Source: Candidatus Hydrothermales bacterium (lineage in GTDB: Bacteria > Hydrothermota > Hydrothermia > Hydrothermales > JAJRUZ01). Taken from it: DNA of 64,000 nt. Position 1 is the first letter of the stretch; each line of letters begins with the position of its first letter. The notes below the pieces were generated by a model that saw nothing but the letters and a program-made list of their open reading frames with translations, had not been told where the DNA came from and searched no databases. The stretch is taken from contig JBCNVI010000007.1 of NCBI GenBank assembly GCA_039630235.1, positions 20,365-84,364 on the forward strand, in the 5' to 3' direction. This document shows, piece by piece, positions 1 to 64,000 of this stretch. The position numbers and the translations under genes are program-made.

Positions 1-2
1 CT

Positions 3-314
3 GAACCTGCTGAAGAAGGCGATCTTTCAAAAGTTAGGGTTGTTCCAAATCCTTTTGTAGGTTCAGCAAAATGGTCAGCGACAGAACTTTATAGTAAGAT
101 TGAATTTCAGAACCTTCCTCCAATATGCAAGATTTATATATTCACAGCAAGTGGAAAACTTGTAAAGCTATTAAACCATAACAATTTGACAGGAACAGAA
201 GTATGGGATCTTTTGAATGAGAATAATGTTAAAGTTTCATCAGGATTTTATTATTATAAGATCGAGACGCCTGAAGGTAAGACAAAGATAGGTAAATTTG
301 TAATTCTTGATTAA
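3..314 (+). CDS. 3' fragment of a secreted protein ending in a T9SS-type C-terminal sorting domain (..VVPNPFVGSAKW..KIGKFVILD*); the 5' end lies outside the window
   Basis: Open frame from the window edge to TAA at 312-314. The tail has beta-strand-rich Por_Secre_tail-like hallmarks (VxPNPF start, alternating hydrophobics, K-rich end). Confidence 0.5.
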   Translation, partial: EPAEEGDLSKVRVVPNPFVGSAKWSATELYSKIEFQNLPPICKIYIFTASGKLVKLLNHNNLTGTEVWDLLNENNVKVSSGFYYYKIETPEGKTKIGKFVILD

Positions 315-330
315 GGGGGAGGGGATAAAA

Positions 331-1320
331 ATGAAGAGGTTTTTAGTGCTTTTCTCTGTATTAGCTTCATTTGTTTATGCGCAGCAGAAGGTGGGAAATG
401 TAGGTGCAGACTTTCTATCTATACCTCTTCTTCCTGAGGCGATGGGTATGGGTGGTGCCTATACAGCCATTTCTAGTGGTGCTTCCAGTGTATTTTGGAA
501 TCCCTCTGGAACAGCTGATGTTAAGGGTTTAGAGCTATATACTGGTTATACAGTGTGGTTTGAGGACACAAGGGTTCCCTACTTTTCAATTGTTAAAAGT
601 CAAGGGCTCTATGGAAATTTTGGATTTTTCGTTTCGGGATTCTTCTCTGGTGATATGGAGGAGTGGACTGTAGAAGGCCCTACAGGTAAATACTTTAGTT
701 ACAATGCTTATCAAATTGGTTTGAATTATTCCAGATATTTTACGGATAGGTTTGCTTCTGGTGTTTCAATAAAATATGTAGGAGAAAGTTATGGTTCAAT
801 TTCAAAGACAAGGGGTATAGCCTTTGATGCTGGAACAGTTTTTAATACAGGTCTTTATACAATTAGATTAGGAATGGCTTTTGTTAATTTGGGTCCAGAC
901 TTAAAGCCTTCAGGAGAATATATACAATATTTATATGAAGGTGGTCAGATGAACGAATATAAAAGGTTTTACACAAGTTATCCCTTGCCTACCACTTTCA
1001 GGTTAGGTCTTGCTCTTGACCCTTATATCTCAAAGTTTTTGAAAATAACAAGTACACTTGAGCTTTTGCACCCAACAGATTACAATGAAAGTTTCCACTG
1101 TGGTTTAAAGTTTGATTTTAATACTTTTTATTTTTCAACTGGATATTTTGTTTTGATCGGTGAAAGAGTAATAGAAGAGAAGTTTAATGAAGGAGGGCTT
1201 TCCCTAGGTTTTGGTCTTAATACAAAAGTTAAGTTTGGAACTTTAAAGCTAAACTACTCATTCAATGATATGGGTATATTACCTTTTGTTCACAGATTTT
1301 CTATTAACTTTATATACTAA
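331..1320 (+). CDS. Outer-membrane beta-barrel protein of the PorV/PorQ (UPF0164-like) family; T9SS-associated
   Basis: Signal peptide MKRFLVLFSVLASFVYAQQ. N-terminal motif GADFLSIPLLPEAMGMGGAYTAISSGASSVFWNPSG matches the G..FL.I...A.GMGGA.TA...S..WNP.G signature of PorV/PorQ. Aromatic C-terminal residue (..FIY*). Start moved to ATG 331 with RBS AAGGGGGAGGGG upstream; the track start at 307 lacks an RBS. Confidence 0.55.
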   Translation: MKRFLVLFSVLASFVYAQQKVGNVGADFLSIPLLPEAMGMGGAYTAISSGASSVFWNPSGTADVKGLELYTGYTVWFEDTRVPYFSIVKSQGLYGNFGFFVSGFFSGDMEEWTVEGPTGKYFSYNAYQIGLNYSRYFTDRFASGVSIKYVGESYGSISKTRGIAFDAGTVFNTGLYTIRLGMAFVNLGPDLKPSGEYIQYLYEGGQMNEYKRFYTSYPLPTTFRLGLALDPYISKFLKITSTLELLHPTDYNESFHCGLKFDFNTFYFSTGYFVLIGERVIEEKFNEGGLSLGFGLNTKVKFGTLKLNYSFNDMGILPFVHRFSINFIY

Positions 1321-1332
1321 AGGAGGTGAAGT

Positions 1333-4300
1333 ATGAGGAGTAAATTTTTGTTTCTATTAGCAATACTTTTCTCTGGGCTATATTCTTCTTATACTCTTGG
1401 TGAGAGTAAAAGTCAGATCTTTTTGAGGTGGGGGATAACTCTTGCTTTCTATGCTGATACTATAATTTTAAGACATATCGATTCAGTAACTTATGAGGAG
1501 GGGGGATCTTTAAGGAAGCTGCGCTTTTATGTATGGACTCCCTATGATAAAATCCCGGTCAAAAAATTTATAATAAACAGAATTTCAGGTACTTTACCTC
1601 AGAGAAAGTACGGGTGGCTTATTGTAGATGGTCTTGGTGCTTACAGAACTGCAAGTTTAGATAATACAAATGTACTTGCCTTTTCAAGACCACTTGAAGG
1701 AGATATAGTTGATATTTCTTTATCTTACAGAAGAACAGGAGGTATATATATACCTTCTCCTGAATTGATATATGCTCTTACTTCAGATGGGAAAATTAAA
1801 ATTTTCAGTGTAACTTTAGATTCATTATTAAGGGAGAATTTTGTATTCAAGGATAATATTAACGATACTTTACCTTATAACACTCTTATTGATACACTTG
1901 TGAAAAATCCAATTAAGGCTCTTTCAGTTTCTTTAATTGTAGGTAAAGTTGACACTTTTGTTTATGTTGGAACAACTGAGGGAGTATATTTTAGCAAGCT
2001 CGATACCATAAACTTTATAAGGAGGGATACAGTAGTAGGAAGATTAGAGTATTACTTAAAATGGAATAAACTTGGGGATCTAACTGATTCGGTTAAGATG
2101 CTCTATGCAACAAGTTCATTTATTCTTGCAGTTACACCAGCTGGTCTTTTTAGATGGGATGGAACTAGTTGGACGCAGATCAATAATTACAAAGTCAATT
2201 CTGTTAAGGGGAACAGAGTGCCAGGTGCAAAAATTTATCTTGCTACAACTAGTGGTGCTTATTATTCAGTTGATAACGGTCTAACATTTACACCGATATC
2301 TGCATTTCAAGGTAAAAATGTTTTAGCTGTGACTGAAAAACCTACTGGTAGTTATCCTGGTTTGGGAACTTATTTTGCAGTAATAAAAGGTAAAGGTGTA
2401 TATGATGATCAAGGTAATCATCTTACAAAGGGTTTAGAGATATTTGAAGCGTATGGTTCACTAAATGGTTTTGATATTGAGCCTGACGTGTTTAATAGAT
2501 TATGGTATGCTTGTGAAGCAGGCTTATTTTATTTAAAAGATATTGGTGGTGGAAATTATGTATGGAATTTTAACCCTGGAATAGATGAAAAGTATGATCC
2601 ACAGAGTCCAGAAGCTTCAAAATTAATTGGTGTTAATGTAGCAGACGAAATTGTTAACGCTTTCGTAAATTCCTTTAAAGCTTTATTTAATGACACCCTT
2701 TATATCGATATAGAGGAAATTAAAAAAATGTTTAGAGACTATTTTGGCAGAGATTATCCAGAATCCTATATTCACTTTGTTATAAATCCCTATCTTGTTA
2801 CACCTCCTGATCCTAATGCTAGTCCTCCTTATAAACCCTCAGACATTATGCCTGTTACTTTATTTACTCTTCATGACAAGCACTCAGAGGCTCTTCAAGA
2901 ACTAAAGGACGCAATATACGTTAAGGTAGGTTTTGAGGTACTCGGAAAGGTTGGTGGATTTCTCTCACTTTCTACTATAGAGAAGAAGTTTGTATTTAAC
3001 TATCAGTTTGTTAATAGGGGACTTTTTGTTTTAAAGCCTAATGAAGATAAACTTGTAAGGAAGGGTTTAGCTGCACTTCTTGTTGCTAATTATAAGTCAA
3101 GGACAGATTCTATTCTTTACAATAATCCTCTTATAACAGGTGTTCCAGGACTTTTTGATCTTTCCGCATACTACGATTCAACTGGAACAAACGTAAACAT
3201 GTTTAATATTTCTAAGTACCATGGACTTGGTGAACCTGAAGCAAATGAGTTCAGTACAGCAAGAGTCTTTACACTTTTTGAATATATAAAGGAAAGATAT
3301 GGACTAGCGAAAATAAAAGAAATTTTTGAGGATACATCAAGTACATGGAAGAGATTCAATCCTTACATAACTTCTTGGGCCCTAGCGAATGCTATAGATA
3401 GAACCTTTGATAATAATAGGGATTACCACTTTAGACTTATAAATCCTTTCCCTCGCGAGGAGGCTACTGTTTCAGAAAGATACGGTTTTATAGAACAGGA
3501 GCCCTATTCTTATATAATCTATAGGCACAATCCAGATGCTAAAAAACATATACTTAAGCTAAGTGTATCCGATGAAGCTTCCTATTACGATAGACAAGGA
3601 AACTGGTTTACATATATGGAAGTTTACGATGTTAGATATAAATTTGTTAGAGATGTTCATGGAAATATCAGAGATACTACGATTGAAGTTGTAAGAGTTT
3701 TGCCTGTTGATTCTTCTAAAAATATCTACTCCATAGAGCTCTTAGATAATCAGACAGTTAAAAGACAAAAGATAGTTGTTGTAAATAAAAATCCAAGAAG
3801 GGTTTATAGTACTGCAAGAGGTAGAGATACTGAGGCTCCTCATCCTATTATGATTGTACTCCAGAACCCAATGGTTGATAACTTTGTAGATGTTTACGTA
3901 TGGAGTAGGAGAAAGATTTTTAAGGATGCAAAAGAAGAAGGTGTAATTCTTAAAATTACTGAGGGAGGGAAGTTAGTAGCGAAAGAAGAAAATCTTACTA
4001 ACTTAGCGGCTGCTGCTCCTATAGCTCTTTACACTACTTCAAAGGAGATCCCAAGAAAGTCAACGATTTATACCTTTACCGCTTACGTTGAAGATACAAC
4101 CGGAAATGGGACAGAGGTTGTTTTATCTGTTCCTACCTATTATGTTGAGGGAGGAGGCATATATGCAAGTTCGGATGGTTCAGTAAAGGTGAGCTTTCCA
4201 AATAACGTTAATAATTTATTCCTAACTCTCTCAAAGTTTGATAGGGAAGGTACAGAATTTATTGTACCAGGTTCTAATGAGGGGATATCTGACGTTTTTG

Positions 4301-4776
4301 TAATTGGAAATAGGGGAAGGAAATTGAGTCAAACTTTTATAGTAGAAATTAAAGATCCAGCTTTAACAAAAGAAGGTAGCGGTGTATTTAGATACGATGA
4401 AGAACTTGGATGGGTTCCTGTGGAAGGATTTGTTGATAGATCTGAGGGTAAATTTGTATTTGAAACAAATGCTTTCGGTATTTTCCAAGTAAGAGCAGGT
4501 GGAACTGTAAAGAATCAACCAGTGTTAAAGGTTGATGGACTTTGGAGAGAAAGTAAGGGCAAGATGTTACTTTATGTTCCAATTAAGACAGATGTGACGC
4601 TCTCTATTTACGACTTAGCTGGAAGAAAAGTTTTCGATGTATTTAACGGGGAGAAGGAATCTGGAATTTATGAGTTTGAGTTAAGATTTCCTTCAAATGG
4701 TATTTACTTTATAAAGGCTGATATTAAAGGATTCTCAATGATAAGGAAAAAATTAATAGTTCTTGGTTCAAACTAA
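1333..4776 (+). CDS. Large (1147 aa) secreted protein of unknown function with a T9SS-type C-terminal sorting domain
   Basis: RBS AAGGAGGTGA 6 nt upstream. Signal peptide MRSKFLFLLAILFSGLYSS. C-terminus ..SNGIYFIKADIKGFSMIRKKLIVLGSN resembles the Por_Secre_tail CTD. I recognise no catalytic motif. Confidence 0.6.
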   Translation: MRSKFLFLLAILFSGLYSSYTLGESKSQIFLRWGITLAFYADTIILRHIDSVTYEEGGSLRKLRFYVWTPYDKIPVKKFIINRISGTLPQRKYGWLIVDGLGAYRTASLDNTNVLAFSRPLEGDIVDISLSYRRTGGIYIPSPELIYALTSDGKIKIFSVTLDSLLRENFVFKDNINDTLPYNTLIDTLVKNPIKALSVSLIVGKVDTFVYVGTTEGVYFSKLDTINFIRRDTVVGRLEYYLKWNKLGDLTDSVKMLYATSSFILAVTPAGLFRWDGTSWTQINNYKVNSVKGNRVPGAKIYLATTSGAYYSVDNGLTFTPISAFQGKNVLAVTEKPTGSYPGLGTYFAVIKGKGVYDDQGNHLTKGLEIFEAYGSLNGFDIEPDVFNRLWYACEAGLFYLKDIGGGNYVWNFNPGIDEKYDPQSPEASKLIGVNVADEIVNAFVNSFKALFNDTLYIDIEEIKKMFRDYFGRDYPESYIHFVINPYLVTPPDPNASPPYKPSDIMPVTLFTLHDKHSEALQELKDAIYVKVGFEVLGKVGGFLSLSTIEKKFVFNYQFVNRGLFVLKPNEDKLVRKGLAALLVANYKSRTDSILYNNPLITGVPGLFDLSAYYDSTGTNVNMFNISKYHGLGEPEANEFSTARVFTLFEYIKERYGLAKIKEIFEDTSSTWKRFNPYITSWALANAIDRTFDNNRDYHFRLINPFPREEATVSERYGFIEQEPYSYIIYRHNPDAKKHILKLSVSDEASYYDRQGNWFTYMEVYDVRYKFVRDVHGNIRDTTIEVVRVLPVDSSKNIYSIELLDNQTVKRQKIVVVNKNPRRVYSTARGRDTEAPHPIMIVLQNPMVDNFVDVYVWSRRKIFKDAKEEGVILKITEGGKLVAKEENLTNLAAAAPIALYTTSKEIPRKSTIYTFTAYVEDTTGNGTEVVLSVPTYYVEGGGIYASSDGSVKVSFPNNVNNLFLTLSKFDREGTEFIVPGSNEGISDVFVIGNRGRKLSQTFIVEIKDPALTKEGSGVFRYDEELGWVPVEGFVDRSEGKFVFETNAFGIFQVRAGGTVKNQPVLKVDGLWRESKGKMLLYVPIKTDVTLSIYDLAGRKVFDVFNGEKESGIYEFELRFPSNGIYFIKADIKGFSMIRKKLIVLGSN

Positions 4777-4786
4777 GGGGGAGAAA

Positions 4787-5647
4787 ATGAGAAAAATAAA
4801 GTATGTTACTATTGTTTTAGTTATAGTATTTGCCTTAATTTCGTGTAAGAGGGCAGAGCCTGAATTTGGGGTAGAGCCTTCAAGGGATCTTCTGCTTCAA
4901 CAGGCTTGGGAGCACTATGATAGGGGAGAGTTTGATGTTGCTGAGTTTCTGTTTGATTCTCTTATAACCCTTAATTTACGTGATAGAGAGGCTCTTCTTG
5001 GTAAGGGTTATACCTTGGTTTCAAAAAAGAATTATGACTTGTCTTCTGCTCTTTCTTACTTTTCTCTAATTCTTGCGATTGATGGAATATCTCTTGTTGA
5101 AAAGAAGTTTAAGGAGGTTGCTACTATTATAACTTCAAGATCTTTGCCCTATGGAGCTACTTGGGCGATAAGGACGAAAAAGAGAAATATTGTATGGGTA
5201 TCGAATGTTATTGAGGCTCCAGCTGATGTTCACAGTCCCATATATTTTGATGATACTCTTGTGTATTTCAAAGGGACACCGCCTGACACTATAACTTATA
5301 TTGACTATACTTACTATAAACCACAAAGTTCTACTGATGATATATTCTCATGGGCATGGGCGGGGATTGGTTTAATTTACCTGGCTCAAGATAAAAGGTC
5401 TTTGTCTGCAGAGTATCTCTATTCACTTGTAAGAAGAAGTAGAGCCTTCTATTTTCCTCACTATCCCTTTATAAAGTTTACAAACATTATTGGATCTGCT
5501 GCCTATGTTTACTTTAAGGAAGGTTTATATGCAAATGCAGTTGATATATTAAAGTTATCAGGTTGGATTGATTATCCTGAAGATCCCTTTGATCCTACAA
5601 CACATTTGAAAATTCTTCTAAAAATTGAAGAATTGATGAATGATTAG
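4787..5647 (+). CDS. Lipoprotein, TPR-like helical repeats
   Basis: RBS AAGGGGGAGAAA before ATG 4787. Lipobox-like signal MRKIKYVTIVLVIVFALISC|KR. Helical repeat pattern (AWEHYDRGEFDVAEFLFDSLI..). The track start at 4763 sits inside the upstream gene's 3' end. Confidence 0.55.
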   Translation: MRKIKYVTIVLVIVFALISCKRAEPEFGVEPSRDLLLQQAWEHYDRGEFDVAEFLFDSLITLNLRDREALLGKGYTLVSKKNYDLSSALSYFSLILAIDGISLVEKKFKEVATIITSRSLPYGATWAIRTKKRNIVWVSNVIEAPADVHSPIYFDDTLVYFKGTPPDTITYIDYTYYKPQSSTDDIFSWAWAGIGLIYLAQDKRSLSAEYLYSLVRRSRAFYFPHYPFIKFTNIIGSAAYVYFKEGLYANAVDILKLSGWIDYPEDPFDPTTHLKILLKIEELMND

Positions 5648-5675
5648 ATATAATAGAGATTGCAAAAATTCAAAG

Positions 5676-5692
5676 AGGGGGTTCAAATCCCT
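5676..5692 (+). other. tRNA T-arm-like element AGGGGGTTCAAATCCCT, 19 nt upstream of the ATG of the BNR-repeat gene
   Basis: Contains the exact T-stem-loop consensus GGTTCAAATCC (identical to the tRNA-Glu T-arm in this window). No flanking cloverleaf. Confidence 0.3.
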
Positions 5693-5711
5693 AAAAAAAA
5701 GGAGGTTTTAA

Positions 5712-7433
5712 ATGAGTTATAATAAAAAGGGGGTGCTTAGTTTACTCTTTGTAGGATTCCTCCTTGCAGGAACAATAAGGCCTACTGTTATGGAACATGT
5801 TATAATTGATCGTGAGGACTTGAAAAATACCTCAGATATTTATCCTTCAGCTCCTCCAGTTTATACAACGATACCAATTAGTTATATAGATACGATGCCT
5901 AATCAGTACTCAACTTTATATACAGCTCCAAAACCAATAAATACATCACCTGATCAATCTTGTGTCTTTTTTACTTATAGAAGATTGTCTGATAACCCAG
6001 CTTATCCAGGAACTGGTCGTTTAGCTCTTGTTTTTTCAAAGGATGGTGGTGCTACTTGGACAAGAATATGGCCATACAACATTGATGGAGCCGGCAGATA
6101 TCCTAACGTAGGTCCCTGGATGGGTAATAGCGATACCTTTATTCTTACATACTCAACAGTGAGAACTCCATTTGAAGGTGCAATCTCTACTGTTCCATCT
6201 GATGGTTCTCTACCTCAAGGAAATATACTAACTTACTTCATTACAACACCTGGATTTGTCGGTTACAGGAGTTTTGGAAACGCTTCAAACGATATGGGAA
6301 ATTATGTTAATTTCCTTGTAGGACAGGATAATAACTATTTCACTCATTGGTGGTGGAGACTTGGATTTGTTGATCCTGATCCACCTGCTCAAATTTTCCC
6401 TGCACATACCCCTGGTGTATGGCTAATGGATTATTGGGATGGAGCACTTGCAGCTCTTGTAGATCCTGAAACTGTTAAAGTTTCTTATGATGATGGCGCT
6501 ACTTGGACTAATATTCCCCTTTACTTTGCTATTCCAATAGATACCTTTAGATTCCAAGGAGTAGATTACATTGTTAATACTCTCTGGTATGTAAATTACT
6601 GGGATTTTGCCCTCTTTAATGCAACAACACCTATGGCTCTTTTAACAACTACATGTAGGTTTACAAATCCTATAGTTTTTGGAGCAGCCGATACTTTTGA
6701 GGCTGGAAATGGTGCGTATATTGTGACACCTACAGCTACTTATACAGTAATAGATCCTGACGAGTTAATCTTCTTTACAAATATTGAGCTTACAATAGAC
6801 CATGTCAGAAATATACTTTTTGTTACATATGTTGCGTATCATACAATTGACCATGTTCCTAATAGGAGGTATGGATGGACTGATATTTATGTAAAATATT
6901 CAACTGATGGAGGAGCTACTTGGTCTGCACCTATTAATATCACTAGAGATGTAAGTAATCAACCAACCGATGATAAGATTGAGCATAAAGTTCATACAAT
7001 AAAACATGTAACTGCTCCTGGTAACTATAATTTATGGCTTTTATTTAATGTGCCAAGAGGATGGGATGGTACTAATGCTGGACTAGATCTTCATTATAAT
7101 GTTTATATAGTTGGTGGTACGGTTCCCACTTATATTTTAACAGGTTATGTTCCTGTGCTTAAGATTTTTGAGAAATCTATGGATAATTTTGCTTCAAGAA
7201 AGCTCACCCTTAATGGAAATGTATTTAACGGAACTATAAAGTTTGTATCCCCTGTGAACGGTAAGATGGCTTTCGATATTTTCGATCTCTCTGGAAGAAG
7301 AATTACATCTAAGACCATCTACGTTAAAGAGGGAAGCAATGAGATAAAGGTGGAAAGCCTCAAATCTGGAATATACTTCCTGAGATATAACGGAGATACA
7401 AAAGGTAATCTGAAACTTGTTGTTACTGAATAA
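5712..7433 (+). CDS. BNR/Asp-box repeat protein (sialidase/glycosidase-like beta-propeller) with a T9SS-type C-terminal sorting domain
   Basis: RBS GGAGG at 5701-5705. Signal peptide present. Three Asp-box repeats S-x-D-x-G-x-T-W (SKDGGATWTRI, SYDDGATWTNI, STDGGATWSAP). C-terminus ..SGIYFLRYNGDTKGNLKLVVTE is CTD-like. Confidence 0.7.
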   Translation: MSYNKKGVLSLLFVGFLLAGTIRPTVMEHVIIDREDLKNTSDIYPSAPPVYTTIPISYIDTMPNQYSTLYTAPKPINTSPDQSCVFFTYRRLSDNPAYPGTGRLALVFSKDGGATWTRIWPYNIDGAGRYPNVGPWMGNSDTFILTYSTVRTPFEGAISTVPSDGSLPQGNILTYFITTPGFVGYRSFGNASNDMGNYVNFLVGQDNNYFTHWWWRLGFVDPDPPAQIFPAHTPGVWLMDYWDGALAALVDPETVKVSYDDGATWTNIPLYFAIPIDTFRFQGVDYIVNTLWYVNYWDFALFNATTPMALLTTTCRFTNPIVFGAADTFEAGNGAYIVTPTATYTVIDPDELIFFTNIELTIDHVRNILFVTYVAYHTIDHVPNRRYGWTDIYVKYSTDGGATWSAPINITRDVSNQPTDDKIEHKVHTIKHVTAPGNYNLWLLFNVPRGWDGTNAGLDLHYNVYIVGGTVPTYILTGYVPVLKIFEKSMDNFASRKLTLNGNVFNGTIKFVSPVNGKMAFDIFDLSGRRITSKTIYVKEGSNEIKVESLKSGIYFLRYNGDTKGNLKLVVTE

Positions 7434-7471
7434 GGGGTAAAAGCGGTTCTGGTATATATAAAAGGGAAGGG

Positions 7472-7502
7472 CCCCTCCCAAAAATGGGAGGGGTCTTTTT
7501 TT
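7472..7502 (+). terminator. Rho-independent terminator downstream of the BNR-repeat gene
   Basis: Perfect 8-bp stem CCCCTCCC/GGGAGGGG with loop AAAAAT, followed by TCTTTTTTT. Confidence 0.65.
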
Positions 7503-7511
7503 AGATAATAT

Positions 7512-9140
7512 ATGAAGCTCTTGCTATTAGCATTTCTTTTAAGCCAAGGTGAAGTTAAAATAATCGAGCTGATAAAATCTAACAGGATAAAAGAAGCAGA
7601 GAGTGAAATAAGAAGTCTGCTTAAAAGGGGTGAAAGAGGAGAAAAAATCGATTATCTTTTTTTTTTTTTATATTCTTTTGAAAAACACGACTCTGTCATA
7701 ATTTATTCAAATATATTCTTGAGCACTTACCCTAAAAGTGAACATAGGGCAGAAGTTTTATACATGCTTGCAAAAAGTTATGAAAAAATTAATTTTTTAG
7801 TTAGAGCCCTCGAAAGCTATATTGCTATATTGAAATACAGAGACTCACCCTATTTTAAAGAGGCTGAAACAAAAGCTTTAGATCTTTCAAAAAAATTATC
7901 TTTAAAAGAATTATTGAGAAATATTAATAAGCTCAGAGATTTTGAAATTTATCCAGATGTTTTATTTATAGCTTACGAAAAGGCAAAACAAGAAGGAGAT
8001 TTAAGGGCTCAAGAGGAAATCATTGAAGTTTTAAAAAGAGAGTTTCCTGAACATAAAAAAACTAAGGAAATTGCAAAAATTTACACAAAAAAAGAAAAAG
8101 AAACAGAACCTATTTTTAGGTTAAAAAAATCAAAAGATATCTTTATTTACCTTCCACTTTCAGGACCAGATAGTTTGTTGGGACAAGAATTTTTAAAGGG
8201 TTTTGAACTTTCATTTAAACATCAGAATTATAAGGTTTTTGATACGAGGGATGATCCTTTATATACATATAAATTACTTGAAGATCATTTTAATTACGAT
8301 TATGACTTTAAAATCTTAATAGGACCTCTTTTGAGTAAAAGCCTTTACTTAGCTCTTCCTTATTTTGCAAAAAAAGGAGATAAAGTGTTTATAGTCCCTG
8401 CCCTATCTTACATTAGAGCCTGTGAATATGGAGAAAATATTATAACTCTTTCAAACTCACTTTATCTTGAAATTAAAGCACTTATAGAAAGATTTATTGT
8501 GCCAAATAATATTAATGAAATATGTGTTCTTTTACCAAAAACCGATGAGGGAGAAAGTATTACATCTTTGCTGATAGATTTACTCAGAAATAGAGGTAAG
8601 ACTTTTTACCAATTTTTTTCAGTTGATTCACTTGATTTTCAAAATAAAATAGATCAGATAATTAATTTTTTTCAAGATACAAGTGGTCCAGAAGTTATTG
8701 TTTTTCCTTCAGGAACAGAGGAGTCCCTTTTATCTTTCTCTTCTCAAATTGTCTTTAAGGGATTAAGATCCAAAATACTTACAACTGGAAAATTTACAAC
8801 AGAGGATTTTGCAATTAAGTCTAATAGGTACGTGGAAGAAAGAGTAATTTTTGCCAGTGCCGGTATATGGGATAACTCTGTCTCAGAAAAGTTTATTTCT
8901 GAGTTTAAATCTAAATACGGTTATTATCCAAGCAAAATAGCTTCAATTGGCTACGACATCGGGAGTATTCTAAATTTTGCCCTTGAAAAAAATATAACTG
9001 GCTCATTTTATTTATTAAATTTCTTAAAAGATTTAGCGTATTTTAAAGGCTCCTTTAAGTTTTATCTTTTTGGTAAAAACATAGAGAATGTAAAGTTTTA
9101 TAAAATCAAAGATAAAAAATTTGAGCTCCTTGAATTTTGA
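7512..9140 (+). CDS. LpoA-like periplasmic protein: N-terminal TPR-like helical domain plus C-terminal type-I periplasmic-binding-protein fold
   Basis: Signal peptide MKLLLLAFLLSQG. The N-terminal half is helical/TPR-like. The C-terminal half has the Leu/Ile/Val-binding-protein-like pattern (ILIGPLLSKS..; ASIGYDIGSIL). Contains a 13-T homopolymer at 7657-7669. Confidence 0.4.
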   Translation: MKLLLLAFLLSQGEVKIIELIKSNRIKEAESEIRSLLKRGERGEKIDYLFFFLYSFEKHDSVIIYSNIFLSTYPKSEHRAEVLYMLAKSYEKINFLVRALESYIAILKYRDSPYFKEAETKALDLSKKLSLKELLRNINKLRDFEIYPDVLFIAYEKAKQEGDLRAQEEIIEVLKREFPEHKKTKEIAKIYTKKEKETEPIFRLKKSKDIFIYLPLSGPDSLLGQEFLKGFELSFKHQNYKVFDTRDDPLYTYKLLEDHFNYDYDFKILIGPLLSKSLYLALPYFAKKGDKVFIVPALSYIRACEYGENIITLSNSLYLEIKALIERFIVPNNINEICVLLPKTDEGESITSLLIDLLRNRGKTFYQFFSVDSLDFQNKIDQIINFFQDTSGPEVIVFPSGTEESLLSFSSQIVFKGLRSKILTTGKFTTEDFAIKSNRYVEERVIFASAGIWDNSVSEKFISEFKSKYGYYPSKIASIGYDIGSILNFALEKNITGSFYLLNFLKDLAYFKGSFKFYLFGKNIENVKFYKIKDKKFELLEF

Positions 9141-9172
9141 TAAGTTAACTTTCTTTTTCTTAAAATAAAAAA

Positions 9173-9349
9173 ATGAAAAACACTTTACCCTATAAAAAAG
9201 AAAACTATATTTTAATCGTATTAGGTATAGTTTCTGCTCTAATAGGATTTGTATTTCTCTGGTTTGGAGATAAAACGTTTTCTGTTATATTTCTTGTGTT
9301 AGGTTATTTAGTACTAATTCCTTTTGGGCTTCTTTTTAAGTTTAAATAA
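9173..9349 (+). CDS. Small (58 aa) two-TM membrane protein, hypothetical
   Basis: ATG..TAA ORF MKNTLPYKKENYILIVLGIVSALIGFVFLWFGDKTFSVIFLVLGYLVLIPFGLLFKFK. Two hydrophobic helices. Sits in an otherwise empty 270-nt gap. Below the ORF-track length cutoff. Confidence 0.35.
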   Translation: MKNTLPYKKENYILIVLGIVSALIGFVFLWFGDKTFSVIFLVLGYLVLIPFGLLFKFK

Positions 9350-9408
9350 TTAAATTCAAGTTTACTTGCCGCTTCTTTCCTCTCCAGCCCTGCTCTTATA
9401 GATCTTAC

Positions 9409-10344
9409 TTATTTCAATTTAGCATCAATTTCTTCTTGCATTTTTTTAACGTGTTCGGCAGATTTTTTCAGGGCTTCAAGTTCCTCTGGTTCAAGTTTCA
9501 TTTCAATAATCTTTTCAACTCCCTTTTCCCCTAAAACTATGGGAACTCCAACGAAAATATCATTTATTCCATATTCTCCCTTTAAAAGAACTGAAGCTGA
9601 AACTACTCTTTTTTTATCTTTAATTATTGATTCAACCATTATAGCTGTTGCAGCTCCTGGTCCATAATAGGCACTACCAGTCTTTAAAAGGGATACTATC
9701 TCAGTACCAGCCTTTCTTGTTCTCTCAACGATTGAATCTAACTTATCCTTAGGAATTAAATGGGTTACGGGGATACCTCCCACTGTTGCATACTTTGGCA
9801 GAGGAACCATTAAATCACCGTGAGTTCCAAGAGTTATTGCTGAAACATCTTCATAGGCTACTCCAAGTTCCATAGCAATAAAGGCTCTGAATCTTGTTGA
9901 ATCTAAAACACCAGCCATCCCTATTACTCTTTCCCTTTCAAACCCAGAAATCTTATAGGCTGCATAGGTCATTGCATCAAGTGGATTTGTAACTACTATT
10001 AATATTGCATTTTTATTTCTCTTTTTTATTTCTTCTGTAACGCTTTTAATAATATTAAAATTGACATCAAGTAATTCTTCTCTTGTCATTCCAGGTTTTC
10101 TTGGAACACCTGCTGTAATAACAATAACTTTTGCTTCCTCTATTCCATCATAATTATTTTGTCCCCTAATGTTTGGAGAAGCATATCTTATTGGGTTTGC
10201 ATGACTCATATCAAGTGATTTACCCTGAGGAACTCCCTCAAGAATATCAATCATAACTATATCACAAAAATCTCTCATTGCTAAATAATTTGCAGTCTCG
10301 GCTCCTACATAACCAGCTCCCACTATAAATACCTTTTCCTTCAT
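9409..10344 (-). CDS. mdh: Malate dehydrogenase (LDH-like family)
   Basis: N-terminal Rossmann motif GAGYVGAE. Substrate-specificity loop GVPRKPGMTREEL has Arg (MDH-type) rather than Gln (LDH-type). Catalytic His in GTHGD. Confidence 0.85.
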   Translation of the reverse strand: MKEKVFIVGAGYVGAETANYLAMRDFCDIVMIDILEGVPQGKSLDMSHANPIRYASPNIRGQNNYDGIEEAKVIVITAGVPRKPGMTREELLDVNFNIIKSVTEEIKKRNKNAILIVVTNPLDAMTYAAYKISGFERERVIGMAGVLDSTRFRAFIAMELGVAYEDVSAITLGTHGDLMVPLPKYATVGGIPVTHLIPKDKLDSIVERTRKAGTEIVSLLKTGSAYYGPGAATAIMVESIIKDKKRVVSASVLLKGEYGINDIFVGVPIVLGEKGVEKIIEMKLEPEELEALKKSAEHVKKMQEEIDAKLK

Positions 10345-10368
10345 TGCGAACCCCCTTATTGATTATTT

Positions 10369-10884
10369 TTACGGATTTGAACCCTTTAAATTATAAATTA
10401 TGTCCTCTGGAAATTTAAATAGGTATTTATTTTTATCTTTTACTATTTTCTCAAAGATTTTTTTCCCACACTCAGTTTTTTCATTAAACATAAAATGAAA
10501 TGAAAATTTATTTATGAAATGAAATTTTTTTAGATAATTCATAATTTTTATAAGGGAAAAAATTTGGTTTTTTTCGATATCTTCGTTTTCAAAGTTGCCA
10601 ATTAAGGCAATTCCTATGAAATTATTAAACCTCTTTGTATGTGCCCCTTCCTCATTAATCTTTCTACCTTCAAATATGGTTCCATCAGGAGCAATTACAA
10701 AATGATAACCAATTAACGTAAATCCTCTTTCTCTATGTATCCTATCTAAATAGTTAATATCTCCCTTATATTCGCTTTTTGCTGTCGCCGTATGGTGTAG
10801 AATAATACAGGGCTTAATATTAACCTCCTTTATCCTCTCCGTAATACCTTTTTTCAACCATTCCTCTCTTTTTACGTAACTCAA
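10369..10884 (-). CDS. N-acetylmuramoyl-L-alanine amidase (Amidase_2/PGRP fold, AmpD-like, cytoplasmic)
   Basis: ILHHTAT.. and ..GYHFVI.. zinc-amidase motifs typical of Amidase_2. No signal peptide. Confidence 0.65.
   Translation of the reverse strand: MSYVKREEWLKKGITERIKEVNIKPCIILHHTATAKSEYKGDINYLDRIHRERGFTLIGYHFVIAPDGTIFEGRKINEEGAHTKRFNNFIGIALIGNFENEDIEKNQIFSLIKIMNYLKKFHFINKFSFHFMFNEKTECGKKIFEKIVKDKNKYLFKFPEDIIYNLKGSNP
10373..10388 (-). other. tRNA T-arm-like element (minus strand AAGGGTTCAAATCCGT) overlapping the last codons of the amidase gene, 26 nt upstream of the mdh ATG
   Basis: Exact 11-mer GGTTCAAATCC on the minus strand. Encodes the ..KGSNP* C-terminus of the amidase. Confidence 0.2.
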
Positions 10885-10887
10885 ATC

Positions 10888-11505
10888 TTAAAACCTGTAA
10901 ATTAATCTTAAATTAAATTTTTCCTGTGAAGGTAAAATTTCTCCCTTTAACTGTAATTTCATTTTTTTATTCCTTATATAGACAAAAGTGTAAATTGCTG
11001 AAGCCAAATGATAGGTAATCAAAAATCCCTGAAGTGCTTTCATTCGTGCTTCTATTTTTCTTTCTTTTTCTCTTTTGTGAAGAAACTCATCCCAAGAGGT
11101 TGTATCCTTCCAGGCCCACCTGTAAGGTACGGAATTCTCGTTAGCATAGCTTTCCCATCTTAAGGGGTCATCAGGATACAAAGCTCTTGCTTCCCTTAAA
11201 AGACGCTCATAATAAATTTCATAATTATAGTAATTTTCAACAGCACTCCAATACCTTTCATCATCAGTTTGAGGAAAAGCTGATGCATTTTCATAGGCAA
11301 ATCTCTTATAATCACTCCTTATTTCTCTTTTGCTCTTTAAATCATAAACGTAAAAAGAAAAAAGAGAAAGTTCCAAAGCTACCATCTTTAAAAACAATTT
11401 ATCTTCCCTTACTTGCTTAAGTCCAAGACCAGGAACAATTAAGGATAAAAATGCTCCCCTTATTGGACTTGTAGTTAAAAGAAGGAAACTTACTATGTTA
11501 AGCAT
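10888..11505 (-). CDS. Hypothetical membrane protein (N- and C-terminal TM helices, aromatic-rich central domain)
   Basis: ORF with hydrophobic N-terminus and C-terminal TM segment ([21 protein letters not shown]). No recognised catalytic motif. 3-nt gap to the downstream amidase. Confidence 0.5.
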
Positions 11506-13921
11506 CTATTTCCTCCTCATAGGGAATTCTCGTACAGCCAACAACACTCTCTTTTTCTTCTATTTTTATAAGCTTTGTTCCTTTTGTAGCCCTTGAAATT
11601 AGTGGCACTTCCTCAACCTTTTGTTTAAAGAGCTTTGATGAACTTGTTAAAAGTACAAGCTGATCTTTCTCGTTAAAGGCTTTTAACCATATTGTTTTAC
11701 CTGTTTTTTCACTTACTTTTTGAACAATCACACCTTTGGTAGCTCTTCCTCTTAGTGGAATTTCTCCTGGTTTAAATCTTTTTCCGTAACCTTTTTCTGT
11801 TACAATCAAAATAGTTGCATTTTCTGTTACTACTGCTCCTGAGACACAGCTTGCATCATCAGTTTTTATTCCCACTACACCGTAACTTGCTCTTCCCATA
11901 GGTCTTATAGCTTCTGATTTTATTTTTGAGGCAAGACCGTTTTCCTTTAATAAAATTACTTCATCTTTATCTGTTACAAGTAAACCCTTTATTGTTTCAT
12001 CTTTATCTTTTAGAGTTTGCCCTATAATACCCCTTTTTCCAGCATTTTCAAATAATTGGATATCTGTCTTTTTTACTATACCTTTTCTTGTGATTAAAAA
12101 AAGATAGGTGCCCTTTTTAAATTCTGATATAGGTAACATATCAACAATTTTTTCTCCTTCTGATAGATTAAGAATAGTATTTACTGGTTTTCCCTTTCCT
12201 CTTAAGCCACTCTCTGGAATTTCAAAGGCTTTTAAGGTATAAACTTTACCCTTATTAGATACAAAAAGTACATAATCATGTGAAAAGGAGTAAAAAACAT
12301 CTTCAGGAAAATCGTCCTCATCTAAAGGAATTTCCCTTTTTCCTAGGGCTCCTTTTGGTTGGGTTTTTAAGTATGAACCCGTTATTCTTTTTATATAACC
12401 ATTTTTTGAAAGTAAAATGAGAATTTTCTCTTTTTTGATAAGACTTTCTATATCTATCTCCTTCGGCTCTTCGTCTAAGATTTCAGTCCTCCTTTTATCA
12501 CCATACCTTTCTTTTAATTCGATCAATTCCTTCTTAATTTCCTCAAGAAGGGCTTTTCTTTCCTCTAAAATTCTTCTATAATTACTGATATCTCTATTTA
12601 ACTTTTCGTACTCTTCTTCAATTTTTGAAATTTCAAGTTTTGTCAAAGTTTGTAATTTCATCTCTAAGATTGCCTCAACCTGAGGTTCTGTAAGGTTATA
12701 TTTACTTTTTAACTTTTCTCCTGCTTCTTTTGGCTCTTTCGAATGCTTAATTATTTCAATAACTTCTTCAATGTTTTTTAAGGCAACCTTAAGCCCCTCT
12801 AAAATATGCACCCTCTGTTTAGCCTTTTTAAGTAAAAATTCAGTTTTCCTTCTTGTTACTTCTTCTCTATGTTTGAGATAATAATTTAGTATTTCCCGAA
12901 GAGATAAAACTCTGGGTTCGTTATCAACAAGAGTTAACATAATTACATTAAATTTTTCCTGTAGCTGTGTATATTTAAAAAGTTGGTTTAAGATTAACTT
13001 TTCCGATACATTTTTTTTAAGTTCAATTACAATTCTTAAGCCCTCCCTATCTGATTCGTCCCTTAGATCCTGTATCCCCTCAATCTTTTTATCTCTCACA
13101 AGATCAGCAATTCGTTCAAGCAAATTAGCCTTGTTTACTAAGTATGGAATCTCAGTAAAAACAATTCTCTTTCTCCCCTTTTCCTCAATATGATATTTAC
13201 CTCTAATAATTACTTGCCCCCTCCCAATTTTAAAGTAATCATAAATACCCTTTTTACCTAAGACTATGCCCCCGGTCGGAAAGTCTGGTCCCTTTATAAT
13301 TTCGAATAACTCCTCATCTTTACAATCTGGATTATCAATTAAATATATGAGTGCATCAACAGTTTCAGTTAAATTATGAGGTGGTACATTTGTTGACATT
13401 CCTACAGCTATCCCAGTGGAACCATTTACAAGTAAGTTCGGTAAAAGTGAGGGTAAAACAACGGGTTCTTTTAGTCTTCCATCAAAATTTGGCACAAAGT
13501 CCACGGTATCCTTGTCTAAATCTCTAAGCATTTCTAAGGCTATTTTGGAAAGTCTTGCCTCAGTGTACCTATAGGCTGCTGGAGGATCTCCGTCAATAGA
13601 GCCAAAGTTTCCCTGCCCCTCAATAAGGGGGTATCTTAGTGAAAAGTCCTGGGCCATTCTTACAAGAGCATCGTATACCGCCATATCTCCATGTGGATGA
13701 TATTTACCTAAAACATCACCAACAACAGTGGCACTCTTTTTAAAAGGTTTTGTCGGCAAAAGTCCTGTTTCGTACATTGAATATAAAATTCTTCTGTGAA
13801 CAGGTTTTAATCCATCTCTAACATCAGGAAGTGCTCTCCCCACTATTACACTCATAGCATAATCTATGTAACTTGTAGACATCTCATCCTCTATCGGTGT
13901 ATTTATTACTCTCTCAGTCAT
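11498..13921 (-). CDS. gyrA: DNA gyrase subunit A family (type IIA topoisomerase A subunit)
   Basis: Active-site region ..[26 protein letters not shown].., YHPHGD motif, 807 aa with C-terminal beta-pinwheel repeats. The GyrA-box looks degenerate ([13 protein letters not shown] rather than QRRGGKG) and no gyrB is adjacent, so topo IV ParC cannot be fully excluded. Confidence 0.75.
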
Positions 13922-13942
13922 CTTTATCCCCTCCTTTAACTT

Positions 13943-14908
13943 TTAAAATAAAACTTTTCTTTTTCCCTTTGTAATTTCACCAATTACATAGAATTTCTCT
14001 CCCTTTTTACTCAAAAAGCTTTTTATCTTCTCTTGATCTTTTTTGTCTATAACTGCGATCATTCCTATTCCTAAGTTGAATACTTTTAGCATTTCGTCGT
14101 TTGGGACGTTTCCCTCTTTTTGAATTATGTCAAAGATAATCGGTCTTTCTATATCTCTTACATCTATTTCGTATCCTAAGTTTTCTGGTAATATTCGTTT
14201 CAGATTTCCTTCTATACCGCCTCCTGTCACATGAACCAGACCCTTTATAAGTTTTTTTTCTATGAGAGGATAAAGTGCTTTAAAATAACTTCTATGTGGT
14301 TTAAGTAAAAGACTTTTAAGGGTTTTTCCTCCAAATTTTTTATTTAAATCATACTTTCCTAAAAGAACTTTACGTGCAAGTGAATAGCCGTTTGTATGAA
14401 GACCTGTTGATGGAAAGCCTAAAAGCAAGTCTCCCTTTTTTATTTTTTTTGGTAGTAGGTTTTCTTTTTTTAGAATTCCTACACAGAATCCGACTATATC
14501 CCATTCATCCTTATTATATATATCAGGCATTTCTGCAGTTTCACCTCCTAAAAAGGCTATGTTTCCGTTTTCCCTTAGAGCTTTTAATATACCCTTAGCA
14601 ATCCTTTTAACGACTTTTAAATCAAGACTGGATGAAGCAATGTAATCTAAGAAAAAAATAGGTTTTGCCCCTTGACACAAAAGGTCATTAACAGAGTGGT
14701 TTACTATGTCTTCTCCCAGAACTTCAAATTTACCGGCAAGTCTTGCCACTTGGGTTTTTGTACCAACTCCATCACAGGTGGCAGCAATAAAATACTTCCC
14801 CAACTCATAAATACCTGAAAATCTCTCCTTTTGCCCTGTAATTACTTTAAATAACTTTGAGACCCCCTCGGCCTTCTTTAGGTCCACACCAGCCTCTTTA
14901 TACCTCAT
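13943..14908 (-). CDS. purM: Phosphoribosylformylglycinamidine cyclo-ligase (AIR synthetase)
   Basis: GGETAEMPD motif. N-terminal YKEAGVDL. AIRS N/C domain architecture. Confidence 0.85.
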   Translation of the reverse strand: MRYKEAGVDLKKAEGVSKLFKVITGQKERFSGIYELGKYFIAATCDGVGTKTQVARLAGKFEVLGEDIVNHSVNDLLCQGAKPIFFLDYIASSSLDLKVVKRIAKGILKALRENGNIAFLGGETAEMPDIYNKDEWDIVGFCVGILKKENLLPKKIKKGDLLLGFPSTGLHTNGYSLARKVLLGKYDLNKKFGGKTLKSLLLKPHRSYFKALYPLIEKKLIKGLVHVTGGGIEGNLKRILPENLGYEIDVRDIERPIIFDIIQKEGNVPNDEMLKVFNLGIGMIAVIDKKDQEKIKSFLSKKGEKFYVIGEITKGKRKVLF

Positions 14909-15990
14909 GAATATCTATATTCTAACTCCTTTATAATTCTCTTTATATTTTTTTCGATCAATTTTGATATGAAAAGATAAAATTTATAATCTTTACCTAA
15001 TGGATCTGGAATCTCTTTTGATTTGTCAACAAGGTTTAATAGTCTTACTTTTTCATAAAATCCCATTTTTTGAATTTCTCTTAAATGTCTTTTTTCCATA
15101 ACGTAGACAAAATCTGCCCATTCAAGGTCTTCTCTACTAAGTCTTCTTGTTTTATAATGGCTAAGATCTAGGTTATATCTCTCCTTAAGAATTCTGATTG
15201 TATTTTCAGAGATTGGAAGTCCACTGGTTGCCTCAGTACCGGCTGATCTTATGTCTATTAACTCCTTTAGGTCTGGCTTTAAAAGTGAGTGCATTATACC
15301 CATAGCCATAGGTGATCTACAGCTATTCCCGGTGCAGACAAACAGTATATTTGTTTTAATTGATTTAGAAATTTTTATTTTTCTTAAAAGTATATTCTCG
15401 ATTTGAGCTATTCCTATGGGTCCTTTTCTTACTAAAATAAAAGGATATTTACTTAAATCAATAATTGTTGAGGCAAGAGTTCCAGGGGAGTTTTGAGGGT
15501 ATACAAAATCGATGTATTTACCGAATTCTTTTTCAATTTGTGTATAGTCGTTAATTTCTTTTTGACCAGAAATGTTAACTGAAGTTTGGACAAGGGGACC
15601 TGCCTCTTTGCAAAGGGAAATTGGTACAGAGTGATTTGGGATTCTTACAGATACTGTTTTTTTCTCTTTATGGACTATATAATCTGGTAATCTTTCTTTT
15701 GCCTTAAATAAAAAAGATATAGGACCTGGCCATAGGTTATAAACAAGTCTCTTTCTTGTTTCTGTTAAGTTTTTTGTAAAAATGTTAAGTTCTTTTGGAT
15801 CAGAAATAAAAAGACCAAATTTTTTTTCAGTTTCTCTTTCTTTAATAGAAAATATTCTTTTAACGCCTTCGCTTGACCAATAGGGTGTTACAAAGCCTGA
15901 GACTGTATCGGTTGGTATAGCTATAACTCCTCCCTTTTTGAGTATTTCAATAGCTTTTCTAAGTTCTTTTCTTTTATCTTTTGATTCCAA
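14905..15990 (-). CDS. Fusion protein: L-threonylcarbamoyladenylate synthase (YrdC/Sua5 domain) plus C-terminal low-molecular-weight protein phosphatase (LMW-PTP/arginine-phosphatase-like)
   Basis: N-terminal YrdC signature ..GGVIAIPTDTVSGF... C-terminal P-loop VCTGNSCRSPMA (C-x5-R-S) and general-acid DP (EIPDPLG) of LMW-PTPs. 4-nt overlap with purM. Confidence 0.75.
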   Translation of the reverse strand: MESKDKRKELRKAIEILKKGGVIAIPTDTVSGFVTPYWSSEGVKRIFSIKERETEKKFGLFISDPKELNIFTKNLTETRKRLVYNLWPGPISFLFKAKERLPDYIVHKEKKTVSVRIPNHSVPISLCKEAGPLVQTSVNISGQKEINDYTQIEKEFGKYIDFVYPQNSPGTLASTIIDLSKYPFILVRKGPIGIAQIENILLRKIKISKSIKTNILFVCTGNSCRSPMAMGIMHSLLKPDLKELIDIRSAGTEATSGLPISENTIRILKERYNLDLSHYKTRRLSREDLEWADFVYVMEKRHLREIQKMGFYEKVRLLNLVDKSKEIPDPLGKDYKFYLFISKLIEKNIKRIIKELEYRYS

Positions 15991-16007
15991 TCTTTTAAAT
16001 TAAAAGA

Positions 16008-16080
<73 letters not shown>

Positions 16081-16088
16081 AGTTCTTT

Positions 16089-16117
16089 ATTATAAAAAAA
16101 AATCAAAAGTTTTTCAA
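16089..16117 (-). promoter_or_regulatory. Sigma70-type promoter for tRNA-Thr (TTGAAA-17-TATAAT on the minus strand)
   Basis: On the minus strand TTGAAA (16112-16117) and TATAAT (16089-16094) are separated by 17 nt. The -10 ends 8 nt before the tRNA 5' end. Confidence 0.45.
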
Positions 16118-16218
16118 TTACCTTTAATAATTTATTCCTCATAAAATAAACCCTCCAAAGAACCCCACCAGGAATAAATCTCAAAACTCCACTTAGTAAT
16201 TAAAACCCTAGACTTTAT

Positions 16219-16247
16219 TTGAATTTTTTCTTCTGCAGGATTATAAT
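16219..16247 (+). promoter_or_regulatory. Sigma70-type promoter of the rpsL (str/S10) ribosomal cluster (TTGAAT-17-TATAAT)
   Basis: TTGAAT at 16219-16224, 17-nt spacer, TATAAT at 16242-16247, ~55 nt upstream of the rpsL ATG. Divergent from the tRNA-Thr promoter. Confidence 0.5.
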
Positions 16248-16303
16248 TTATATTGTAAATTTTTGGTTCAATTCCAATTGAGAAGGGAAATTTTTTAGTA
16301 TTA

Positions 16304-16684
16304 ATGCCCACCATAAACCAATTAGTAAGGCATAAGAGAAAAAAGAAAAATAGAAAATCAAAAAGCGTTGCACTTGAAGGTTGTCCACAAAAAAGAGGCG
16401 TCTGTATCCGCGTATACACAACAAGCCCTAAAAAACCTAACTCAGCCCTAAGAAAAGTAGCTAAGGTGAGACTTTCAAACGGTAGAGAAGTTATAGCCTA
16501 TATACCAGGAGAAGGCCACAATCTTCAAGAACACTCAGTCGTTCTTGTAAGAGGTGGTAGAGTAAAAGATTTACCTGGAGTGAAATATCATATTGTAAGA
16601 GGAGTTTACGACTGTGCAGGTGTAGCAAATAGAGCAAGTTCAAGAAGTCTTTATGGAACAAAAAGAAAAAAGAAGGAGGGATAA
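16304..16684 (+). CDS. rpsL: 30S ribosomal protein S12
   Basis: [65 protein letters not shown]: canonical S12. Confidence 0.95.
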
Positions 16685-17155
<471 letters not shown>

Positions 17156-17229
17156 GATTTATGAAATTTTAGAAAAGGAAAAAGCAAGGGAGGCAAACTT
17201 TTTAAATTTAAAATTTCGGGGTCCTTCAA

Positions 17230-19278
17230 ATGGATATAAGTAAAATACGTAATATCGGTTTTGCTGCCCATATAGATGCAGGAAAAACTACTACTACTGA
17301 GAGAATTCTTTTTTATACTCACAGAATACACAGAATGGGTGAGGTAGATGAGGGAACAGCTACAATGGACTATATGATTCAAGAAAAAGAAAGAGGAATT
17401 ACAATTCAAGCAGCTGCAACTTTCTGTGAGTGGAAAAATTACTTAATACATATAGTAGATACACCAGGCCACGTTGATTTTACAGTAGAGGTCGAAAGAT
17501 CTTTAAGGGTTCTCGATGGACTTGTAATAATATTCTCAGCAGTTGAAGGTGTAGAACCACAGTCTGAAACTATATGGAGACAGGCTGATAAGTTCAAAGT
17601 TCCAAGAATAGCCTTTATTAACAAAATGGATAGACAGGGAGCTGACCATTTGAGAGTCTTAGGCCAAATCGAAAAAAAATTTAATATTAAACCACTTTTA
17701 CTTGAATGGCCAATCGGCATAGAGAACGATTTTATAGGCGTCATTCACTTCGTTGAAAACAAAAAAATGATCTGGGATAAAGATGAACTGGGAGTCGAAT
17801 ACTCTGTTCTGCCAATAGATAATATTGCCGGAGAAGCAAAAAGCTATTACGAAGATATGATCTTAACTTTGTCAGAAATAGACGAAGGTATTGCAGATGA
17901 ATATTACGAAAAGGGTTTTGTAAGCCCAGATAAAATTAATAGCGCTATAAGAAAAGGAGTCTTAGAGAAAAGATTTTTACCAGTTCTTATTGGTTCAGCA
18001 TTAAAAAATAAAGGTATTCAACCTCTTTTAGATGCAATCTGTGAATATTTACCATCTCCAATAGATAGAGGAAAAATAAAAGGCATAGATCCCTTAACAA
18101 GAAGTGAAATTTATAGAAGTCCTGATCCGAGTGACCATTTCAGTGGAGTTGTTTTTAAAGTTCAAATTTTCGAAGATATGGGTAAGTTATGTTATTTGAG
18201 AATATATTCGGGAAAGATTACACAAGGGGAGAAAGTATACAATCCAAGAACAAATGAAGTTATAAGGGTGCAGCGTCTTTATAGGCTCCATGCAAATAAA
18301 AAGAATGCAATAAGAGAAGCTGTATGTGGTGAAATAGTTGGAATAGTTGGACCTAAAGAGGTAAGAACCGGAGACACTATTTGTCCTCTCGAACACTCAA
18401 TCTTATACGAAGAGATGCTTTTTCCAGAACCTGTTGTTTCACAGGCTATTGAACCGATTTCCTCAAAAGATTTCAAGAAAATAGAGGAAAGACTCAAGTG
18501 GATGGTAGAAGAAGATCCAACCTTCAATTTAAAAATAGATGAGGAAACTGGTCAAATTATAATATCCGGTATGGGAGAACTTCATCTTGAAATTATACTG
18601 GATAGACTAAAAAGAGACCATAAACTTGAATTTAGAGCCTTAAAGCCTCAAGTTCACTATAGAGAAAGTATAAGTTTAAGCGGAGAATTAGTAAAAGAAT
18701 TTAAGAAAAATATTGGTGGGGAGGAGCAGTTTGGTAAAGTAATGTTACAAGTTGAGCCAATTAAAGGAGCAATGAGAAACGAAATATTGATAGATGATAG
18801 TCTCAACCTGAGGGAGGATTTAAAAGAGGTTGCTTATAGCTCTATGAGGGAAATCCTCGATTTCGGTGTAATAGCAGGATATCCCCTAATAGATGTGAGA
18901 ATGGCTCTTAAAAAAGTTTATAACTTGGAGAAAACGACACCGATAGGTCTTAAGTTAGCTATACATGAAGCAGGAAAGGAGCTTATAAAAATGGCAGAGC
19001 CTGTGTTACTTGAGCCGTATTCTTACGTAGAAATAACAGTGCCTGTTGAATTTATCGGAAATGTGATTCAAGATCTCATGCAGCGGGAAGCCGAGATAAT
19101 AGAGAAAGTATCCTTAGAAGGCTCTGATCTTGTAAAAATAGTTGCTGAAATGCCACTGAAAAATACTTTCGGATACGTTACTGTTTTAAGATCACACACA
19201 AAAGGAAAGGCAAATATCTGGATGAAAGTTAGTTCATTTAAGGCAGCTAAACTTGAAAAAAGTGATTTTTTATTATAA
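17230..19278 (+). CDS. fusA: Elongation factor G
   Basis: G1 AHIDAGKTTTTERIL, DTPGHVDF, NKMDR. 682 aa five-domain EF-G in str-operon position. Confidence 0.9.
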   Translation: MDISKIRNIGFAAHIDAGKTTTTERILFYTHRIHRMGEVDEGTATMDYMIQEKERGITIQAAATFCEWKNYLIHIVDTPGHVDFTVEVERSLRVLDGLVIIFSAVEGVEPQSETIWRQADKFKVPRIAFINKMDRQGADHLRVLGQIEKKFNIKPLLLEWPIGIENDFIGVIHFVENKKMIWDKDELGVEYSVLPIDNIAGEAKSYYEDMILTLSEIDEGIADEYYEKGFVSPDKINSAIRKGVLEKRFLPVLIGSALKNKGIQPLLDAICEYLPSPIDRGKIKGIDPLTRSEIYRSPDPSDHFSGVVFKVQIFEDMGKLCYLRIYSGKITQGEKVYNPRTNEVIRVQRLYRLHANKKNAIREAVCGEIVGIVGPKEVRTGDTICPLEHSILYEEMLFPEPVVSQAIEPISSKDFKKIEERLKWMVEEDPTFNLKIDEETGQIIISGMGELHLEIILDRLKRDHKLEFRALKPQVHYRESISLSGELVKEFKKNIGGEEQFGKVMLQVEPIKGAMRNEILIDDSLNLREDLKEVAYSSMREILDFGVIAGYPLIDVRMALKKVYNLEKTTPIGLKLAIHEAGKELIKMAEPVLLEPYSYVEITVPVEFIGNVIQDLMQREAEIIEKVSLEGSDLVKIVAEMPLKNTFGYVTVLRSHTKGKANIWMKVSSFKAAKLEKSDFLL

Positions 19279-19318
19279 AATTAATTTAATTAATTTTTAG
19301 ACAAAAAATTTTAAATAA

Positions 19319-19332
19319 AGGTTCGAATCCCC
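19319..19332 (+). other. tRNA T-arm-like element AGGTTCGAATCCCC, 19 nt upstream of the tuf ATG
   Basis: Canonical GGTTCGAATCC T-arm sequence in the fusA-tuf spacer. No flanking cloverleaf. No SD sequence between it and the ATG. Confidence 0.3.
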
Positions 19333-19351
19333 AAAATTTTTTTATTTAGAA

Positions 19352-20566
19352 ATGAGTAAGCCTAAATTTGAGAGAAAGAAGGTACATGTTAATGTTGGTA
19401 CAATAGGTCATATTGACCATGGTAAAACTACTTTAACTTCTGCTATCACAAAGGTGCTATCTAAGTATGGTCTTGCCGTAGAGCAGGAGTATGAGCAAGT
19501 AGCAAAGGCTGATGTTAAGCTCTTTAGGAGGGATGAAACTAAGATTTTGACTGTTAACCTTGCCCATGTTGAGTATGAATCAGAAAAAAGACACTATGCT
19601 CACATTGATTGTCCAGGTCATCATGACTACATAAAGAACATGATAACAGGTGCTGCTCAAATGGACGGTGCAATTTTGGTAGTTTCAGCCGTTGATTCAG
19701 TGATGCCCCAAACAAGGGAACATGTTCTTTTGGCAAGACAAGTGAATGTACCGTATATAATTGTATTCATCAATAAAGTAGACGCAATAGATGACCCTGC
19801 AATAGTGGATCTTGTTGAAGAAGAGGTTAGAGATCTTCTGAAAAAATACGAGTTTCCTGGAGACGCAGTTCCAGTTATAAGAGGAAGTGCTTTAAATGCA
19901 ATGAGATGTGGCTGTGGCAAAAGGGAATGTGAACATTGTGGTAAGATCTGGGAGCTAATAGATGCAATGGATAATTATATTCCGGATCCTATAAGAGAGA
20001 TAGATAAACCCTTCCTGATGGCTATAGAAGATGTTTTTTCAATTACGGGTAGAGGAACAGTTGTAACAGGAAGAGTCGAAAGAGGAATTTTAAGACCCGG
20101 AGATGAGGTAGAAATTGTTGGGTTTGGTCCGACTAGAAAGACTGTAGCTACATCTTTGGAAATGTTTAGAAAAGTTCTTGATGAGGCAAGGGCTGGAGAT
20201 AACGTTGGAGTTCTCTTAAGAGGAATTGGTAAAGATGAGGTAGAAAGAGGAATGGTACTTGCAAAGCCTAATACTATAAATCCTCATACCAGATTTAGGG
20301 CTCAAGTATATGTTCTCACAAAGGAGGAGGGAGGAAGGCACACCCCATTCTTTTCTGGTTATAAACCTCAATTTTACTTCAGGACAACAGATGTAACCGG
20401 TTCAATTAAATTGCCCGAAGGTGTAGAAATGGTAATGCCTGGAGATCATGTTAACCTTGAGGTAGAACTAATGTATCCTGTGGCTATGGAAAAAGAGCTT
20501 AGGTTTGCTATAAGAGAGGGTGGAAAAACAGTTGGTGCAGGAATTATAACTGAAATAATAGAGTAG
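19352..20566 (+). CDS. tuf: Elongation factor Tu (with a Cys4 insertion in the domain-I loop)
   Basis: [41 protein letters not shown]. Thermophile-type loop ..[14 protein letters not shown] preceded by [13 protein letters not shown]. Confidence 0.95.
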
Positions 20567-20571
20567 AAAAT

Positions 20572-20895
20572 ATGCCAATAACAGAAAAGATAAGGATAAA
20601 GTTGAAAAGTTACGATGCAAGACTTATTGAAAAATCGGCAAAAAGAATAGCTTTAACAGCTCGTGGAACAGGAGCTGATGTAAGGGGCCCTATTCCATTA
20701 CCAACGAAAAAAACATTAATAAGCGTAATAAGAAGTCCTTTTGTTCATAAAACTTCAAGAGAACAGTTTTTTTATTGTGTTCATAAGAGATTAATAGAGA
20801 TAATAAATCCGACCCAAGAGACAGTTGAAAAGCTCTCAAAGCTTGATCTTCCAGCAGGTGTCGATGTGAAGATTGAAGTGAGTGTGGAAAGATGA
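20572..20895 (+). CDS. rpsJ: 30S ribosomal protein S10
   Basis: IRIKLKSYDARLIEKSAKRIA..RGPIPLPTKK..SPFVHKTSREQFE-like: canonical S10. Confidence 0.95.
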   Translation: MPITEKIRIKLKSYDARLIEKSAKRIALTARGTGADVRGPIPLPTKKTLISVIRSPFVHKTSREQFFYCVHKRLIEIINPTQETVEKLSKLDLPAGVDVKIEVSVER

Positions 20896-21539
20896 AAGCA
20901 CTCCTGGCAAAAAAGATTGGCATGACAAGAATACCCTTTGAAGAAAGTATTGTTCCCTGTACACTACTACATGTAGATAATGTATATGTAATGGGAATAA
21001 GAACTAAAGAAAAAGACGGTTATTCGGCAGTAAAGCTCTGTATTGGAAGAAAAAAGGCAAAAAAGATGAAAAGGCCCCTTTTAGGGGAGTTTAAAAAGGT
21101 TTTTGGAGATAGAGAAGAGTATCCTGCTGAGTTAATTAAAGAAGTAAGGGGGGAATTTGATCCGCAAATTTATAGCGTTGGAGCAGAACTTTCACCTTCA
21201 ATTTTTGAGCCTGGAGAGGTTGTAGATGTTATTGGGTATACAAAGGGAAGAGGTTTTGCTGGGGTTGTTAAAAGATGGGATTTTGCTGGAGGACCCGCTT
21301 CCCACGGTTCAATGTCTCATAGAAGACCTGGTTCAATAGGTCAAACAACAGATCCGGGAAGAGTTTGGAAAGGAAAAAGGATGGCTGGACACTATGGAAA
21401 TGAAAGAGAGGCCGTTCATAACCTGAAAGTTGTATACGTTGATGTGGATAATAAGATTATAGGTCTAAAAGGATCTGTTCCTGGTCCAAATGGGTCGGTT
21501 GTAATTATAAGGAGTCCTAAAAGGGTAAAAAAGAAATGA
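20892..21539 (+). CDS. rplC: 50S ribosomal protein L3
   Basis: MKALLAKKIGMTRIP..GYTKGRGFAGVVKRW.. L3 signature. 4-nt overlap with rpsJ. Confidence 0.95.
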   Translation: MKALLAKKIGMTRIPFEESIVPCTLLHVDNVYVMGIRTKEKDGYSAVKLCIGRKKAKKMKRPLLGEFKKVFGDREEYPAELIKEVRGEFDPQIYSVGAELSPSIFEPGEVVDVIGYTKGRGFAGVVKRWDFAGGPASHGSMSHRRPGSIGQTTDPGRVWKGKRMAGHYGNEREAVHNLKVVYVDVDNKIIGLKGSVPGPNGSVVIIRSPKRVKKK

Positions 21540-22183
21540 AAGCTAAAGTCTTTGATATAACAGGAAAAGAAGTTGGCGAAAGAGAATTGCCCCACTATAT
21601 TTTTGATCTGAAACCTAACATACATTTACTTTGGCTAGTGACAAAATATTACTTATCAAGATGGAGAGTGGGGTCGGCAAATACAAAAACAAGGGGAGAG
21701 GTAAGAGGTGGTGGAAGAAAACCCTGGCCTCAAAAACATACTGGTTGGGCAAGACACGGATCTATTAGATCTCCAATATGGAGAAAGGGGGGAGTTGTTT
21801 TCGGCCCAAAACCAAGAGATTTTTCAATAAGTGTTCCCTATAAGGCCAGGCTAAAAGCTCTATATATAGCATTAAGCGATAGAGCAAGAGATAAAAGGAT
21901 CAAGGTGTTAACAGGTCTAAATGATTTAGCGCTAAAAACAAAAGAGGGGGAGAGGGTTATAAGTAATCTCGGTTTAAATGATACAAAGGTTATTCTTCTA
22001 TTCGCAGACAATGAAAGAAAGCACTTTTTAGCCTTTAGAAATATTGAAAAGGTCACCTGTAAAAGAGCTATAGATGTTAATGCCTACGATATTTTAAATT
22101 CTAAATTTGTAGTTTTTTCGGATGAGGGCCTTAGTGAGTTTTTGAAAGTAAGGGGAGGGTTAAAAAGTGAAGAGTCCCTATGA
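21536..22183 (+). CDS. rplD: 50S ribosomal protein L4
   Basis: Position and size (215 aa). KPWPQKHTGWARHGSIRSPIWRKGGVVFGPKPR L4 signature. Confidence 0.93.
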   Translation: MKAKVFDITGKEVGERELPHYIFDLKPNIHLLWLVTKYYLSRWRVGSANTKTRGEVRGGGRKPWPQKHTGWARHGSIRSPIWRKGGVVFGPKPRDFSISVPYKARLKALYIALSDRARDKRIKVLTGLNDLALKTKEGERVISNLGLNDTKVILLFADNERKHFLAFRNIEKVTCKRAIDVNAYDILNSKFVVFSDEGLSEFLKVRGGLKSEESL

Positions 22184-22460
22184 TATTATAATTTCGCCCA
22201 TTATTACTGAGAAGGGAACCTTTTTAAGGGGGAGGTCAAATTACTACGTATTTAAAGTTAGAAAAGACGCCAATAAAAAGGAGATAAAGTGGGCAATTGA
22301 AAATCTTTACAAGGTAAAAGTTGAAAAGGTCAGAACTGTTAATGTTAAGCCAAAGCCAAAAAGGTTAAGACATAGACTATACGGCAGAACGTCTGCTTGG
22401 AAAAAGGCATATGTTAAATTAAAAGAGGGGGAAACAATACCTTTATATGAAGGAGTTTAA
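22167..22460 (+). CDS. rplW: 50S ribosomal protein L23
   Basis: YDIIISPIITEKGT..YVFKVRKDANKKEIKWAIENLYKVKVEKVRTVN: L23. Confidence 0.93.
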   Translation: MKSPYDIIISPIITEKGTFLRGRSNYYVFKVRKDANKKEIKWAIENLYKVKVEKVRTVNVKPKPKRLRHRLYGRTSAWKKAYVKLKEGETIPLYEGV

Positions 22461-22472
22461 AAAGGAGATAAC

Positions 22473-23294
22473 ATGGGTATAAAAAGATATAAGCCCTATA
22501 CGCCATCAAGAAGGTTTATGACAGGATATACCTTTGAAGAGATTACAAAGACAGAACCTGAGAAAAGCTTAGTTGTACCGCTAAAAAAGAAGGCTGGTAG
22601 AAACAACCAAGGTAGGATAACTATAAGGTTTAGGGGCGGGGGTCACAAAAGACTATATAGGATCATTGATTTTAAAAGAGATAAGTTTGGTATACCTGCA
22701 GAGGTTTTAAGTATTGAGTACGATCCAAACAGAACAGCAAGAATAGCCCTTTTGTGTTATAAAGATGGCGAAAAAAGATATATACTTGCTCCAGAGGGTT
22801 TAAAGGTAGGTGATGAGGTTGTTTCTGGTCCTGGCTCTCCCTTAAAAGTTGGAAATGCCTTACCACTTTCAGAAATCCCTGAAGGAATGGAAATTCATAA
22901 TATAGAACTTGTTCCTGGTAGAGGTGGTAAATTAGTAAAAGCTGCAGGATCTGCTGCTGTTATTTTGGCAAAAGAGGGAAATTATGCTCATGTTCAGCTT
23001 CCATCGGGTGAAATAAGACTTATAAACCAGAAGTGCTTGGCAACCTTAGGAAGAGTTTCAAATGTTGACCACGAGAACATAGTTATAGGAAAGGCAGGAA
23101 GAAAAAGATGGATGGGTAGAAGGCCTCATGTAAGAGGTACAGCAATGAACCCATGTGATCATCCTCATGGGGGTGGAGAAGGGAGAACAAAAGGTAAAAT
23201 TCCTAAAACTCCATGGGGGAAAATAACAAAGGGTAAAAAAACAAGAAATCCCAGAAAAGTTTCAAGTAGATTTATAATTAAAAGGAGAAAATAA
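22473..23294 (+). CDS. rplB: 50S ribosomal protein L2
   Basis: [15 protein letters not shown]2 signature. 273 aa. Confidence 0.95.
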
Positions 23295-23297
23295 ACT

Positions 23298-23597
23298 ATG
23301 GCAAGGTCAAGTAAAAAAGGAGTTTATGTAGATCTTAAGCTTTTAAAAAAAGTTTTAAAGGCAAAACAAAGTGGAGACACAACGCCCATAAAGACTTATT
23401 CACGAAGGAGCACCATTATCCCTGAAATGGTGGGACTAACGATACAGGTACACAACGGTAGAAAGTTTATTCCGGTTTATATAACAGAGCTTATGGTAGG
23501 GCATAAGCTTGGTGAGTTTTCACCAACAAGAACCTTTAGAGGACACAAGAGTAAAAGAGAAAAGGAAGCAGCAAAAGAAACAAAAAAAGAGGGGTAA
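23298..23597 (+). CDS. rpsS: 30S ribosomal protein S19 (with a Lys/Glu-rich C-terminal tail)
   Basis: [49 protein letters not shown]: S19. Confidence 0.95.
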
Positions 23598-23598
23598 A

Positions 23599-23952
23599 AT
23601 GGTTGAGGGAGTTGCAAGGATAAAGTATTTAAGAACTTCTTTTAAAAAGTCTAAGAGAGTTTGTGAGGCAATAAGAGGTAAAACTGTAAAAGAAGCCTTA
23701 GATATTTTATATTTCCTTACGAAAAAACCTGCTAAATTGTTATATAAGGCTGTAAAATCTGCATGTAATTCTTATGCTGTAAAAAAGGGAATTAAGTTTG
23801 ATGAAGTTGATTTAAAAAATTTAAGGGTTAAGATTTGTAAAGTAGATAAGGGTCCAACTTGGAGAATTTTAAGACCTGGATTTAGAGGGGTACCGCGTAT
23901 TGCAAGAAGACACACAGCTCATTTTACAGTTGTGGTAGAGGAGGTAAAGTAA
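23599..23952 (+). CDS. rplV: 50S ribosomal protein L22
   Basis: MVEGVARIKYLRTSFKKSKRVCEAIRGKTVKEALDIL.. L22. The track ORF start at 23509 overlaps rpsS out of frame; true start is ATG 23599, 2 nt after the rpsS stop. Confidence 0.92.
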   Translation: MVEGVARIKYLRTSFKKSKRVCEAIRGKTVKEALDILYFLTKKPAKLLYKAVKSACNSYAVKKGIKFDEVDLKNLRVKICKVDKGPTWRILRPGFRGVPRIARRHTAHFTVVVEEVK

Positions 23953-23953
23953 T

Positions 23954-24610
23954 ATGGGACAAAAAGTTCATCCTTATGGTTTTAGACTCGGTATACATAA
24001 GGATTGGAAGGCTCATTGGTTTGCTGATAGGAAGTCTGAATATGTAAAGTATTTCGAGGAAGATAATAAAATTAGATCTTATCTGAGGGAAAGATATAAA
24101 GATGCAAGGGTATCTGATATTGTTATTGATAGAGCTGGAGAGCAGATAACTGTGACGATTCATACTGCTTCTCCTGGTATGGTTATAGGTCAAAAGGGGA
24201 AAGAAATAGAACTTGTTAAAAAAGAACTTTCTACGTTTATAAAAAATGAGAACATTACTATACATGTTCAAGAGATAAGAGTTCCAGAACTTGATGCTCA
24301 GCTTGTTGCTGATGGTATTGCAAGAAGGATAGAACAGCAGGTATCTCATAGGAGGGCAATGAAAAGAGCAGTTTCCCAAGCTCTAAGGATGGGAGCAAAG
24401 GGTATAAAAGTTCAATGCAAGGGAAGACTTCAAGGAGCTGAGCTTGCAAGGAAAGAAGGGTATATGCAAGGTAGAGTTCCTTTACAGACTATAAGGGCAG
24501 ATATTGATTACGGTTTTTCGACTGCCTTTACAAGGTATGGAACAATAGGAGTTAAGGTTTGGATATATAAAGGTGATATTCTTGAAAAACCAGAAATCGA
24601 GGAGGTCTAA
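23954..24610 (+). CDS. rpsC: 30S ribosomal protein S3
   Basis: [30 protein letters not shown].. KH-domain plus S3 C-terminal domain. Confidence 0.95.
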
Positions 24611-24612
24611 AT

Positions 24613-25032
24613 ATGCTTCAGCCAAAAAGAATGAAATATAGAAAACAACATAGGGGAAGAAGGAAAGGAAAAGCTATTGATGGGTGTTATCTTGCTTTTG
24701 GTGAGTATGGTTTAAAGGCACTTGAGTCAGCCTGGATTAAGGCAAATCAGATAGAGGCTTGCAGGTTAGCTATTGGAAGATATTTAAAAAAGGGTGGTAA
24801 GTTATGGATAAGGATTTTCCCTGATAAACCTGTTACTAAAAAGCCTGCAGAAACGAGAATGGGAAAGGGTAAGGGAAATGTTGATCATTATGTGGCTGTT
24901 GTTAAAAGAGGTAGAATTCTTTTTGAACTTGCTGGTGTTTCAGAAGATGTTGCAAGGAGAGCTCTTGAGTTAGCCTCTCACAAGTTACCAATAAAAACAA
25001 GATTTGTGACTCAAAAGGAGGGAGGATGGTGA
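24613..25032 (+). CDS. rplP: 50S ribosomal protein L16
   Basis: [44 protein letters not shown]: L16. Confidence 0.95.
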
Positions 25033-25226
25033 AGGCATCTGAACTAAGAGAACTTGATCAGGATGAACTTTTAAGAATTCTAAAAGAATTAAATGAAAAA
25101 TTATTTGAGCTAAGAACTAAGAAAGTTTTAGGTAGTCTTGAGAAACCTACTGATATTAGAAAAGTTAAGAGGGATATTGCGAGAGTCAAAACAGTTCTAA
25201 GAGAAAAATTTGGAAAGAATTATTAG
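25026..25226 (+). CDS. rpmC: 50S ribosomal protein L29
   Basis: [30 protein letters not shown].. L29. The ribosomal cluster ends here; rpsQ/rplN etc. are absent downstream. Confidence 0.93.
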
Positions 25227-25241
25227 AAATTATTTATAAAT

Positions 25242-26294
25242 GTGAAAAAAATTTTAAAATTTTTTGAATTCTTTCTTGGTAATGAGATTGCGATAGATTT
25301 AGGAACGGCGACGACTTTGATTTATCTAAAAGAAAAGGGAATTGTACTTGATGAACCCTCAGTAGTTGCTGTAGAAAGAGAGTCTGGAAAGGTTATAGCA
25401 GTGGGAAACGAGGCTAAGAAAATGTTAGGTAAAACTCCAGGTGAGATTGTGGCAAAGAGGCCAATGAAAGACGGTGTTATAGCTGATTTTGCTCTAGTTC
25501 AAGAAATGCTTCACTATTTCATTACAAAAGTAACTAAAAAGTCCTTATTTGTACATCCAAAAATTTTAATATGTGTTCCCTCAGGAATAACAGATGTAGA
25601 AATTAGAGCCGTAAGGGATTCAGCAATTCAGGCAGGAGCAAGAGAAGTCTATCTTGTTTCAGAGCCTATAGCTGCAGCAGTTGGAATAGGTCTTCCTATT
25701 TCAGAACCCGTTGGAAACATGGTAATAGATATCGGCGGTGGAACTACTGAAATTGCAGTGATTGCACTAAACGGAATTGTTTCAAGTGTCTCTATACGTG
25801 TTGCTGGTGATGAGTTAGATGAAGCAATTATAGAGTATATTAAAAGGAAGTATAACGTTTTAATAGGGGATCAGACTGCTGAAAGGATTAAGATTGAAAT
25901 TGGGAACTGTTTGCCAATTGGGGATGAAAGGGAGATGGAAGTTAGAGGAAGGGATTTAGTAAGGGGTGTTCCCAGAACAATTAAGATAACTTCACAGGAA
26001 GTGAGGGAAGCTCTAAGAGAACCTCTTGCTCAGATAATAGACTCTACAAAGAAGGCTCTTGATAAGACACCTCCAGAACTTTCCTCAGATATTATAGATA
26101 GAGGTATCTATTTGACAGGAGGTGGAGCTTTACTTAGAAATTTGGATGTTTTGATTCAGGAAGCTACAGGTCTTCCTGTGAGAGTTGCTGATGATCCAAG
26201 GACTTGTGTAGTAAGAGGAGCTGGAAAAATACTTGATAACTTTGAAATGTATGAGAAGGTTCTTTTAAAAGAAAGAAAAAAAATATTTGAGTAA
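25242..26294 (+). CDS. mreB: Rod shape-determining protein MreB
   Basis: Actin-fold motifs IAIDLGTATTLIY, DEPSVVAV, VDIGGGTTEIAV, YLTGGGALLRNLD. GTG start only 15 nt after the rpmC stop. Confidence 0.9.
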   Translation: MKKILKFFEFFLGNEIAIDLGTATTLIYLKEKGIVLDEPSVVAVERESGKVIAVGNEAKKMLGKTPGEIVAKRPMKDGVIADFALVQEMLHYFITKVTKKSLFVHPKILICVPSGITDVEIRAVRDSAIQAGAREVYLVSEPIAAAVGIGLPISEPVGNMVIDIGGGTTEIAVIALNGIVSSVSIRVAGDELDEAIIEYIKRKYNVLIGDQTAERIKIEIGNCLPIGDEREMEVRGRDLVRGVPRTIKITSQEVREALREPLAQIIDSTKKALDKTPPELSSDIIDRGIYLTGGGALLRNLDVLIQEATGLPVRVADDPRTCVVRGAGKILDNFEMYEKVLLKERKKIFE

Positions 26295-26946
26295 ATTACT
26301 TTATTTTTTTCTTTTAATTTTTTTTTCGCTTTTAACATTCAGTAAGAAGGTTAGAGGATTTATTGATGAGAAAATTGAAAGTTATGTTTATTATCCTTAT
26401 TTTTTTGCTTATAATGAAATACATTCTTTTTTTTATATAAGGAGTAAAAAGCTTGAAGGTTTAAAGTTTAAACTGAAAAAGGAGGAGGTTCCTCTCTTTG
26501 TTAGTTTTCCTGTATATTATGATGAATTTCCTTATCCAAAAATTCTAATTTTAAAAGGAGAAGGAAAAAAGGGAGATGTAGTTGTAACTGAAAATGCACT
26601 GGTTGGTAAAGTTATAGAGGTTAAAAAGAACTTTTTAAAGGTTAAAACTGTTTTTAATGAGGAATTTAAGTGTTCTTTAATTTCAAAGTATAATCTTTTA
26701 TCTATTTATCAAGGAACCGGTGGAAGATTTGGAATTGTTAATTTTTATCCCACTTGGGGTGAAATAAAAAAGGGTGATACTTTATATACAAGTGGCATAA
26801 CTGAAAATTTTCCTAAGGGTATCCCTGCCTTTATAGTAGACAGTATAATAAAAAAAAGAAGCGATATCTTTTTTGAGTTATACGTTTCTCCTTTGTGGAA
26901 ACCAGAGAAGTATTGTTTATATTATGTTGTCCCACCTTCACGATGA
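26287..26946 (+). CDS. mreC: Rod shape-determining protein MreC (short form)
   Basis: N-terminal TM. Beta-domain with GDVVVTE..GKV.. and YTSGITENFPKGIPAFIV (MreC GD-VVTSG..FP.GIPVG pattern). Position after mreB. Confidence 0.7.
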   Translation: MSKLLYFFLLIFFSLLTFSKKVRGFIDEKIESYVYYPYFFAYNEIHSFFYIRSKKLEGLKFKLKKEEVPLFVSFPVYYDEFPYPKILILKGEGKKGDVVVTENALVGKVIEVKKNFLKVKTVFNEEFKCSLISKYNLLSIYQGTGGRFGIVNFYPTWGEIKKGDTLYTSGITENFPKGIPAFIVDSIIKKRSDIFFELYVSPLWKPEKYCLYYVVPPSR

Positions 26947-27347
26947 ACAATTTTTTAATTTTTGTTTTTAATCTATCTTTTATACTCCCAGTATCAAAAA
27001 TTTTTTTTCCAGACCTACCCATTGATATATCTTTGATTTTTATGTTTCTTATAGTTGTAAATAATCTAAAACCCTTAAGTTTTTTGTATCTCTTTATTTT
27101 TGGAATTTTCTACGATTATTTTTCAAAGGTTCCTATCACTTTCTTTTTGATAGTAACTTTCATGGTTTATTATTACCTTAAGAATAAACTTAACTTTTCA
27201 CTTTTTGTTTTGAAGATTTTTAGGAATGCCTTTATATTTATCCCTCTCACTCTTGTAAAGGGTTTTTCTTTCTTTTTTCTAACTTTTGTTTTTTTCTCTT
27301 TGATTGAAATTATACCATGGAGGAGAATTTTGGAATTAAAATTTTAA
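26943..27347 (+). CDS. mreD: Rod shape-determining protein MreD-like polytopic membrane protein
   Basis: ATGA overlap with the mreC stop. Very hydrophobic 134-aa protein in canonical mreD position. The track ORF start at 26895 is internal to mreC. Confidence 0.6.
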   Translation: MNNFLIFVFNLSFILPVSKIFFPDLPIDISLIFMFLIVVNNLKPLSFLYLFIFGIFYDYFSKVPITFFLIVTFMVYYYLKNKLNFSLFVLKIFRNAFIFIPLTLVKGFSFFFLTFVFFSLIEIIPWRRILELKF

Positions 27348-28924
27348 AATCCTTTTTAATTCTTTCAGTTCTTTTGTTCTTTCTAAAAATTTTTGATTAT
27401 CAAGTTATAAAAGGAGAATTTTTTGAAAAAAAGGCTATTGAGTTTAAGTCTAAAAAGATAAGGATACCTTCTAAGAGAGGAAAAATTTTAGATAGAAATG
27501 GATTAGAAGTAGCGTATTGGCGCACAGGTTTCAGATTATTAAAAGGCGACTCCTTATATAAAGAGGATGTTCAAATGGAGGAAGTCGTTAAGTATTTAGA
27601 AGATCCAGACTCTTCAAAGATTTTTAATGTCTACGCTTTATTATATAGGTATTATCCCCACGAGAATATTTTTGCTCAAACTATTGGCTACACAGGTCTC
27701 CCTGATAAGATAGAGGTTAAAAGAGGGATTGATCCACTTTTAAGAATAGGGAAAACTGGTTTAGAAAAATTTTATGATGATATTTTAAGAGGTACTGATG
27801 GTTTTAAATTTCTTTTGATGGATGTAAAGGGGAAAATTTATAACAGAGAAACAAGACCCCCACTTGAGCCAATTGACGGTAAAGATATAACTGTTAACCT
27901 TGATATGGAACTTGGAAAATATATAGATTCTATTTTTAAACCTTACGGTAGAGGTGCTTGTGTTGTAATGGAGTCTCAGACAGGTGAAGTTTTAGCGTTA
28001 TATTCAAAACCCTCTTATAATCTAAATTATCTTACGGGAAAAACTGAAAAAGAAGAGCTAGCTAAGGTGGTGAATGATTCTTCTAATCCACTTTTAAATA
28101 GATGTATTCAAGGTTTATACCCACCCGGTAGTATCTTTAAAGTTATCACGGCTTTAATAGCTTTAGAAGAGAATTTAATAGATACAAATAAGGTTATATA
28201 CTGTGAGGGATTCTATAAGTTTGGAAACAGAGTTTTTAAAGATTGGAAAGAGGAGGGTCATGGTTATGTAAATTTTTATAAAGCTATAGAAGTTTCCTGT
28301 GATGTTTATTTTTATGAACTTTCAAAAAGGATTGGCTTAAAGAGATTTTTAGATTACCTGGAGAAGTTAAGTATTTTTGAAAAAACGGGAATTGATCTAT
28401 ATGAGGAAAAAAGGGGATTTAGACCAAATCTTGAGTTTTACACAAGGAAATATGGAAAGTATGGGTTTGGTGAGGGAAATGTTTTAAATCTTGGAATTGG
28501 TCAAGGAGAGATTCTTATGACTCCCTTGCAGTTAGCACTCTTATTTTCTTTGATTGCATGTGAGGGTAAAACAAAAACTCCTCATCTTTTGAAGGATTTA
28601 AAGGTGCAGGAGATCGAATTGCCCTTTAAAAAGGAAAATATAAGAACTTTAAAAAGGGCTCTTTTAAGAGTAGTTCATGGAGAAAATGGGACAGGTAGGT
28701 TAAGTTATGTTGCAGGTTTAAAAATCGGTGGAAAAACAGGAACAGCTCAAAATCCATTTGGTGAGGATCATGCTCAGTTTGCCTGTTTTTTCCCTTTTGA
28801 TAATCCCAGGTTTACAGTTTATGTAATTGTGGAGAATGCAGGTAAAGGTGGTGAGATAGCCGCTCCGATAGCTGGAAGGCTTGTTAGTTGGCTCAATGAA
28901 AGATATATTAAGGGTTCAAAATAG
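27317..28924 (+). CDS. mrdA: Penicillin-binding protein 2 (elongasome transpeptidase)
   Basis: N-terminal TM, PBP dimerisation domain, transpeptidase motifs SIFK (SxxK), SCD (SxN-like), KTGTA. Canonical position between mreD and rodA. Confidence 0.85.
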   Translation: MEENFGIKILKSFLILSVLLFFLKIFDYQVIKGEFFEKKAIEFKSKKIRIPSKRGKILDRNGLEVAYWRTGFRLLKGDSLYKEDVQMEEVVKYLEDPDSSKIFNVYALLYRYYPHENIFAQTIGYTGLPDKIEVKRGIDPLLRIGKTGLEKFYDDILRGTDGFKFLLMDVKGKIYNRETRPPLEPIDGKDITVNLDMELGKYIDSIFKPYGRGACVVMESQTGEVLALYSKPSYNLNYLTGKTEKEELAKVVNDSSNPLLNRCIQGLYPPGSIFKVITALIALEENLIDTNKVIYCEGFYKFGNRVFKDWKEEGHGYVNFYKAIEVSCDVYFYELSKRIGLKRFLDYLEKLSIFEKTGIDLYEEKRGFRPNLEFYTRKYGKYGFGEGNVLNLGIGQGEILMTPLQLALLFSLIACEGKTKTPHLLKDLKVQEIELPFKKENIRTLKRALLRVVHGENGTGRLSYVAGLKIGGKTGTAQNPFGEDHAQFACFFPFDNPRFTVYVIVENAGKGGEIAAPIAGRLVSWLNERYIKGSK

Positions 28925-30083
28925 AATCTTAATAATTTATTTACTTATTTCTTTTTTAGGTATATTAAATATTTTTTCAGTCTCACGTTCTTTTGGAAGT
29001 TATCTTTTTATAAGGCATCTAATTTATTTTGGAATTGGATTTTTTTTATTGATTATTTTTAGCAGAATAAGTATACCGAGGTGGAGAGAGTTTTATTATC
29101 TATTTTTTTTAGCTGGTACTTTTTTACTTCTTCTTGTTCTTATTAAGGAGGAAGGTATTAAAAGGTGGCTTTACATAGGAAATTTTTCCTTTCAGGTTTC
29201 TGATGCAGTTAAGCCCCTTTTTATTTATTTTTATTCTATGAACTGTTCATTTATAAAAAATGGTAATTATTTTAAGTCGTTTAAAACTTTTACTCTTTAC
29301 TTAATTCCCTTTTTTCTGATTTTATTTGAGCCTGATCTTGGTTCTGCCCTTTTTTATCTTTTTCTTTTTGGAGTATATGTTCTTGTTTTGAATTTTACTC
29401 TTGGAGTTAAACTCTTTTTTATATTTTCTTTTCTATCAATGATTTTTTCTTTTAATTTTATTAGTTTCTTTGTTTTTTCTGTTGTGTCGTTTTTATTAGT
29501 TTTTTTAATTAAAAGTTTTAAAGCTTCTGATAGGATTTTACTTTCTCTTGCAATTTTGATGCCGGGTTTAACTGTTCCATTTATATACAACAATGTTTTA
29601 AAGGAGTATCAGAGAAAGAGGCTCAAGTATTTTTTAAATCCGGCGGACGATCCAAAGGGTGCAGGTTGGCAGGTTTTGCAGGGTCAACTTGCTATTGGTT
29701 CAGGTGGTGTTTTTGGTAAAGGTTTTTTAAAGGGTTCTCATAAGTCCCTTGCTTTTTTACCGCAGGCTTATTCTGATTTTGCCTTTGCTTCCTTTGCTGA
29801 GGAGTTTGGTTTCTTGGGTTCCCTCTTTTTGATTTTACTTTACTTTTTTTTACTTATTTCACTTTTAAATTTGAGTAAAGAGAAAGAGGGTTTTGAAACT
29901 TTCTTTATTCTTGGGACTTTTTCCTCTATTTTTTACGCCTTTTTTGTAAATATTGGAGGTGTGTTAGGTCTTTTACCAATAACAGGTATCCCTCTTACAT
30001 TTTTCTCTTATGGTGGAACTAATTTTATCATAAACAGTATTCTTCTTGGAGTTTCGCTTTCTTTTACAAGGAAGTCTTATTAA
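28896..30083 (+). CDS. rodA: Rod shape-determining protein RodA (SEDS family glycosyltransferase)
   Basis: SEDS motifs: DPKGAGWQVLQGQLAIGSGGVFGKGF.., SDFAFASFAEEFGF, C-terminal ..PLTFFSYGGTNFI. Start chosen at ATG 28896 (MKDILRVQNRI..), overlapping the end of mrdA. Confidence 0.85.
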   Translation: MKDILRVQNRILIIYLLISFLGILNIFSVSRSFGSYLFIRHLIYFGIGFFLLIIFSRISIPRWREFYYLFFLAGTFLLLLVLIKEEGIKRWLYIGNFSFQVSDAVKPLFIYFYSMNCSFIKNGNYFKSFKTFTLYLIPFFLILFEPDLGSALFYLFLFGVYVLVLNFTLGVKLFFIFSFLSMIFSFNFISFFVFSVVSFLLVFLIKSFKASDRILLSLAILMPGLTVPFIYNNVLKEYQRKRLKYFLNPADDPKGAGWQVLQGQLAIGSGGVFGKGFLKGSHKSLAFLPQAYSDFAFASFAEEFGFLGSLFLILLYFFLLISLLNLSKEKEGFETFFILGTFSSIFYAFFVNIGGVLGLLPITGIPLTFFSYGGTNFIINSILLGVSLSFTRKSY

Positions 30084-30648
30084 TCTTTTGTAATAAGAAA
30101 GTAGCTAGCTTTTTATCTATGGTAAGTATATGATTTGTAAACCAATTTTTCATAAAATTCATAGTTTCAATGCTAATTCCAAGAAGCCCCTTTTCATGTT
30201 TGTCTAATAATTCTTTAACTTTAGTTTTGAAAAATTCATGAGCATTTTATGTTCCTGAAATTCCTGATATTTATATCTAGTCATTAAATCTTCTTCAGTA
30301 TTAAAATGATATTCTGAGTAGCTTTTAAGTTCATTTAGAATCTCATTAATATAATTTCTTTTCCTTGTTTCATTGCACTATGTAGTTCATTCATAATTTC
30401 AAAAAATCTTTTGTGTTGTTCATCAATTATCTTAACACCTAAGGCATATTTTTCATCCCAATTTATGAAACTCAGTAATGATTATAACTAAAATTTTAAC
30501 TATTTTCAAAACAGATCCTTTTTAAAGCGAGGGTGATAGAGATAATAAATCGTGCTTTGTTCCTAGAATAGTCAAATATTTTCCTTTCTTGTAGTTTTTT
30601 ATGGTTTTAAACTTGGAATTTTTCTTGAATTCTTAAAAGCTTTTTGGG
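30043..30648. repeat. Copy 1 of a diverged tandem duplication (rodA 3' tail + hemerythrin gene + 5' part of dedA). Here rodA's tail is intact but the hemerythrin and dedA segments are degenerate.
   Basis: By eye, 30043-30480 aligns with 30650-31097 at roughly 80% identity, and 30484-30648 aligns with 31120-31432 with two deletions. The rodA stop TAA is at 30081-30083. The junction dedA'|rodA' lies at ~30648/30649. Boundaries are approximate (+/-10 nt). Confidence 0.7.
30078..30474 (-). pseudogene. Hemerythrin-like pseudogene (degenerate paralogue of the gene at 30693..31097)
   Basis: Nucleotide-level alignment to the intact hemerythrin gene shows a 1-nt deletion near 30236 (frameshift), further indels, and the start codon ATG replaced by CTG (plus-strand ..aaactcag.. 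versus ..aagctcat..). No >=60-aa ORF remains on either strand. Confidence 0.65.
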
Positions 30649-31432
30649 ATCCTTTATTCTTTTGGTATTTTGCCTTCTTTTACAAGAGAGTCTTATTGAT
30701 CCGATTTTTGTAACAAAGTAGATAGCTTTTTATCTGTGTTAAGTATATGATTTGTTAGCCAATTTTTCATAAAGTACAAAACCTCAATGCTAATTCCAAG
30801 AAGCCTTTTTTCATGTTTATCTAATACTTCTTTAATTTTAGTTTTGAAAAATTCGTGTTCATCTTTATGTTTCTGAAATTCTTGATAGTTATATCTATTC
30901 ATGAAATTTTCTTCGGTGTTAAAATGATATTCCGAGTAGTTTTTAAGTTCATTTAAAACCTTATCAATGATTTCTTTGCCTTTTCCTTGCCACATTGCGC
31001 TATGTAGTTCATTGAGAATCTCAAAAAATTTCTTATGCTGTTCATCAATTTCCCTTATGCCTATAGCGAATTTTTCATCCCACTTTATAAAGCTCATTTT
31101 GTATATTTTGGAGTATAATAATTATAACAAAAATTTTAGCTTTTTTTTTCAAAGATGTTAAAAAAAATTTTTACTTTTTTTATAGTTATACTATTTATAA
31201 TTTTTGTAGTTTCACTTTTAATTTTGTTATATCCTTACAATAAGGCGAGGGTAATAGAGATAGTAAATCGAGTTGGGGTTTGGGGTCCCCTGCTACTGGT
31301 TTTTTTTCATTCTTTTCAAGTAATAGTTGCACCTTTACCTGGCCACGTATTTCCCTTTCTTATAGGTTTTTTTTATGGTTTTATACCTGGAATTTTTCTT
31401 GCAATTCTTGGGAACTTTTTAGGATCATCCTT
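30649..31432. repeat. Copy 2 of the tandem duplication: a non-coding rodA-tail-like remnant, then the intact hemerythrin gene and the intact 5' part of dedA
   Basis: 30655-30699 (..ttcttttacaagagagtcttattga) mimics the last ~40 nt of rodA (..ttcttttacaaggaagtcttattaa). Boundaries are approximate. Confidence 0.7.
30693..31097 (-). CDS. Hemerythrin-like (bacteriohemerythrin) diiron/O2-binding protein
   Basis: MSFIKWDEKFAIGIREIDEQHKKFFEILNEL..YSEYHFNTEENFM..KHKDEHEFF..: HHE cation-binding motifs (H..E..H / H..D..H pattern) of bacteriohemerythrin. 134 aa. Confidence 0.85.
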   Translation of the reverse strand: MSFIKWDEKFAIGIREIDEQHKKFFEILNELHSAMWQGKGKEIIDKVLNELKNYSEYHFNTEENFMNRYNYQEFQKHKDEHEFFKTKIKEVLDKHEKRLLGISIEVLYFMKNWLTNHILNTDKKLSTLLQKSDQ

Positions 31433-31724
31433 AGGATTTCTTCTCGGTAGAATGGGAGGAAAAAAATTTTTAAAATTAAAAAAATTTGAAAAATTAGAGA
31501 AGTATAAAGAAAAAATAAAATCAAAGAGTTTTCTTTGGCTTTCAATACTTTTTCTACTTCCTTTACCTGGTATACCAAAAGACCTTTTATGTTATTTCGC
31601 CGGATTTATTGGAGTAAGGATAAAAGATTTTATTTTGGCTTTACTTCTTGGTAGACTTCCAGCTGAGATTTTTTGGGTTTTAACAGGAGCTGGGGTTTAT
31701 AGTTTTCTTACTCCCCCCTCCTGA
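31155..31724 (+). CDS. DedA/TVP38/TMEM64-family membrane protein
   Basis: Multi-TM protein with DedA core ..VAPLPGHVFPFLIGFFYGFIPGIFLAILGNFLGSSLGFLLGR.. (G-x3-G-x3-G, re-entrant loop signature). Confidence 0.7.
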   Translation: MLKKIFTFFIVILFIIFVVSLLILLYPYNKARVIEIVNRVGVWGPLLLVFFHSFQVIVAPLPGHVFPFLIGFFYGFIPGIFLAILGNFLGSSLGFLLGRMGGKKFLKLKKFEKLEKYKEKIKSKSFLWLSILFLLPLPGIPKDLLCYFAGFIGVRIKDFILALLLGRLPAEIFWVLTGAGVYSFLTPPS

Positions 31725-31740
31725 TTTTTAAAAATTAAAA

Positions 31741-31860
<120 letters not shown>

Positions 31861-31867
31861 TTATAGT

Positions 31868-31896
31868 ATTATAACTTAACTTTTTGAAAATTTCAA
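31868..31896 (-). promoter_or_regulatory. Consensus sigma70 promoter driving the orphan 5S rRNA (TTGAAA-17-TATAAT)
   Basis: On the minus strand TTGAAA (31891-31896), a 17-nt spacer, then TATAAT (31868-31873). The -10 ends 7 nt upstream of the mature 5S 5' end at 31860. Confidence 0.55.
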
Positions 31897-31901
31897 GTCA
31901 T

Positions 31902-32798
31902 TTAGTCTTTTGAGACGAATTTACCTTGATAACTGTCTCTCCTTTCAAGTTCTTTTTCTATATCATTAATTAACTTTAGTTTATTTTTACACCATAAAGG
32001 TGCAATAAGTAAATCCTCAGGAGCTTCGCCTGTTAGTCTTGCAATTAAAATATTTTTATCTAATCTTTCTATAAAATCACATACGATATTCACATATTCT
32101 TCCAACTCAAGAGGCCTGTATCTACCCTCTATAAACTCTCTCTCAAGTTCTGTGTATTTAACAACATGGAGTGGGTGAATTTTAACTCCATTGATTTTTA
32201 ACTTATTTAAGAAATGGGCTGTATTAATATAGTCTTTGTATGTATCACCGGGAAGGCCAATTATAACATGAGCCATTATTCTTATTTTTCTTTCCTTTAG
32301 TTTTAAGACCGATTCTTCAAAACACTTTAGGTCATGACCTCTTTTTGTTAATATCATACTCTTTTCATTTGCAGATTGAAGTCCAAGCTCTACCCATAGG
32401 TAGGTAATTTCATTTAGCTCAGAGAGAAGATCTAAAACATCATCAGGAAGACAATCACAGCGGGTTCCTATTGATATTCCTACTATATCAGGGTGAGTAT
32501 TCAAAGCTTCATAGTATACTTTTCGCATATAATTAACATCTCCATAAGTGTTTGTATAAGCTTGAAAATAAACGATAAATTTGTTTACTTTTTTTCTTTC
32601 TCTTAATATTTCTATCCCTTTAATTATCTGATCTTTTAAAGGAATGAATCTTCTTGCAGTTTCAGGAACAAAGGAAGGATTATAGCAATATATACATTTA
32701 GCTTGGGGTGGACACTTAAATCCTGCGTCTACCGAAATTTTCCAAACTTTTTCTTTAAAGATTTCCTTAAGGTGCTGAGAAAATTTATTATACCTCAT
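31902..32798 (-). CDS. Radical SAM protein, TIGR01212 (YhcC-like) family
   Basis: N-terminal Cys cluster FKCPPQAKCIYC, then a TIM-barrel-like region with HVIIGLPGDT, typical of the YhcC-type radical-SAM family. 11-nt overlap with the upstream dehydratase gene. Confidence 0.55.
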   Translation of the reverse strand: MRYNKFSQHLKEIFKEKVWKISVDAGFKCPPQAKCIYCYNPSFVPETARRFIPLKDQIIKGIEILRERKKVNKFIVYFQAYTNTYGDVNYMRKVYYEALNTHPDIVGISIGTRCDCLPDDVLDLLSELNEITYLWVELGLQSANEKSMILTKRGHDLKCFEESVLKLKERKIRIMAHVIIGLPGDTYKDYINTAHFLNKLKINGVKIHPLHVVKYTELEREFIEGRYRPLELEEYVNIVCDFIERLDKNILIARLTGEAPEDLLIAPLWCKNKLKLINDIEKELERRDSYQGKFVSKD

Positions 32799-33948
32799 CT
32801 ACCCCCTTTAATTTACTGTACCAAACATCCATAAATTTTTTAACCTTTTTTTCTTTTAGAAGTTTTTTGTAAAATCTAAAATTTTGCTTATAAAATTCAA
32901 AGGTTTTTTTGATTGCGTCATTAAAGTTCCAGCTATATTTAAAACCTAAGGAGAACAGTTTAGTTCCATCGAGTGAGTATCTTCTGTCGTGAGCAGGTCT
33001 ATCCTTTAAAAATTCAATAAATTTTTCTTTTTCGACTCCAGCAAGATCACATATAATTTCTGCAACTTTTATGTTTTCTAACTCAGTATTTCCTGGCAAG
33101 TTGTATTCCTCTCCTATTTTTCCTTTTTTAAAGATTAAATAAATTCCTCTCACAGCATCCTCTTGATAAATCCAGCTTCTTATTTGTTTTCCGTCGCCGT
33201 ATATAGGAATCTTTTCTTTCATCAAAACTTTCATAATAGAAAGGGGAATAAATTTTTCGGGAAATTGTCTTTCTCCAAAGACGTTTGAAGGTCTTACAAT
33301 TATCACTGGGAGACCGTAAGTTTTATAAAATGAGTAGACTAACCTGTCAGCGCCAGCCTTTGAAGCGGAATAGGGACTTGATGGATAAAGGGGTGAATCT
33401 TCCTTAGCTTTTCCCTCTATGATTTCACCGTATATCTCGTCAGTTGAAATATGTATAAATTTTCCTCTTTGTCCATTTATTTCTTTAAAGGCATAAAGCA
33501 AAAAGTATGTACCTACTACATCTGTGAACACAAATCTATGAGGGTACATGATTGACCTATCTACGTGGGTTTCGGCGGCAAAATGAAATAAATTGTCTAT
33601 GAAAGTCATAACCACTTTTAGTGGTTCTAAGTTAGTAATTGATGCTACAATCAAAAGTAATCTATCTTCTTTTGATATAAACTTTTTTATTAGATCTTCT
33701 AGTTCTTTTTTACTATAAATCTTTTTATAACTTTTTATTTTAGATCTTTCAAATTTAAAATAGTCTTTTCCGAACAACACCACAACAATGTTATCCTCTT
33801 TTAGAAAAGGAGATAAGTTAAAGGGTAAGCCTGAGTATGTGAGGGAGTCGTATACGATGAATTTTGAGTTTTTTTCTTCATTTATAAGATATCTTATAAA
33901 GTTTGAACCGATAAATCCAGCTCCACCTGTTACAAGGTATAGTCCCAT
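32788..33948 (-). CDS. NAD-dependent sugar-nucleotide dehydratase/epimerase (dTDP-glucose 4,6-dehydratase-like, extended SDR) with a ~50-aa insertion in the N-terminal Rossmann domain
   Basis: TGGAGFIGSNF NAD motif. Catalytic YSASK (Y-x3-K). ..FAAETHVDRSI.. RmlB-type motif. Insert ..FGKDYFKFERSKIKSYKKIYSKKELEDLIKKFISKEDRLLLIV.. lies between beta2 and the HVDRS region. Confidence 0.7.
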   Translation of the reverse strand: MGLYLVTGGAGFIGSNFIRYLINEEKNSKFIVYDSLTYSGLPFNLSPFLKEDNIVVVLFGKDYFKFERSKIKSYKKIYSKKELEDLIKKFISKEDRLLLIVASITNLEPLKVVMTFIDNLFHFAAETHVDRSIMYPHRFVFTDVVGTYFLLYAFKEINGQRGKFIHISTDEIYGEIIEGKAKEDSPLYPSSPYSASKAGADRLVYSFYKTYGLPVIIVRPSNVFGERQFPEKFIPLSIMKVLMKEKIPIYGDGKQIRSWIYQEDAVRGIYLIFKKGKIGEEYNLPGNTELENIKVAEIICDLAGVEKEKFIEFLKDRPAHDRRYSLDGTKLFSLGFKYSWNFNDAIKKTFEFYKQNFRFYKKLLKEKKVKKFMDVWYSKLKGVDEV

Positions 33949-33952
33949 CTAA

Positions 33953-34678
33953 TTATTTTATAAAAAAATAATTTCTTCCTTTAAAGTTAAGAAGCTCAAA
34001 ATCTACATCTATGAAATCTTTTAGGAGTTCAGGCGTTTCAAAAATTTTATGCTTTTCTATGAAAAGAGAATTGCTACCTTCTTTCATTAAAAGGAGGTAG
34101 TCACAAAACCTTAATATGATATTTAAATCGTGAAGAACAAAGATTAAAATTTTGTTTTCCCTTTTAACTTTATTTACGATTGTTTCAAAAATATATAGGG
34201 TATTTTCAAAATCAAGGTGTAAATTAGGCTCATCAAGAATAAAAACCTCTGGATCCTTAATTAAGGAGCGTGCCAATAAAACCTTTTGTTTTTGACCCCC
34301 TGAAATTTCAGTAAATTTTTTATTCCTAATTTTATAAAGATCAAATAGATTTAAAACTGAATTTATCCTATCTTCTTTAACGTTTCTATAGGGGTATAAA
34401 CCAAGTTCAACCATCTCGTAGACTGTAAAGGGAACCTCAGATTCGTAAAATTGTGGAAGATAGGAAATTTTTTTTGATCTTGACAATGCATCCATTTTAA
34501 ATATATTTTCACCGTCAATAAGCACCTCACCACTTAGAGGTTTGAGTATTCCCGAAATAGTTCTAAGAAGAGTTGTTTTACCAGAACCGTTTTTCCCAAA
34601 TATAGCTAAGATTGATCTTTCATTTAGAGAAAAAGAGAGCCCCCTTATTATAGGGGACCCTCTATAACCGCCAAACAA
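33953..34678 (-). CDS. ABC transporter ATP-binding protein (orphan; no permease partner in the operon)
   Basis: Walker A GKNGSGKTT, signature LSGGQKQK, Walker B ILDEPNLHLD, H-loop VLHD. The N-terminus is ~15 aa shorter than usual for the annotated ATG, so the true start may be an upstream non-ATG codon. Confidence 0.75.
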   Translation of the reverse strand: MFGGYRGSPIIRGLSFSLNERSILAIFGKNGSGKTTLLRTISGILKPLSGEVLIDGENIFKMDALSRSKKISYLPQFYESEVPFTVYEMVELGLYPYRNVKEDRINSVLNLFDLYKIRNKKFTEISGGQKQKVLLARSLIKDPEVFILDEPNLHLDFENTLYIFETIVNKVKRENKILIFVLHDLNIILRFCDYLLLMKEGSNSLFIEKHKIFETPELLKDFIDVDFELLNFKGRNYFFIK

Positions 34679-34683
34679 ATTTC

Positions 34684-34965
34684 TTACTTGTAGTTTAATC
34701 TTAAACCCTTCTCAGGAATTTTAATTTGCCTTTTGTCTTTAAGAGAGGTACCCTGTTTTCTTTCGTTTTCTCTCATTTTCTTTAGGAAGTTATCAACTAT
34801 TCCATCGCCATCTCTATCCAAAGTATCTCCTTTAATTTTATAGATTCTTTCACTTTTTATCCTCTTCTCATGATATTTTTCATAAGATTTTTCACTACCT
34901 GGTTTTACCCTTACTTCTATGGAGAATAAATAAACCGGTATAAAAAGAAAAAGGAGTTTTTTCAT
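34684..34965 (-). CDS. Small secreted protein (93 aa), hypothetical
   Basis: Signal peptide MKKLLFLFIPVYLFS. K/E/R-rich mature part with a DRDGDGIVDN (Ca-binding-like D-x-D-x-D-G) motif. 4-nt overlap with the upstream gene. Confidence 0.5.
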   Translation of the reverse strand: MKKLLFLFIPVYLFSIEVRVKPGSEKSYEKYHEKRIKSERIYKIKGDTLDRDGDGIVDNFLKKMRENERKQGTSLKDKRQIKIPEKGLRLNYK

Positions 34966-36212
34966 TTTCTTGACCTTCTATTTTCAATTCTATTTTCTGG
35001 TATTACTCCCCTGCCTTTCAAATTAATCTTCTCTATAGAGCCAGGAATTTTAATGGGTCTCTGCTTTTCAATTTTCCTTTGCCTTTCATATTCAGAATTT
35101 TCTCTATAAGATCTATTCAGTTCTCTTTTTTCCTCAAAAGTTCTTTCTTCAAATTTTAACCTTTCCTCTTCCATTATGGGGACTCTTCTTTTTTCAGAGG
35201 ATTCTCTTTCAAAATCCCTTATTTTTTCTGTATCCTCAAAAGTTTTTTCCTGAGGCCTTTCTTTTTCAAATTTTAACCTTTCTCTTTTCACCTCAGAGAT
35301 TCTTCTTTTTTCGGAAGGTTCAGTTTCTATTTTTCGTATGGTTTTAACTTCTCTTTCAAAGTTTCTCACTTCTTTTATATCTTCTATTTCCGGAAGTTGT
35401 AATTTTTCTCTGATCTTAATTATTTCTCTAACTTCTTTACCTTCAACAAGTCCTGCTTCTTTTACTCTTAATCTCACATTCTTTTCAATTTCTTGCAAGC
35501 GAATTTTTCTTTCACGTGTAATTTCTTTAGAAAATTCCCATCTTGTCCTTACTCTGTATCTTTCTGGAATAGATTTTACATAACGAGGAATATAAACATA
35601 CCTATATTCATAGACTCTAATTTCGTATATAGGACAGAAGTCAAAGTAAAAGTAGAAGAAGATGCGCGGGTAGTGGCAGTCATAACAAAACCAGGGTGCT
35701 GGATGATAGATGTAATACCTGGGAATAACGTAGTAGCACGTCCAAGCACCAAAATAAATTTTGGGAAACCAAAAAGGTGGCCTGAATTTGAAAACTAAGA
35801 CAAAATCTACATCATCGTAGTCGTAATAAATAAAGGAATGGGGAGGTAAAGGTTCAAAGCATTCATCTGGAATATCATATATAGGATAAGGTACAACTAC
35901 TGCGTAAATGTATTCGATACCTTGTTCGTAAGAAGGGAACCACTCTACATCATCGTAAAAATCGTCAGGCAAAACGTAGTGAACTCCAGCTTTTATATAT
36001 ACTGGTTTTCCTACAGGGAAGATCAATTTTGACTTTCCTGAGGGATCAATGTTAAATAAGTAAAGGTAGCCATCGACCTTAGAAATAAGATTAACTTTTA
36101 TCTTTTCACCTGCTGTATAGACTGACTTATGACCCCCTTCAACCCAGAGTTCCACCATTCTTGCCTGAAGTAAGGCAAAGGATACTATGGTTAAAAAGAT
36201 TAATTTTTTCAT
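34962..36212 (-). CDS. Secreted protein: DUF4384-like N-terminal beta domain, an extremely aromatic/Pro/Cys-rich segment, and a C-terminal E/K/R-rich repeat region
   Basis: Start set at MKKLIFLTIVSFALLQA (signal peptide); the track's longer start would overlap the upstream gene by 62 nt. Central segment ..CYYVIPRYYIYHPAPWFCYDCHYPRIFFYFYFDFCPIYEIRVYEYRYVYIPRY... C-terminal tandem ~30-aa repeats (SEKRRISEVKRERLKFEKERPQEKTFEDTEKI / SEKRRVPIMEEERLKFEERTFEEKRELNRS). Confidence 0.6.
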   Translation of the reverse strand: MKKLIFLTIVSFALLQARMVELWVEGGHKSVYTAGEKIKVNLISKVDGYLYLFNIDPSGKSKLIFPVGKPVYIKAGVHYVLPDDFYDDVEWFPSYEQGIEYIYAVVVPYPIYDIPDECFEPLPPHSFIYYDYDDVDFVLVFKFRPPFWFPKIYFGAWTCYYVIPRYYIYHPAPWFCYDCHYPRIFFYFYFDFCPIYEIRVYEYRYVYIPRYVKSIPERYRVRTRWEFSKEITRERKIRLQEIEKNVRLRVKEAGLVEGKEVREIIKIREKLQLPEIEDIKEVRNFEREVKTIRKIETEPSEKRRISEVKRERLKFEKERPQEKTFEDTEKIRDFERESSEKRRVPIMEEERLKFEERTFEEKRELNRSYRENSEYERQRKIEKQRPIKIPGSIEKINLKGRGVIPENRIENRRSRK

Positions 36213-36222
36213 ATTAACCTCC

Positions 36223-37029
36223 TTATTCTGTTTTAGGGGATTTAAACCCCTTTGAAGGTTTAGAAAGTTCAGGGTTTCCCTCATCTAATTGATAGGCCCA
36301 TTCAAAGTACATACTATTATTTAAAATTTTTAAAATTCTTATTTTTGCAAAATGATTATGTTTAGTCCAAAAAACATAGATGTGTCCTTCAATTGCCTCT
36401 AAAATGCCGAGTTTAGACCAACCCTCTAAAGGTGCATAACTTATCTCATCAAAATTTTCAGCATAACCCATATCTTGAACAAATGTAAGTGTATCAGGCA
36501 CTATTATATATCCTATGTGAGTAGAGGTATCGTATTTAAAGTAAAAATCACAGTTTGGTGAAATATAGGGACATACTATTTGATGTTCAAAATCGAAACC
36601 TGAGAAATTTGGATTTATAAGATAGCTAAAAACAACATCTTCACCGTCAGGTCTTGGTGTATCAAATACTTTTTCAGGTGAAAGATCAGATTCGTTACCT
36701 GCTGTATCATAGGCTGATACAGCGTAGTAATATGTTATTCCGTTTTGGACGTTATAATCTATAAAATTTGTTATATTTGGTGGTAAGATTTCAATTTTAT
36801 TATAAGGTCCTTCATAGGAGAAACCTCTCCAGACAATATACCCGGCAAGATCTCTTTCAGTATTTGGGAGCCAATAAAGGTACACTCTTTTGTTGCCTGT
36901 TACAGAGTATACTCCTCTTGGTGGAGCTGGAGGTATGTTATCCTTATATGGAGTATGATATTCGTTGATTATACATCCTAAGGATAGAGAGAGTATTATC
37001 ATTATTGCTATTTTTTTAGTCCTTCCCAT
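36223..37029 (-). CDS. Lipoprotein with a fibronectin type III-like domain
   Basis: Lipobox MGRTKKIAIMIILSLSLGC. FN3-like segment PPAPPRGVYSVTGNKRVYLYWLPNTERDLAGYIVWRG..YYYAVSAYDTAGNES. Confidence 0.55.
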   Translation of the reverse strand: MGRTKKIAIMIILSLSLGCIINEYHTPYKDNIPPAPPRGVYSVTGNKRVYLYWLPNTERDLAGYIVWRGFSYEGPYNKIEILPPNITNFIDYNVQNGITYYYAVSAYDTAGNESDLSPEKVFDTPRPDGEDVVFSYLINPNFSGFDFEHQIVCPYISPNCDFYFKYDTSTHIGYIIVPDTLTFVQDMGYAENFDEISYAPLEGWSKLGILEAIEGHIYVFWTKHNHFAKIRILKILNNSMYFEWAYQLDEGNPELSKPSKGFKSPKTE

Positions 37030-37091
37030 TTTTAAACTCCTTTTCTATTAAAAATTAATACAATATCTGTTCCATGAAAAATTAGATAAAA

Positions 37092-37121
37092 TTGCACAAA
37101 GTTTGTTCAAAAAGTTATAAT
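37092..37121 (+). promoter_or_regulatory. Sigma70-type promoter for tRNA-Leu / ferredoxin (TTGCAC-18-TATAAT)
   Basis: TTGCAC at 37092-37097 and TATAAT at 37116-37121. tRNA-Leu begins 17 nt downstream of the -10. Confidence 0.4.
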
Positions 37122-37138
37122 TTTTATTCAAAGCTTAG

Positions 37139-37224
37139 GCCGGAGTGGCGGAATGGAAGACGCGGCGGACTCAAAATCCGCTCTCCTTCAAAGGGAGGTG
37201 AGGGTTCAAGTCCCTCCTCCGGCA
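37139..37224 (+). tRNA. tRNA-Leu (anticodon CAA), class II with a long variable arm
   Basis: Acceptor GCCGGAG/CTCCGGC. Anticodon arm GCGGA-CTCAAAA-TCCGC (CAA). Long variable arm. T-arm GAGGG TTCAAGT CCCTC. Discriminator A. CCA not encoded. Confidence 0.85.
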
Positions 37225-37241
37225 CAAATAAGGAGGAAAAA

Positions 37242-37511
37242 ATGGCCTATATCATCTGTGAACCCTGTATTGGTGTAAAAGATACAGCCTGTGTAGAAGT
37301 TTGCCCAGTTGATGCTATTCACCCAAGAAAAGATGAGCCTGAGTACGAAACTTCAGATCAACTGTATATAAATCCTCAGGTCTGTATTGACTGCGGTGCC
37401 TGCGAGTCAGTCTGCCCAGTTCAAGCAATTTACGCAGAAGATGCTGTTCCTGATAAATGGAAAGATTTCATCAAAAAGAACTACGAGCACTACGGTCTCA
37501 CACCTCCTTAA
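37242..37511 (+). CDS. fdxA: 7Fe-type ferredoxin ([3Fe-4S][4Fe-4S], Azotobacter/Thermus FdI-like)
   Basis: RBS AAGGAGG 7 nt upstream. MAYIICEPCIGVKDTACVEVCPVDAIH.. and ..CIDCGACESVCPVQAI cluster motifs. The track ORF start at 37092 runs across tRNA-Leu and is rejected. Confidence 0.85.
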   Translation: MAYIICEPCIGVKDTACVEVCPVDAIHPRKDEPEYETSDQLYINPQVCIDCGACESVCPVQAIYAEDAVPDKWKDFIKKNYEHYGLTPP

Positions 37512-37535
37512 AAAAGTCTATCTTAAGATCTTTTA

Positions 37536-37567
37536 GGGGGGAAGGATTTCCCCCTTTTTTATTTTTT
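37536..37567 (+). terminator. Rho-independent terminator after the ferredoxin gene
   Basis: GGGGGA/TCCCCC stem (37536-37555) followed by a T-run (TTTTTTATTTTTT). Overlaps the 3' end of the convergent korB-like gene. Confidence 0.55.
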
Positions 37568-38449
37568 ATCAAATATTAACTCTAAAATCTCTTCTTTTTT
37601 TAGTTCTCTTTGCTTTTTAAATTCTTCGACGATTGAATAATCTTCGCTTCCGAAAAGACTAAGTTCGTAATGGTTGCTTTCTTCTATATAAAAAATACCA
37701 ACTGGAATTTTTCCTTTTTTCCATGTGTTAATTATGGACGATATTGCTTCTTCTCTGGAAGAGTAAGGACCATCAAGTAGTTCTATGTTTTCTCTGAAGT
37801 AATCATAGGAATACTCCTCGTTATAAGTCACACAGGGAGAAAGGACATCAATATGTGAAAAACCCTTGTGTTTTAGGGCGGCTTTTATGTATTCCTTAAG
37901 GCTCTTTATATCACCCGAAAAACCTCTTGCTACAAAGGTTGCACCAGCAGAAAGAGATAGTAAACAGGGTTCAATGGGACGATCTTTAGAGCCGTAAGGT
38001 GTGGTTCCCCTTACAAATCCATAAGGTGAGGTAGGCGACACTTGTCCTTTTGTTAGGGCATAAATTTCGTTATTCATTACAATGTATTTAATGTTTATAT
38101 TCCTTCTTGCTGCATGTATAAGATGGTTACCGCCAATACCGTACCCATCGCCATCACCACCAGTTACTATAACATTTAATTTTTGATTTGCTAACTTAAC
38201 TCCTGTAGCAACAGCTAAAAGCCTACCATGAATAGTATGAAAAGCATTAGCATTAATATAATCCGGCAATTTAGATGAACATCCTATTCCACTTACAATA
38301 ACAGTATCAAAGGGGGAAATTCCAAGTTCAAAGAGTGCCTGTTTTAATGCTGTAAGTACTCCAAAATCTCCACAACCCGGACACCATGTACTCTTTTTCC
38401 CTTCATAAATTTTAATATTTTTAATTTCAAAATCTAAGATTTTTTCCAT
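37559..38449 (-). CDS. 2-oxoacid:ferredoxin oxidoreductase beta subunit (TPP-binding) of a two-subunit OFOR
   Basis: WCPGCGDFG Cys motif. GGDGDGYGIGGNH TPP-binding motif. Confidence 0.8.
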   Translation of the reverse strand: MEKILDFEIKNIKIYEGKKSTWCPGCGDFGVLTALKQALFELGISPFDTVIVSGIGCSSKLPDYINANAFHTIHGRLLAVATGVKLANQKLNVIVTGGDGDGYGIGGNHLIHAARRNINIKYIVMNNEIYALTKGQVSPTSPYGFVRGTTPYGSKDRPIEPCLLSLSAGATFVARGFSGDIKSLKEYIKAALKHKGFSHIDVLSPCVTYNEEYSYDYFRENIELLDGPYSSREEAISSIINTWKKGKIPVGIFYIEESNHYELSLFGSEDYSIVEEFKKQRELKKEEILELIFDKK

Positions 38450-38450
38450 T

Positions 38451-40202
38451 TCAACCTTCTCCCTTTATAATTTTTTTTATTTCCCTTACTATTTCAGAGG
38501 GTTTAAAGGGTAAGCCGATGTATTTTCTTAGAGAAAAAACGTTCTCTTTTTTTCCCCATATTCTTGAAAGGTAATTTCTAAGCTGAGAAAATGAATTAAG
38601 TTCGCAAACAAAAACGTTTTTATTAAAGGTCAGTGAATAAATATAATCTTCGTGAAGAGGAAACAAGCTTCTAATCCTAAGATAGGAAAAGTCAAGCTTT
38701 TCTTCATTTAATCTATCTACAGCTTCCCTCATGGGACCTAAAGAGGAACCTATTCCAATCAGAACGTTTTTAGCTTCTTCCCTTCCATAAAGTTCAGGAA
38801 ATGGTAACTCATTAATAATATTTTCAAACTTTCTAATCCTTTTTTCTACCATTTCATTTCTATACTCACATTCCTCATCAATAAAGCCTTCTGGAGTTTT
38901 TTCATTTGAGTTATATCTCACGATTATGCCTTTCTGTCCGGGAAAACCTCTCAATGAAATACCATCCTCAGTTATCTCATATCTCTCATAGGGTTTTCCG
39001 TTTGTCATATAGCTAAGAACCATTTCGTCAGTTAAGATCTTTCCTCTTTCCCAAGTGTAATTTTCGTCATAGGGTATATCATCTATTGTTTGTTGATTTT
39101 GAGAGATTGCCTGCTCTGAGAGAACTATTACAGGAATCTGATATTTCTCAGCGAGATTGAAAGCTTTAAATGTAAATTCAAAACTTTCTTCAGGAGTTGA
39201 GGGTACAAGCACAATACGTGAAACATCGCCATGTCCTGCAAAGAGTATATGGTTTATATCTTCCTGTGAAGTTTTAGTTGGTATTCCAGTGGATGGTCCT
39301 GCTCTTTGGGCATGGTATATCACTAAGGGGACTTCTGCCATAGAGGCAAGAGAGAGTGCTTCAACTTTAAGAGCCATACCAGGACCGCTTGTGGCAGTCA
39401 TAGATCTTATACCGGCAAAGGAGGCACCAATAGCCATATTTATTGAAGCAATTTCATCTTCACCCTGGACTGTTACTCCTCCATACTTAGGTAGATGCTT
39501 TGAAAGGAATTCAAAGACTTCAGTTGATGGAGTTATTGGGTAAGCTGCAAAAAATCGACAACCAGCCGCTATTGCGCCTAAGGCTACTGCTTCGTTCCCC
39601 GAGAGAAAATACCTACCAGAATCAGTTCCCCTTTCAATTTGAAATCTCTCTTTAACTATCTTCTCAGCTAACACATAGCCCTCGGTTAATGCTCTTATGT
39701 TACTCTCAACTATCTTTTCGTCTTTTGCTTTCAAATAAAAAACTATCGTATTTTTGAATTCATCGGGATCAATACTGTATATGTATCCTAAAAAACCAAG
39801 AGCTATAACGTTTTTAAATATTTCTCTTTTAAAAAGCTCTCTTGCTCTTTTTTTAAGTGGGACTGAGTAAATATAAATGTCATTAAGATGAATATCTTTT
39901 AAATCGATTTCTTCATCGACAATAATAACTCCTCCTTTTTTCAAATCACGTGGGTGGATTTTTATCGCTTTCGGTTCGAAGGCAACTAAAGAGTCTATAT
40001 GGTCACCCCAAGAGTAAATTCTTTTTAAATTTGCTCTAATTGTGAGATTTGTAGGCAGACCTCTTATGTTTGAGGGAAAATCTTTTACTGACACAACATA
40101 AAGTCCTCTTCTTTTTAAAGTAAAGGCTAAAATTTCCCCGGCTAAAAGAGAACCATCTCCGGCAAGACCTGCAATTCTAACAGAAAAGTCCGAAAGTTTC
40201 AT
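38451..40202 (-). CDS. 2-oxoacid:ferredoxin oxidoreductase alpha subunit with an N-terminal gamma-like domain (gamma-alpha fusion)
   Basis: N-terminal POR gamma-type domain (IAGLAGDGSLLAGEILA), then the alpha N-domain GNEAVALGAIAAGCRFFAAYPITPSTE. 583 aa. Confidence 0.8.
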   Translation of the reverse strand: MKLSDFSVRIAGLAGDGSLLAGEILAFTLKRRGLYVVSVKDFPSNIRGLPTNLTIRANLKRIYSWGDHIDSLVAFEPKAIKIHPRDLKKGGVIIVDEEIDLKDIHLNDIYIYSVPLKKRARELFKREIFKNVIALGFLGYIYSIDPDEFKNTIVFYLKAKDEKIVESNIRALTEGYVLAEKIVKERFQIERGTDSGRYFLSGNEAVALGAIAAGCRFFAAYPITPSTEVFEFLSKHLPKYGGVTVQGEDEIASINMAIGASFAGIRSMTATSGPGMALKVEALSLASMAEVPLVIYHAQRAGPSTGIPTKTSQEDINHILFAGHGDVSRIVLVPSTPEESFEFTFKAFNLAEKYQIPVIVLSEQAISQNQQTIDDIPYDENYTWERGKILTDEMVLSYMTNGKPYERYEITEDGISLRGFPGQKGIIVRYNSNEKTPEGFIDEECEYRNEMVEKRIRKFENIINELPFPELYGREEAKNVLIGIGSSLGPMREAVDRLNEEKLDFSYLRIRSLFPLHEDYIYSLTFNKNVFVCELNSFSQLRNYLSRIWGKKENVFSLRKYIGLPFKPSEIVREIKKIIKGEG

Positions 40203-40284
40203 ACATACCTCCTTATTTTAAAAATTAATATACAGGATCTTTTTTAAAAATTCAAGTGATTATTAAATTTTATTAATTTTAAAA

Positions 40285-41223
40285 TTAGAAGACTTTTAAA
40301 CCATCAAGCCTTAAGAGTTTCTCCCATTTTTCGTCCACTTTTTTTTGAATTTCTTCGATAAGATCGTCTCTTCCGATTAAATGGCTGAATCTTTCTTGTT
40401 TTAAAAGAAAAGTTTTTACAGGTAATTTTTCTTTAGGCTTATAGTTTACTCTATAGACTCCTTCCTCTATTTCATAGAGTGGCCAAAAACATGTCTCAAC
40501 GGCTAATCTTGCTATTTCAACTGTCTCATCTTCTTTATATCCCCACCCGATAACGCATGGGGCTATTATGCTTATAAACTTGGGCCCCTCAATCTCATAG
40601 GCTTTCCTAAGTTTTCTTATAAGATCTCCCCAATGAGATATAGAAGCTTGAGCTACATAAGGAATCTTATGTGCCGCCACAATTTCTATAATTTCTTTTC
40701 TATCCTGAATTTTTCCAAAAGAAGATTTTCCAGCAGGTGAGGTGGTAGTGCTTGCACCAAATGGTGTTGCAGAGGATCTCTGAATACCTGTGTTCATATA
40801 AGCTTGGTTATCATACAAAACGTAAAGAAAATTATGCCCCCGCTCCAATGCTCCAGAGAGGGCTTGTAAGCCAATATCGTAGGTTCCTCCATCACCTCCT
40901 ATAGCAATAAAAACAATTTTTTTATCTTCTTTAATTTCTCCTCTTCTTTTTAAAGCTTTATATGCCGCTTCAACACCTGATATAACAGCTGCAGCATTTT
41001 CAAAGGCAACATGAATCCAACTGCAGGGCCATGCAGAATAAGGGTAAATAGTAGAGACAACCTCTAAGCAACCTGTGGCATTAGAAACAACTACCGGATA
41101 ATCAGATGATCCTAAGACCATCCTTATAATAGATGGAAAAGAACAGCCCGCACAAGCCCTATGGCCTGATGCAAGCCCTACTGTTCTTTCTGCCAGCTCC
41201 TTTAACGAAAGTATCCTCTTCAT
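40285..41223 (-). CDS. porB: Pyruvate:ferredoxin oxidoreductase beta subunit
   Basis: ACAGCS..; TPP motif IGGDGGTYDIG. Last gene of the porGDAB order. Confidence 0.8.
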   Translation of the reverse strand: MKRILSLKELAERTVGLASGHRACAGCSFPSIIRMVLGSSDYPVVVSNATGCLEVVSTIYPYSAWPCSWIHVAFENAAAVISGVEAAYKALKRRGEIKEDKKIVFIAIGGDGGTYDIGLQALSGALERGHNFLYVLYDNQAYMNTGIQRSSATPFGASTTTSPAGKSSFGKIQDRKEIIEIVAAHKIPYVAQASISHWGDLIRKLRKAYEIEGPKFISIIAPCVIGWGYKEDETVEIARLAVETCFWPLYEIEEGVYRVNYKPKEKLPVKTFLLKQERFSHLIGRDDLIEEIQKKVDEKWEKLLRLDGLKVF

Positions 41224-41228
41224 CTTTT

Positions 41229-42419
41229 TTACTCCCTTAACCCAATATAAATATACTCCTCAGTTATTTTATTTTTCATTCCTATATCTTTTAAAATATC
41301 AAAAACTTTCATAGCATCCTCTATTCCAAACTCTCTGCCACCCAGACCAAAAACAAAACTCTGCACTAAGGGTCTTTTTGATAAGGGATAAAGAGCTGCC
41401 CTTAACTCTATAGACAAAGGTCCTCCCATAGTGCTGAAAGTTTCAGCTCTATCCATAACTCCAACAACTTTCACATTAGTTAGCTTTTCTCTTAAAATTT
41501 CATACGGAAAGGGTCTCATCACCTTTAATCTCAAAACTCCAACCTTCTCCCCCTTATTTCTTAATTCATCCACTACTTCCTTAAACGTACCAGCAGCCGA
41601 AGACATAACCACAACTACTATCTCGGCATCCTCTATATTATATTCTTCAACAAAGGAAGGTACGTTAATACCGAACCTTGCCCTATACTCTTCAAAAACA
41701 TCATTTATTATCTTTTTTGCCTTTATGACTCCTTCAAGTTGATTTCTTTTATATTCAAGATAATAATCAAATAGAGTGAGAGAACCAAGTGTAATAGGTT
41801 TTTCTACGTCAAGGAGCGAGTAGAGGGGTTTTCTTTTTCCAATAAAGCTTTTTACCTCCTCGTCTTCAAGAACAAAAACCTTTTCCATCCCATGGGTAAC
41901 TATGAATCCGTCCATCATAACCATACAGGGCAGGTTTGCTTCTTCTGATATCCTTACGGCATTTATTATAGTATGATAAACTTCGTTTGCATTTTCGCAG
42001 TACATCTGAATCCAACCACAGTCTCTCGAACCCATAGTGTCTGAGTGGTCACAATGAATGTTTAGTGGTCCTGAAAGAGCTCTGTTACCTACTATCATCA
42101 CGATGGGTAACCTCATAGAGGAAGCTATGTAGAGAATTTCATGCATAAGAGCAAGTCCCTGAGAACTTGTTGCAGTTATAACTCTTGCTCCTGAAGCTGA
42201 AGCCCCGATGCAAACAGAAATAGCTGAATGTTCTGATTCTACAGGGATAAATTCTGTGTCTACCTCTCCATCTGCAACATATTTAGAAAAAATCATAACT
42301 ATTTCTGAGGAGGGGGTAATAGGATAGGCAGCTACAACGTCTGGATTTATCTGTTTCATTGCAAAAGCTGCTGCTTCATTACCTGTTTTAGCAACGAATT
42401 TTCTCGTCTCTACTTTCAT
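41229..42419 (-). CDS. porA: Pyruvate:ferredoxin oxidoreductase alpha subunit
   Basis: Start set at MKVETRK.. (AGGAGG RBS; ATGA overlap with the porD stop). ..GNEAAAFAMKQINPDVVAAYPITPSSE alpha-domain signature. Confidence 0.8.
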   Translation of the reverse strand: MKVETRKFVAKTGNEAAAFAMKQINPDVVAAYPITPSSEIVMIFSKYVADGEVDTEFIPVESEHSAISVCIGASASGARVITATSSQGLALMHEILYIASSMRLPIVMIVGNRALSGPLNIHCDHSDTMGSRDCGWIQMYCENANEVYHTIINAVRISEEANLPCMVMMDGFIVTHGMEKVFVLEDEEVKSFIGKRKPLYSLLDVEKPITLGSLTLFDYYLEYKRNQLEGVIKAKKIINDVFEEYRARFGINVPSFVEEYNIEDAEIVVVVMSSAAGTFKEVVDELRNKGEKVGVLRLKVMRPFPYEILREKLTNVKVVGVMDRAETFSTMGGPLSIELRAALYPLSKRPLVQSFVFGLGGREFGIEDAMKVFDILKDIGMKNKITEEYIYIGLRE

Positions 42420-42697
42420 ATCTCTTCCTCCTTCATGCTTATTGCACCTTTTGGACATACGTTGGCACAGATACCGCAACCTTTACAATAATCTAGATCA
42501 ATGCCAATTACCTTTCCTAATTTGACTTTTATAGCAGAATCGGGACAATAAAGAAAACAAATTAAACAATGGGTACAGTCACTTTCTGAAAATAAAGGTG
42601 TTTTTATTCTCCAGTCACCAGTTTTATATTGTGGAGAGGTGGGAGTATTTCTTACAACTCCTCCCTCTTCAAGCTCTTTCCAAGTTTTTAACTTCAT
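42416..42697 (-). CDS. porD: Pyruvate:ferredoxin oxidoreductase delta subunit (2x[4Fe-4S])
   Basis: CTHCLICFLYCPD and CKGCGICANVCPK ferredoxin-like motifs. 93 aa. Confidence 0.8.
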   Translation of the reverse strand: MKLKTWKELEEGGVVRNTPTSPQYKTGDWRIKTPLFSESDCTHCLICFLYCPDSAIKVKLGKVIGIDLDYCKGCGICANVCPKGAISMKEEEI

Positions 42698-43260
42698 TCT
42701 TTAACCTCCTTATAGGCTCTTTTTATAGCTTCAATATTTTTTTCAACAGTTTCTTTGTCGTATTTACTCATTAATCTATCTTTTAAAACCCCAATGAATT
42801 CTTCAAGGGAGTGCGATTTTAAAATTTTTAGAAGAGCGCCAAGCATTGGGGTATTGGGAAGGTTTCTTCCAAAAATCTCTTTTGAAATAGATGTAGCATC
42901 AACAGTCTTTATCTCTCCCTTTAACTCAAACTTTTCTCTTAGTTCTTCCCGTCCCATACTTGTGTTTACTATTATAATTGTGTCATTTTTTACAAAATTC
43001 CTTAAAACTTTAGATTTTAAAAGTGTTTTATCTATGACTACTATAATGTCAGGATCTTTAACTCCATAGTGGCCTTTTATAGGGTCATCGCTAATTCTGG
43101 TAAAGGCTACAACTGGAGCTCCTCTTCTTTCTGGACCGTACTCTGGGAAAGCCTTTATGTATTTTCCGATATACGCGAAAGCTTCTCCTAAAAGTAGAGC
43201 AGCTGTTTTTACTCCCATACCTCCTCTACCCAGCCACATAATATCAATTTTCTTGTTCAT
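42694..43260 (-). CDS. porG: Pyruvate:ferredoxin oxidoreductase gamma subunit
   Basis: MWLGRGGMGVKTAALLLGEA.. POR gamma domain. 4-nt overlap with porD. Confidence 0.8.
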   Translation of the reverse strand: MNKKIDIMWLGRGGMGVKTAALLLGEAFAYIGKYIKAFPEYGPERRGAPVVAFTRISDDPIKGHYGVKDPDIIVVIDKTLLKSKVLRNFVKNDTIIIVNTSMGREELREKFELKGEIKTVDATSISKEIFGRNLPNTPMLGALLKILKSHSLEEFIGVLKDRLMSKYDKETVEKNIEAIKRAYKEVKE

Positions 43261-43389
43261 TTTTCCTCCTCAAATTTTAGAAATAAGTATAATTTACTTA
43301 AATGTTTAAATTCAAATAAATTCAAATTTTATTAACCTTTTTGAAATTACTTATGTTTAAAAGATAAAATTTACCAAAGGAGGTGAAAA

Positions 43390-43764
43390 ATGGAGAAAAA
43401 AAGAATACTTATAGTTGATGATGAGGAGGATATTCTTACTCTGGTAGAGGAAATTTTAAAAGATGATTATCTTGTTGAAAGGGCGAACTCTCCGTCTAGA
43501 GCAATTGAAATTTTAAAAAGGGATTCTAATTTCGATTTAATCTTACTTGATATTATATTACCTGAAAAAGATGGGTGGGAGCTTTTAAGAGATTTTAAAA
43601 ACCTTTTAAAAGATAAGGAAATTCCTGTTGCTATTTTTTCAATTCTTAAAGAACCGCAGGATATGTTAAAGGCAATTAAAGAGGGAGCAATTGCTTATAT
43701 TGTTAAACCATTTGACCCTGAGGGGTTAAAAAATAGAATAAGAGAAATCTTTGAAAAATTATGA
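43390..43764 (+). CDS. Stand-alone response-regulator receiver (CheY-like) protein
   Basis: RBS AAAGGAGGTGAAAA. ILIVDDEEDIL, phospho-acceptor D in ..LILLDIILP.., K in ..AYIVKPF. 124 aa, no output domain. Confidence 0.8.
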   Translation: MEKKRILIVDDEEDILTLVEEILKDDYLVERANSPSRAIEILKRDSNFDLILLDIILPEKDGWELLRDFKNLLKDKEIPVAIFSILKEPQDMLKAIKEGAIAYIVKPFDPEGLKNRIREIFEKL

Positions 43765-44954
43765 AGGATGAAATTTCCGGACTACCTTTATTAATTGAAA
43801 TCATTAATCAACTTAAAGATCGTATTGAAAAAGAAAAAGAGGTTTATCTCTTAATAATTCAAATTCTCGAATCATCAATTTATGAAGATGAATTTGGATT
43901 TGATGTTTTTGATTCTTGGATAAAAAACCTTGCAGAGTTTACAAGAATTTCTGTTACAAAAGAATTTACGTCTTATGAAAATCCAATCGTGTTTACAACA
44001 GAGCCTTTTTCAAGCTTAATTTGTATTCTTTTTCCTAAAACTCATGATCCAAAAAAATTTATGAATAAATTAAAAAGTGAAATTGAAAAACTCATTCCTG
44101 CTCCCACTGCAATTACACTAAGAGAAATAAAATTTGATCCATTAAGGAGAACAGAAAGGATTATCTATCAGACGATAAATGAAGTGAAAATTGAACATAT
44201 GAAAACTGAAAGTAAAATGAAATCCAATATAAAATCTCTGTTTAAAAAAATAATTAGAACAGCAGAGATAAAGATGGTTTTCCAGCCAATTTTTGAAATT
44301 TCTGAGGAAAAAACAACTTATGGATTTGAGGCTCTTGCGAGAGGACCGAAAGGAACAGAACTTGAAATGCCTTCAGCTCTTTTTTCTGTAGCTGATGAGT
44401 TAAATGAATTAGAAAGTTTAGAAAAATTATGTAGATGGAAGGCTCTTTTAACATTAAAAAAATTACCAAATGAAAAATATAAGATTTTCTTAAATGTTTC
44501 CTCTAAAATTTTGCAACAAAAAAGTAACTATATAGAAGAACTGATCGAAAATTTAGAAGAACTTAAGATAAAAAAGAATAGAATTGTATTAGAACTAACA
44601 GAGAGGTATGCTATTTATGATTTTGACACTTTAAAGAAAAATGTAAATTATCTTAAAGAGAACAATATTGAACTTTCGATAGATGATGTAGGAGTAGGGT
44701 ATTCCTCACTTCAAACATTAGCTGAATTAAATCCGGATTATCTAAAATATGATATGGTTCTTGTTAGAGATATTCATAAGGATATAGTCAAGCAAAACCT
44801 TCTTGAAATGGTGTTAAATTTTGGGGAAAAAATAAAGGCAAAAGTAATCGCTGAAGGAATAGAAAAAGAGGAAGAGCTTATTACTTTAAAAAAGATCGGT
44901 ATAAAGTACGGACAAGGTTTTTATCTTTCCTATCCTTTTGAAGTTGAAATATAA
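43761..44954 (+). CDS. EAL-domain c-di-GMP phosphodiesterase with an uncharacterised (possibly degenerate GGDEF-like) N-terminal domain
   Basis: EAL motifs: ..QPIFEI..YGFEALARGP.., ELTERY, IDDVGVGYSSL, ..KVIAEGIE..GIKYGQGFYLSYP. 4-nt overlap with the receiver gene. Confidence 0.75.
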   Translation: MKDEISGLPLLIEIINQLKDRIEKEKEVYLLIIQILESSIYEDEFGFDVFDSWIKNLAEFTRISVTKEFTSYENPIVFTTEPFSSLICILFPKTHDPKKFMNKLKSEIEKLIPAPTAITLREIKFDPLRRTERIIYQTINEVKIEHMKTESKMKSNIKSLFKKIIRTAEIKMVFQPIFEISEEKTTYGFEALARGPKGTELEMPSALFSVADELNELESLEKLCRWKALLTLKKLPNEKYKIFLNVSSKILQQKSNYIEELIENLEELKIKKNRIVLELTERYAIYDFDTLKKNVNYLKENNIELSIDDVGVGYSSLQTLAELNPDYLKYDMVLVRDIHKDIVKQNLLEMVLNFGEKIKAKVIAEGIEKEEELITLKKIGIKYGQGFYLSYPFEVEI

Positions 44955-44959
44955 AAGAT

Positions 44960-46882
44960 TTATTCAGAAACACTAATAACCTTAAATTCTACCCTCCTAT
45001 TCATCGCTCTTCCTTCTCGGGTCAAATTATCCGCTATGGGCATAGTTTCACCATACCCCTTTGCAATAAGTTTCGATGGATCAATATTATGGAAATTAAT
45101 TAGGTAATTCCTTACTGCTTCTGCTCTTGCCTGAGAGAGTGTGAGATTATAACTATCTGAACCCACAGAGTCTGTATGACCCTGAATTTCTATTACAGCG
45201 TTTGGATTTGCCTTTAAAAATTCAGCAACTCTATCAAGAATTGGATAAGACTCAGGTTTTATAGTAGCTTTTCCTGTGTCAAAGTAAATATTTTGTAACC
45301 TTATTGTAACCCCTTTTTGAGCTTTCTTTTTTAACTTTATGTTCTTTTCAACTAAGGGTTCACCTTCTTTAAGAACCACAGGTATACTTTCCGAAATGTA
45401 ACCTTCTGCCTCAATTTTCAAAATATATGTTCCTGGTGGTAATTTTAATTTAAATGAACCAGTTTCAGGATCGCTTAGAGTCCCCTCAAATCCTGTCTCT
45501 GGAATTGAAACTTTCGCTATGATAGGCTCTTCTGTTACGTTATCTACTATCTTTCCTGTAAGTAGTATCAATTCTTTTTTCTTTAGAGGAAAATCTATAA
45601 CCAGTTCAGCACCCTCCTTTAAGACAAAACTCTTTCTCATCCATGCATAACCTTCCTTTTCAACATAGAAACTATAGGTACCAGGTTCAAGCTCTACTGA
45701 ATAAAAGCCATTCATGTCTGAGGAAATAGGGGGCTTATCTGTACCTTCTATCAAAATTTGAGCCATAAGGGGTTCACCACTTATTGCATCATATATTTTG
45801 CCACTAACTTTTGCAATTTTAGGTGCAGGCGGAGGAGGGGGTGGTGGAGAAGCTGGTGGAGGAGGTGGTGGAGTAACTGTAACTTTCTTAGGTAAAAGAT
45901 TGTAAACGTTTGACATTAGAAAAATAAATCTCCAATCTGGTATATAAGTAAATAAGTTTCTATCATGTGAATAGATAAAAATTAACGAGTCAGCTATATT
46001 CCTTATCTTTGCATCTACAGCAAAATCAAAGATAACTCCACCTGGGGTTTTAAATCTTACTCCAGGAGTTAAAGCTAAGAGATTCGTTCTTAACTCAATA
46101 AAGTATACTCCGTGAAAGTCTAATATAAAGTCAACATAGGGACCTGCAGATAAAGTTAGATTAACTCCAAAGGGTAGCCTTGTAAAATCTTTGAATTCAT
46201 CTTTATTTTTAAAAACCGTGTCTCTGCGAGGAACACCACTTTCATCGAAATTATACCACAAAATCGGGAAGATATTTTCTTTTGCAGGTCTTCCGGTTTG
46301 GTGAAATCCTATCATACCATTTAAGCTCAATATTTGAAGTTTGACTCCTAAAAGTAGATGTGACCAAAATTGGCCGCTTTGAGGTATATACATAGGAAAA
46401 CCATAGGCTACAAATTTTGGATCCTTTCTTTCAATACCAAGATTAGGAAGATAATATCCAAAGGAAATTCCTCCAGAAAGTTCTATGCCAGTTAATGTAT
46501 CTGAGAAAAAACTATGTCCAAGTTTTGTAAGAATATCTAAGCCTCTGTATGCGAAATAACCATCATCATCTCTTTGTCGTGGAATATCAGCCCTTTCTAA
46601 CATTCTACCTTCAAAATCAGTTCTAAATCCAAACTCTAAGAAGTTAAAGGGAGTATAAGAAAATAAAATTGAGGAAAGCAGATAATGTCTTCTATCGTTG
46701 AGAGGGTTATTAACAGAATCAACTGTGTTATCCCAATATCTAAAATCTTGGAAGGAGTATCCACCGTAGAGAGAAAAAGAAAAGTCTCCCTGTTGGTGTG
46801 TTTTCGGATGAATAACTCTAAATGATCCACTTAAGCCATTTATTGATGGAACTGAAATTACAATTAACAGAAATAAGTTCAT
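44960..46882 (-). CDS. OmpA-family outer-membrane protein: N-terminal beta-barrel, poly-Pro linker, two carboxypeptidase-regulatory-like domains, C-terminal OmpA peptidoglycan-binding domain
   Basis: Signal peptide. PPPPPPASPPPPPPPAP linker. C-terminal ..IEIQGHTDSVGSDSYNLTLSQARAEAVRNYL..AKGYGETMPIADN..GRAMNRRVEF OmpA_C signature. Confidence 0.8.
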   Translation of the reverse strand: MNLFLLIVISVPSINGLSGSFRVIHPKTHQQGDFSFSLYGGYSFQDFRYWDNTVDSVNNPLNDRRHYLLSSILFSYTPFNFLEFGFRTDFEGRMLERADIPRQRDDDGYFAYRGLDILTKLGHSFFSDTLTGIELSGGISFGYYLPNLGIERKDPKFVAYGFPMYIPQSGQFWSHLLLGVKLQILSLNGMIGFHQTGRPAKENIFPILWYNFDESGVPRRDTVFKNKDEFKDFTRLPFGVNLTLSAGPYVDFILDFHGVYFIELRTNLLALTPGVRFKTPGGVIFDFAVDAKIRNIADSLIFIYSHDRNLFTYIPDWRFIFLMSNVYNLLPKKVTVTPPPPPPASPPPPPPPAPKIAKVSGKIYDAISGEPLMAQILIEGTDKPPISSDMNGFYSVELEPGTYSFYVEKEGYAWMRKSFVLKEGAELVIDFPLKKKELILLTGKIVDNVTEEPIIAKVSIPETGFEGTLSDPETGSFKLKLPPGTYILKIEAEGYISESIPVVLKEGEPLVEKNIKLKKKAQKGVTIRLQNIYFDTGKATIKPESYPILDRVAEFLKANPNAVIEIQGHTDSVGSDSYNLTLSQARAEAVRNYLINFHNIDPSKLIAKGYGETMPIADNLTREGRAMNRRVEFKVISVSE

Positions 46883-46903
46883 TTTCTTTTAAATTAATTT
46901 TAA

Positions 46904-46978
46904 TGGCCCCAGGGGGATTTGAACCCCCGTCTCCACCTTGAAAGAGTGATGTCCTGGGCCTGGCTAGACGATGGGGCC
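46904..46978 (-). tRNA. tRNA-Glu (anticodon UUC)
   Basis: Reverse complement: acceptor GGCCCCA/TGGGGCC. Anticodon arm TCACT-CTTTCAA-GGTGG (UUC). T-arm GGGGG TTCAAAT CCCCC. Discriminator A. Confidence 0.8.
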
Positions 46979-47028
46979 ATTAAAATATAATAGAATAATT
47001 TTAACACACGTTTCTTAAAAAATTCAAA

Positions 47029-47541
47029 TTAAATAGACCTACCCTTTGCTGCAATATAAAGTTTTCTAAATTGTTCATTATCAATTATAGCCTGATTTAT
47101 TAAAAAGTACGTTTCAAGGTTCTTATTAGTCTCTCTTATTCTCTCTGCAAGTTCAATAGCTAGATTTTTCAAAACTAAAACTCCTATTTTTGGATCTCTT
47201 TCAACGATTTTCCAGAAGTCTTCCCTTTTTAATACATATAGCGATGATTCCTTAACAGCTATGCAAGTAGCACTTCTGGGCACATCAGAAATAAGGGAAA
47301 GTTCCCCAAAAAAAGAGCCATTTTCAAGCTCAGCGAGAACAAGAACAAGATCACCTCTTTTTAACCTCACTTCAACTTTACCCTTTTCTATAATATAAAG
47401 AGTATCACCAGGGGAGCCCTCTTCAAAAATTGTTTCACCTTTTTCATAATTTCTTGGTTCAAGATTTTCTAAAATCTTAGAGAGTTGGTCTTCTTTTAGA
47501 CCCTTAAAAAGCAACACGTTTTTAAGGATATTAATCATCAA
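47029..47541 (-). CDS. Stand-alone cyclic-nucleotide-binding (cNMP/CAP-effector) domain protein, no DNA-binding domain
   Basis: ..GETIFEEGSPGDTLYIIEKGKVEV..FGELSLI.. cNMP-binding beta-roll signature. 170 aa. Lies between tRNA-Val and tRNA-Glu on the same strand. Confidence 0.7.
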   Translation of the reverse strand: MMINILKNVLLFKGLKEDQLSKILENLEPRNYEKGETIFEEGSPGDTLYIIEKGKVEVRLKRGDLVLVLAELENGSFFGELSLISDVPRSATCIAVKESSLYVLKREDFWKIVERDPKIGVLVLKNLAIELAERIRETNKNLETYFLINQAIIDNEQFRKLYIAAKGRSI

Positions 47542-47553
47542 ATAGTTTTAAAG

Positions 47554-47629
47554 TGGGCGATGGAGGATTCGAACCTCCGACCTTCACGTTGTCAACGTGA
47601 TGCTCTCACCAACGCTGAGCTAATCGCCC
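47554..47629 (-). tRNA. tRNA-Val (anticodon GAC)
   Basis: Reverse complement: acceptor GGGCGAT/ATCGCCC. Anticodon arm TCACG-TTGACAA-CGTGA (GAC). T-arm GGAGG TTCGAAT CCTCC. Discriminator A. Confidence 0.85.
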
Positions 47630-47655
47630 ACTTATTTATTATAACTAAAAAAATT

Positions 47656-47910
47656 TTAAACTTCAAGAAGTTTACTAATCCTTGATTTTATTCTTGCTCC
47701 CTTGTTTTCGTGTATAACACCTCTTTTTACAGCCTTATCAACTATACTCTGTAACTCCTTAAACAGAAGTTTCTTTTCCTCTGTATTGCTTGCCTTTCTT
47801 ATTTTTTTAATTACATTTTTAATCTTTAACTTGTATATCCTATTTCTTATTCTCCTTTTTTCGTTCTGTCTTTCCCTTTTTAAAACTGATAGAGACTTTT
47901 TTCTTGCCAT
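47656..47910 (-). CDS. rpsT: 30S ribosomal protein S20
   Basis: MARKKSLSVLKRERQNEKRRIRNR.. and C-terminal ..KAVKRGVIHENKGARIKSRISKL: S20. Confidence 0.9.
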   Translation of the reverse strand: MARKKSLSVLKRERQNEKRRIRNRIYKLKIKNVIKKIRKASNTEEKKLLFKELQSIVDKAVKRGVIHENKGARIKSRISKLLEV

Positions 47911-47992
47911 TTAATTCTCTTTAGTTTATATTTTTTAGGAGTAGAACCCTACTTGGATTTAATTATACCAAATTTAAACCTTAAAATAAAAA

Positions 47993-48865
47993 ATGCAGTT
48001 AATATTTTTTATAATTTCATTTCAGCTTGTAATTTATGGAAATGAGAGGTGGGGCTTTTCTAGAAACGCTAGAATAGCTTCACTAGGAGAGGCCTCTTCA
48101 TCCATTATAGATCCTGGATCTTTTTTATTTAATCCAGCTACATCCTCCCTTTTTCAAAATAAAGTAATACAGGCTACTTTTTCAAATTACTTTTCAGGTT
48201 TTTTCAAATTTGGCACATTTAATTTCATAGCAGGTGACTCAATAAGAAAATTCTTTACTTCTCTTAATTATATTTTTTCTGATAATATATATTACACAAT
48301 TTATGAAGACACTGTTGAAGCATCTAATATAGATGAAATCGTAAAAAAGGGAGTAATTAAAATAAATTCCATCCAAATTTTAGGTGGTTTTTCAAATAAG
48401 TTAAAGAATTTTAATTTTGGTCTTTTACTTAAATTTATGAGAGAGAATTTATATGTAGGAAAGGGTTACGGTATTGGCATGGATGTTGGTTTTTTATTTT
48501 CAGATGAATTCAACTTTTCCTTTTCTCTTAGAAATTTTTTGGGGAGTATAAACCTATGGGACTCAGGAAGAAAAGAATATATTCCAACTTCCCTAAGAGT
48601 TGGATTTTCAAAAAACTTTTTAGAAAGAATTCTTTTCTCTTTTGACACAGAATCTTATTTTGAAAGTAGGTTTAGGATTTCATATTACGCTGGACTTGAA
48701 GCAAAAATTTTAAAGAGTTACTTTATAAGAGCGGGTTGGAGAGAAAATATTCCGACAATAGGTTTTGGTTTTAGGATAAAAAATTTAGATATAGATTATG
48801 CTATAGGAGGTAATTTTGAACTATCAGCCTTTCATATAGTTTCCCTATCTTGCATTCTGAGGTGA
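47993..48865 (+). CDS. Second PorV/PorQ-like outer-membrane beta-barrel family member
   Basis: N-terminal signal-like segment. ARIASLGEASSSIIDPGSFLFNPAT resembles the PorV/PorQ A..G.A....S..FNPA motif of the gene at 331..1320. Alternating beta-strand pattern to an aromatic-rich C-terminus. Confidence 0.4.
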   Translation: MQLIFFIISFQLVIYGNERWGFSRNARIASLGEASSSIIDPGSFLFNPATSSLFQNKVIQATFSNYFSGFFKFGTFNFIAGDSIRKFFTSLNYIFSDNIYYTIYEDTVEASNIDEIVKKGVIKINSIQILGGFSNKLKNFNFGLLLKFMRENLYVGKGYGIGMDVGFLFSDEFNFSFSLRNFLGSINLWDSGRKEYIPTSLRVGFSKNFLERILFSFDTESYFESRFRISYYAGLEAKILKSYFIRAGWRENIPTIGFGFRIKNLDIDYAIGGNFELSAFHIVSLSCILR

Positions 48866-49425
48866 AGAGTTTTTTGTGGAGAAAAATTATTCACTTTTCA
48901 TCAATAATTTTCCCTCTTTTAATTTTAACTTTAGAAAAAAAGTACTATTTACCGATATTTTCATTTATTTTGGGTGGATTTTTAACTGCTGATTACCTGC
49001 GCCTTGAAATAAGATCATTTAAAATTCTTTTTAGAAAATTTTTTGGAAAAATGATAAAAACTGAAGAGGAAGATTTTTTTACAGGAGCAACTTGGGTCTC
49101 TGTATCTAGTTTCCTTGTATCTCTTTTATTTCCTAAAAATATTTCGCTTATTTCTCTTTTGTTCTTAACAGTTTCTGACAACTTTGCAAGTATTATAGGA
49201 AAATTTTTGGGCAAAAGAAAAATTTTCAAGGGAAAAACACTTGAGGGCTCTATAACATTCTTTTTAATTTCGTTTTCTCTAACACTATTTTTTAATGAAC
49301 TTTCAATTGCTAAAAAATTATTAATCTCTCTTTTTGCAACCTTGATTGAGTTACTTTCGTTTAATATAGATGATAACTTAACAGTTCCTCTCTTAACTGC
49401 AATTTTATTGTACTTTATAATTTAA
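48850..49425 (+). CDS. CTP-transferase-1 family membrane protein (CdsA-like short form / dolichol-kinase-like)
   Basis: Multi-TM protein. SDNFASIIGKFLGKRK..KGKTLEGSITFF matches the D-x2-A-x3-G-x3-G-x-K ... K-T-x-E-G motif of PF01148. Lies in the conserved cdsA-dxr-rseP neighbourhood. Confidence 0.5.
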   Translation: MHSEVKSFLWRKIIHFSSIIFPLLILTLEKKYYLPIFSFILGGFLTADYLRLEIRSFKILFRKFFGKMIKTEEEDFFTGATWVSVSSFLVSLLFPKNISLISLLFLTVSDNFASIIGKFLGKRKIFKGKTLEGSITFFLISFSLTLFFNELSIAKKLLISLFATLIELLSFNIDDNLTVPLLTAILLYFII

Positions 49426-49441
49426 TTTAAAATTATAACAA

Positions 49442-49455
49442 GAGGTTCAATCCCT
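49442..49455 (+). other. tRNA T-arm-like element GAGGTTCAATCCCT, 21 nt upstream of the ATG of the SurA-like gene
   Basis: Same motif class as the elements at 5676 and 19319. Confidence 0.25.
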
Positions 49456-49476
49456 AAGTTTAATTATAGGTCATAA

Positions 49477-50634
49477 ATGAAATTTTTAGTTTTTTTTATT
49501 TTGTTACAATTTCTAAAGGTTGAAGAGGCGAAAAAGTTGATTGAGTCTGGTAGAGTAAATGATGGAATAGCTTTATATAAAGAGGCTCTCTTAGAACTTT
49601 CAGGAGCAAAAAAAATAGAAAGGGCTCTTGATTTAATAGATGTTTGTATAAGATATGAAAAATTTAGAGAGGGACTCAGTATAATAAGTGAATTAGAGGA
49701 AAAAGTTTCAAAATACAGCACCCTTTATCCAGAAGTTTTGTATAGAAAAGCGATAATCCATGAAAACTTAGGGAACTACCTAGAAGCTCAAAAGATTTAT
49801 GAAAAAATTGTTTTAAAGTATAAAAAAAGTAAAATTTATGAGGATGCAAGTAAAAAGATGGATAGAATATTTGAGATATTAAGTCAAAGCTTTATAGCAA
49901 GTGTTGGGCCAATAAACATTACTTATCAGGAGTTCGAAAAATATCTTGAAGCACTGCCTATCTATTTAAAACCTTCACCTTCTGATACAATAGCAGTAAG
50001 GAAAACACTAGAAAACTTAATTATATCAAAAATTTTATATCTTGAGGCACTCAATCAAAAACTTGACTTAAGTGAAGATTTCAGAGTGAACATAGAAAGA
50101 GAGAAAGAAAGAATTTTAGCTAACTTATATCTTAAAAAAATTAATGAGGAAATAAAAGTAAATGAAAAGGAAATAAAGGAATATTATATAAGAAACAGGG
50201 AAGATTTTAAAATACCAACAAGGTGGGACATAAGAAGAATTGAAGTTAAAACTGAAAGTGAGGCAGTGGAGATTATAAGAAAAATAAAAGGGGGAGAAAA
50301 ATTTGAAGATTTAGCAAGGAAATTTTCTATAGCCCCTGATGCTCAAGACGGGGGTTTTATTCCAAACTTTACTGAAAAAAGTTTGCCGGAGGAATTTGTA
50401 AAGTACCTTAAAACCATGAGAGAGGGGGAAACAAAGGGTCCGATAAAACTTAAAAATGGAAATTACGCAATAGTAAAACTTGAAAAGATAAAAAGAGGTG
50501 AATACAGAAAATTAGAAGAGATTAAAAATCAGATTGAAAATATAATTTTAAGGGAGAAAAGAGAAAAATTTTGGGAGAAGTGGAAAAAGGGAATGTTTGA
50601 AAAATACTCAGTCAAATTTTATTTTAAAAAATGA
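49477..50634 (+). CDS. SurA/PrsA-like periplasmic chaperone with a parvulin-type PPIase domain
   Basis: Signal peptide MKFLVFFILLQFL. N-terminal helical/TPR-like region. Parvulin domain ..RWDIRRIEV..GGEKFEDLARKFSIAPDAQDGGFIPNFTEKSLPEEF... Confidence 0.7.
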   Translation: MKFLVFFILLQFLKVEEAKKLIESGRVNDGIALYKEALLELSGAKKIERALDLIDVCIRYEKFREGLSIISELEEKVSKYSTLYPEVLYRKAIIHENLGNYLEAQKIYEKIVLKYKKSKIYEDASKKMDRIFEILSQSFIASVGPINITYQEFEKYLEALPIYLKPSPSDTIAVRKTLENLIISKILYLEALNQKLDLSEDFRVNIEREKERILANLYLKKINEEIKVNEKEIKEYYIRNREDFKIPTRWDIRRIEVKTESEAVEIIRKIKGGEKFEDLARKFSIAPDAQDGGFIPNFTEKSLPEEFVKYLKTMREGETKGPIKLKNGNYAIVKLEKIKRGEYRKLEEIKNQIENIILREKREKFWEKWKKGMFEKYSVKFYFKK

Positions 50635-51794
50635 AAAGAAAAGATATAGAGATTCTAACACGGGGGATAGAAAACATATTTACAAAGGAAGAGCTTAAAG
50701 AGAAAATTGAGAGAAAGAAAGTTTTAACAGTTAAATACGGAGCAGATCCATCAAAGCCCGATTTACATCTTGGACACTACGTATGTCTCAGAAAGCTCAG
50801 GGAATTTCAAGAATTAGGACATAGAGTGGTTTTTATCATTGGTGACTTTACAGCAATGATAGGAGATCCCTCTGAAAGATCTAAAACAAGACCTATGTTA
50901 ACAAAAGAGGAAGTGGAGAAAAACTCAAAGACTTACTTTGAACAGGCCTATAAGATTTTAGATAAGGACAAAACAGAAATTAGATTTAACAGTGAATGGC
51001 TTTCTAAGCTAAAACCAGAGGACATAGTAAAACTTTCAGCTACAACTACGGTGGCAAAAATGCTCGATAGAGATGACTTTTCCAAAAGATTTAAAGAGGG
51101 CATTCCAATTTCTCTTCATGAGTTTCTATATCCAATATTTCAGGCGTATGACTCAATATTTATTAGGGCTGACGTAGAAATTGGAGGTACGGACCAACAC
51201 TTTAACTTTGCACTTACAAGGGAAATAATGAGGCAGCTTGGATTAGAACCCCAAGTTTTTATAACACTTCCACTTATAGAAGGTATTGATGGAAAGTTGA
51301 AGATGAGTAAATCATATGGAAATAGTATTAACTTTTTCGATGATCCTAAAGATGTTTTCGGAAAAGTTATGTCAATACCTGATAGCTTGATTTTCAAATA
51401 CTATAAGGTAGTTCTTTTAAAAGATTCAGAGGAAGTAAAAGAGTATATTGAGAAAAGTCCACTTGAGGCAAAGGAGGACTTAGCTTTTGAAATAACTAAA
51501 ATCTTTCATGGAGAGAAAGAGGCAATAAAGGCTAGAGAGTATTTCATTAAAACTTTCAGGAAAAGAGAAGTCCCACAAGAAGTTCCAGAGTTTAAAGTAA
51601 AAAGTAAAAAATTGTTTGAAATTCTCTTTGAGGCTAAAATAGTTCAAAGCAAAAGTGAGGCAAGACGTTTGATAAGACAAAGTGGGGTAGACCTGGACGG
51701 CAAAGCTATAGAAGATGAGAATTATGTACCGGAAAAGGGCGAACACATTTTAAAAGTCGGTAAAAGAAAGTTCTTTAAAGTAATTGTTGAATAA
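50631..51794 (+). CDS. tyrS: Tyrosine--tRNA ligase (short form with C-terminal S4 domain)
   Basis: HIGH-motif GADPSKPDLHLGHYV. KMSKS present. C-terminal S4-like ..RRLIRQSGVDLDGKAI. Confidence 0.85.
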   Translation: MKRKDIEILTRGIENIFTKEELKEKIERKKVLTVKYGADPSKPDLHLGHYVCLRKLREFQELGHRVVFIIGDFTAMIGDPSERSKTRPMLTKEEVEKNSKTYFEQAYKILDKDKTEIRFNSEWLSKLKPEDIVKLSATTTVAKMLDRDDFSKRFKEGIPISLHEFLYPIFQAYDSIFIRADVEIGGTDQHFNFALTREIMRQLGLEPQVFITLPLIEGIDGKLKMSKSYGNSINFFDDPKDVFGKVMSIPDSLIFKYYKVVLLKDSEEVKEYIEKSPLEAKEDLAFEITKIFHGEKEAIKAREYFIKTFRKREVPQEVPEFKVKSKKLFEILFEAKIVQSKSEARRLIRQSGVDLDGKAIEDENYVPEKGEHILKVGKRKFFKVIVE

Positions 51795-52891
51795 TGAGGG
51801 TTTTTGTATTTGGGGCTACAGGATCTATAGGTAAGAGTTTTTTTTCTCTTGTTAAGAACTTTCCTGAAATTGAAGTAGTAGGTATTCAGGCTCATAAGAA
51901 TGAGAAGAAGCTTGTTAAGTTGAAGGAAAAGTTCAAAGTAAACTATGCCTTTTTAACCGGTAGACAGAGTAACTCTAAAGATGTAATAGATGATAGAGAA
52001 AAGTTAAAAGAGTTTGTTACATCTAAAAAGATAGACAGGGTTCTTTTTGGGGCAGCAGGGGTAGACCTCTTTGATGTGTTTTTTGAACTTCTTGAAAAAA
52101 ACAAAGTTATATGTATGGCAAATAAGGAAATTATTGTTGCCTTTGGAGAAATAATAAAACAGAAAAATTTAAACAATATAATTCCTGTAGACTCAGAGCA
52201 CTCTTCAATTTTTAGGATAATTAAATATTTAAATTTTAATGATATTGAGAAGATAATTTTAACGGCTTCGGGAGGGCCTTTTTATAACATAGAAAACAGC
52301 AAACTGGCTAAGGTTAAAGTTAAAGAGGCACTTAAACACCCTAGGTGGAAGATGGGTAAAAAAATTACTATAGATTCGGCAACACTAATTAATAAGGGAT
52401 TTGAGATAATAGAGGCACACTACCTTTTTGGTATAGAACCTGAAAGAATCGAAGTTCTATATCACCCTCAAAGTAAAATCCACGGGCTTGTTTTACTTAG
52501 AGACGGCACATATATAGCTCACATCAGTGAACCTGATATGAGAATTCCTATTTTAAATGCTCTTTTTTATCCAGAAATAAAAAACTATAATAGGAGAGTA
52601 GATAAGTTTTATGGAACATTAAATTTTGAAAAAATTAAAAAAAGTAAAAGGAAACTAATTGATCTTTGTTTAAAGGCTTTAAAAGAAAAAAAAGGAAAAC
52701 CAGCGTATATAGTGGGTGCCGACGAGGAGCTTGTAAGGCTATTTTTAATGGGAAAAATAAAATTTAATGAAATTGAGAAAATTCTCTATAAGGTTTATAA
52801 AAAATCTATAGCTGTAGACGATAGAGATCCTAATGAGATTCTAAAGTCTATTGAAGTTTCTAAAAAAATGGTACACAAGGAGTTAGGATGA
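51794..52891 (+). CDS. dxr: 1-deoxy-D-xylulose 5-phosphate reductoisomerase
   Basis: VFGATGSIGKS NADPH motif. ..PVDSEHSSIF.. and ..LIDLC.. Dxr core. Classical dxr-rseP adjacency. Confidence 0.8.
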   Translation: MRVFVFGATGSIGKSFFSLVKNFPEIEVVGIQAHKNEKKLVKLKEKFKVNYAFLTGRQSNSKDVIDDREKLKEFVTSKKIDRVLFGAAGVDLFDVFFELLEKNKVICMANKEIIVAFGEIIKQKNLNNIIPVDSEHSSIFRIIKYLNFNDIEKIILTASGGPFYNIENSKLAKVKVKEALKHPRWKMGKKITIDSATLINKGFEIIEAHYLFGIEPERIEVLYHPQSKIHGLVLLRDGTYIAHISEPDMRIPILNALFYPEIKNYNRRVDKFYGTLNFEKIKKSKRKLIDLCLKALKEKKGKPAYIVGADEELVRLFLMGKIKFNEIEKILYKVYKKSIAVDDRDPNEILKSIEVSKKMVHKELG

Positions 52892-54147
52892 TTTCTACAG
52901 TAGTAGTTACCCTTTTACTACTTTCTGTGCTTATTTTTATTCACGAATTAGGACACTTCTTAGCAAGTAAACTCTTAAAGGTACCGGTTGAGGAATTTTC
53001 CATTGGTTTTGGTCCCAAAGTTTTTTCTTTTAAAAGTAAAGAGACAACCTTTAAGATTTCACTTATACCCTTTGGTGGTTATGTAAAAGTTTTTGGAGAG
53101 GATATAGAAGGAGAAAATTCTTTTTGGTATAGACCTTTTTATGTAAAATTTTTGATTTTAATTTCTGGTGTCCTTTTTAACTTCCTCTTTGGTTTCATTA
53201 TAATTTTTCTCCTATTCTTTCTCTTTGGTATTGTTGAATCAGGTCCTTATATTGATGAACCTAAAGAAGAAACACCAGCCTATATAGCCGGATTTAAATT
53301 TGGAGACAAGATATTGAAAGTAGACGGAAAAAATTTTGTAAGGTGGAAAGAGTTTTACGCAGTTTTTCAGGATGGTGATACTCATGTAGTTAGCATTTTA
53401 AGAAATAATAGGGATACATTAAAGCTAAAACTATGGGGTGTATGGAATGATACTGTATCGAAGTTTGAGACAGGTATTTTACCGGTTCTTTTTCCTGTTA
53501 TAGGAGAGGTTGTTCCGGGATTACCGGCGGAAAAAGTTGGATTTAAAGAGAAAGATACGATAATAAAGATAAATGATACGAACATAAAAAAATGGGAGGA
53601 AATACAGAGTCTCATTGAGAAATCAGGGGGTAAAAAAGTAGTAGTAAAAGTAAAGAGGGGAGGAGATACTTTGACATTTGAGGTTAACCCAATTAAGATA
53701 AATGACTCTTATAAAATAGGTATAAGAGCGGATATAAATGTCCTAAAACTTCCTTTTTTAAAGGCTCTGCAGCATGCCTGGGAGGAAAGTTACTTTATAA
53801 TTTATCAAACCTTTAGATTTATCTTTCTTTTTTTAAGGGGTAAGGCTCCAATTGAGTCATTTGGTGGTCCAGTTATGATAGGTAAAGTTGTTGGAGAAAC
53901 AAAAAGTAAGGGTTTATCATCCCTACTTTTTATACTTGCCTTTATTTCTATTAATTTAGCTCTTATAAATCTATTACCTATTCCAGCTCTTGACGGTGGT
54001 CATTTACTTACTATCACTGTTGAGGCTATCTTGAGAAAAAGGCTCTCCTTCAGGATTAGATCACTAATCCAGCTAATTGGATTTGCCCTTCTTATTTCAA
54101 TATCGATCTTAATCACTATACTTGACATTCATCGTATTCTTAAGTAA
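52888..54147 (+). CDS. rseP: RIP (site-2) zinc metalloprotease RseP
   Basis: HELGHFLASK (HExxH), PDZ segment, LPIPALDGGH second zinc-ligand motif. 4 TM. Confidence 0.85.
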   Translation: MISTVVVTLLLLSVLIFIHELGHFLASKLLKVPVEEFSIGFGPKVFSFKSKETTFKISLIPFGGYVKVFGEDIEGENSFWYRPFYVKFLILISGVLFNFLFGFIIIFLLFFLFGIVESGPYIDEPKEETPAYIAGFKFGDKILKVDGKNFVRWKEFYAVFQDGDTHVVSILRNNRDTLKLKLWGVWNDTVSKFETGILPVLFPVIGEVVPGLPAEKVGFKEKDTIIKINDTNIKKWEEIQSLIEKSGGKKVVVKVKRGGDTLTFEVNPIKINDSYKIGIRADINVLKLPFLKALQHAWEESYFIIYQTFRFIFLFLRGKAPIESFGGPVMIGKVVGETKSKGLSSLLFILAFISINLALINLLPIPALDGGHLLTITVEAILRKRLSFRIRSLIQLIGFALLISISILITILDIHRILK

Positions 54148-54148
54148 T

Positions 54149-57100
54149 TTATTCTCTTTTTAAGATTTTCTTCTGGATAAAAACATATATAGTTGGTATA
54201 AAGACAAGGCTTACTAAAAGTGAAAATAAAAGACCCCCTATGACAGATAGCGCAAGTGGTTTCCAGGTTTCTGATCCTTCACCCCCTAATATTACAAGGG
54301 GTGTTAAACCCATGATTGTTGTAAAGCTTGTTATTAGAATAGGTCTTAGTCTCCTTAACGCCCCTTCTTTAGTAGCCTCAATAACTTTCTTACCTTCATT
54401 TTTTAACCTTTCCACATAATCCAGCATAACGATCGCATTGTTAACTACTATTCCTATCATCATAATTAAACCAACGAAGGATGGTACTGAGAAAGAAGTG
54501 TTAGTAAGTATATGGATTAGAGCAACTCCTGTTATTCCTGAGGGTACAGTGAACATTATTATAAAAGGTAAAATAAAAGATTCAAACTGAGCTGCCATCA
54601 CTAGATATACAATAACTATTCCAATAAAGAAAGCATAAAGCAAAATTTTGAAAGATTCTGCTTGTTCCTCGGTTAATCCACCGAATTCAACTCTGTATCC
54701 GCCCTTTTCACCTAAGATATTCTCAAGTTTTGTTTCTAGTTCCTTTCTTATCTCACCCAGCGGTCTTCCAGAGGTTTCAGCTAAAACCCTAACAACTCTT
54801 TCCTTATTTTCCCTTTCTATAGACAAAGGAGAAAAGCTTTTCACCAGTCTAAATACGTTTCCTATATAAAGTTTTTTATCGAGGAGGGGATAAGAGATAA
54901 ATGGTAAAATTTCTCTATTTTTTCTATATTTCTCTTCGATCGTAATTTTTATATCAAGTTCTTTATCGCCAACTTCTATTGCTCCAACCTTTTCTCCGAG
55001 ATTTAGGCTTCTTAGATACGTTCCTAGTAAAGACGAATATAAACCCAACTTTGAGTTTTTTTCTCTATCAGGAATTAATAAATATTCAGGTAAATTTTTC
55101 TCTCTTGAAATTCTTACGCTTCTTACTCCTTTTGTATTTTCAAGAATCCCCTTTACATATTCAGCAATAGAGTCAGTGATAATAAAGTTTTCTCCGTATA
55201 TTAGAATTTGAATGGGTGCACCAAATCCCTGAATTAAGTGTTGTAAATTTCCGGTAGATAAAACCTGAAAAGATTTTATTCCCGGTATATCTTTTATCCT
55301 TCTTTCTAGAAAATCTGCTATTTCAAAGATACTTCTCTCTCTTTGATCTTTGCTACCAATATTTATAAAGAAAAAACCGGTATTTTCACCTTCCACTACT
55401 CCCATAACACTTAAAAATCCAGACTCTGACCTTCCAACCCTTAAAGTAAAATACTTGACTTCTTCAATTTCAGATATAATATCTTCTATATGTCTTGAGA
55501 GTGAGTCAGTTACTTTAAATTTAGTGCCCGGAGCTAAAACAAAACTTCCCCTTAGTTCTCCCGAGTCAGACTCAGGAAAAAACTCGGTTTTTACTATACC
55601 GGTCAAAAATAGTAGAACTCCAAAGACAAATAGTAAAAAACCAATAAGTAGGGTTAAGAAGCTTTTGCCTATCGCTAAGTCAAGAGTTCTTCTATAAAAA
55701 TCTTTTAATTTTTCAAATAGATAAAAGAGAAGCCCTTCTTCCTTTGGTGTCTTTTTTATAACAATTCTTGAAAGTGTTGGAGTTATAGTTAAACTGACAA
55801 TTAAAGAAGTTAAAAGTACTGTAGTAACCATTAGGGCAAGCTGTCTAAAGATTATTCCAACAAATCCAGTTCCAATTACAAGTGGACCAAAAATAGCGAT
55901 AGTTGTAAGAGTTGAGGCAAGAATTGGACTAAAGACCTCTAACGCGCCCTTATAGGCAGCATCTAAGGAATTTTCACCTTTTTCTCTTCTATAAAATATA
56001 TTTTCGAGTACAACTACGGCATTATCAACAACCATTCCGGCAGCTAAAGCTAATGCTGAAAGAGAAATTATATTAATTGATCCTCCTGTTAGTTTTAAAA
56101 CTATAAATCCTACTATTAATGAGAAGGGTATAGTTAAGGCTATTACAAAACTTGAAGATAGGTGTCTGAGAAAAACTAAAGTGACAAGAAAAATAAATAA
56201 GACAGCCCAATATACGGTACTTGTCAAATTTTGGATAGATGCCCTTATAAATCTTGAAATATCGTTTACAACCTTTAACTCTATTCCAGGGTAATCTCTT
56301 AAAATTTTATCTATTTCTTTCTTTACTCTTTCAGAAACTAAAACAGTATTTGCTCCAGACTGCTTTAGTATTCCAAATAAAAGTGAAGGCATCTTTTGGC
56401 TTCTAACTTTTGTTATGACGTCATCGTAACCTATTTTTACATCAGCAACCTCACCTAACCTATAAATGCCCTTGCCTTTCACATATATCGGAATGCTTCT
56501 AATTTCTTCAAGAGAGGAAAATTTTGAGTTCACCTTAGCACTGATTGAAAAGTTATGATCCTCTATGTTTCCTATAGGGATATTCAGATTTTCTCTTAGA
56601 AGTGTTTCCTTTATTAAAAATGGGGTGATGCCGTACTCTTCTAAGTATTTTTTCTTAATCTCTATTTTAACTATTTCTCTTTTGCCACCTCCCCAGTACT
56701 GAACATCACCTACTCCTGGAATTCTTCTGAGCTTTTCAACAATTTCCTCCTCAAAAAAAGACCGTAAGTCAAAAAGTGTGTCCTTGACTGTAAAGGTTCC
56801 TATTAGTATTGGAATTTGGGTAGGATCAAATTTAAAAACTTTAGGAGTCTCTATGTCTTCTGGAAGAAAAAATTTTGCAAATTCAATTCTTGTTCTTATA
56901 TCATCGGCAGCCTTATCAATGTCTGTTCCCCAGTCAAACTCAACCATAACAGCTGAAATATCTTGAACAGATAACGATCTTATCTTTGTAACGTTTGGAA
57001 CAGTAGAGACAGCATTCTCTATAGGCTTTGTAACCTCCCTTTCAATTTCCTCAGGAGAAGCGCCTGGTCTTATTGTTACTATACTTACCATAGGTATTGA

Positions 57101-57214
57101 TATTTCAGGGAAAAAGTCAATAGATAAAACTCTTATGGAAAATAGACCTATTAAAAATAAAACAGAATAAAAAGAAAAGGTAAAAATGGGCCTTTTTACA
57201 AAAAATTTTGTCAT
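54149..57214 (-). CDS. RND-family efflux pump inner-membrane transporter (AcrB/HAE1-like)
   Basis: 1021 aa, 12-TM two-large-loop architecture. Conserved RND TM4 region ..ALALAAGMVVDNAVVVLENI... Confidence 0.85.
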   Translation of the reverse strand: MTKFFVKRPIFTFSFYSVLFLIGLFSIRVLSIDFFPEISIPMVSIVTIRPGASPEEIEREVTKPIENAVSTVPNVTKIRSLSVQDISAVMVEFDWGTDIDKAADDIRTRIEFAKFFLPEDIETPKVFKFDPTQIPILIGTFTVKDTLFDLRSFFEEEIVEKLRRIPGVGDVQYWGGGKREIVKIEIKKKYLEEYGITPFLIKETLLRENLNIPIGNIEDHNFSISAKVNSKFSSLEEIRSIPIYVKGKGIYRLGEVADVKIGYDDVITKVRSQKMPSLLFGILKQSGANTVLVSERVKKEIDKILRDYPGIELKVVNDISRFIRASIQNLTSTVYWAVLFIFLVTLVFLRHLSSSFVIALTIPFSLIVGFIVLKLTGGSINIISLSALALAAGMVVDNAVVVLENIFYRREKGENSLDAAYKGALEVFSPILASTLTTIAIFGPLVIGTGFVGIIFRQLALMVTTVLLTSLIVSLTITPTLSRIVIKKTPKEEGLLFYLFEKLKDFYRRTLDLAIGKSFLTLLIGFLLFVFGVLLFLTGIVKTEFFPESDSGELRGSFVLAPGTKFKVTDSLSRHIEDIISEIEEVKYFTLRVGRSESGFLSVMGVVEGENTGFFFINIGSKDQRERSIFEIADFLERRIKDIPGIKSFQVLSTGNLQHLIQGFGAPIQILIYGENFIITDSIAEYVKGILENTKGVRSVRISREKNLPEYLLIPDREKNSKLGLYSSLLGTYLRSLNLGEKVGAIEVGDKELDIKITIEEKYRKNREILPFISYPLLDKKLYIGNVFRLVKSFSPLSIERENKERVVRVLAETSGRPLGEIRKELETKLENILGEKGGYRVEFGGLTEEQAESFKILLYAFFIGIVIVYLVMAAQFESFILPFIIMFTVPSGITGVALIHILTNTSFSVPSFVGLIMMIGIVVNNAIVMLDYVERLKNEGKKVIEATKEGALRRLRPILITSFTTIMGLTPLVILGGEGSETWKPLALSVIGGLLFSLLVSLVFIPTIYVFIQKKILKRE

Positions 57215-57215
57215 T

Positions 57216-58076
57216 TTAACTTCCTCCTATTATTTTAACTTTCACTCCTTCTCTTAGAAGTTCTGCTCCATCCAAAACAACAAGATCCTTTTCTGAGATA
57301 CCTTCAACAATCTCTATGTAACCGCCACCTTCAATCCCTGTAATTACGGGCACTCTCTTTGCCACTTCATTTTCAATAACAAATACGGTTTTCTTTACAG
57401 CTCCAAGCACACACTTTGAGGGAACTTTTAATACTCTCTCCTTTTTTAACAGAGTTATCTCAACTTCACAGGGAGAACCTGGTAAGATTTTTTTATCAGA
57501 TTTAAAAAATATTGTAAGTTCAAAATTTCCTGTTAGAGGATCTGAAGTGTTACTTATTTCTCCAATAACTCCCTCAAAATCTTGAGAGTCCACAAAAATT
57601 CTCACCTTTTTGTCCTTAAACATATTTTTATGATATTCATAGGGAAGCGATAGTCTAACCTTGAATTCTTTATCGCCATAGATTCGTGCAAGAGGTTTTT
57701 GAGGAGGTATAAATTCTCCTGGGTCATATTTAAAGTATGAAATTCTTCCAGAGACAGGAGCTTCAATTTTAAAGGGTTCAAACTCAAGCCCAAGATCCCT
57801 TCTTTCAAGTAGTAGTATAATTTCGCCCTTTTTGACATAATCGCCGTCATCTTTTAATTTTCTATAGTAATAACCTGGAATAGGTGTATAAACTAGGATA
57901 TCAGGGTTACCTTCAATACTTGATGAAAATCTTACATTCAAATGGATGTCTCCATAAAAGGGCCTGGTTACGGTAACTGGAACTAAATGCTCCTCCCTTT
58001 CTTTTATATTGTTTTTTTCTTTTTTGCAGGAGACAAAAATTAACATACAAAAGGATATTATAAATAACCTTTTCAT
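57216..58076 (-). CDS. RND efflux periplasmic adaptor (membrane-fusion protein), lipoprotein
   Basis: Lipobox ..CMLIFVSC|KK. Beta-barrel/lipoyl hairpin architecture. Sits between the OMF and RND genes with a 1-nt gap. Confidence 0.75.
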   Translation of the reverse strand: MKRLFIISFCMLIFVSCKKEKNNIKEREEHLVPVTVTRPFYGDIHLNVRFSSSIEGNPDILVYTPIPGYYYRKLKDDGDYVKKGEIILLLERRDLGLEFEPFKIEAPVSGRISYFKYDPGEFIPPQKPLARIYGDKEFKVRLSLPYEYHKNMFKDKKVRIFVDSQDFEGVIGEISNTSDPLTGNFELTIFFKSDKKILPGSPCEVEITLLKKERVLKVPSKCVLGAVKKTVFVIENEVAKRVPVITGIEGGGYIEIVEGISEKDLVVLDGAELLREGVKVKIIGGS

Positions 58077-58089
58077 TAAGTCCCCCTTT

Positions 58090-59370
58090 TTAAAAAGTTA
58101 AGCTTACTCCATAAAGGATGGATTCATATTTAATTTTACTCTCTTTTAATTTAAATAAAGATGCAAAGTAGAGGATATGTGCTTCTAATGATTTTCTTAA
58201 TGTATCAAGGAAATCGCTATTTGAGATGTAGCCTTTTTCGTATTGGCTTTTTGATATCTTAATTGATTTTTCAGCAAGTTCTACTGTTTTCTGAGCAGAT
58301 TCATAGGCTCTAATTGCAGCTCTAAACTCTCTTTTTGCAGAACTTATTTCTTCCTCACTTTTTTTTCTTAAAAACTCAAGAATATATTCAACTGCCTTTT
58401 TTTCAGAATCTTTTTTTCTTATTTCGTCCATTTTTTTTCCAAAGTCAAATAGGTCTAAGGATAAACCGATGTAATATTGAAAATAGGAGCCCCATTCATC
58501 TTTAAAAAATCCATAGGGTTTTCCATAAACATAATTTATACTTCCAAAAACTTTTGGTAGGAAATTTGAATAAGCTGATTTTTTACTATATTCTAAATAT
58601 TCCACGTTTTTGCTTAGCATCTCTAAATCAATTCTTTTTATACTTTTTTCGCTAAGCATCGTGTCAACCTCCAGGGAATCCACTAAAACAACTTCTTCTT
58701 CATGACTGATATTACAAAAAGTTTTTATAAGAGAAAGGACTTTATTATAGTTTTTTTCAAAGTCAGAGAGGGTGGTCTCTAAATTCTTTTTTTCAACTTC
58801 GCTTCTTAATACATCAAGTTCCACGGTAAAGCCAGCTTCATATCTTTTTTTTGCAATTTTAACATGTTCATCAAGTATTCCAATAATTTCTTTATATTTT
58901 TCAATGGCAGCTTTTAAAAATAAACCTTGATTATATAAGATTCTTACTGTAAACTCAATTTCTTTTTCTTTTAACTCTTTTTCTTTAGTCTTAGAATCCC
59001 TGAGAGTATTAACCATTTTCAAAAGGTAAAATCTCTGCAAACTAGAAAATAAGAGCCACTCTAAAGAGATATTTAAAATTCTTCTTTCTGGTCTTCCAAA
59101 TTCAACTTCAACTGGTTTAAAAATGGGCTCAAAAGTAACAGGATCGATGCCAACTAAAACATACTGTGTAATTTTATCAACAAAGGTGGAATAGGAGTAT
59201 GTAAAGTTAGATTTTATCTCTGGTAAAAAAGACTTAATAACTTGGTTTCTACTGAAATTTAGAGCCCTTACTTCCTCAATTTTAGATTTTATAATTGGAT
59301 TTGATAGAGAAAGTTCAACTGCCTTTTCCTCGCTAAGATGTATTACTGAAATTAAGAGGAGTTCTATCAT
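58090..59370 (-). CDS. TolC-like outer-membrane efflux protein
   Basis: 426 aa with two repeated coiled-coil/beta halves typical of OEP. First gene of the OMF-MFP-RND operon. Confidence 0.65.
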   Translation of the reverse strand: MIELLLISVIHLSEEKAVELSLSNPIIKSKIEEVRALNFSRNQVIKSFLPEIKSNFTYSYSTFVDKITQYVLVGIDPVTFEPIFKPVEVEFGRPERRILNISLEWLLFSSLQRFYLLKMVNTLRDSKTKEKELKEKEIEFTVRILYNQGLFLKAAIEKYKEIIGILDEHVKIAKKRYEAGFTVELDVLRSEVEKKNLETTLSDFEKNYNKVLSLIKTFCNISHEEEVVLVDSLEVDTMLSEKSIKRIDLEMLSKNVEYLEYSKKSAYSNFLPKVFGSINYVYGKPYGFFKDEWGSYFQYYIGLSLDLFDFGKKMDEIRKKDSEKKAVEYILEFLRKKSEEEISSAKREFRAAIRAYESAQKTVELAEKSIKISKSQYEKGYISNSDFLDTLRKSLEAHILYFASLFKLKESKIKYESILYGVSLTF

Positions 59371-59399
59371 TTTTACCTCCTTGATTTATTTTAAAAAGT

Positions 59400-60044
59400 T
59401 CAAGATAAAATTTTGGAGCAAAATTCTTCAACTGGGCAAATTTCACAGCGGGGTTTTATGGACTTACATATCCCTTGGCCAAAGGCAACTAAAGCTTTAT
59501 TTATTCTTTTCCAATACTTCTTTTTAAATAGAGCTTTAAGTTCTTTCTCCGTTTCTTCAGGTTTTTTTGTTTTTACCCATCCAAGTCTATTAGATATCCT
59601 ATGAACATGTGTATCAACACATATTTCATCCCTTTTAAAAACTTCCTGAAGGACAAGATTAGCTACTTTTCTTCCCACTCCTGGTAACTTAACAAGCTCA
59701 TCAAATTTATCCGGTATTTTACCCGAGTGTTCGTTCAGAATGACCTCAGCTAACTTTTTCAGTGATTTTGCCTTGTTTCTATAAAAACCAACAGGATATA
59801 TAATTTTTTCTAATTCATCTAATTTAATTTCTCTTAAATCGTTAAAATTTTTTATCCTTTTTAAAAAATTTTCTAAGACCCTTGCTGTTACTTCATCTTT
59901 AGTTCTTGCAGATAATATTGCGGAGATTAAAATTGAAAATTCTGAATTGCCTTTGATTTTTTTAAGAGAATTTATAGGAACCTCTAAGTTCTTTGAATGT
60001 TCTTCAATTTTTTCAAAGACAAGTTCTGGCAATGACTTTTTCAT
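59400..60044 (-). CDS. nth: Endonuclease III (DNA-(apurinic/apyrimidinic site) lyase)
   Basis: HhH-GPD motif LPGVGRKVANLVL. Catalytic K/D. C-terminal [4Fe-4S] C-x6-C-x2-C-x5-C (CKSIKPRCEICPVEEFC). Confidence 0.8.
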   Translation of the reverse strand: MKKSLPELVFEKIEEHSKNLEVPINSLKKIKGNSEFSILISAILSARTKDEVTARVLENFLKRIKNFNDLREIKLDELEKIIYPVGFYRNKAKSLKKLAEVILNEHSGKIPDKFDELVKLPGVGRKVANLVLQEVFKRDEICVDTHVHRISNRLGWVKTKKPEETEKELKALFKKKYWKRINKALVAFGQGICKSIKPRCEICPVEEFCSKILS

Positions 60045-60553
60045 ATAGAAATACCCTCAAGTTCTAGTAATCTCTTTTTCCATTGGGTGCCGTGTGAGAA
60101 TCCAGAAATACCATTCTTTCCAACTACTCTATGACAGGGAATTACTATAGGAAAGGGATTTTTATTTAAGCACCTTCCCACTGCCCTTTTAAAGTTTTCA
60201 CCCCCAATCCTTTTGGCAAGTTCAGAATAGGTAATCTTAGTTCCCCATTTTACTTTTAATAACTCCTCAAACACCCTTTTTTGGAAATCACTTAATATCC
60301 TATAATCAATCAATTTTTTAGAATTTTCAAAATCTTCACTTTTTCCTGAAAGATAATTTTCAAATTCTTTAATAATTTTAAAAAACTTTTTGCTTATTTT
60401 GCCCTCAACTTCAAATTTACTGAAACTTTGTAAACTTGAAAGTTCAATTTTTTTTATTTTTTTGTTTTCAAATTTTATTAAAATTTTTCCTATTTTAGAT
60501 TTTAAGCTAACTGTGAAGTCTTTCATAAATAATTTCAGCAAGTTTTTTTCCAA
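60041..60553 (-). CDS. ogt: Methylated-DNA--protein-cysteine methyltransferase
   Basis: Active site IPCHRVV (PCHR). HTH ..TYSELAKRIG... 170 aa. Confidence 0.8.
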   Translation of the reverse strand: MEKNLLKLFMKDFTVSLKSKIGKILIKFENKKIKKIELSSLQSFSKFEVEGKISKKFFKIIKEFENYLSGKSEDFENSKKLIDYRILSDFQKRVFEELLKVKWGTKITYSELAKRIGGENFKRAVGRCLNKNPFPIVIPCHRVVGKNGISGFSHGTQWKKRLLELEGISI

Positions 60554-62312
60554 TACCCTTTACTTTAGAAATTTCATCAACACTTGCGCCCTTTAATCTT
60601 TCAATTGATCCAAAGTATTTAAGAATTTCGATCTTTTTTTTCTCACCTATTCCTGGAATTCCGTCAAGTTCAGAAATTCTAATTTTTTTTACCATTTTAT
60701 CTCTGTGATAAGTTAGCGCAAATCTATGAGCTTCATTTCTTATACTTCTTAAAAGTTTAATTGCATCAGATTTTTTGGGAATCATGACTAATTTATTATC
60801 GGGAAAATAAAGTTGATCAAAGGTTTTAGCGAAGGCGCAAACTTTAACGTCAGTTATATTAAGCTCATTTAATGCTTTCAGGGCGGCAGAAAGTTGTGCC
60901 TTTCCTCCATCAACTATAAAAAGATCCGGAAACTTTTCATTCTCCTCTTTTAACCTCTTAAATCTTCTCTTAACAACTTCATAAACCATATGTGGATCTG
61001 ACTTTATATCCTCTGTCTTTATTTTAAACTTTCTATAAAGCTTTTTTTCTTTTTTACCATTTTTAAATACAACGATAGCAGCAACCCTTTCATCACCAAA
61101 TGAATGCGATACATCTAAACATTCAATATGTAACGGATAAAAAGTTAAATTTAAATTTTCTTTAAGTTCAACAACTGATTTTGATATGATTGTTTTACCC
61201 TTTTTCTCACTGTAGTATTCTTCTAATTTATACTCAGCATTCTCCTTTGCCATCTTAATAAGTTTTTCCTCTTTTTCATCTTTTGGCTCCCTAAAGCTTA
61301 TATTAATATTTCTTTTAATCTTAAGAGCTCCCTCTATTTCATAGTAATCTTCTCTTAATTTTTCAACTATAACCTCCTCAGATCCAATAATTCCAGAGAG
61401 GTAATATTGAGAGATGAAAGAAAAAAGTATATCCTTTTCATCAGAAGAGATAGGATTGTCAAGGATAAAGCTTTCCATGTCAATTAATTTTCCATTTCTT
61501 ACGCGTAATATACAGACTGAGGCGTATGGATAGTATGAGCAAGCTGCAAGGACATCTATAGATTTTCTTTCGTCTAGTACAGCACTTTGACTTCTTGATA
61601 TTTCTCTTATCGAATATAAAATATCTTTCAATCTTGCAGCTTTTTCAAACTCTAAATTTTCTTTAAGCTTTTCGATTTCGTCTAAAAGATAATCTTCTAC
61701 ACTTTTTGTATTTCCGGTAAAGAAAAAAACTAATTTTTTTACGATTTCCCTATATTCTTCAGGGTTTACAAGACCACTAACGCAGGGACCTAAACATCTT
61801 TTTAAGTCATAATCAAGGCAGGGGTTTATTTTTCTTTTTGATGGTAGGGTGTATTTGCACGTTCTAATTGGGAAGATCTTTAGGGCAACTCTTAACGCCT
61901 TTCTTAGAGATTTAGCTGAGTGAAAGGGTCCTATAAGAAGTGAACCATCATCTCTAAGATCTCGTGTTGTAAAAATTCTTGGAAAAATTTCATTTACAGT
62001 TATTTTAATATAGGGATATTTTTTATCATCTCTTAATCTTATATTAAATTTAGGTTTTTTACTTTTTATCAGGTTATTTTCTAAAAGGAGAGCTTCAGGT
62101 TCGGAGGCGGTTGTTATAAATTGGAACGTGTGTATCTTATTTAGCATAAGTCTTAATCTTGGGTTTTCATATTCCATAGTCATGTGGGTTTTTATTCTTT
62201 CTCTTAAATTTCTCGCTTTACCTACGTATAGTAAATTCCCCTTTTTATCGAAAAAAAGGTAGACTCCAGGTTTTTCTGGGATATTATTTAGATTTTCTTT
62301 TCTAAACTCCAT
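60507..62312 (-). CDS. uvrC: Excinuclease ABC subunit C
   Basis: N-terminal GIY-YIG GVYLFFDKKGNLLYVGKARNLRERI. UvrBC-interaction region. RNaseH-like endonuclease domain. C-terminal (HhH)2 ..IPGIGEKKKIEIL..VKGIGKKLAEII. Confidence 0.85.
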   Translation of the reverse strand: MEFRKENLNNIPEKPGVYLFFDKKGNLLYVGKARNLRERIKTHMTMEYENPRLRLMLNKIHTFQFITTASEPEALLLENNLIKSKKPKFNIRLRDDKKYPYIKITVNEIFPRIFTTRDLRDDGSLLIGPFHSAKSLRKALRVALKIFPIRTCKYTLPSKRKINPCLDYDLKRCLGPCVSGLVNPEEYREIVKKLVFFFTGNTKSVEDYLLDEIEKLKENLEFEKAARLKDILYSIREISRSQSAVLDERKSIDVLAACSYYPYASVCILRVRNGKLIDMESFILDNPISSDEKDILFSFISQYYLSGIIGSEEVIVEKLREDYYEIEGALKIKRNINISFREPKDEKEEKLIKMAKENAEYKLEEYYSEKKGKTIISKSVVELKENLNLTFYPLHIECLDVSHSFGDERVAAIVVFKNGKKEKKLYRKFKIKTEDIKSDPHMVYEVVKRRFKRLKEENEKFPDLFIVDGGKAQLSAALKALNELNITDVKVCAFAKTFDQLYFPDNKLVMIPKKSDAIKLLRSIRNEAHRFALTYHRDKMVKKIRISELDGIPGIGEKKKIEILKYFGSIERLKGASVDEISKVKGIGKKLAEIIYERLHS

Positions 62313-62359
62313 AGGTTAAATTTTATCAGTCTAAGTGTTTATTTTCAAATTATGAGATT

Positions 62360-62806
62360 CTATTCTTCTCCCTTAAGTTTTCTTCTTTTTTCTTTTCTAT
62401 ATTCTTTCAAAATTTTTCTTATTTCCTTAAATTTTTCACTTCCCAATTTTTCATAGACTTTTTTAAAACTTCTAATTTGCTTTAATCTTAGTTCTTCATT
62501 GAGGTTTGATATTTCTTTTATGATTTTTTCAATTTTATCAAAGTCAATTTTTTCAGAGTTTATTATTTCTTGTATCTCAATTTCTTTGATTTTTATATTT
62601 GATTTAATTTTTTCGGTTTCTTTTTCTAGTTCAAAATAAGCAGATTTCAAGAATTCTACTTCTTCTTTTGAAAGATTTGCTTCTTTTTGGATATCTTCGT
62701 TAAGAGCTATAGATCTTAAAATTATTTCAGGGCTTTTTTTTATTAAAAATCTACGAACAGCTTCTTCATGGAATAAAAGAATTAAAGGTATTATTAAGGC
62801 ACTCAT
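62360..62806 (-). CDS. Hypothetical K/E-rich coiled-coil protein (possibly Spy/CpxP-like periplasmic)
   Basis: 148 aa. Hydrophobic N-terminus, heptad-like charged repeats. No catalytic motif. Confidence 0.4.
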   Translation of the reverse strand: MSALIIPLILLFHEEAVRRFLIKKSPEIILRSIALNEDIQKEANLSKEEVEFLKSAYFELEKETEKIKSNIKIKEIEIQEIINSEKIDFDKIEKIIKEISNLNEELRLKQIRSFKKVYEKLGSEKFKEIRKILKEYRKEKRRKLKGEE

Positions 62807-62825
62807 AGCGCTAATTTAATCTGAT

Positions 62826-62839
62826 AGGGTTTGAACCCT
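62826..62839 (-). other. tRNA T-arm-like palindromic element (minus strand AGGGTTCAAACCCT), 19 nt upstream of the start of the 62360..62806 gene
   Basis: Plus strand AGGGTTTGAACCCT. Same spacing to the start codon as the plus-strand copies. Confidence 0.25.
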
Positions 62840-62894
62840 TTAATATATTGACGGAATTTAAATTAAATTTGTTCATTTTTTATAATTATTTAGA

Positions 62895-63920
62895 GTGAAA
62901 AAGGCGAAAAAAGAAAGAAAAAGATGTAAAAGGCATCCTGAAAAATTTTTAGTAAGAAAGTGTTTCAGATGTAAAAGGGAAATTTGCTCTTCTTGTGCCA
63001 AAAAAAAGTTTAAACACTTTTTTTGTTCAAATAAGTGTAGCTATTTATATTTGCTTGATAATTTCAAAAAAAGTCTAAGGAAGAAAAAGATCTATAAAGA
63101 TCCCCTTTCGTATCCACTTTTAAGAGTTTTGTTTTTTATGTTTTTCTTTTTATTTGTAATATCTATTTATCTTTTATACAAAAAACCGACTATTGAGATG
63201 AAGGAATATTTTATAAAGAAGATTCTGGTAAAAGAAAAAGAAGTTAGACACTTTTATGATGGCTCAATAAAAAGGTTTAATACTGACAAAAAAGAGATAT
63301 ATTTAACCTTTGATGGTGGAAATTATGCTCAGAGGGCAGAGGTTATACTTGATGTATTGAAAGAAAATAATATAAAAGCATCCTTTTTTCTAACAGGGGA
63401 GTTTATTAAAAAATTTCCAGAGATAGTAAAAAGAATAATTAGAGATTCTCACGAAGTTTTAAATCATACTTACTCGCATCCACATCTTACCACTTATGAA
63501 ATAAACGGAAGAAATTTTACAAGAAAGGATATTACACCAGAAAAAGTCTTTGGGGAGCTTTTTAGGACTGAAGAGATATATGAAAAGCTTACGGGAAGAA
63601 AGATGGATTATATTTGGAGAGCCCCCTATGGAGAGGAAAATAAGGAAATAATAAGGTGGGCAAGTAGAATGGGTTATATTCATATAAGATGGTCCTTCGA
63701 CTTTCTTGATTGGAGAAGTGTTGAAGATTATAAAAAAAGATTAAAAGAATTTTTCAAAATAAGGGATAAAAGAGGATATATTTTGCTTTTACATCTTGGT
63801 TCACCTGAAAATGATACCGCAGATTATAGGGTTTTTCTTTCGCATTTAATAAAGGAGCTAAAAAATCAAAAATACGAATTTAAAAAGATTTCAGAAGGGT
63901 TAAGAAAAGTTTACTATTAA
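62895..63920 (+). CDS. Polysaccharide deacetylase (CE4/NodB domain) with an N-terminal Cys-rich zinc-ribbon-like segment and one TM helix
   Basis: GTG start. N-terminal CKRHP..CFRCKREICSSC..CSNKC. TM ..LLRVLFFMFFFLFVISIYLLY. NodB motifs TFDGG (TFDDG-like), ..HEVLNHTYSHPHL.., ..ILLLHLG... Confidence 0.7.
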   Translation: MKKAKKERKRCKRHPEKFLVRKCFRCKREICSSCAKKKFKHFFCSNKCSYLYLLDNFKKSLRKKKIYKDPLSYPLLRVLFFMFFFLFVISIYLLYKKPTIEMKEYFIKKILVKEKEVRHFYDGSIKRFNTDKKEIYLTFDGGNYAQRAEVILDVLKENNIKASFFLTGEFIKKFPEIVKRIIRDSHEVLNHTYSHPHLTTYEINGRNFTRKDITPEKVFGELFRTEEIYEKLTGRKMDYIWRAPYGEENKEIIRWASRMGYIHIRWSFDFLDWRSVEDYKKRLKEFFKIRDKRGYILLLHLGSPENDTADYRVFLSHLIKELKNQKYEFKKISEGLRKVYY

Positions 63921-64000
63921 TTGACCAACAACTAACTTTATTTTATAGTTTAGTAATATCAAAAAAGGGGGGAATGATGAAAAATTATGTGAATGTTTTA

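Follow-up and report, generated by a model that had tools for sequence, protein, structure and literature searches.

The 64-kb window, which is the whole stretch of DNA that was analyzed and belongs to a hot-spring bacterium of WOR-3 / Ca. Hydrothermales, contains four tRNA genes and, apart from these, eight short orphan copies of a sequence resembling the T arm of tRNA. The pattern GGTTCRANYCC matched ten times in the window, comprising four tRNA T arms and six orphans, versus 0.26 matches expected by chance. None of 100 shuffles gave ten matches. The stricter pattern GGTTCRAAYCC had six window matches compared to 0.00 expected. Two one-mismatch copies brought the orphan total in the window to eight. 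An earlier note on this DNA had listed five non-tRNA loci, all of which are present, four at exactly the coordinates given; the copy upstream of mdh had been placed at 10373-10388 on the minus strand and is located at 10371-10386, and the copies before rpsL, rpsT and the gene for a DUF4384 protein had been missed. Its counts of the 11-mer GGTTCAAATCC in the window were reproduced, with two copies outside tRNAs and one in the T arm of tRNA-Glu. The eight orphans are all in the sense orientation, and in each a start codon follows the core after 20-28 nt. Motif and covariance-model scans found no orphan copies away from start codons in the window. The targets are mdh, rpsL, tuf and rpsT, together with genes for a BNR/T9SS protein and a SurA-like PPIase and two genes whose products have no known function. 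With a covariance model whose training set included all eight window orphans, these copies scored 20-26 bits and the rest of the window ≤16.5 bits. ARAGORN and Rfam called the four true tRNAs in the window and none of the orphans, in agreement with the earlier view that the sites are not tRNA genes. No Rfam family matched the orphan motif, and no published description of a T-arm-like leader motif was found in the literature.

The first orphan (AGGGGGTTCAAATCCCT, 5676-5692, plus strand, 25 bits) has its core 21 nt before the ATG at 5712 of the gene for the BNR/T9SS-sorted protein, with an AGGAGG Shine-Dalgarno (SD) sequence between the motif and the ATG. The mdh copy (AAGGGTTCAAATCCGT, 10371-10386, minus strand, 26.1 bits) overlaps the final codons of the upstream amidase ORF and has its core 28 nt before the ATG at 10344; it is kept in genomes L001, L089 and L091, and in L093 with one mismatch. 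The rpsL copy (TTGGTTCAATTCCAA, 16263-16277, plus strand, 21.5 bits) possesses a 4-bp stem, and its core (GGTTCAATTCC, 16265-16275, plus strand) is 28 nt before the ATG at 16304. This copy is kept in six relatives, in one of which (L096) it has a single mismatch. In the fusA-tuf spacer, the core of AGGTTCGAATCCCC (19319-19332, plus strand, 21.7 bits) is positioned 21 nt before the tuf ATG at 19352; the window tuf leader lacks an SD, and the copy is kept in six relatives. A 5-bp stem and a C56-to-U change characterize AGGGGTTTAAATCCCCT (36235-36251, minus strand, 21.6 bits; core GGTTTAAATCC at 36238-36248, minus strand), which falls within the 3′ end of the ORF before it. The gene for the secreted DUF4384 protein begins with the ATG at 36212, 25 nt past this core, and has an SD. 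The rpsT (S20) copy (AGGGTTCTACTCCTA, 47936-47950, minus strand, 20 bits; core GGTTCTACTCC at 47938-47948, minus strand) bears U at R57 and has its core 27 nt before the ATG at 47910, and the core of the PPIase gene copy (GAGGTTCAATCCCT, 49442-49455, plus strand, 21 bits) is 22 nt before the ATG at 49477; both are kept in L099, L100 and L101. The final copy (AGGGTTCAAACCCT, 62826-62839, minus strand, 20.7 bits) is near-palindromic, with its core 20 nt before the ATG at 62806 of a gene for a 148-aa protein for which no Pfam match was found.

In an alignment covering 11 gene families (32 sites), G52, G53, U54, A58, C61 and C62 are invariant, and U55 and C56 are kept in at least 90% of sites. Purines predominate at position 57, position 59 varies freely, and 31 of the 32 sites carry a pyrimidine at position 60. 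The tRNAs of this genome are fixed at the same positions, as is the TRUB1/Pus4 mRNA target motif GUUCNANNC (PMC5340967). This pattern of variation fits a T-arm mimic, as the earlier note had suggested. The pair 51-63 is GC at 11 sites, AU at nine, CG, UA and GU at two each, and unpaired at six. The observed pairing or covariation was matched in 0 of 500 shuffles, and slid registers gave lower values. RNAalifold recovered only the T-arm-like hairpin from tuf leaders. We read the covariation at 51-63 as pointing to a hairpin rather than to duplex-DNA readout. Mismatches at this pair (alignment count) were A/C at four sites versus G/U at two and did not favor the sense strand; thus, the hairpin could form equally in either DNA strand. 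Stems are mostly 3 bp, and nearest-neighbor folding of the leaders, an earlier proposal for a check, did not favor the hairpin, with z-scores near 0 even at 37°C. The source of genome L001, as judged from the isolate name DT_Bin_18, is a hot spring at 70-75°C (PMC12297393), and the clade probably lives near this temperature. Short stems can nonetheless serve as substrates: for TRUB1 a 2-bp stem is the minimum, and TruB and Pus4 act in vitro on stem-loops of 3-12 bp, although the binding of Escherichia coli TruB to isolated stem-loops is weak, with a KD >1 μM (PMC13492117).

The tuf, rpsL, mdh, rpsT and PPIase gene copies persist at orthologous positions in four to seven clade genomes while their flanks diverge completely. 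In the tuf leader, the flanks are unalignable and the motif is the sole conserved non-coding block. Conservation in orthologous intergenic regions of relatives had been proposed as a check, and the result bears out the earlier argument against random remnants. We interpret the pattern as purifying selection on orphan copies in five gene leaders. No leader copies were found at 78 tuf loci of other phyla (~1.2 Mb), and WOR-3 outgroups (85 kb) gave no match as high as 16 bits. Outgroups at 80-83% EF-Tu identity are devoid of the motif and have a strong SD before tuf and rpsL (AAGGAGGTG, GGAGG, GGGGTG or GGAGGAG), whereas in the clade the motif is present and a full SD is absent: tuf has none and some rpsL genes have a partial AAGGA or GAAGGGA. 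The median SD energy in the window was -6.45 kcal/mol for motif genes versus -6.05 kcal/mol for other genes. As the SDs of motif genes are no weaker than those of other window genes, the motif is not a general SD replacement. The BNR, mdh and DUF4384 protein genes, which account for three of the eight window copies, have strong SDs (-11 to -13 kcal/mol); that of rpsL, at -9.3 kcal/mol, is of intermediate strength. Overall, judged by its sequence, the T-arm-like motif is a real lineage-specific gene-expression signal since it is kept at the same places in relatives.

A putative sigma-70-type rpsL promoter, TTGAAT-17-TATAAT (16219-16247, plus strand), was recognized by sequence inspection and ends 17 nt before the motif; the form TTGAnT-17-TATAAT is kept in all clade genomes. 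The putative mdh -10 box TATAAT (10390-10395, minus strand) is kept in five genomes 6-9 nt before the motif, which would put the 5′ end of the mRNA at the hairpin or slightly upstream of it. A putative extended -10 box of rpsT, TGGTATAAT (47962-47970, minus strand), is 13 nt before the motif, and a putative -10 box of the PPIase gene, TAAAAT (49428-49433, plus strand), precedes the motif by 10-12 nt within TTTAAAATTA, a block conserved across four genomes. Like the rpsL promoter, TATAAT or TGnTATAAT boxes precede the motif in mdh, rpsT and tuf, at distances that vary. No good -10 box was recognized upstream of the fusA-tuf and DUF4384 gene copies in the window, and some copies may therefore be operon-internal. 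As it is downstream of conserved -10 boxes, the motif is probably transcribed, with the promoters read by inspection in AT-rich DNA. The motif is 4-40 nt away from the -10 box, a wider span than the 20-35 nt that separate it from the start codon. The distances to the ATG of 19, 19, 19, 21 and 26 nt measured previously are correct, and the 26 nt for mdh fits the true position of that copy. The fixed 19-nt spacing deduced from them did not hold: counted from the core end, 20-28 nt separate motif and start codon in the window; in relatives the spacing is 20-35 nt, and it shifts between orthologues (rpsL, 21-30 nt; mdh, 27-35 nt; rpsT, 21-27 nt). The spacing is a preferred range and is not fixed. 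With sites between -10 boxes and start codons, the 5′-UTR element among the possibilities raised earlier is the best reading.

The interpretation that we favor, if tentatively, is that in 5′ leaders the motif imitates the tRNA T arm as a minimal RNA element, is read by a T-loop-binding protein and tunes expression. The element would consist of a short stem of G52-C62 and G53-C61, to which a third, covarying pair is usually added, with UUCRANY as the 7-nt loop, and would be transcribed within short 5′ UTRs 4-40 nt after -10 boxes and 20-35 nt before the start. The latter interval approximates the usual upstream edge of the bound 30S subunit. The genes that carry the motif (tuf, rpsL, rpsT, rpsG, mdh and genes for envelope and secreted proteins) are of kinds that typically are highly expressed in bacteria. 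As the naked hairpin is too weak at the growth temperature, we infer that it is a docking site for a T-loop-reading protein. Candidate readers would be enzymes of the TruB (Ψ55), TrmA/TrmFO (m5U54) or TrmI (m1A58) class, or a derived binder, and the ribonucleoprotein or modified hairpin would tune mRNA stability and/or translation initiation. Transcription of the element, its action as RNA, the identity of the reader and the direction of the expression change are deduced from sequence patterns. We know of no bacterial case in which a T-loop enzyme controls the expression of mRNAs.

An RNA processing signal akin to t-elements is unlikely. In this model the mimic would be recognized in the way of the tRNAs that separate genes within operons here, and cleavage close by, through RNase P, RNase Z or a different endonuclease, would leave a leader of ~10-25 nt with or without an SD. 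All four window tRNAs are followed after 11-20 nt by a co-oriented ORF, and their T-arm cores are 23-32 nt from the start codon, which is the same range as for the orphans; however, close tRNA-to-ORF spacing also occurs in outgroups that lack orphan motifs. The operon rpsT - tRNA-Val - ORF - tRNA-Glu - ompA is conserved, some orphans are between co-transcribed genes, and the tRNA genes have no encoded CCA, a trait that goes with RNase Z 3′ processing in other bacteria. Nevertheless, the feature measured by RNase Z and RNase P is an acceptor/T stack, coaxial and ~12 bp long, whereas orphan stems are 2-5 bp and are without conserved acceptor-like pairing. The RNase P/Z signal considered in the earlier note thus is missing the acceptor-like stem that both enzymes need. 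Furthermore, nucleases that read the backbone leave the base conservation of U54, U55, C56 and A58 unexplained.

It is rather doubtful that the motif acts as an ops-like element in the single-stranded non-template DNA, forming a tiny hairpin in the transcription bubble during early elongation, with a NusG/RfaH-family or other factor that binds it and modifies elongation or couples the RNA polymerase to ribosomes. RfaH reportedly follows this logic at ops. The transcribed leaders, strict orientation, length of 11-13 nt, 2-3-bp stem and base-specific loop are compatible with such an element, the 51-63 covariation fits single-stranded DNA as well as RNA, and several targets lack an SD. Conversely, the motif is unrelated in sequence to ops (GGCGGTAGnnTG), its match to the T-loop consensus, down to Y60 and the free position 59, would have to be coincidental, the rpsL copies with 5-8-bp stems (17-23-nt hairpins) exceed the exposed non-template segment, and the targets are housekeeping genes instead of long horizontally acquired operons.

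Protein-free docking, in which the mimic touches the tRNA-elbow site of the ribosome or constitutes a standby site and so enhances translation independently of an SD, is improbable. The constrained start-codon distance (20-35 nt) alongside a -10 distance of 4-40 nt, the loss of the SD from tuf and rpsL where the motif appeared, and the A-rich tracts after the hairpin are in keeping with this model. Yet the known T-loop contacts (L1 stalk, L5 and H38) belong to the 50S subunit and recognize a D/T elbow that is absent here, the hairpin is unstable by itself, and the strong or intermediate SDs described above do not fit. A double-stranded DNA operator, bound by a global transcription factor just past strong promoters, is very improbable. 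Copies are ~0-25 nt from predicted transcription start sites in several genes and the 62826-62839 copy is nearly palindromic, but most copies are non-palindromic, the -10 distance is variable and some copies that may be operon-internal have no recognizable -10 box. The operator contemplated earlier is disfavored by the single orientation relative to the gene at 32/32 sites in 11 gene families and by 51-63 complementarity that has survived changes on both sides, a constraint that readout of a duplex would not impose. Functionless relics, whether remains of tRNA genes, repeats linked to tRNAs, att sites of integrases or matches arising by chance, are scarcely credible and effectively are refuted already by orthologous conservation: tRNA-Thr directly precedes tuf in WOR-3 genomes L008, L022 and L053 so that a tuf relic is conceivable, and the BNR copy and the tRNA-Glu T arm have 15 nt in common, but chance predicts 0.26 copies, eight different genes are involved, the tuf-leader motif is conserved between flanks saturated with changes, and syntenic sites have no acceptor-end sequence, direct (att-type) repeats, integrase genes or insertions, which also removes the tRNA-targeting integration events proposed previously as no mobile DNA is involved.

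The RNA T-arm mimic that we favor can be compared with several known systems. The B box of eukaryotic RNA polymerase III (GGTTCGANTCC) has the same DNA sequence as the motif only since both copy the T arm; bacteria are without TFIIIC and Pol III. Plant-mitochondrial t-elements and tRNA punctuation similarly place tRNA-like modules beside ORFs and could define mRNA ends, but t-elements keep the acceptor stem and T-arm mimic required by RNase P and RNase Z, which the copies here do not. The genome also has true tRNA-punctuated operons. RfaH ops and NusG-paralogue leader signals are, like the motif, short and orientation-specific, with a minimal hairpin, a base-specific loop and SD-less leaders, whereas ops has an unrelated sequence, acts as non-template DNA and targets long accessory operons; no NusG paralogue for such reading was identified in this analysis. 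The motif and the tRNA T arm have in common G53, U54, U55, C56, R57, A58, Y60, C61 and G52-C62, and real tRNAs before ORFs here are at a similar distance from the start codon (23-32 nt), but the motif has no acceptor, D or anticodon arms and its stem usually is 3 bp rather than 5 bp. TRUB1/Pus4 sites in eukaryotic mRNAs share the core, 7-nt loop and mRNA location (GUUCNANNC stem-loop; PMC5340967, PMC13492117). Stems of at least 2 bp suffice at those sites and are likewise short here; however, the eukaryotic sites are scattered and pseudouridylated with no positional leader signal, whereas the motif, known from sequence alone, is bacterial, is in 5′ leaders 20-35 nt from the start and is orthologously conserved. 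TRUB1/Pus4 mRNA sites are mostly in coding and 3′ regions. In the thrS operator, the T-box and the tRNA-like yjdF aptamer (PMC9142559), a leader also borrows tRNA architecture to recruit a tRNA-binding partner. Those elements are larger and gene-specific and imitate the anticodon arm or the overall shape of a tRNA, whereas the motif is a 13-17-nt module that mimics the T arm only and is common to many unrelated genes.

The tRNA T-arm look-alike is over-represented in the window, which is AT-rich with a G+C content of about 33%. The pattern GGTTCRAAYCC has six matches compared with 0.00 expected from shuffles, and the looser pattern GGTTCRANYCC has ten compared with 0.26 expected, a count that none of 100 shuffles attained. 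Within the window the motif therefore exceeds its frequency in shuffled controls, as the earlier note had supposed. Four of the ten matches are T arms, those of tRNA-Thr, -Leu, -Glu and -Val, which are the sole tRNAs that ARAGORN and Rfam call here; the six that remain lie outside tRNA genes and are termed orphan copies. All five orphan copies listed in the earlier note exist and the coordinates of four were correct, but the mdh copy is located at 10371-10386 on the minus strand; the sixth lies before rpsL (16265-16275). Scanning with one mismatch and with R1, a covariance model trained on motif sites, added GGTTCTACTCC, situated 27 nt before rpsT (S20), and GGTTTAAATCC, situated 25 nt ahead of 36212, the true start of a gene for a secreted DUF4384 protein, and revealed no copy elsewhere in the coding or non-coding sequence of the window. 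With filters off, R1 assigned 20-26 bits to the eight copies, which are part of its training set, and at most 16.5 bits to the next-best match. Each of the eight copies lies in sense orientation to the gene that follows it, its core ending 20-28 nt ahead of the start codon. The fixed spacing of ~19 nt that had been proposed did not hold: the distance ranges from 20 to 35 nt and differs by up to 9 nt between orthologues.

The orphan copies are not tRNA genes, in agreement with the earlier description: none coincides with the four ARAGORN calls and none has an Rfam tRNA match, whether at the gathering threshold or at the permissive E≤5. Nor are they remnants of integration, att sites or tRNA-linked repeats, as what they share with tRNA genes is limited to the T-arm core of 11-15 nt, without the tRNA 3′ end and its acceptor strand, and the loci are syntenic between genomes with neither insertions nor integrase genes. 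The genuine tRNA genes of the window lack an encoded CCA. tRNA-Thr is followed after 17 nt by Sua5/LMWPc and tRNA-Leu after 16 nt by a ferredoxin gene. A tRNA-punctuated operon (44960-47970, minus strand), also present in relatives L099 and L100, consists of rpsT, tRNA-Val, a cNMP-binding ORF, tRNA-Glu and the gene for a 640-aa OmpA-family protein; its ORFs begin 11 and 20 nt past the tRNA 3′ ends without a Shine-Dalgarno (SD) sequence. A lone 5S rRNA gene (31742-31858, minus strand) is positioned among protein-coding genes with no adjoining 23S rRNA gene. Two large proteins (1333-4776 and 5712-7433) bear the C-terminal sorting domain of type IX secretion (Por_Secre_tail), as would be expected if this WOR-3 lineage had a secretion system of the FCB type. 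The BNR/T9SS gene is followed at about 7455-7495 on the plus strand by a clear intrinsic terminator, GGGCCCCTCCCAAAAATGGGAGGGGTCTTTTTTT.

The EF-Tu protein of the window falls in WOR-3/Ca. Hydrothermales; one NCBI MAG protein is 100% identical to it, and that of the relatives is 95% down to 88% identical. The str-operon region was compared in six relatives (L001, L002, L089/090, L091/092, L093 and L096) and the rpsT-PPIase region in three (L099, L100 and L101), covering about 0.3 Mb of clade sequence. The motif occupies the orthologous position in the leaders of tuf in seven of seven genomes, and of rpsT and the PPIase gene in four of four each. It is also present before rpsL in 7/7 genomes, with U at position 57 in one copy, and before mdh in 5/5, with U55 replaced by C in one copy. 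Conservation in orthologous leaders, a check suggested for the motif at the outset, was thus established, and in the alignment of tuf leaders the motif is the sole conserved block outside coding sequence. Additional copies precede rpsG in L002, a zinc-ribbon gene in L101 and, in degenerate form, a TPR gene in L096. The rpsL-rpsG spacer of L002 spans ~400 nt (6894-7315) compared with 3 nt in the window, and carries its own copy 22 nt before an rpsG gene that lacks an SD. The clade EF-Tu (window 19352-20566) has 404 aa and includes the stretch CEHCGKIW, possibly an insertion that contains Cys; for L093, one gene-calling program read the protein back through the leader motif, to a length of 419 aa. 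The S10 operon of the clade ends after rpmC (L29) and is followed by mreB-mreC-mreD-PBP2-rodA (window 20566-30083; also L089, L091 and L093), and outgroup L098 retains the usual S10-spc order.

None of 78 tuf loci of other phyla (about 1.2 Mb) has the motif in its leader, and WOR-3 outgroups with 80-83% EF-Tu identity gave no match of at least 16 bits in 85 kb. Among the at least seven loci listed from a metagenome scan with the Sua5/LMWPc alignment, none had a leader motif. Similarly, none of 120 viral-contig loci with TATAAT-N4-16-GGTTCAAATCC resembled a leader copy when inspected by eye; 28 of 121 matches in that scan were inside tRNAs and the remainder, judged by eye without ORF calling, resembled coding-sequence or chance matches. 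Because it is conserved in orthologous leaders within the clade and absent from other phyla and WOR-3 outgroups, the motif is, on the evidence of sequence, a derived and selected feature of one clade, and it is almost certainly real and functional. The cultured WOR-3 strain sy37 (60.6% G+C) appears to be of a different lineage and probably provides no direct model.

The anatomy of the motif was assessed in 32 distinct sites from 11 gene families, numbered as in tRNA. Residues G52, G53, U54, A58, C61 and C62 are invariant, and U55 and C56, which are conserved in at least 90% of sites, each change once. Position 57 is A or G apart from three sites with U, position 59 admits every base, and a pyrimidine occupies position 60 in 31 of the 32 sites. 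The sites therefore share the T-loop consensus U54-U55-C56-R57-A58-N59-Y60 closed by G53-C61, and the same grammar governs the tRNA T loop and the tRNAs of the window genome. Pairs 52-62 and 53-61 are G-C throughout. Pair 51-63 is formed in 26 of 32 sites and alternates between G-C, A-U, U-A, C-G and G-U, also inside gene families: A-U and U-A occur in rpsL, G-C and A-U in mdh, and G-U, U-A and C-G in rpsT. Neither the pairing score nor the covariation score of 51-63 was reached by any of 500 shuffles, and slid registers scored lower. Pairs 50-64 and 49-65 are formed in just 12-13 of 25 sites and show no trace of selection; rpsL is the exception, with A/U stems of 5-8 bp among its copies. The 5-bp stem of the tRNA T arm (49-53 with 61-65) is not reproduced. 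Since the outer pairs are present in only about half of the sites, rpsL excepted, the conserved unit as read from the alignment is a stem of ~3 bp with a 7-nt T loop.

Folding of the leaders, an analysis that the earlier note had recommended, provided no support for a stable, self-folding RNA structure: z-scores were near 0 and the hairpin is thermodynamically marginal even at 37°C. The clade relatives are of hot-spring origin, and L001 bears the isolate name DT_Bin_18, which suggests a spring at 75°C as its source (PMC12297393). As the naked hairpin is marginal at 37°C and the relatives inhabit hot springs, a self-standing fold is unlikely, and the implication is that a protein recognizes the motif.

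The placement of the motif was examined relative to conserved TATAAT, TGnTATAAT or TAAAAT boxes. The predicted rpsL promoter TTGAnT-17-TATAAT is conserved in all clade genomes, with the motif beginning 13-17 nt past the −10 box; the corresponding gap is 6-9 nt for mdh, 10-12 nt for the PPIase gene, 12-20 nt for rpsT and 14-40 nt for tuf. A constant distance from promoter to motif is rejected by gaps that run from 4 to 40 nt, and while this interval varies roughly tenfold the gap to the start codon stays within the 20-35 nt range. If the boxes are promoters, the motif would lie roughly 0-20 nt from the 5′ end of leaders of ~35-50 nt. No recognizable −10 box is evident upstream of the copies in the fusA-tuf spacer of the window and before the DUF4384 gene, which may sit between co-transcribed genes, and the one box ahead of the copy in the L002 rpsL-rpsG insert is a weak TAATAT at a distance of 6 nt. 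Upstream of the copies before rpsL, rpsT and the 148-aa gene there is no gene in the same orientation, and a 3′-end element is therefore ruled out. An intrinsic terminator was rejected as the hairpins mostly precede A-rich sequence, with short T runs after a few (rpsL of L089, L093 and L096; tuf of L002). A sigma-dependent pause element like a −10 box was also discarded, because the T equivalent to −7 is unconserved (TTCAAAC, TTCAACC and TTCAAGC variants).

Several leaders have further features. A hairpin of 8 perfect bp in L091 (9926-9960; CTGTGGGG...CCCCACAG) and 5 bp in L089 (9927-9960) is located directly 5′ of the tuf motif and holds the extended −10 box (TGnTATAAT) in its loop. A TTGCAT block ~25 nt upstream of the rpsT −10 box (about 47996-48001, minus strand) is kept in the window, L099, L100 and L101, and is too far upstream for a normal −35 element. 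The predicted mdh promoter and the motif (10369-10395, minus strand) share sequence with the last codons of an upstream amidase ORF, as does the DUF4384 motif (36223-36251, minus strand) with the end of the ORF before it. In both cases the motif is retained although the encoded C-termini vary among genomes.

The outgroup tuf genes are preceded by AAGGAGGTG or GGAGG and the outgroup rpsL genes by GGGGTG or GGAGGAG, in each case without the motif. In contrast, clade tuf has the motif and no SD, and clade rpsL has the motif and no full SD, with some leaders retaining only a partial AAGGA/GAAGGGA. Within the window, SD strength in motif genes covers the full range and does not differ from that of other genes, and replacement of the SD by the motif on a genome-wide scale is rejected. 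For this reason the exchange of SD for motif, which on leader comparison is real for tuf and rpsL, is no general rule. The loss of the SD from these two genes where another upstream element arose bears on the replacement of initiation signals in the FCB superphylum.

The sense orientation, probable position within the transcript, covarying pair, T-loop grammar and weak naked hairpin together point to a single-stranded hairpin on the transcribed strand that would be read by a T-loop-recognizing factor, most simply in RNA. The motif probably works as an RNA hairpin. The upstream edge of the bound 30S subunit is usually put roughly at the position of the motif. A tentative model, with somewhat less than an even chance of being correct, is that the T-arm mimic would recruit a T-loop reader, whichever protein that may be, near this edge and that the reader would tune mRNA stability and/or initiation, in whichever direction. 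TruB, TrmA/TrmFO and TrmI need the T arm only. One study reports that TRUB1 takes stems of at least 2 bp, that stem-loops of 3-12 bp are substrates of TruB and Pus4 in vitro, and that E. coli TruB binds stem-loops weakly (PMC13492117); it also quotes, as the rule for TRUB1/Pus4 mRNA targets, GUUCNANNC within a stem-loop whose stem has 2 bp or more (PMC5340967, quoted in PMC13492117). This sequence is matched in full by 27 of the 32 sites, the other five having one loop mismatch each (U55, C56 or 57), and the stem is at least 2 bp in all 32. By sequence and stem, the sites are candidate substrates of the TRUB1/Pus4/TruB mRNA type. A broader proposal, which is doubtful, is that in this thermophilic lineage the bare T-arm mimic serves perhaps one transcription unit in three as a general 5′-UTR signal, with the tRNA T-loop modification/chaperone machinery (TruB/TrmA/TrmI or a derived paralogue) as its reader. 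If so, genes for translation, central metabolism and the envelope would have their expression coupled directly to the tRNA-maturation apparatus, in a bacterial mRNA regulon under T-arm tRNA mimicry that partly replaces the SD on tuf and rpsL.

Other modes of action were weighed against recruitment of a T-loop reader. A processing signal resembling a t-element would accord with the tRNA-punctuated operons of this genome, in which real tRNAs are at the same distance from downstream start codons, but is unlikely as the orphan copies lack the acceptor stem required by RNase Z and RNase P: no acceptor-like stem stacks on the mimic to give a helix of ~12 bp, conserved pairing does not continue past 3 bp, and leader folds contain no extended helix. 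Slightly less likely still is an ops-like hairpin in non-template DNA, with which the size, orientation and covariation are consistent, although the T-loop identity would then be coincidental and the long rpsL stems do not fit; the RfaH ops consensus GGCGGTAGnnTG has no similarity to the motif sequences. Docking on the ribosome without a protein is improbable, and pairing with rRNA across the whole motif is unlikely given that positions 59 and 60 vary freely. A duplex-DNA operator has similarly slim prospects. Relics or chance are excluded by conservation and statistics and merit very little credence.

The Rfam 15 covariance models produced no match overlapping any site, even at E≤5, and searches of the literature turned up no description of the motif or of a T-arm leader mimic. 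In practical terms, the motif is a cheap marker for the starts of transcription units in these uncultured genomes, and a warning for tRNA and B-box scanners. The role of T-loop-reading enzymes on mRNAs is still debated in eukaryotes. If the motif acts in RNA, it would supply such enzymes with a set of natural mRNA targets already validated by evolution. We know of no earlier bacterial minimal T-arm mimic that is a shared leader signal on many unrelated genes; action in RNA would make this the first such bacterial case to our knowledge, on unrelated genes typical of high expression. Leader tRNA mimicry and T-arm-like Psi sites in mRNA are known kinds of element, and the signal described here is a new variant of both in which a bare T-arm module is shared, position-constrained and used in the leaders of a bacterial clade.

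What the first reader, a model, noticed from the sequence alone, without database searches (positions are those of the whole stretch)
19905..19940. EF-Tu carries a Cys4 (C-x-C-x4-C-x2-C) knuckle in the thermophile-specific domain-I loop
The tuf product is canonical except for residues 186-196 ([13 protein letters not shown]), immediately before the conserved KIWEL(I/L)DA(M/I)D(N/E)YIP helix. Thermus/Thermotoga-type EF-Tu have a ~10-aa insertion at this position without cysteines, and mesophilic EF-Tu lack the loop. Four cysteines with zinc-knuckle spacing in a bacterial EF-Tu G-domain is unusual. The zinc knuckle of a/eIF2-gamma G domains is a precedent. It could bind Zn for thermostability or act as a redox switch on translation.
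Basis: partly seen in the sequence, partly recalled or inferred. Interest (0 to 1): 0.5.

Follow-up and report, generated by a model that had tools for sequence, protein, structure and literature searches.

The report
Conserved four-cysteine loop in EF-Tu
The translation factor EF-Tu encoded here does carry a compact four-cysteine, probably metal-binding, loop, but that loop occurs in EF-Tu of well over a hundred bacterial species from many phyla, including non-thermophiles, so it is a common and apparently unstudied EF-Tu variant, not an oddity of this genome.

Summary
The tuf gene (19352-20566, +) encodes [13 protein letters not shown] at residues 185-197 (nt 19904-19942), with Cys186/188/193/196 spaced C-x-C-x4-C-x2-C.

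The claim that this is unusual does not hold.
- Among the 120 closest database homologues, the loop has four (once five) cysteines in 104 and none in 16. None has one to three.
114 of those hits were EF-Tu genes.
- Their labels include Bacillota, 'Deltaproteobacteria', anammox Planctomycetota, Omnitrophota, Patescibacteria, Actinomycetota, Nitrospirae and others, many from cold or mesophilic habitats.

The loop is therefore neither lineage-specific nor thermophile-specific. It looks ancestral within WOR-3, with later loss.

The aIF2-gamma zinc knuckle sits at a different site (between G2 and G3), so it is only an analogy. No solved EF-Tu structure has the loop, and I found no paper describing it.

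Most likely it is a structural mononuclear Zn(Cys)4 staple next to the G5 motif. That is inferred: no metal measurement or model coordinates were available.

The protein is not otherwise canonical. Its switch I reads [19 protein letters not shown] instead of IDKAPEEKERGITI.

The parts
19352..20566 (+). tuf gene, EF-Tu, 404 aa, in the str/S10 operon
   Evidence: ORF. Pfam GTP_EFTU, D2 and D3. TIGR00485 660 bits against cut-off 522. AF2 model has TM 0.90 to Thermus EF-Tu-GTP structures. 100% identical to 'MAG: EF-Tu [Candidatus Hydrothermales bacterium]'.
19904..19942 (+). Cys4 loop [13 protein letters not shown] (aa 185-197); Cys186, 188, 193 and 196 at nt 19907, 19913, 19928 and 19937
   Evidence: The four Cys and Gly187 are invariant in 104 unbiased homologues, while positions 191, 194, 195 and 198 vary freely. 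Cys count is all-or-none. AF2 pLDDT is 91-96 here, with coil at 187-195 between helices 180-186 and 196-209.
19886..19894 (+). G5 motif S179-A180-L181 (guanine-base contact), four residues upstream of Cys186
   Evidence: G178, S179, A180 and L181 are invariant in alignment A1. The role of G5 comes from established GTPase knowledge.
19943..19984 (+). Helix [14 protein letters not shown] (aa 198-211) that the second Cys pair caps at its N-terminus
   Evidence: DSSP helix 196-209 in the AF2 model. Aligns with KIWELLDAIDEYIP of Thermus EF-Tu.
19499..19555 (+). Non-canonical switch [20 protein letters not shown] (aa 50-68). It has a 5-aa insertion, APEE is lost and RGITI is replaced by KILTV, with Thr67 kept.
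   Evidence: Alignments to PDB EF-Tu. Conserved in all 37 KILT-type (WOR-3-like) homologues. Only 2 of 114 EF-Tu from other genomes have it. pLDDT is below 50.
19610..19612 (+). Cys87 of the DCPGH (G3/switch II) motif, the only cysteine outside the loop
   Evidence: invariant in A1.
17230..19278 (+). fusA (EF-G, 682 aa) directly upstream; it keeps a canonical ERGITI switch I
   Evidence: Translation.
20572..20895 (+). rpsJ (S10) directly downstream, followed by rplC, rplD, rplW, rplB, rpsS, rplV, rpsC, rplP and rpmC
   Evidence: ORF list. Gene names were assigned from the translations, not by an HMM search.

Best explanation
This is the ordinary, operon-encoded EF-Tu of a WOR-3 / Hydrothermales (Caldifarciminales) bacterium. 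The short connector between the helix that follows the G5 (SAL) guanine-binding motif and the next helix is the 'cysteine-plus' version of a variable loop, with consensus C-G-C-[GSA]-x-x-[ED]-C-x-x-C-[GKS].

I infer that the four thiolates bind one structural metal ion, most probably Zn2+, in a very compact 11-residue tetrathiolate knuckle. The first pair (CxC) would sit at the end of helix 180-186. The second pair (CxxC-G) would sit at the N-terminus of helix 196-209. The site would staple the connector and rigidify the base side of the nucleotide pocket.

The loop is old and widespread across bacterial phyla. Many lineages have replaced it with cysteine-free loops that are shorter (E. coli type), of equal length (Thermotoga type) or longer (Thermus type). 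This resembles the C+/C- forms of zinc-ribbon ribosomal proteins and the zinc or non-zinc LID of adenylate kinase.

Shown: presence, all-or-none conservation, wide distribution, and position in the fold. Inferred: metal binding, the identity of the metal, and a stabilising role.
For: - Motif and gene identity.
- All-or-none pattern: 103 homologues have 4 Cys, 1 has 5, 16 have 0, and none has 1-3.
- The Cys and Gly187 are invariant while the intervening residues have entropies up to 2.4-2.9 bits.
- 114 of 120 hits in a truncated genome scan are EF-Tu genes from many phyla.
- In a neighbour-joining tree with the loop and switch I masked, the 21 Cys4 Hydrothermales-type sequences nest among 16 Cys-less WOR-3 sequences. 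A Cys4 WOR-3 sequence (L062) is basal and all sister groups are Cys4, so the loop is inherited and was lost in relatives.
- The AF2 model is confident in the loop (pLDDT 91-96) and places it as a coil between two helices, with Cys196 starting the second helix.
- C-E-W-C-G-K aligns with N-E-W-V-D-K of Thermus at the start of the same helix.
- Each sub-spacing has precedents in Zn(Cys)4 or Zn(Cys)3His sites. CxC...CxxCG is seen in the Hsp33 switch domain, sequence confirmed; that these residues bind zinc is from my own knowledge.
Against: - No metal measurement exists and no solved EF-Tu structure has the loop.
- A CxC first pair and an 11-residue span are atypical for classical zinc knuckles.
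- Cys-less EF-Tu, including close WOR-3 relatives at 79-80% identity, evidently function, so the site is dispensable.
- Sequence alone cannot separate Zn from Fe, or a metal site from disulfides.
Confidence: 0.6

Rival explanations
1. The Cys4 site is a redox or metal-release switch. Oxidants would oxidise the thiolates to disulfides and release Zn. The connector next to G5 would then unfold and EF-Tu would be switched off, coupling elongation to oxidative stress, as in Hsp33 or anti-sigma RsrA.
For: The CxC...CxxCG arrangement matches the Hsp33 switch domain (plus my own knowledge of its zinc site). Most carriers have labels of anaerobic lineages: Clostridia-type Bacillota, sulfate reducers, anammox, Omnitrophota. 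This window encodes two 2-oxoacid:ferredoxin oxidoreductase gene sets. Redox control of EF-Tu through another cysteine is documented structurally for Synechococcus (PDB 8ym3/8yly title).
Against: There are no functional data. Carriers also include labels of aerobic groups (Thermoleophilia, Binatia, Gemmatimonadota, Sulfobacillus). A structural role explains the conservation equally well. This rival requires metal binding first, so it extends the best explanation and does not replace it.
Confidence: 0.15
2. The four cysteines bind iron (a rubredoxin-like Fe(Cys)4 site) or an Fe-S cluster instead of zinc.
For: The CxxCG knuckle is also the rubredoxin consensus (my own knowledge). The hosts are mostly iron-rich anaerobes.
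Against: Four Cys within 11 residues, all binding one cubane cluster, would be unusual. EF-Tu has no known electron-transfer role. EF-Tu is extremely abundant, which would make an Fe-S requirement costly. Nothing here was tested.
Confidence: 0.1
3. The loop is a thermophile-specific stabilising adaptation of this lineage.
For: The nearest homologues with the loop are labelled as thermophiles: Hydrothermales, Thermodesulfobacterium, Caldimicrobium, Thermosulfidibacteraceae and Desulfofervidus. The loop occupies the site of the Thermus and Thermotoga insertions.
Against: The same loop occurs in Scalindua, Kuenenia, Jettenia, Pelobacter, Syntrophomonas, Omnitrophota, Saccharibacteria, and groundwater, soil and Arctic-sediment MAGs. 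Classic hyperthermophile-type EF-Tu in the PDB (Thermus, the Thermotoga-like ancestral nodes) lack it.
Confidence: 0.07
4. The cysteines are conserved for a non-metal reason, such as a docking surface for a lineage-independent partner or a covalent modification site.
For: The loop is surface-exposed and next to the nucleotide pocket (inference).
Against: Strict all-or-none co-conservation of exactly four Cys, with freely varying neighbours, is the signature of a joint ligand set and not of a contact surface. No candidate partner is known.
Confidence: 0.07
5. The loop is a sequencing or assembly artefact at 19905-19940.
For: None.
Against: The reading frame is intact. The loop is identical in an independent 95%-identical MAG protein, and more than 200 independent assemblies carry the motif.
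Confidence: 0.01

Closest known systems
Thermus / Thermotoga-type EF-Tu with an extended loop after the G5 motif
   Same: It is the same protein family and the same insertion point, between SAL and the KIWEL/KILEL helix. The second half of the loop aligns: C-E-H/W-C-G-K-I-W against N-E-W-V-D-K-I-W.
   Different: Those loops have no cysteines. The Thermus loop is 5 aa longer, and the Thermotoga-like ancestral node 168 loop is about the same length. They cannot bind a metal through thiolates.
Zinc knuckle of archaeal/eukaryotic initiation factor 2 gamma (for example S. solfataricus aIF2-gamma, PDB 2aho/4m4s)
   Same: It is a Cys4 knuckle inserted into the G domain of an EF-Tu-like translational GTPase.
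   Different: It has two CxxC pairs 11 residues apart, inserted between G2 (RGMTI) and G3 (DAPGH). After G5 (VSAL) aIF2-gamma has no such loop. It is an independent insertion at a different site.
C+/C- forms of zinc-ribbon ribosomal proteins (S14, L31, L33, L36 and others; Makarova, Ponomarev and Koonin 2001, cited from my own knowledge)
   Same: An abundant translation-machinery protein exists in a four-Cys form and a Cys-less form, with all-or-none loss scattered across lineages.
   Different: In those proteins the C- copy is often a paralogue in the same genome, switched on under zinc limitation. Here the duplicate tuf copies I saw are both Cys4 (L038/L118 on one contig). No Cys-less backup was seen, though whole genomes were not examined.
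Zinc-binding LID of adenylate kinase in Gram-positive and thermophilic bacteria (my own knowledge)
   Same: A housekeeping nucleotide-binding enzyme in which a Cys4 structural zinc site in a surface element is present in some lineages and replaced by a hydrogen-bond network in others.
   Different: The fold and position differ, and the spacing is C-x2-C-x16-C-x2-C. Metal binding is experimentally established for adenylate kinase but not here.
Hsp33 C-terminal redox-switch zinc centre
   Same: It has the same order of ligand pairs, CxC followed by CxxC-G (sequence of PDB 1xjh confirmed).
   Different: 30 residues separate the pairs, against 4 here. The protein is an unrelated chaperone. The redox function is proven there and only hypothetical here.

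Membership tests
Bacterial elongation factor Tu | Three-domain architecture: GTP_EFTU, GTP_EFTU_D2 and GTP_EFTU_D3 | tested here: met
   Pfam hits at 4.7e-56, 2.8e-22 and 2.7e-39, covering residues 11-402.
Bacterial elongation factor Tu | Score above the curated cut-off of the EF-Tu equivalog model | tested here: met
   TIGR00485 scores 660.3 bits against cut-off 522.4. EF-1-alpha, SelB and aIF2-gamma models all score below their cut-offs.
Bacterial elongation factor Tu | EF-Tu fold | tested here: met
   AF2 model has mean pLDDT 83. Foldseek gives TM 0.90-0.91 to Thermus EF-Tu-GTP structures 1exm and 1eft.
Bacterial elongation factor Tu | Canonical G1, G3, G4 and G5 motifs (GHxDHGKT, DCPGH, NKxD, SAL) | tested here: met
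   [17 protein letters not shown] and SAL can be read in the translation and are invariant in alignment A1.
Bacterial elongation factor Tu | Canonical switch I / G2 (D-x-A-P-E-E-x-x-R-G-I-T-I) | tested here: not met
   The sequence is [19 protein letters not shown]. Only the Mg-binding Thr (T67) and K52/A53 are retained. This variant is conserved in the WOR-3-type clade, so it is a lineage variant of EF-Tu and not grounds for exclusion.
Bacterial elongation factor Tu | Position in the str operon, fusA-tuf-rpsJ | tested here: met
   fusA at 17230-19278, tuf at 19352-20566, rpsJ at 20572-20895.
Structural Zn(Cys)4 knuckle | Four potential thiolate ligands conserved jointly (all-or-none) | tested here: met
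   Loop Cys counts are 4 (103 sequences), 5 (1) and 0 (16), with none at 1-3. The Cys are invariant among variable neighbours.
Structural Zn(Cys)4 knuckle | The four S-gamma atoms converge to about 3.5-4 A tetrahedral geometry | not testable with these tools
   Structure prediction returned pLDDT and DSSP only, and no coordinate file appeared in /data. Secondary structure (helix, 9-residue coil, helix, with Cys196 at the helix N-terminus) is compatible.
Structural Zn(Cys)4 knuckle | Stoichiometric metal in the purified protein | not testable with these tools
   This is experimental. No solved structure of a Cys4 EF-Tu exists and no paper was found.
a/eIF2-gamma-type G-domain zinc knuckle | Insertion at the same site of the G domain (between G2 and G3) | tested here: not met
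   In PDB 4m4s/2aho the knuckle CESC...CKSC lies between RGMTI and DAPGH. The EF-Tu loop lies after SAL (G5).
Thermophile-specific EF-Tu loop | Restricted to thermophilic organisms | tested here: not met
   Carriers include anammox genera, Pelobacter, Syntrophomonas, Omnitrophota, Saccharibacteria, and soil, groundwater and cold-sediment MAGs. Their growth temperatures are from my own knowledge and from sample names.
Zur-type C+/C- paralogue pair | A Cys-less paralogue in the same genome as the Cys4 copy | tested here: inconclusive
   Two tuf copies on contig JAURAC010000004.1 are both Cys4 (L038, L118). Whole genomes could not be examined.

The most novel reading that the evidence does not exclude
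The Cys4 loop is the ancestral bacterial state of EF-Tu and binds one metal ion per molecule. EF-Tu, the most abundant cytoplasmic protein, would then be the largest single zinc (or iron) pool in a wide range of mostly anaerobic bacteria. It would also act as an oxidant- or zinc-sensitive brake on elongation. Resurrected 'ancestral' EF-Tu proteins, which were built without this loop, would misrepresent the ancestral protein's stability.
Probability: 0.12. Interest if true: 0.75.

Novelty: new variant of a known kind. Interest (0 to 1): 0.4.

Why it matters
EF-Tu is among the most studied and most abundant bacterial proteins, yet all structural and biochemical work uses cysteine-free loop variants (E. 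coli, Thermus, Thermotoga-like). If the widespread Cys4 form binds a metal, three things follow.
- It adds a large, unrecognised term to the zinc or iron budget of many anaerobes, with EF-Tu copy number comparable to the whole zinc quota of a cell (my own knowledge).
- It offers a possible direct link between redox or metal status and elongation.
- It bears on ancestral-sequence reconstructions of EF-Tu used as palaeotemperature proxies, whose solved nodes lack the loop.

For this particular window the finding is modest. It is one ordinary carrier among hundreds. Cultured carriers (Moorella, Sulfobacillus, Caloramator, Desulforudis, Thermosulfurimonas, Desulfocarbo) are better experimental entry points.

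Tried and rejected
- Literature: seven full-text searches found no paper describing a Cys4 or zinc EF-Tu (plus 27 for aIF2). The queries combined EF-Tu with zinc, cysteine, insertion, 'four cysteines', 'zinc knuckle', CXXC and metalloproteomics, and also used the literal peptide strings CGCGK and ECGCG. Subscription-only literature is not covered.
- Thermus loop function: a search for the function of the Thermus loop and two papers read gave nothing usable. A review on aIF2 did not describe the gamma knuckle, so I confirmed its position from the PDB sequence instead.
- Model geometry: I looked for the AF2 coordinate file to measure S-S distances, but none is exposed. Mutant sequences cannot be submitted, so a Cys-to-Ser in-silico comparison was not possible.
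- Representative search: the 50%-identity library collapses EF-Tu into a few clusters. It returned mostly fragments, fusions and organellar proteins. It was useless for prevalence, but it showed that isolated single Cys in other loop types are at a different position (K-C-I-W) and are not remnants of the motif.
- Whole-gene transfer from Thermodesulfobacteria: rejected as the source of the loop in this lineage. With the loop and switch I masked, the protein groups with Cys-less WOR-3 EF-Tu that share the unique switch I. Transfer of a short segment cannot be excluded.
- Zinc-ribbon neighbours: I looked for S14, L36 or adenylate kinase in the window for context. The spc operon is not here, because the S10 operon is followed by mreB.

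Full report
**What is there.** The region lies in a 1215-nt ORF (19352-20566, + strand) between fusA (17230-19278) and rpsJ (20572-20895), followed by rplC and the rest of the S10 operon. The 404-aa product matches the three Pfam EF-Tu domains. It scores 660 bits against the NCBIfam EF-Tu equivalog, cut-off 522. It is 100% identical to a protein named 'MAG: elongation factor Tu [Candidatus Hydrothermales bacterium]'. That order now resolves to Caldifarciminales, phylum Caldifarciminota, in the NCBI taxonomy; the closest homologues are labelled candidate division WOR-3. The window is 33% G+C. It encodes two 2-oxoacid:ferredoxin oxidoreductase gene sets, which fits an anaerobic lifestyle.

**The observation.[13 protein letters not shown] is residues 185-197 (nt 19904-19942). 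The cysteines are residues 186, 188, 193 and 196, spaced C-x-C-x4-C-x2-C. The only other cysteine is C87 of DCPGH.

**It is not an artefact.** A 95%-identical protein from a second MAG has the identical loop. In all, 104 of the 120 best homologues, from many independent assemblies, carry the motif.

**How common the loop is.**
- In the 120 best homologues, which were not selected for the motif, the loop holds four cysteines in 103, five in 1 and none in 16. None has one, two or three.
- I back-translated G-x-A-L-x4-C-G-C-x4-C-x2-C and scanned one genome per species (GTDB).
- 114 of the 120 hits are EF-Tu genes, two of them frameshifted just after the loop. Six are chance matches.
- The record titles include about 32 Bacillota, among them Moorella, Syntrophomonas, Sulfobacillus, Symbiobacterium, Desulforudis, Caloramator and Desulfotomaculaceae.
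- About 25 are labelled 'Deltaproteobacteria', Binatia or Deferrimicrobia. About 10 are Planctomycetota, mostly anammox (Kuenenia, Scalindua, Jettenia).
- Other labels are Thermodesulfobacteria, Omnitrophota, Saccharibacteria/Patescibacteria, Thermoleophilia and other Actinomycetota, Nitrospirae, Nitrospinota, Gemmatimonadota, Chloroflexi, Elusimicrobia, Coatesbacteria, Armatimonadia, Leptospiraceae, a Chitinophagales MAG, an Aquificota MAG and another WOR-3.
- MAG labels can be wrong. One contig is labelled Woesearchaeota.
- Many sources are groundwater, soil, cold marine sediment or bioreactors. Several named genera are mesophiles (my own knowledge).
- The loop is therefore neither rare, nor lineage-specific, nor thermophile-specific.

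**Conservation within the loop.** In the unbiased set, the four Cys and Gly187 are invariant and position 189 is G or S. Positions 191, 194, 195 and 198 vary freely. In the wider genome set the intervening positions reach 2.5-2.9 bits of entropy. The consensus is C-G-C-[GSA]-x-x-[ED]-C-x-x-C-[GKS].

**Position in the fold.**
- The loop starts four residues after the G5 motif S179-A180-L181.
- Compared with solved EF-Tu, it is 5 residues longer than the E. coli-type connector, about equal to the Thermotoga-like ancestral node, and 5 residues shorter than the Thermus loop.
- C-E-H-C-G-K-I-W aligns with N-E-W-V-D-K-I-W of Thermus. The second Cys pair therefore sits at the N-terminus of the conserved helix.
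- An AF2 model built from a 53-sequence alignment has mean pLDDT 83. It resembles GTP-form EF-Tu, with TM 0.90-0.91 to 1exm and 1eft.
- The model is confident in the loop (pLDDT 91-96). It shows helix 180-186, coil 187-195 and helix 196-209.
- Coordinates are not exposed. The key test, whether the four sulfurs converge, could not be done.

**Evolution in this lineage.** In a neighbour-joining tree with the loop and switch I masked, the 38 EF-Tu that share the unusual WOR-3 switch I form one clade. The 21 Cys4 (Hydrothermales-like) sequences nest among 16 Cys-less ones. A further Cys4 WOR-3 sequence (L062) is basal, and the neighbouring clades are all Cys4. The simplest reading is that Cys4 is ancestral in WOR-3 and was lost once or several times. 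The Cys-less relatives have three different replacement loops (QNPxDxEATKP, QNPAPRGQNEWADK, QNPxNYDDPIGAG). The tree is crude, and short-segment recombination cannot be excluded.

**Mechanism.**
- Joint all-or-none conservation of exactly four cysteines among variable neighbours, in a surface connector, is the signature of a shared ligand set.
- I therefore favour a mononuclear tetrathiolate site, most likely structural Zn2+. It would staple the connector next to the guanine-binding G5 element (confidence about 0.6).
- A CxxC-G at a helix N-terminus is classical. CxC pairs binding one zinc are known, with the Hsp33 sequence confirmed and its zinc ligation from my own knowledge.
- Rivals that sequence cannot exclude are a redox or zinc-release switch, which would extend the same site, and iron instead of zinc.
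- The thermophile-adaptation reading is contradicted by the distribution.
- Duplicate tuf copies I saw are both Cys4 (L038/L118). There is no sign of a Zur-type Cys-less backup.

**Comparison with known systems.**
- The aIF2-gamma zinc knuckle offered as a precedent lies between G2 (RGMTI) and G3 (DAPGH) in the PDB sequence of S. solfataricus aIF2-gamma. After its G5 (VSAL) there is no loop. It is an independent insertion and an analogy only.
- The closest functional analogies are the C+/C- zinc-ribbon ribosomal proteins and the zinc or non-zinc LID of adenylate kinase (my own knowledge).
- No PDB EF-Tu carries the loop. The best fragment matches are cysteine-free Thermus chains.
- Seven literature searches found no description.

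**The protein is not otherwise canonical.**
- Switch I (aa 50-68) reads [19 protein letters not shown] where almost every EF-Tu has IDKAPEEKERGITI. It has a 5-residue insertion, has lost APEE, and has RGITI replaced by KILTV. Thr67 is retained.
- This variant is strictly conserved across the WOR-3-type clade, whether or not the Cys4 loop is present.
- Among 114 EF-Tu from other genomes it appears only in a WOR-3 and an Elusimicrobia MAG. It also appears in one cluster labelled Chloroflexota.
- It co-occurs with PGH-H-DY instead of PGH-A-DY in 32 of 40 cases.
- EF-G in the same window keeps ERGITI.
- To a translation specialist this may be the more surprising feature of the gene.

**Verdict.** The loop is a real and probably metal-binding element. 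It is a widespread, probably ancient and apparently uncharacterised EF-Tu variant, not a peculiarity of this genome or of thermophiles. Interest is moderate at 0.4. The general question of whether a large fraction of bacterial EF-Tu are metalloproteins is worth an experiment, but this window adds only one more carrier.

Noticed in passing
window 19499-19555 (EF-Tu aa 50-68): Switch I is [19 protein letters not shown] instead of the near-universal IDKAPEEKERGITI. It has a 5-aa insertion, APEE is lost and RGITI is replaced by KILTV, with the Mg-binding Thr kept. It is conserved in all WOR-3-type homologues and seen elsewhere only in an Elusimicrobia MAG (L029), a second WOR-3 MAG (L062) and one cluster labelled Chloroflexota (P0121). 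EF-G in the same window keeps ERGITI.
   Followed up: partly
window 19622-19624 (EF-Tu His91): The residue after the catalytic His is His (DCPGHHDY) instead of the usual Ala. This co-occurs with the KILT-type switch I in 32 of 40 sequences, which suggests co-evolution of switch I and switch II.
   Followed up: partly
window 25026-30083: The S10 operon stops after rpmC (L29). It is followed directly by mreB, mreC, mreD, a PBP2-like transpeptidase and rodA. rpsQ and the spc operon are absent here. Gene names are read from the translations only.
   Followed up: no
window 37559-43260 (- strand): Two sets of 2-oxoacid:ferredoxin oxidoreductase subunits plus a 2x[4Fe-4S] delta subunit (Pfam POR, POR_N, TPP_enzyme_C, PFOR_II, Fer4), pointing to an anaerobic metabolism.
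   Followed up: partly
window 30693-31097 (- strand): A 134-aa hemerythrin HHE-domain protein, a possible O2 or iron sensor in a presumed anaerobe.
   Followed up: no
window 17230-19278: EF-G is only 682 aa, which by my recollection is shorter than typical bacterial EF-G (about 700 aa).
   Followed up: no
L009 (Acidobacteriota MAG JBBIKI010000118.1), match at 1088-1144: A divergent EF-Tu-like paralogue, 56% identical, with a degenerate G2 (AGVPL instead of RGITI) and RRYDHV instead of RHYAHV. It still keeps the Cys4 loop (CGCGSRSCEKC).
   Followed up: no
L038 and L118 (both contig JAURAC010000004.1, anammox MAG): Two tuf copies about 16 kb apart carry identical Cys4 loops. No Cys-less paralogue was seen where duplicates exist, unlike zinc-ribbon ribosomal protein pairs.
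   Followed up: partly
L027 and L041 (long-read soil MAGs): The EF-Tu reading frame breaks immediately after the Cys4 loop. This is probably a homopolymer or indel error in the assemblies and not a pseudogene.
   Followed up: no
L022, L037, L040, L050, L052, L101, L114 and P0020: Some EF-Tu carry a fifth cysteine. In the L loci it sits two residues after the fourth Cys (C-x-x-C-K-C-I), and in P0020 it is upstream of the loop (GSALKCLQCGC).
   Followed up: no
window 62895-63920: A polysaccharide deacetylase (Pfam PF01522) with an N-terminal Cys-rich stretch, CKRHPEKFLVRKCFRCKREICSSC, resembling a small zinc-finger module.
   Followed up: no

Follow-up and report, generated by a model that had tools for sequence, protein, structure and literature searches.

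Within the window analysed here, a stretch of 64,000 nucleotides from a metagenome-assembled genome (MAG) of a Candidatus Hydrothermales bacterium, an uncultured thermophile, the gene rodA (28881–30083, plus strand) codes for a SEDS glycosyltransferase (Pfam FTSW_RODA_SPOVE, 1.5e-64) and is the last gene of an mreB-mreC-(mreD)-PBP2-rodA cluster. MreB, MreC, and PBP2 were recognized upstream by their Pfam matches, and the open reading frame at the position of mreD (26895–27347) has no Pfam match. Downstream of this elongasome cluster a unit of ∼0.8 kb, comprising the 3′ end of rodA, a hemerythrin gene on the minus strand, and the 5′ part of dedA, is duplicated head to tail. As delimited by self-alignments and by a three-way alignment with a related genome, copy 1 (30038–30654, 617 nt) consists of the functional rodA tail, a dead hemerythrin gene, and a degraded dedA head, and copy 2 (30655 to approximately 31428, ∼774 nt) consists of a remnant of the rodA tail, an intact hemerythrin gene, an intergenic region, and the functional dedA head. 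The two copies are adjacent, co-linear, and in direct orientation, with no spacer between them.

Copy 1 begins with the final ∼46 nt of rodA (30038–30083), which include the working stop codon, and the corresponding rodA-tail remnant of copy 2 (30655–30699) is non-coding. The hemerythrin gene of copy 2 (30693–31097, minus strand) is an intact open reading frame for a bacteriohemerythrin, an oxygen-binding protein, of 134 aa, whose match to PF01814 (3.3e-15) spans profile positions 2–125 of 127 and which is 100% identical to the NCBI entry ‘MAG: bacteriohemerythrin [Candidatus Hydrothermales bacterium]’. In the alignments it shows H21, H58, E62, H77, H81, H117, and D122, which are assigned as the seven diiron ligands of the family. 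The dedA gene (31155–31724, plus strand) is likewise intact and codes for a VTT/DedA family membrane protein of 189 aa (PF09335, 6e-22, profile positions 1–122 of 123), a putative lipid-carrier flippase; its codons 1 to ∼91 fall within the duplicated unit. In the initial annotation the real rodA stop had been assigned to copy 1 and the intact hemerythrin and dedA genes to copy 2, and both assignments hold; the sequence quoted there for the rodA-tail remnant of copy 2 is correct as well.

The similarity of the two copies is far above background. A blastn comparison aligns 30038–30474 with 30655–31096 at 81.8% identity over 446 columns (E 1e-120) and, as a second segment, 30577–30651 with 31348–31426 at 83.5% over 79 columns, and a gapped local self-alignment pairs 30038–30661 with 30655–31442. 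The local alignment score of copy 1 against copy 2 is 606, compared with 59±9 (maximum 90) for 200 shuffles of copy 1 and with at most 83.5 for other segments of the window; no further copy was found elsewhere in these 64 kb. In a repeat search the direct-repeat blocks, which are 79–94% identical, have a start-to-start spacing of 616–622 nt across the rodA tail and the hemerythrin gene, and this spacing widens to 640–774 nt beyond the hemerythrin gene. Thus, the two adjacent copies that had been described earlier, with an identity of ∼80% judged by eye, are significantly similar at 82%, and every element of the description is present within a few bases of where it had been placed. The copies are identical over 22 nt at most, in a stretch that is mostly conserved in the related genome too, which rules out a recent gene conversion between them. 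With such a short shared run a collapse of the duplication should be rare, as homologous recombination is expected rarely to collapse a duplication that lacks long identical runs. An origin as a mobile element or MITE was also considered and rejected, as the ends of the unit have no terminal inverted repeats and no transposase is present.

A single joint connects the distal end of one unit (dedA codon ∼91) to the proximal end of the next (rodA, ∼46 nt before the stop codon). In a comparison of the joint with the parental sequences of both the window and the relative, dedA-derived sequence ending in CTTTTTGGGATCC abuts rodA-derived sequence beginning with TATTCTTTTGGTATTTTGCC at 30650–30656. 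The proposed novel joint of dedA' and rodA' is thereby supported in the assembled sequence, and its position is shifted from ∼30648 to ∼30650–30656. No mobile-element or foreign sequence was seen at the joint. The relative has CTTTTAGGA near the breakpoint at both parental sites, which is suggestive of a possible microhomology; a simple crossover in CTTTTAGGA would not give the joint as it stands now, and later divergence blurs its position at the level of single bases.

The relative (L001), a Candidatus Hydrothermales MAG as well, is the sole close relative found in a scan of species-representative genomes. It has the gene order PBP2-rodA-hemerythrin(minus strand)-dedA-5S with each gene in single copy, so that the single-copy ancestral arrangement that had been suggested for related genomes is indeed found there. 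RodA and DedA of both genomes are each 83% identical in amino acid sequence, and the RodA proteins (400 and 404 aa) end in the same C-terminus SLSFTRKSY. Outside of these two MAGs the hemerythrin has only distant matches: the protein database holds no near match beyond the source MAG and the relative, the next one being 41% identical, a scan of JGI metagenomes returned no hemerythrin above 46% and no contig with rodA or dedA beside a hemerythrin gene, and an exact-sequence look-up with the intact hemerythrin gene gave no contig on record.

Turning to the dead hemerythrin gene of copy 1 (30064–30475, minus strand), three-frame translation and alignment reveal at least five independent lesions. 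A CTG replaces the ATG start codon (30475–30473), a first frameshift with a net loss of 4 nt lies around codons 40–43 (near 30346–30371), a second one of −1 nt lies at codon 79 (30245/30246), a 4-nt deletion at 30085/30086 alters the C-terminal tail, and the stretch of 5′ leader that separates the −10 box from the start is shortened by 18 nt. Since TGATCCGATTTTTG at the rodA stop codon and hemerythrin C-terminus is common to copy 2 and the relative, the 4-nt deletion of copy 1 is derived. We also considered whether the 18-nt deletion had removed a GGAG ribosome-binding site, and this was ruled out, as the GGAG is on the opposite strand. The initial annotation had reported the CTG and one frameshift; the CTG stands, and there are two frameshifts instead of a single one. 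No open reading frame in the pseudogene region is longer than 32 aa. Nevertheless, the family membership of the pseudogene is still evident, as tblastn aligns segments of it with the intact copy at 72–75% identity (E 9e-31), its frame-corrected translation matches PF01814 at 2e-14, and all seven diiron ligands are kept in the conceptual translation. Upstream of the pseudogene a promoter-like site (30481–30509, minus strand; TTGAAA-17-TATAAT) has 11 of 12 consensus matches, which is a consensus match in a region where the total number of such sites is not above chance.

By alignment, the dedA' fragment of copy 1 (30511–30654, plus strand) derives from the 5′-terminal ∼274 nt of dedA. Five deletions (12+66+53+3+1 nt) have removed 135 nt, close to the ∼130 nt noted before, and the fragment is left without start codon and without most of the N-terminal hydrophobic stretch; it contains no plus-strand open reading frame of at least 30 aa. 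In addition, no terminator was predicted between rodA and the hemerythrin gene, and the region 30084–30692 has no Rfam match at gathering thresholds to an RNA gene.

The age of the event can be estimated from the changes in the hemerythrin coding sequence. With ancestral states inferred by parsimony and the relative as the single outgroup, 395 sites carry 32 lineage-specific changes in copy 1, 32 in copy 2, and 33 in the gene of the relative. The three sequences are thus equidistant, which places the duplication at about the time when the only two genomes sampled diverged. The duplication had been called old, and this agrees with copies that differ from each other as much as each differs from the orthologue. 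When the trio is rooted with distant hemerythrins, just 4, 3, and 1 informative sites are available, and the duplication may have preceded or followed the split.

Taken together, the history which we regard as highly probable as a whole is an ancient tandem duplication followed by decay of the dedA' and rodA' pieces and by retention and later loss of one hemerythrin gene. An unequal or illegitimate recombination between short similar motifs at the end of rodA and inside dedA would have produced the joint at ∼30650–30656. After the duplication the locus held one full rodA gene, ending in the tail of copy 1, one full dedA gene, beginning with the head of copy 2, and two full hemerythrin genes, and the dedA' fragment of copy 1 and the rodA' fragment of copy 2 were useless from their origin. 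The dedA' fragment decayed freely, with five deletions, a lost start, and no synonymous excess among its substitutions. The hemerythrin gene of copy 1, on the other hand, appears to have been maintained by purifying selection over a considerable period, as judged from a synonymous excess on its own branch, from its conserved metal ligands, and from the promoter-like site that is still present, and would have been inactivated later by the loss of start codon and leader and by the two frameshifts.

The main competing explanation, which we consider unlikely, is that the hemerythrin gene of copy 1 was non-functional at or soon after the duplication and has decayed neutrally ever since. Its many lesions in start codon, leader, reading frame, and C-terminus would fit such a history, as does the number of lineage-specific changes, in which copy 1 does not fall below copy 2. 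We count 15 synonymous and 15 non-synonymous changes in the branch leading to copy 1, whereas a spectrum-matched neutral expectation predicts 7.4±2.2 synonymous ones among these 30 (P=0.0015); an estimate of the NG86 type gives an omega of ∼0.2 (binomial P=2e-5). Under the identical test the truly dead dedA' fragment has 0 of 13 lineage-specific substitutions synonymous, and for the functional dedA head the synonymous share is 5/7 in copy 2 and 4/5 in the relative. The persistence of all seven metal ligands also argues against early death, and as the entire hemerythrin gene and its upstream region lie inside the unit, nothing disabling was present at birth. The synonymous to non-synonymous ratios of copy 1 and copy 2 do not differ significantly (Fisher P=0.19). 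From the synonymous excess we conclude that the extra hemerythrin probably worked for long before it died, and the number of its lesions points to a neutral phase that was fairly long, too. The earlier statement that the duplication ‘generated’ a pseudogene is therefore right about the dead copy and probably not about the time of its death, and the phrase ‘gene birth and death’ of the same annotation suits the history of a working paralogue that later died better.

A further, improbable alternative is that the copies diverged before they were joined. Illegitimate recombination, which might have followed an uptake of DNA, would in this case have placed a captured homologous segment of a related lineage beside the resident segment. 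The divergence of ∼17% would then overstate the age of the rearrangement, and both the equidistance of the three sequences and the few informative sites for their rooting are compatible with it. The dS between the window and the relative, which is somewhat lower inside the unit (0.51–0.52) than in the flanks (0.72–1.07), could hint at an exchange, but this contrast is based on only ∼66 synonymous sites. Moreover, capture requires two rare events, where a duplication in place requires one. The joint matches exactly an unequal exchange in place, and foreign or mobile sequence is missing from it.

Two other explanations question the sequence itself. That an assembler joined two strain variants of one locus has very little probability. 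Although joint and indels are taken from the assembly of a MAG, variants with 17% divergence and numerous indels are not co-assembled in head-to-tail order, and the sequence at the joint is chimeric and specific. In addition, the decay tracks function: redundant fragments are degraded, and the changes in the needed rodA tail and dedA head, both of which are conserved, are mainly synonymous. The adjacent genes are intact and of the same or nearly the same length as in the relative, which implies that sequence errors of the indel type are rare in this assembly. Least probable of all is that the hemerythrin of copy 1 is still functional and that its apparent lesions are due to errors in sequencing or are overcome by recoding: the −1 frameshift does lie in an A run (AAAAA in the relative, AAAA in copy 1), where length errors are typical, and the signature of purifying selection and the strong promoter-like site are retained, but the five independent lesions are of differing kinds, including the change of ATG to CTG and the leader deletion, the complex net change of −4 nt is not a homopolymer error, and no further gene nearby is broken. 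An intact open reading frame, which would have contradicted the initial annotation, was not found in the hemerythrin of copy 1.

The promoter-like site, now 5 nt from the former hemerythrin start, allows for a more speculative idea, namely that the extra hemerythrin was long selected and that its dead copy is still active, with the putative promoter at 30509–30481 driving a non-coding transcript that converges on the 3′ end of rodA. We regard this as improbable; if true, the dead copy would exert a regulatory effect on the elongasome operon.

Tandem segmental duplications in bacteria, which arise when short repeats recombine unequally or illegitimately, are usually unstable unless selected; they are reportedly treated in the duplication-amplification literature, for example, by Andersson and Hughes and by Reams and Roth. 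The locus resembles them in its adjacent direct copies without spacer, its single novel joint, its boundary genes, each of which is present as an intact and a truncated copy, and the single-copy arrangement in a relative. Most described tandem duplications are recent, have nearly identical copies, and often span tens of kb, whereas the unit described here is smaller than 1 kb and its copies have an identity of ∼82%. Therefore, it is a fixed ancient remnant and not a transient amplification.

Single-domain bacteriohemerythrins of PF01814 often occur in several copies per genome. The intact protein is typical of them with its 134 aa, its full-length profile match, and its H-HxxxE-HxxxH-HxxxxD ligand pattern, although the closest hemerythrins outside the two MAGs are 41–46% identical. 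Tandem hemerythrin genes are found in several unrelated metagenome contigs, with up to four consecutive genes in one of them (L040); unlike these, one of the two copies is a pseudogene here. With its multiple disabling lesions and residual synonymous excess it is similar to post-functional (unitary-type) pseudogenes, whereas dedA' and rodA' resemble dead-on-arrival pieces, and having both pseudogene classes side by side provides an internal control.

The mechanism is ordinary, a real but commonplace gene duplication with decay, which changes no general view and opens no long-standing question. For the annotation of this poorly sampled thermophilic lineage it is of use that the seemingly non-coding gap of 610 bp after rodA consists of a pseudogene and a gene fragment, and not of a regulatory region or an RNA gene. 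More generally, the locus is a self-controlled example of the long-term fates of duplicated sequence, in which the boundary fragments decayed from their origin on, the fully duplicated gene was probably kept for some time and then lost, and the essential flanking genes rodA and dedA each retain one intact end.

The cell-elongation gene cluster of the window, in which Pfam searches identified MreB (25242–26294), MreC (26287–26946), PBP2 (27317–28924) and RodA (28881–30083), is followed at its end by a duplicated region. Between mreC and the PBP2 gene, in the position of mreD, lies an open reading frame of 150 aa (26895–27347, plus strand) without a Pfam match at E ≤ 0.001. The 610 nt downstream of RodA (30084–30692) are free of any sizeable open reading frame in an ORF scan and are followed by an intact hemerythrin gene of 134 aa on the minus strand (30693–31097, PF01814), an intact dedA gene of 189 aa with a VTT domain (31155–31724) and, directly after dedA, a 5S rRNA gene on the minus strand (31742–31858).

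By a repeat search of the window we found a chain of co-linear direct-repeat blocks with identities of 79–94% and a start-to-start spacing of 616–622 nt across the rodA tail and hemerythrin and of 640–774 nt across the intergenic and dedA part. A single gapped local alignment (30038–30661 versus 30655–31442) unites these blocks; its score of 606 compares with 59±9 in 200 shuffles and with at most 83.5 for other window segments. In blastn the rodA-tail and hemerythrin part is 81.8% identical over 446 columns (E 1e-120) and the end of the dedA part 83.5% over 79 columns. These results are in agreement with the initial annotation, which had placed the two copies accurately and had estimated their identity by eye at roughly 80%; the tandem duplication is real and was read correctly, with the refinements described here. 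No further copy of the duplicated unit is present elsewhere within the 64-kb window.

Copy 1 (30038–30654) starts ∼46 nt upstream of the functional rodA stop and contains, according to the alignment with the intact copy, a dead hemerythrin gene (30064–30475, minus strand). Its start codon ATG is replaced by CTG, and 18 nt are deleted from its leader, leaving the former start just 5 nt downstream of the TATAAT box. In addition, there is a complex change with a net loss of 4 nt at codons 40–43, a −1 change within an A run at codon 79 and, immediately ahead of the stop, a 4-nt deletion that changes the C-terminal tail. Once the frame is corrected, the translation is still recognised by PF01814 (2e-14), and all seven metal-ligand positions are present in it. 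The dedA fragment of copy 1 (dedA′, 30511–30654, aligned to intact dedA) has no open reading frame; its start codon is among the 12+66+53+3+1 nt that are missing, 135 nt where ∼130 nt had been estimated. Copy 2 (30655 to ∼31428) comprises a non-coding rodA-tail remnant (rodA′), in which even the stop codon TGA is retained, followed by the intact hemerythrin gene and the functional dedA head. At ∼30650–30656, dedA′ and rodA′ meet in the joint.

Searching with RodA among species-representative genomes, we found one close relative, the Candidatus Hydrothermales MAG L001 (RodA identity 83%); neither the protein database nor the JGI metagenomes yielded additional relatives. The order of both organisms is now named Caldifarciminales in the NCBI taxonomy, and the NCBI proteins of another of its MAGs include one that matches the intact hemerythrin at 100% identity. 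In L001 the gene order is PBP2-rodA-hemerythrin(−)-dedA-5S with every gene in single copy, the ancestral arrangement that the initial annotation had proposed to look for in related genomes. CTTTTAGGA occurs near the breakpoints at both parental sites of L001, but the joint of the window has since diverged too far for the crossover point to be placed.

In a three-way alignment of 395 hemerythrin sites, copy 1, copy 2 and L001 have 32, 32 and 33 private changes, each pair being ∼83% identical. As the three sequences are equally diverged, the duplication and the split of the two sampled genomes are of roughly the same age; when distant hemerythrins are used as the root, the 4, 3 and 1 informative sites do not decide which came first. 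If the duplication predates the split, L001 must have reverted to a single copy by collapse. Such a collapse is easy while tandem repeats are still similar; in the window it should now be rare by homologous recombination, since the longest identical run between the copies is 22 nt. Comparing the window (27317–31724) with L001 (3434–7281), dS is lower within the duplicated unit (hemerythrin of copy 2 0.52, dedA head 0.51) than in the flanking RodA (0.72), dedA remainder (0.81) and PBP2 (1.07), which may be noise given the small samples of ∼66 synonymous sites each.

Substitutions were placed on branches by parsimony, and synonymous counts were compared with a neutral expectation matched to the mutation spectrum of each branch. 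On the branch of the dead hemerythrin 15 of 30 changes are synonymous (neutral 7.4±2.2, P=0.0015; omega ∼0.2 by simple site count), on that of the intact hemerythrin 9 of 29 (neutral 6.3, P=0.15) and on that of L001 13 of 35 (neutral 9.1, P=0.08). The bias of parsimony runs against the excess in copy 1, as fast synonymous sites are more often dropped as multiple hits. For the dedA head, an internal control, the pattern is the expected one: most changes are synonymous in the functional copies (5/7 in copy 2, neutral 1.7, P=0.009; 4/5 in L001, neutral 1.3, P=0.018) but not in the dead fragment (0/13, neutral 2.8, P=1.0). Of the private changes of the intact hemerythrin, 20 are non-synonymous and 9 synonymous; its protein sequence has evolved rapidly since the two copies arose. 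At codon 36 (30990–30992) copy 1 and L001 both have AAA (Lys), whereas on the branch of copy 2 all three bases were replaced, giving TGG (Trp).

The substitution pattern on the copy 1 branch disfavours the possibility that this hemerythrin was dead on arrival. That its lesions are sequencing errors is unlikely, as the five lesions differ in kind and the neighbouring genes are intact. That a segment which had already diverged was captured from a relative would require more events and, with three sequences compared, is the less likely reading. Misassembly is very unlikely in view of the specific joint, the 17% divergence of the copies and a decay pattern that tracks function. The most economical reading of the sequences is that the duplication yielded a second, complete hemerythrin gene which selection maintained through much of its history before it was lost, and that dedA′ and rodA′ were useless from the outset.

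The 5S rRNA gene is preceded, ∼10 nt upstream, by a promoter-like site matching 11 of 12 consensus positions (TTGAAA-17-TATAAT, 31896..31868). This stretch and those of both hemerythrin copies (30481–30509 and 31121–31149) are 76–79% identical over 29 nt, probably a mere reflection of the common promoter consensus and an AT-rich spacer. No 16S or 23S rRNA was detected in the 64-kb window and L001 holds, by eye, a nearly identical 5S sequence in the same position after dedA (∼7296–7412); the 5S gene thus appears to be unlinked from the remaining rRNA operon in this lineage. In both genomes (window 25242–31724, L001 3434–7281) dedA follows mreB-mreC-PBP2-rodA with only hemerythrin in between. 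This linkage may be functional, because DedA-family proteins have been reported to be undecaprenyl-phosphate flippases that recycle the lipid carrier of peptidoglycan (PMC9876793, PMC10127716).

Two to four tandem hemerythrin genes are also found in unrelated metagenome contigs (L006, L008, L010, L019, L022, L040, L066 and L067); L040 has four, and in L019 the second match lies in two pieces and may be another broken copy. Since such arrays are common in contigs unrelated to the window, additional members of this family are often tolerated or useful. Mechanistically, the locus is an ordinary case of tandem duplication with subsequent differential decay, in a lineage that is rarely sampled. Tandem duplications are lost quickly unless they are under selection, and thus an initial advantage of two hemerythrin genes would account for the fixation of this one.
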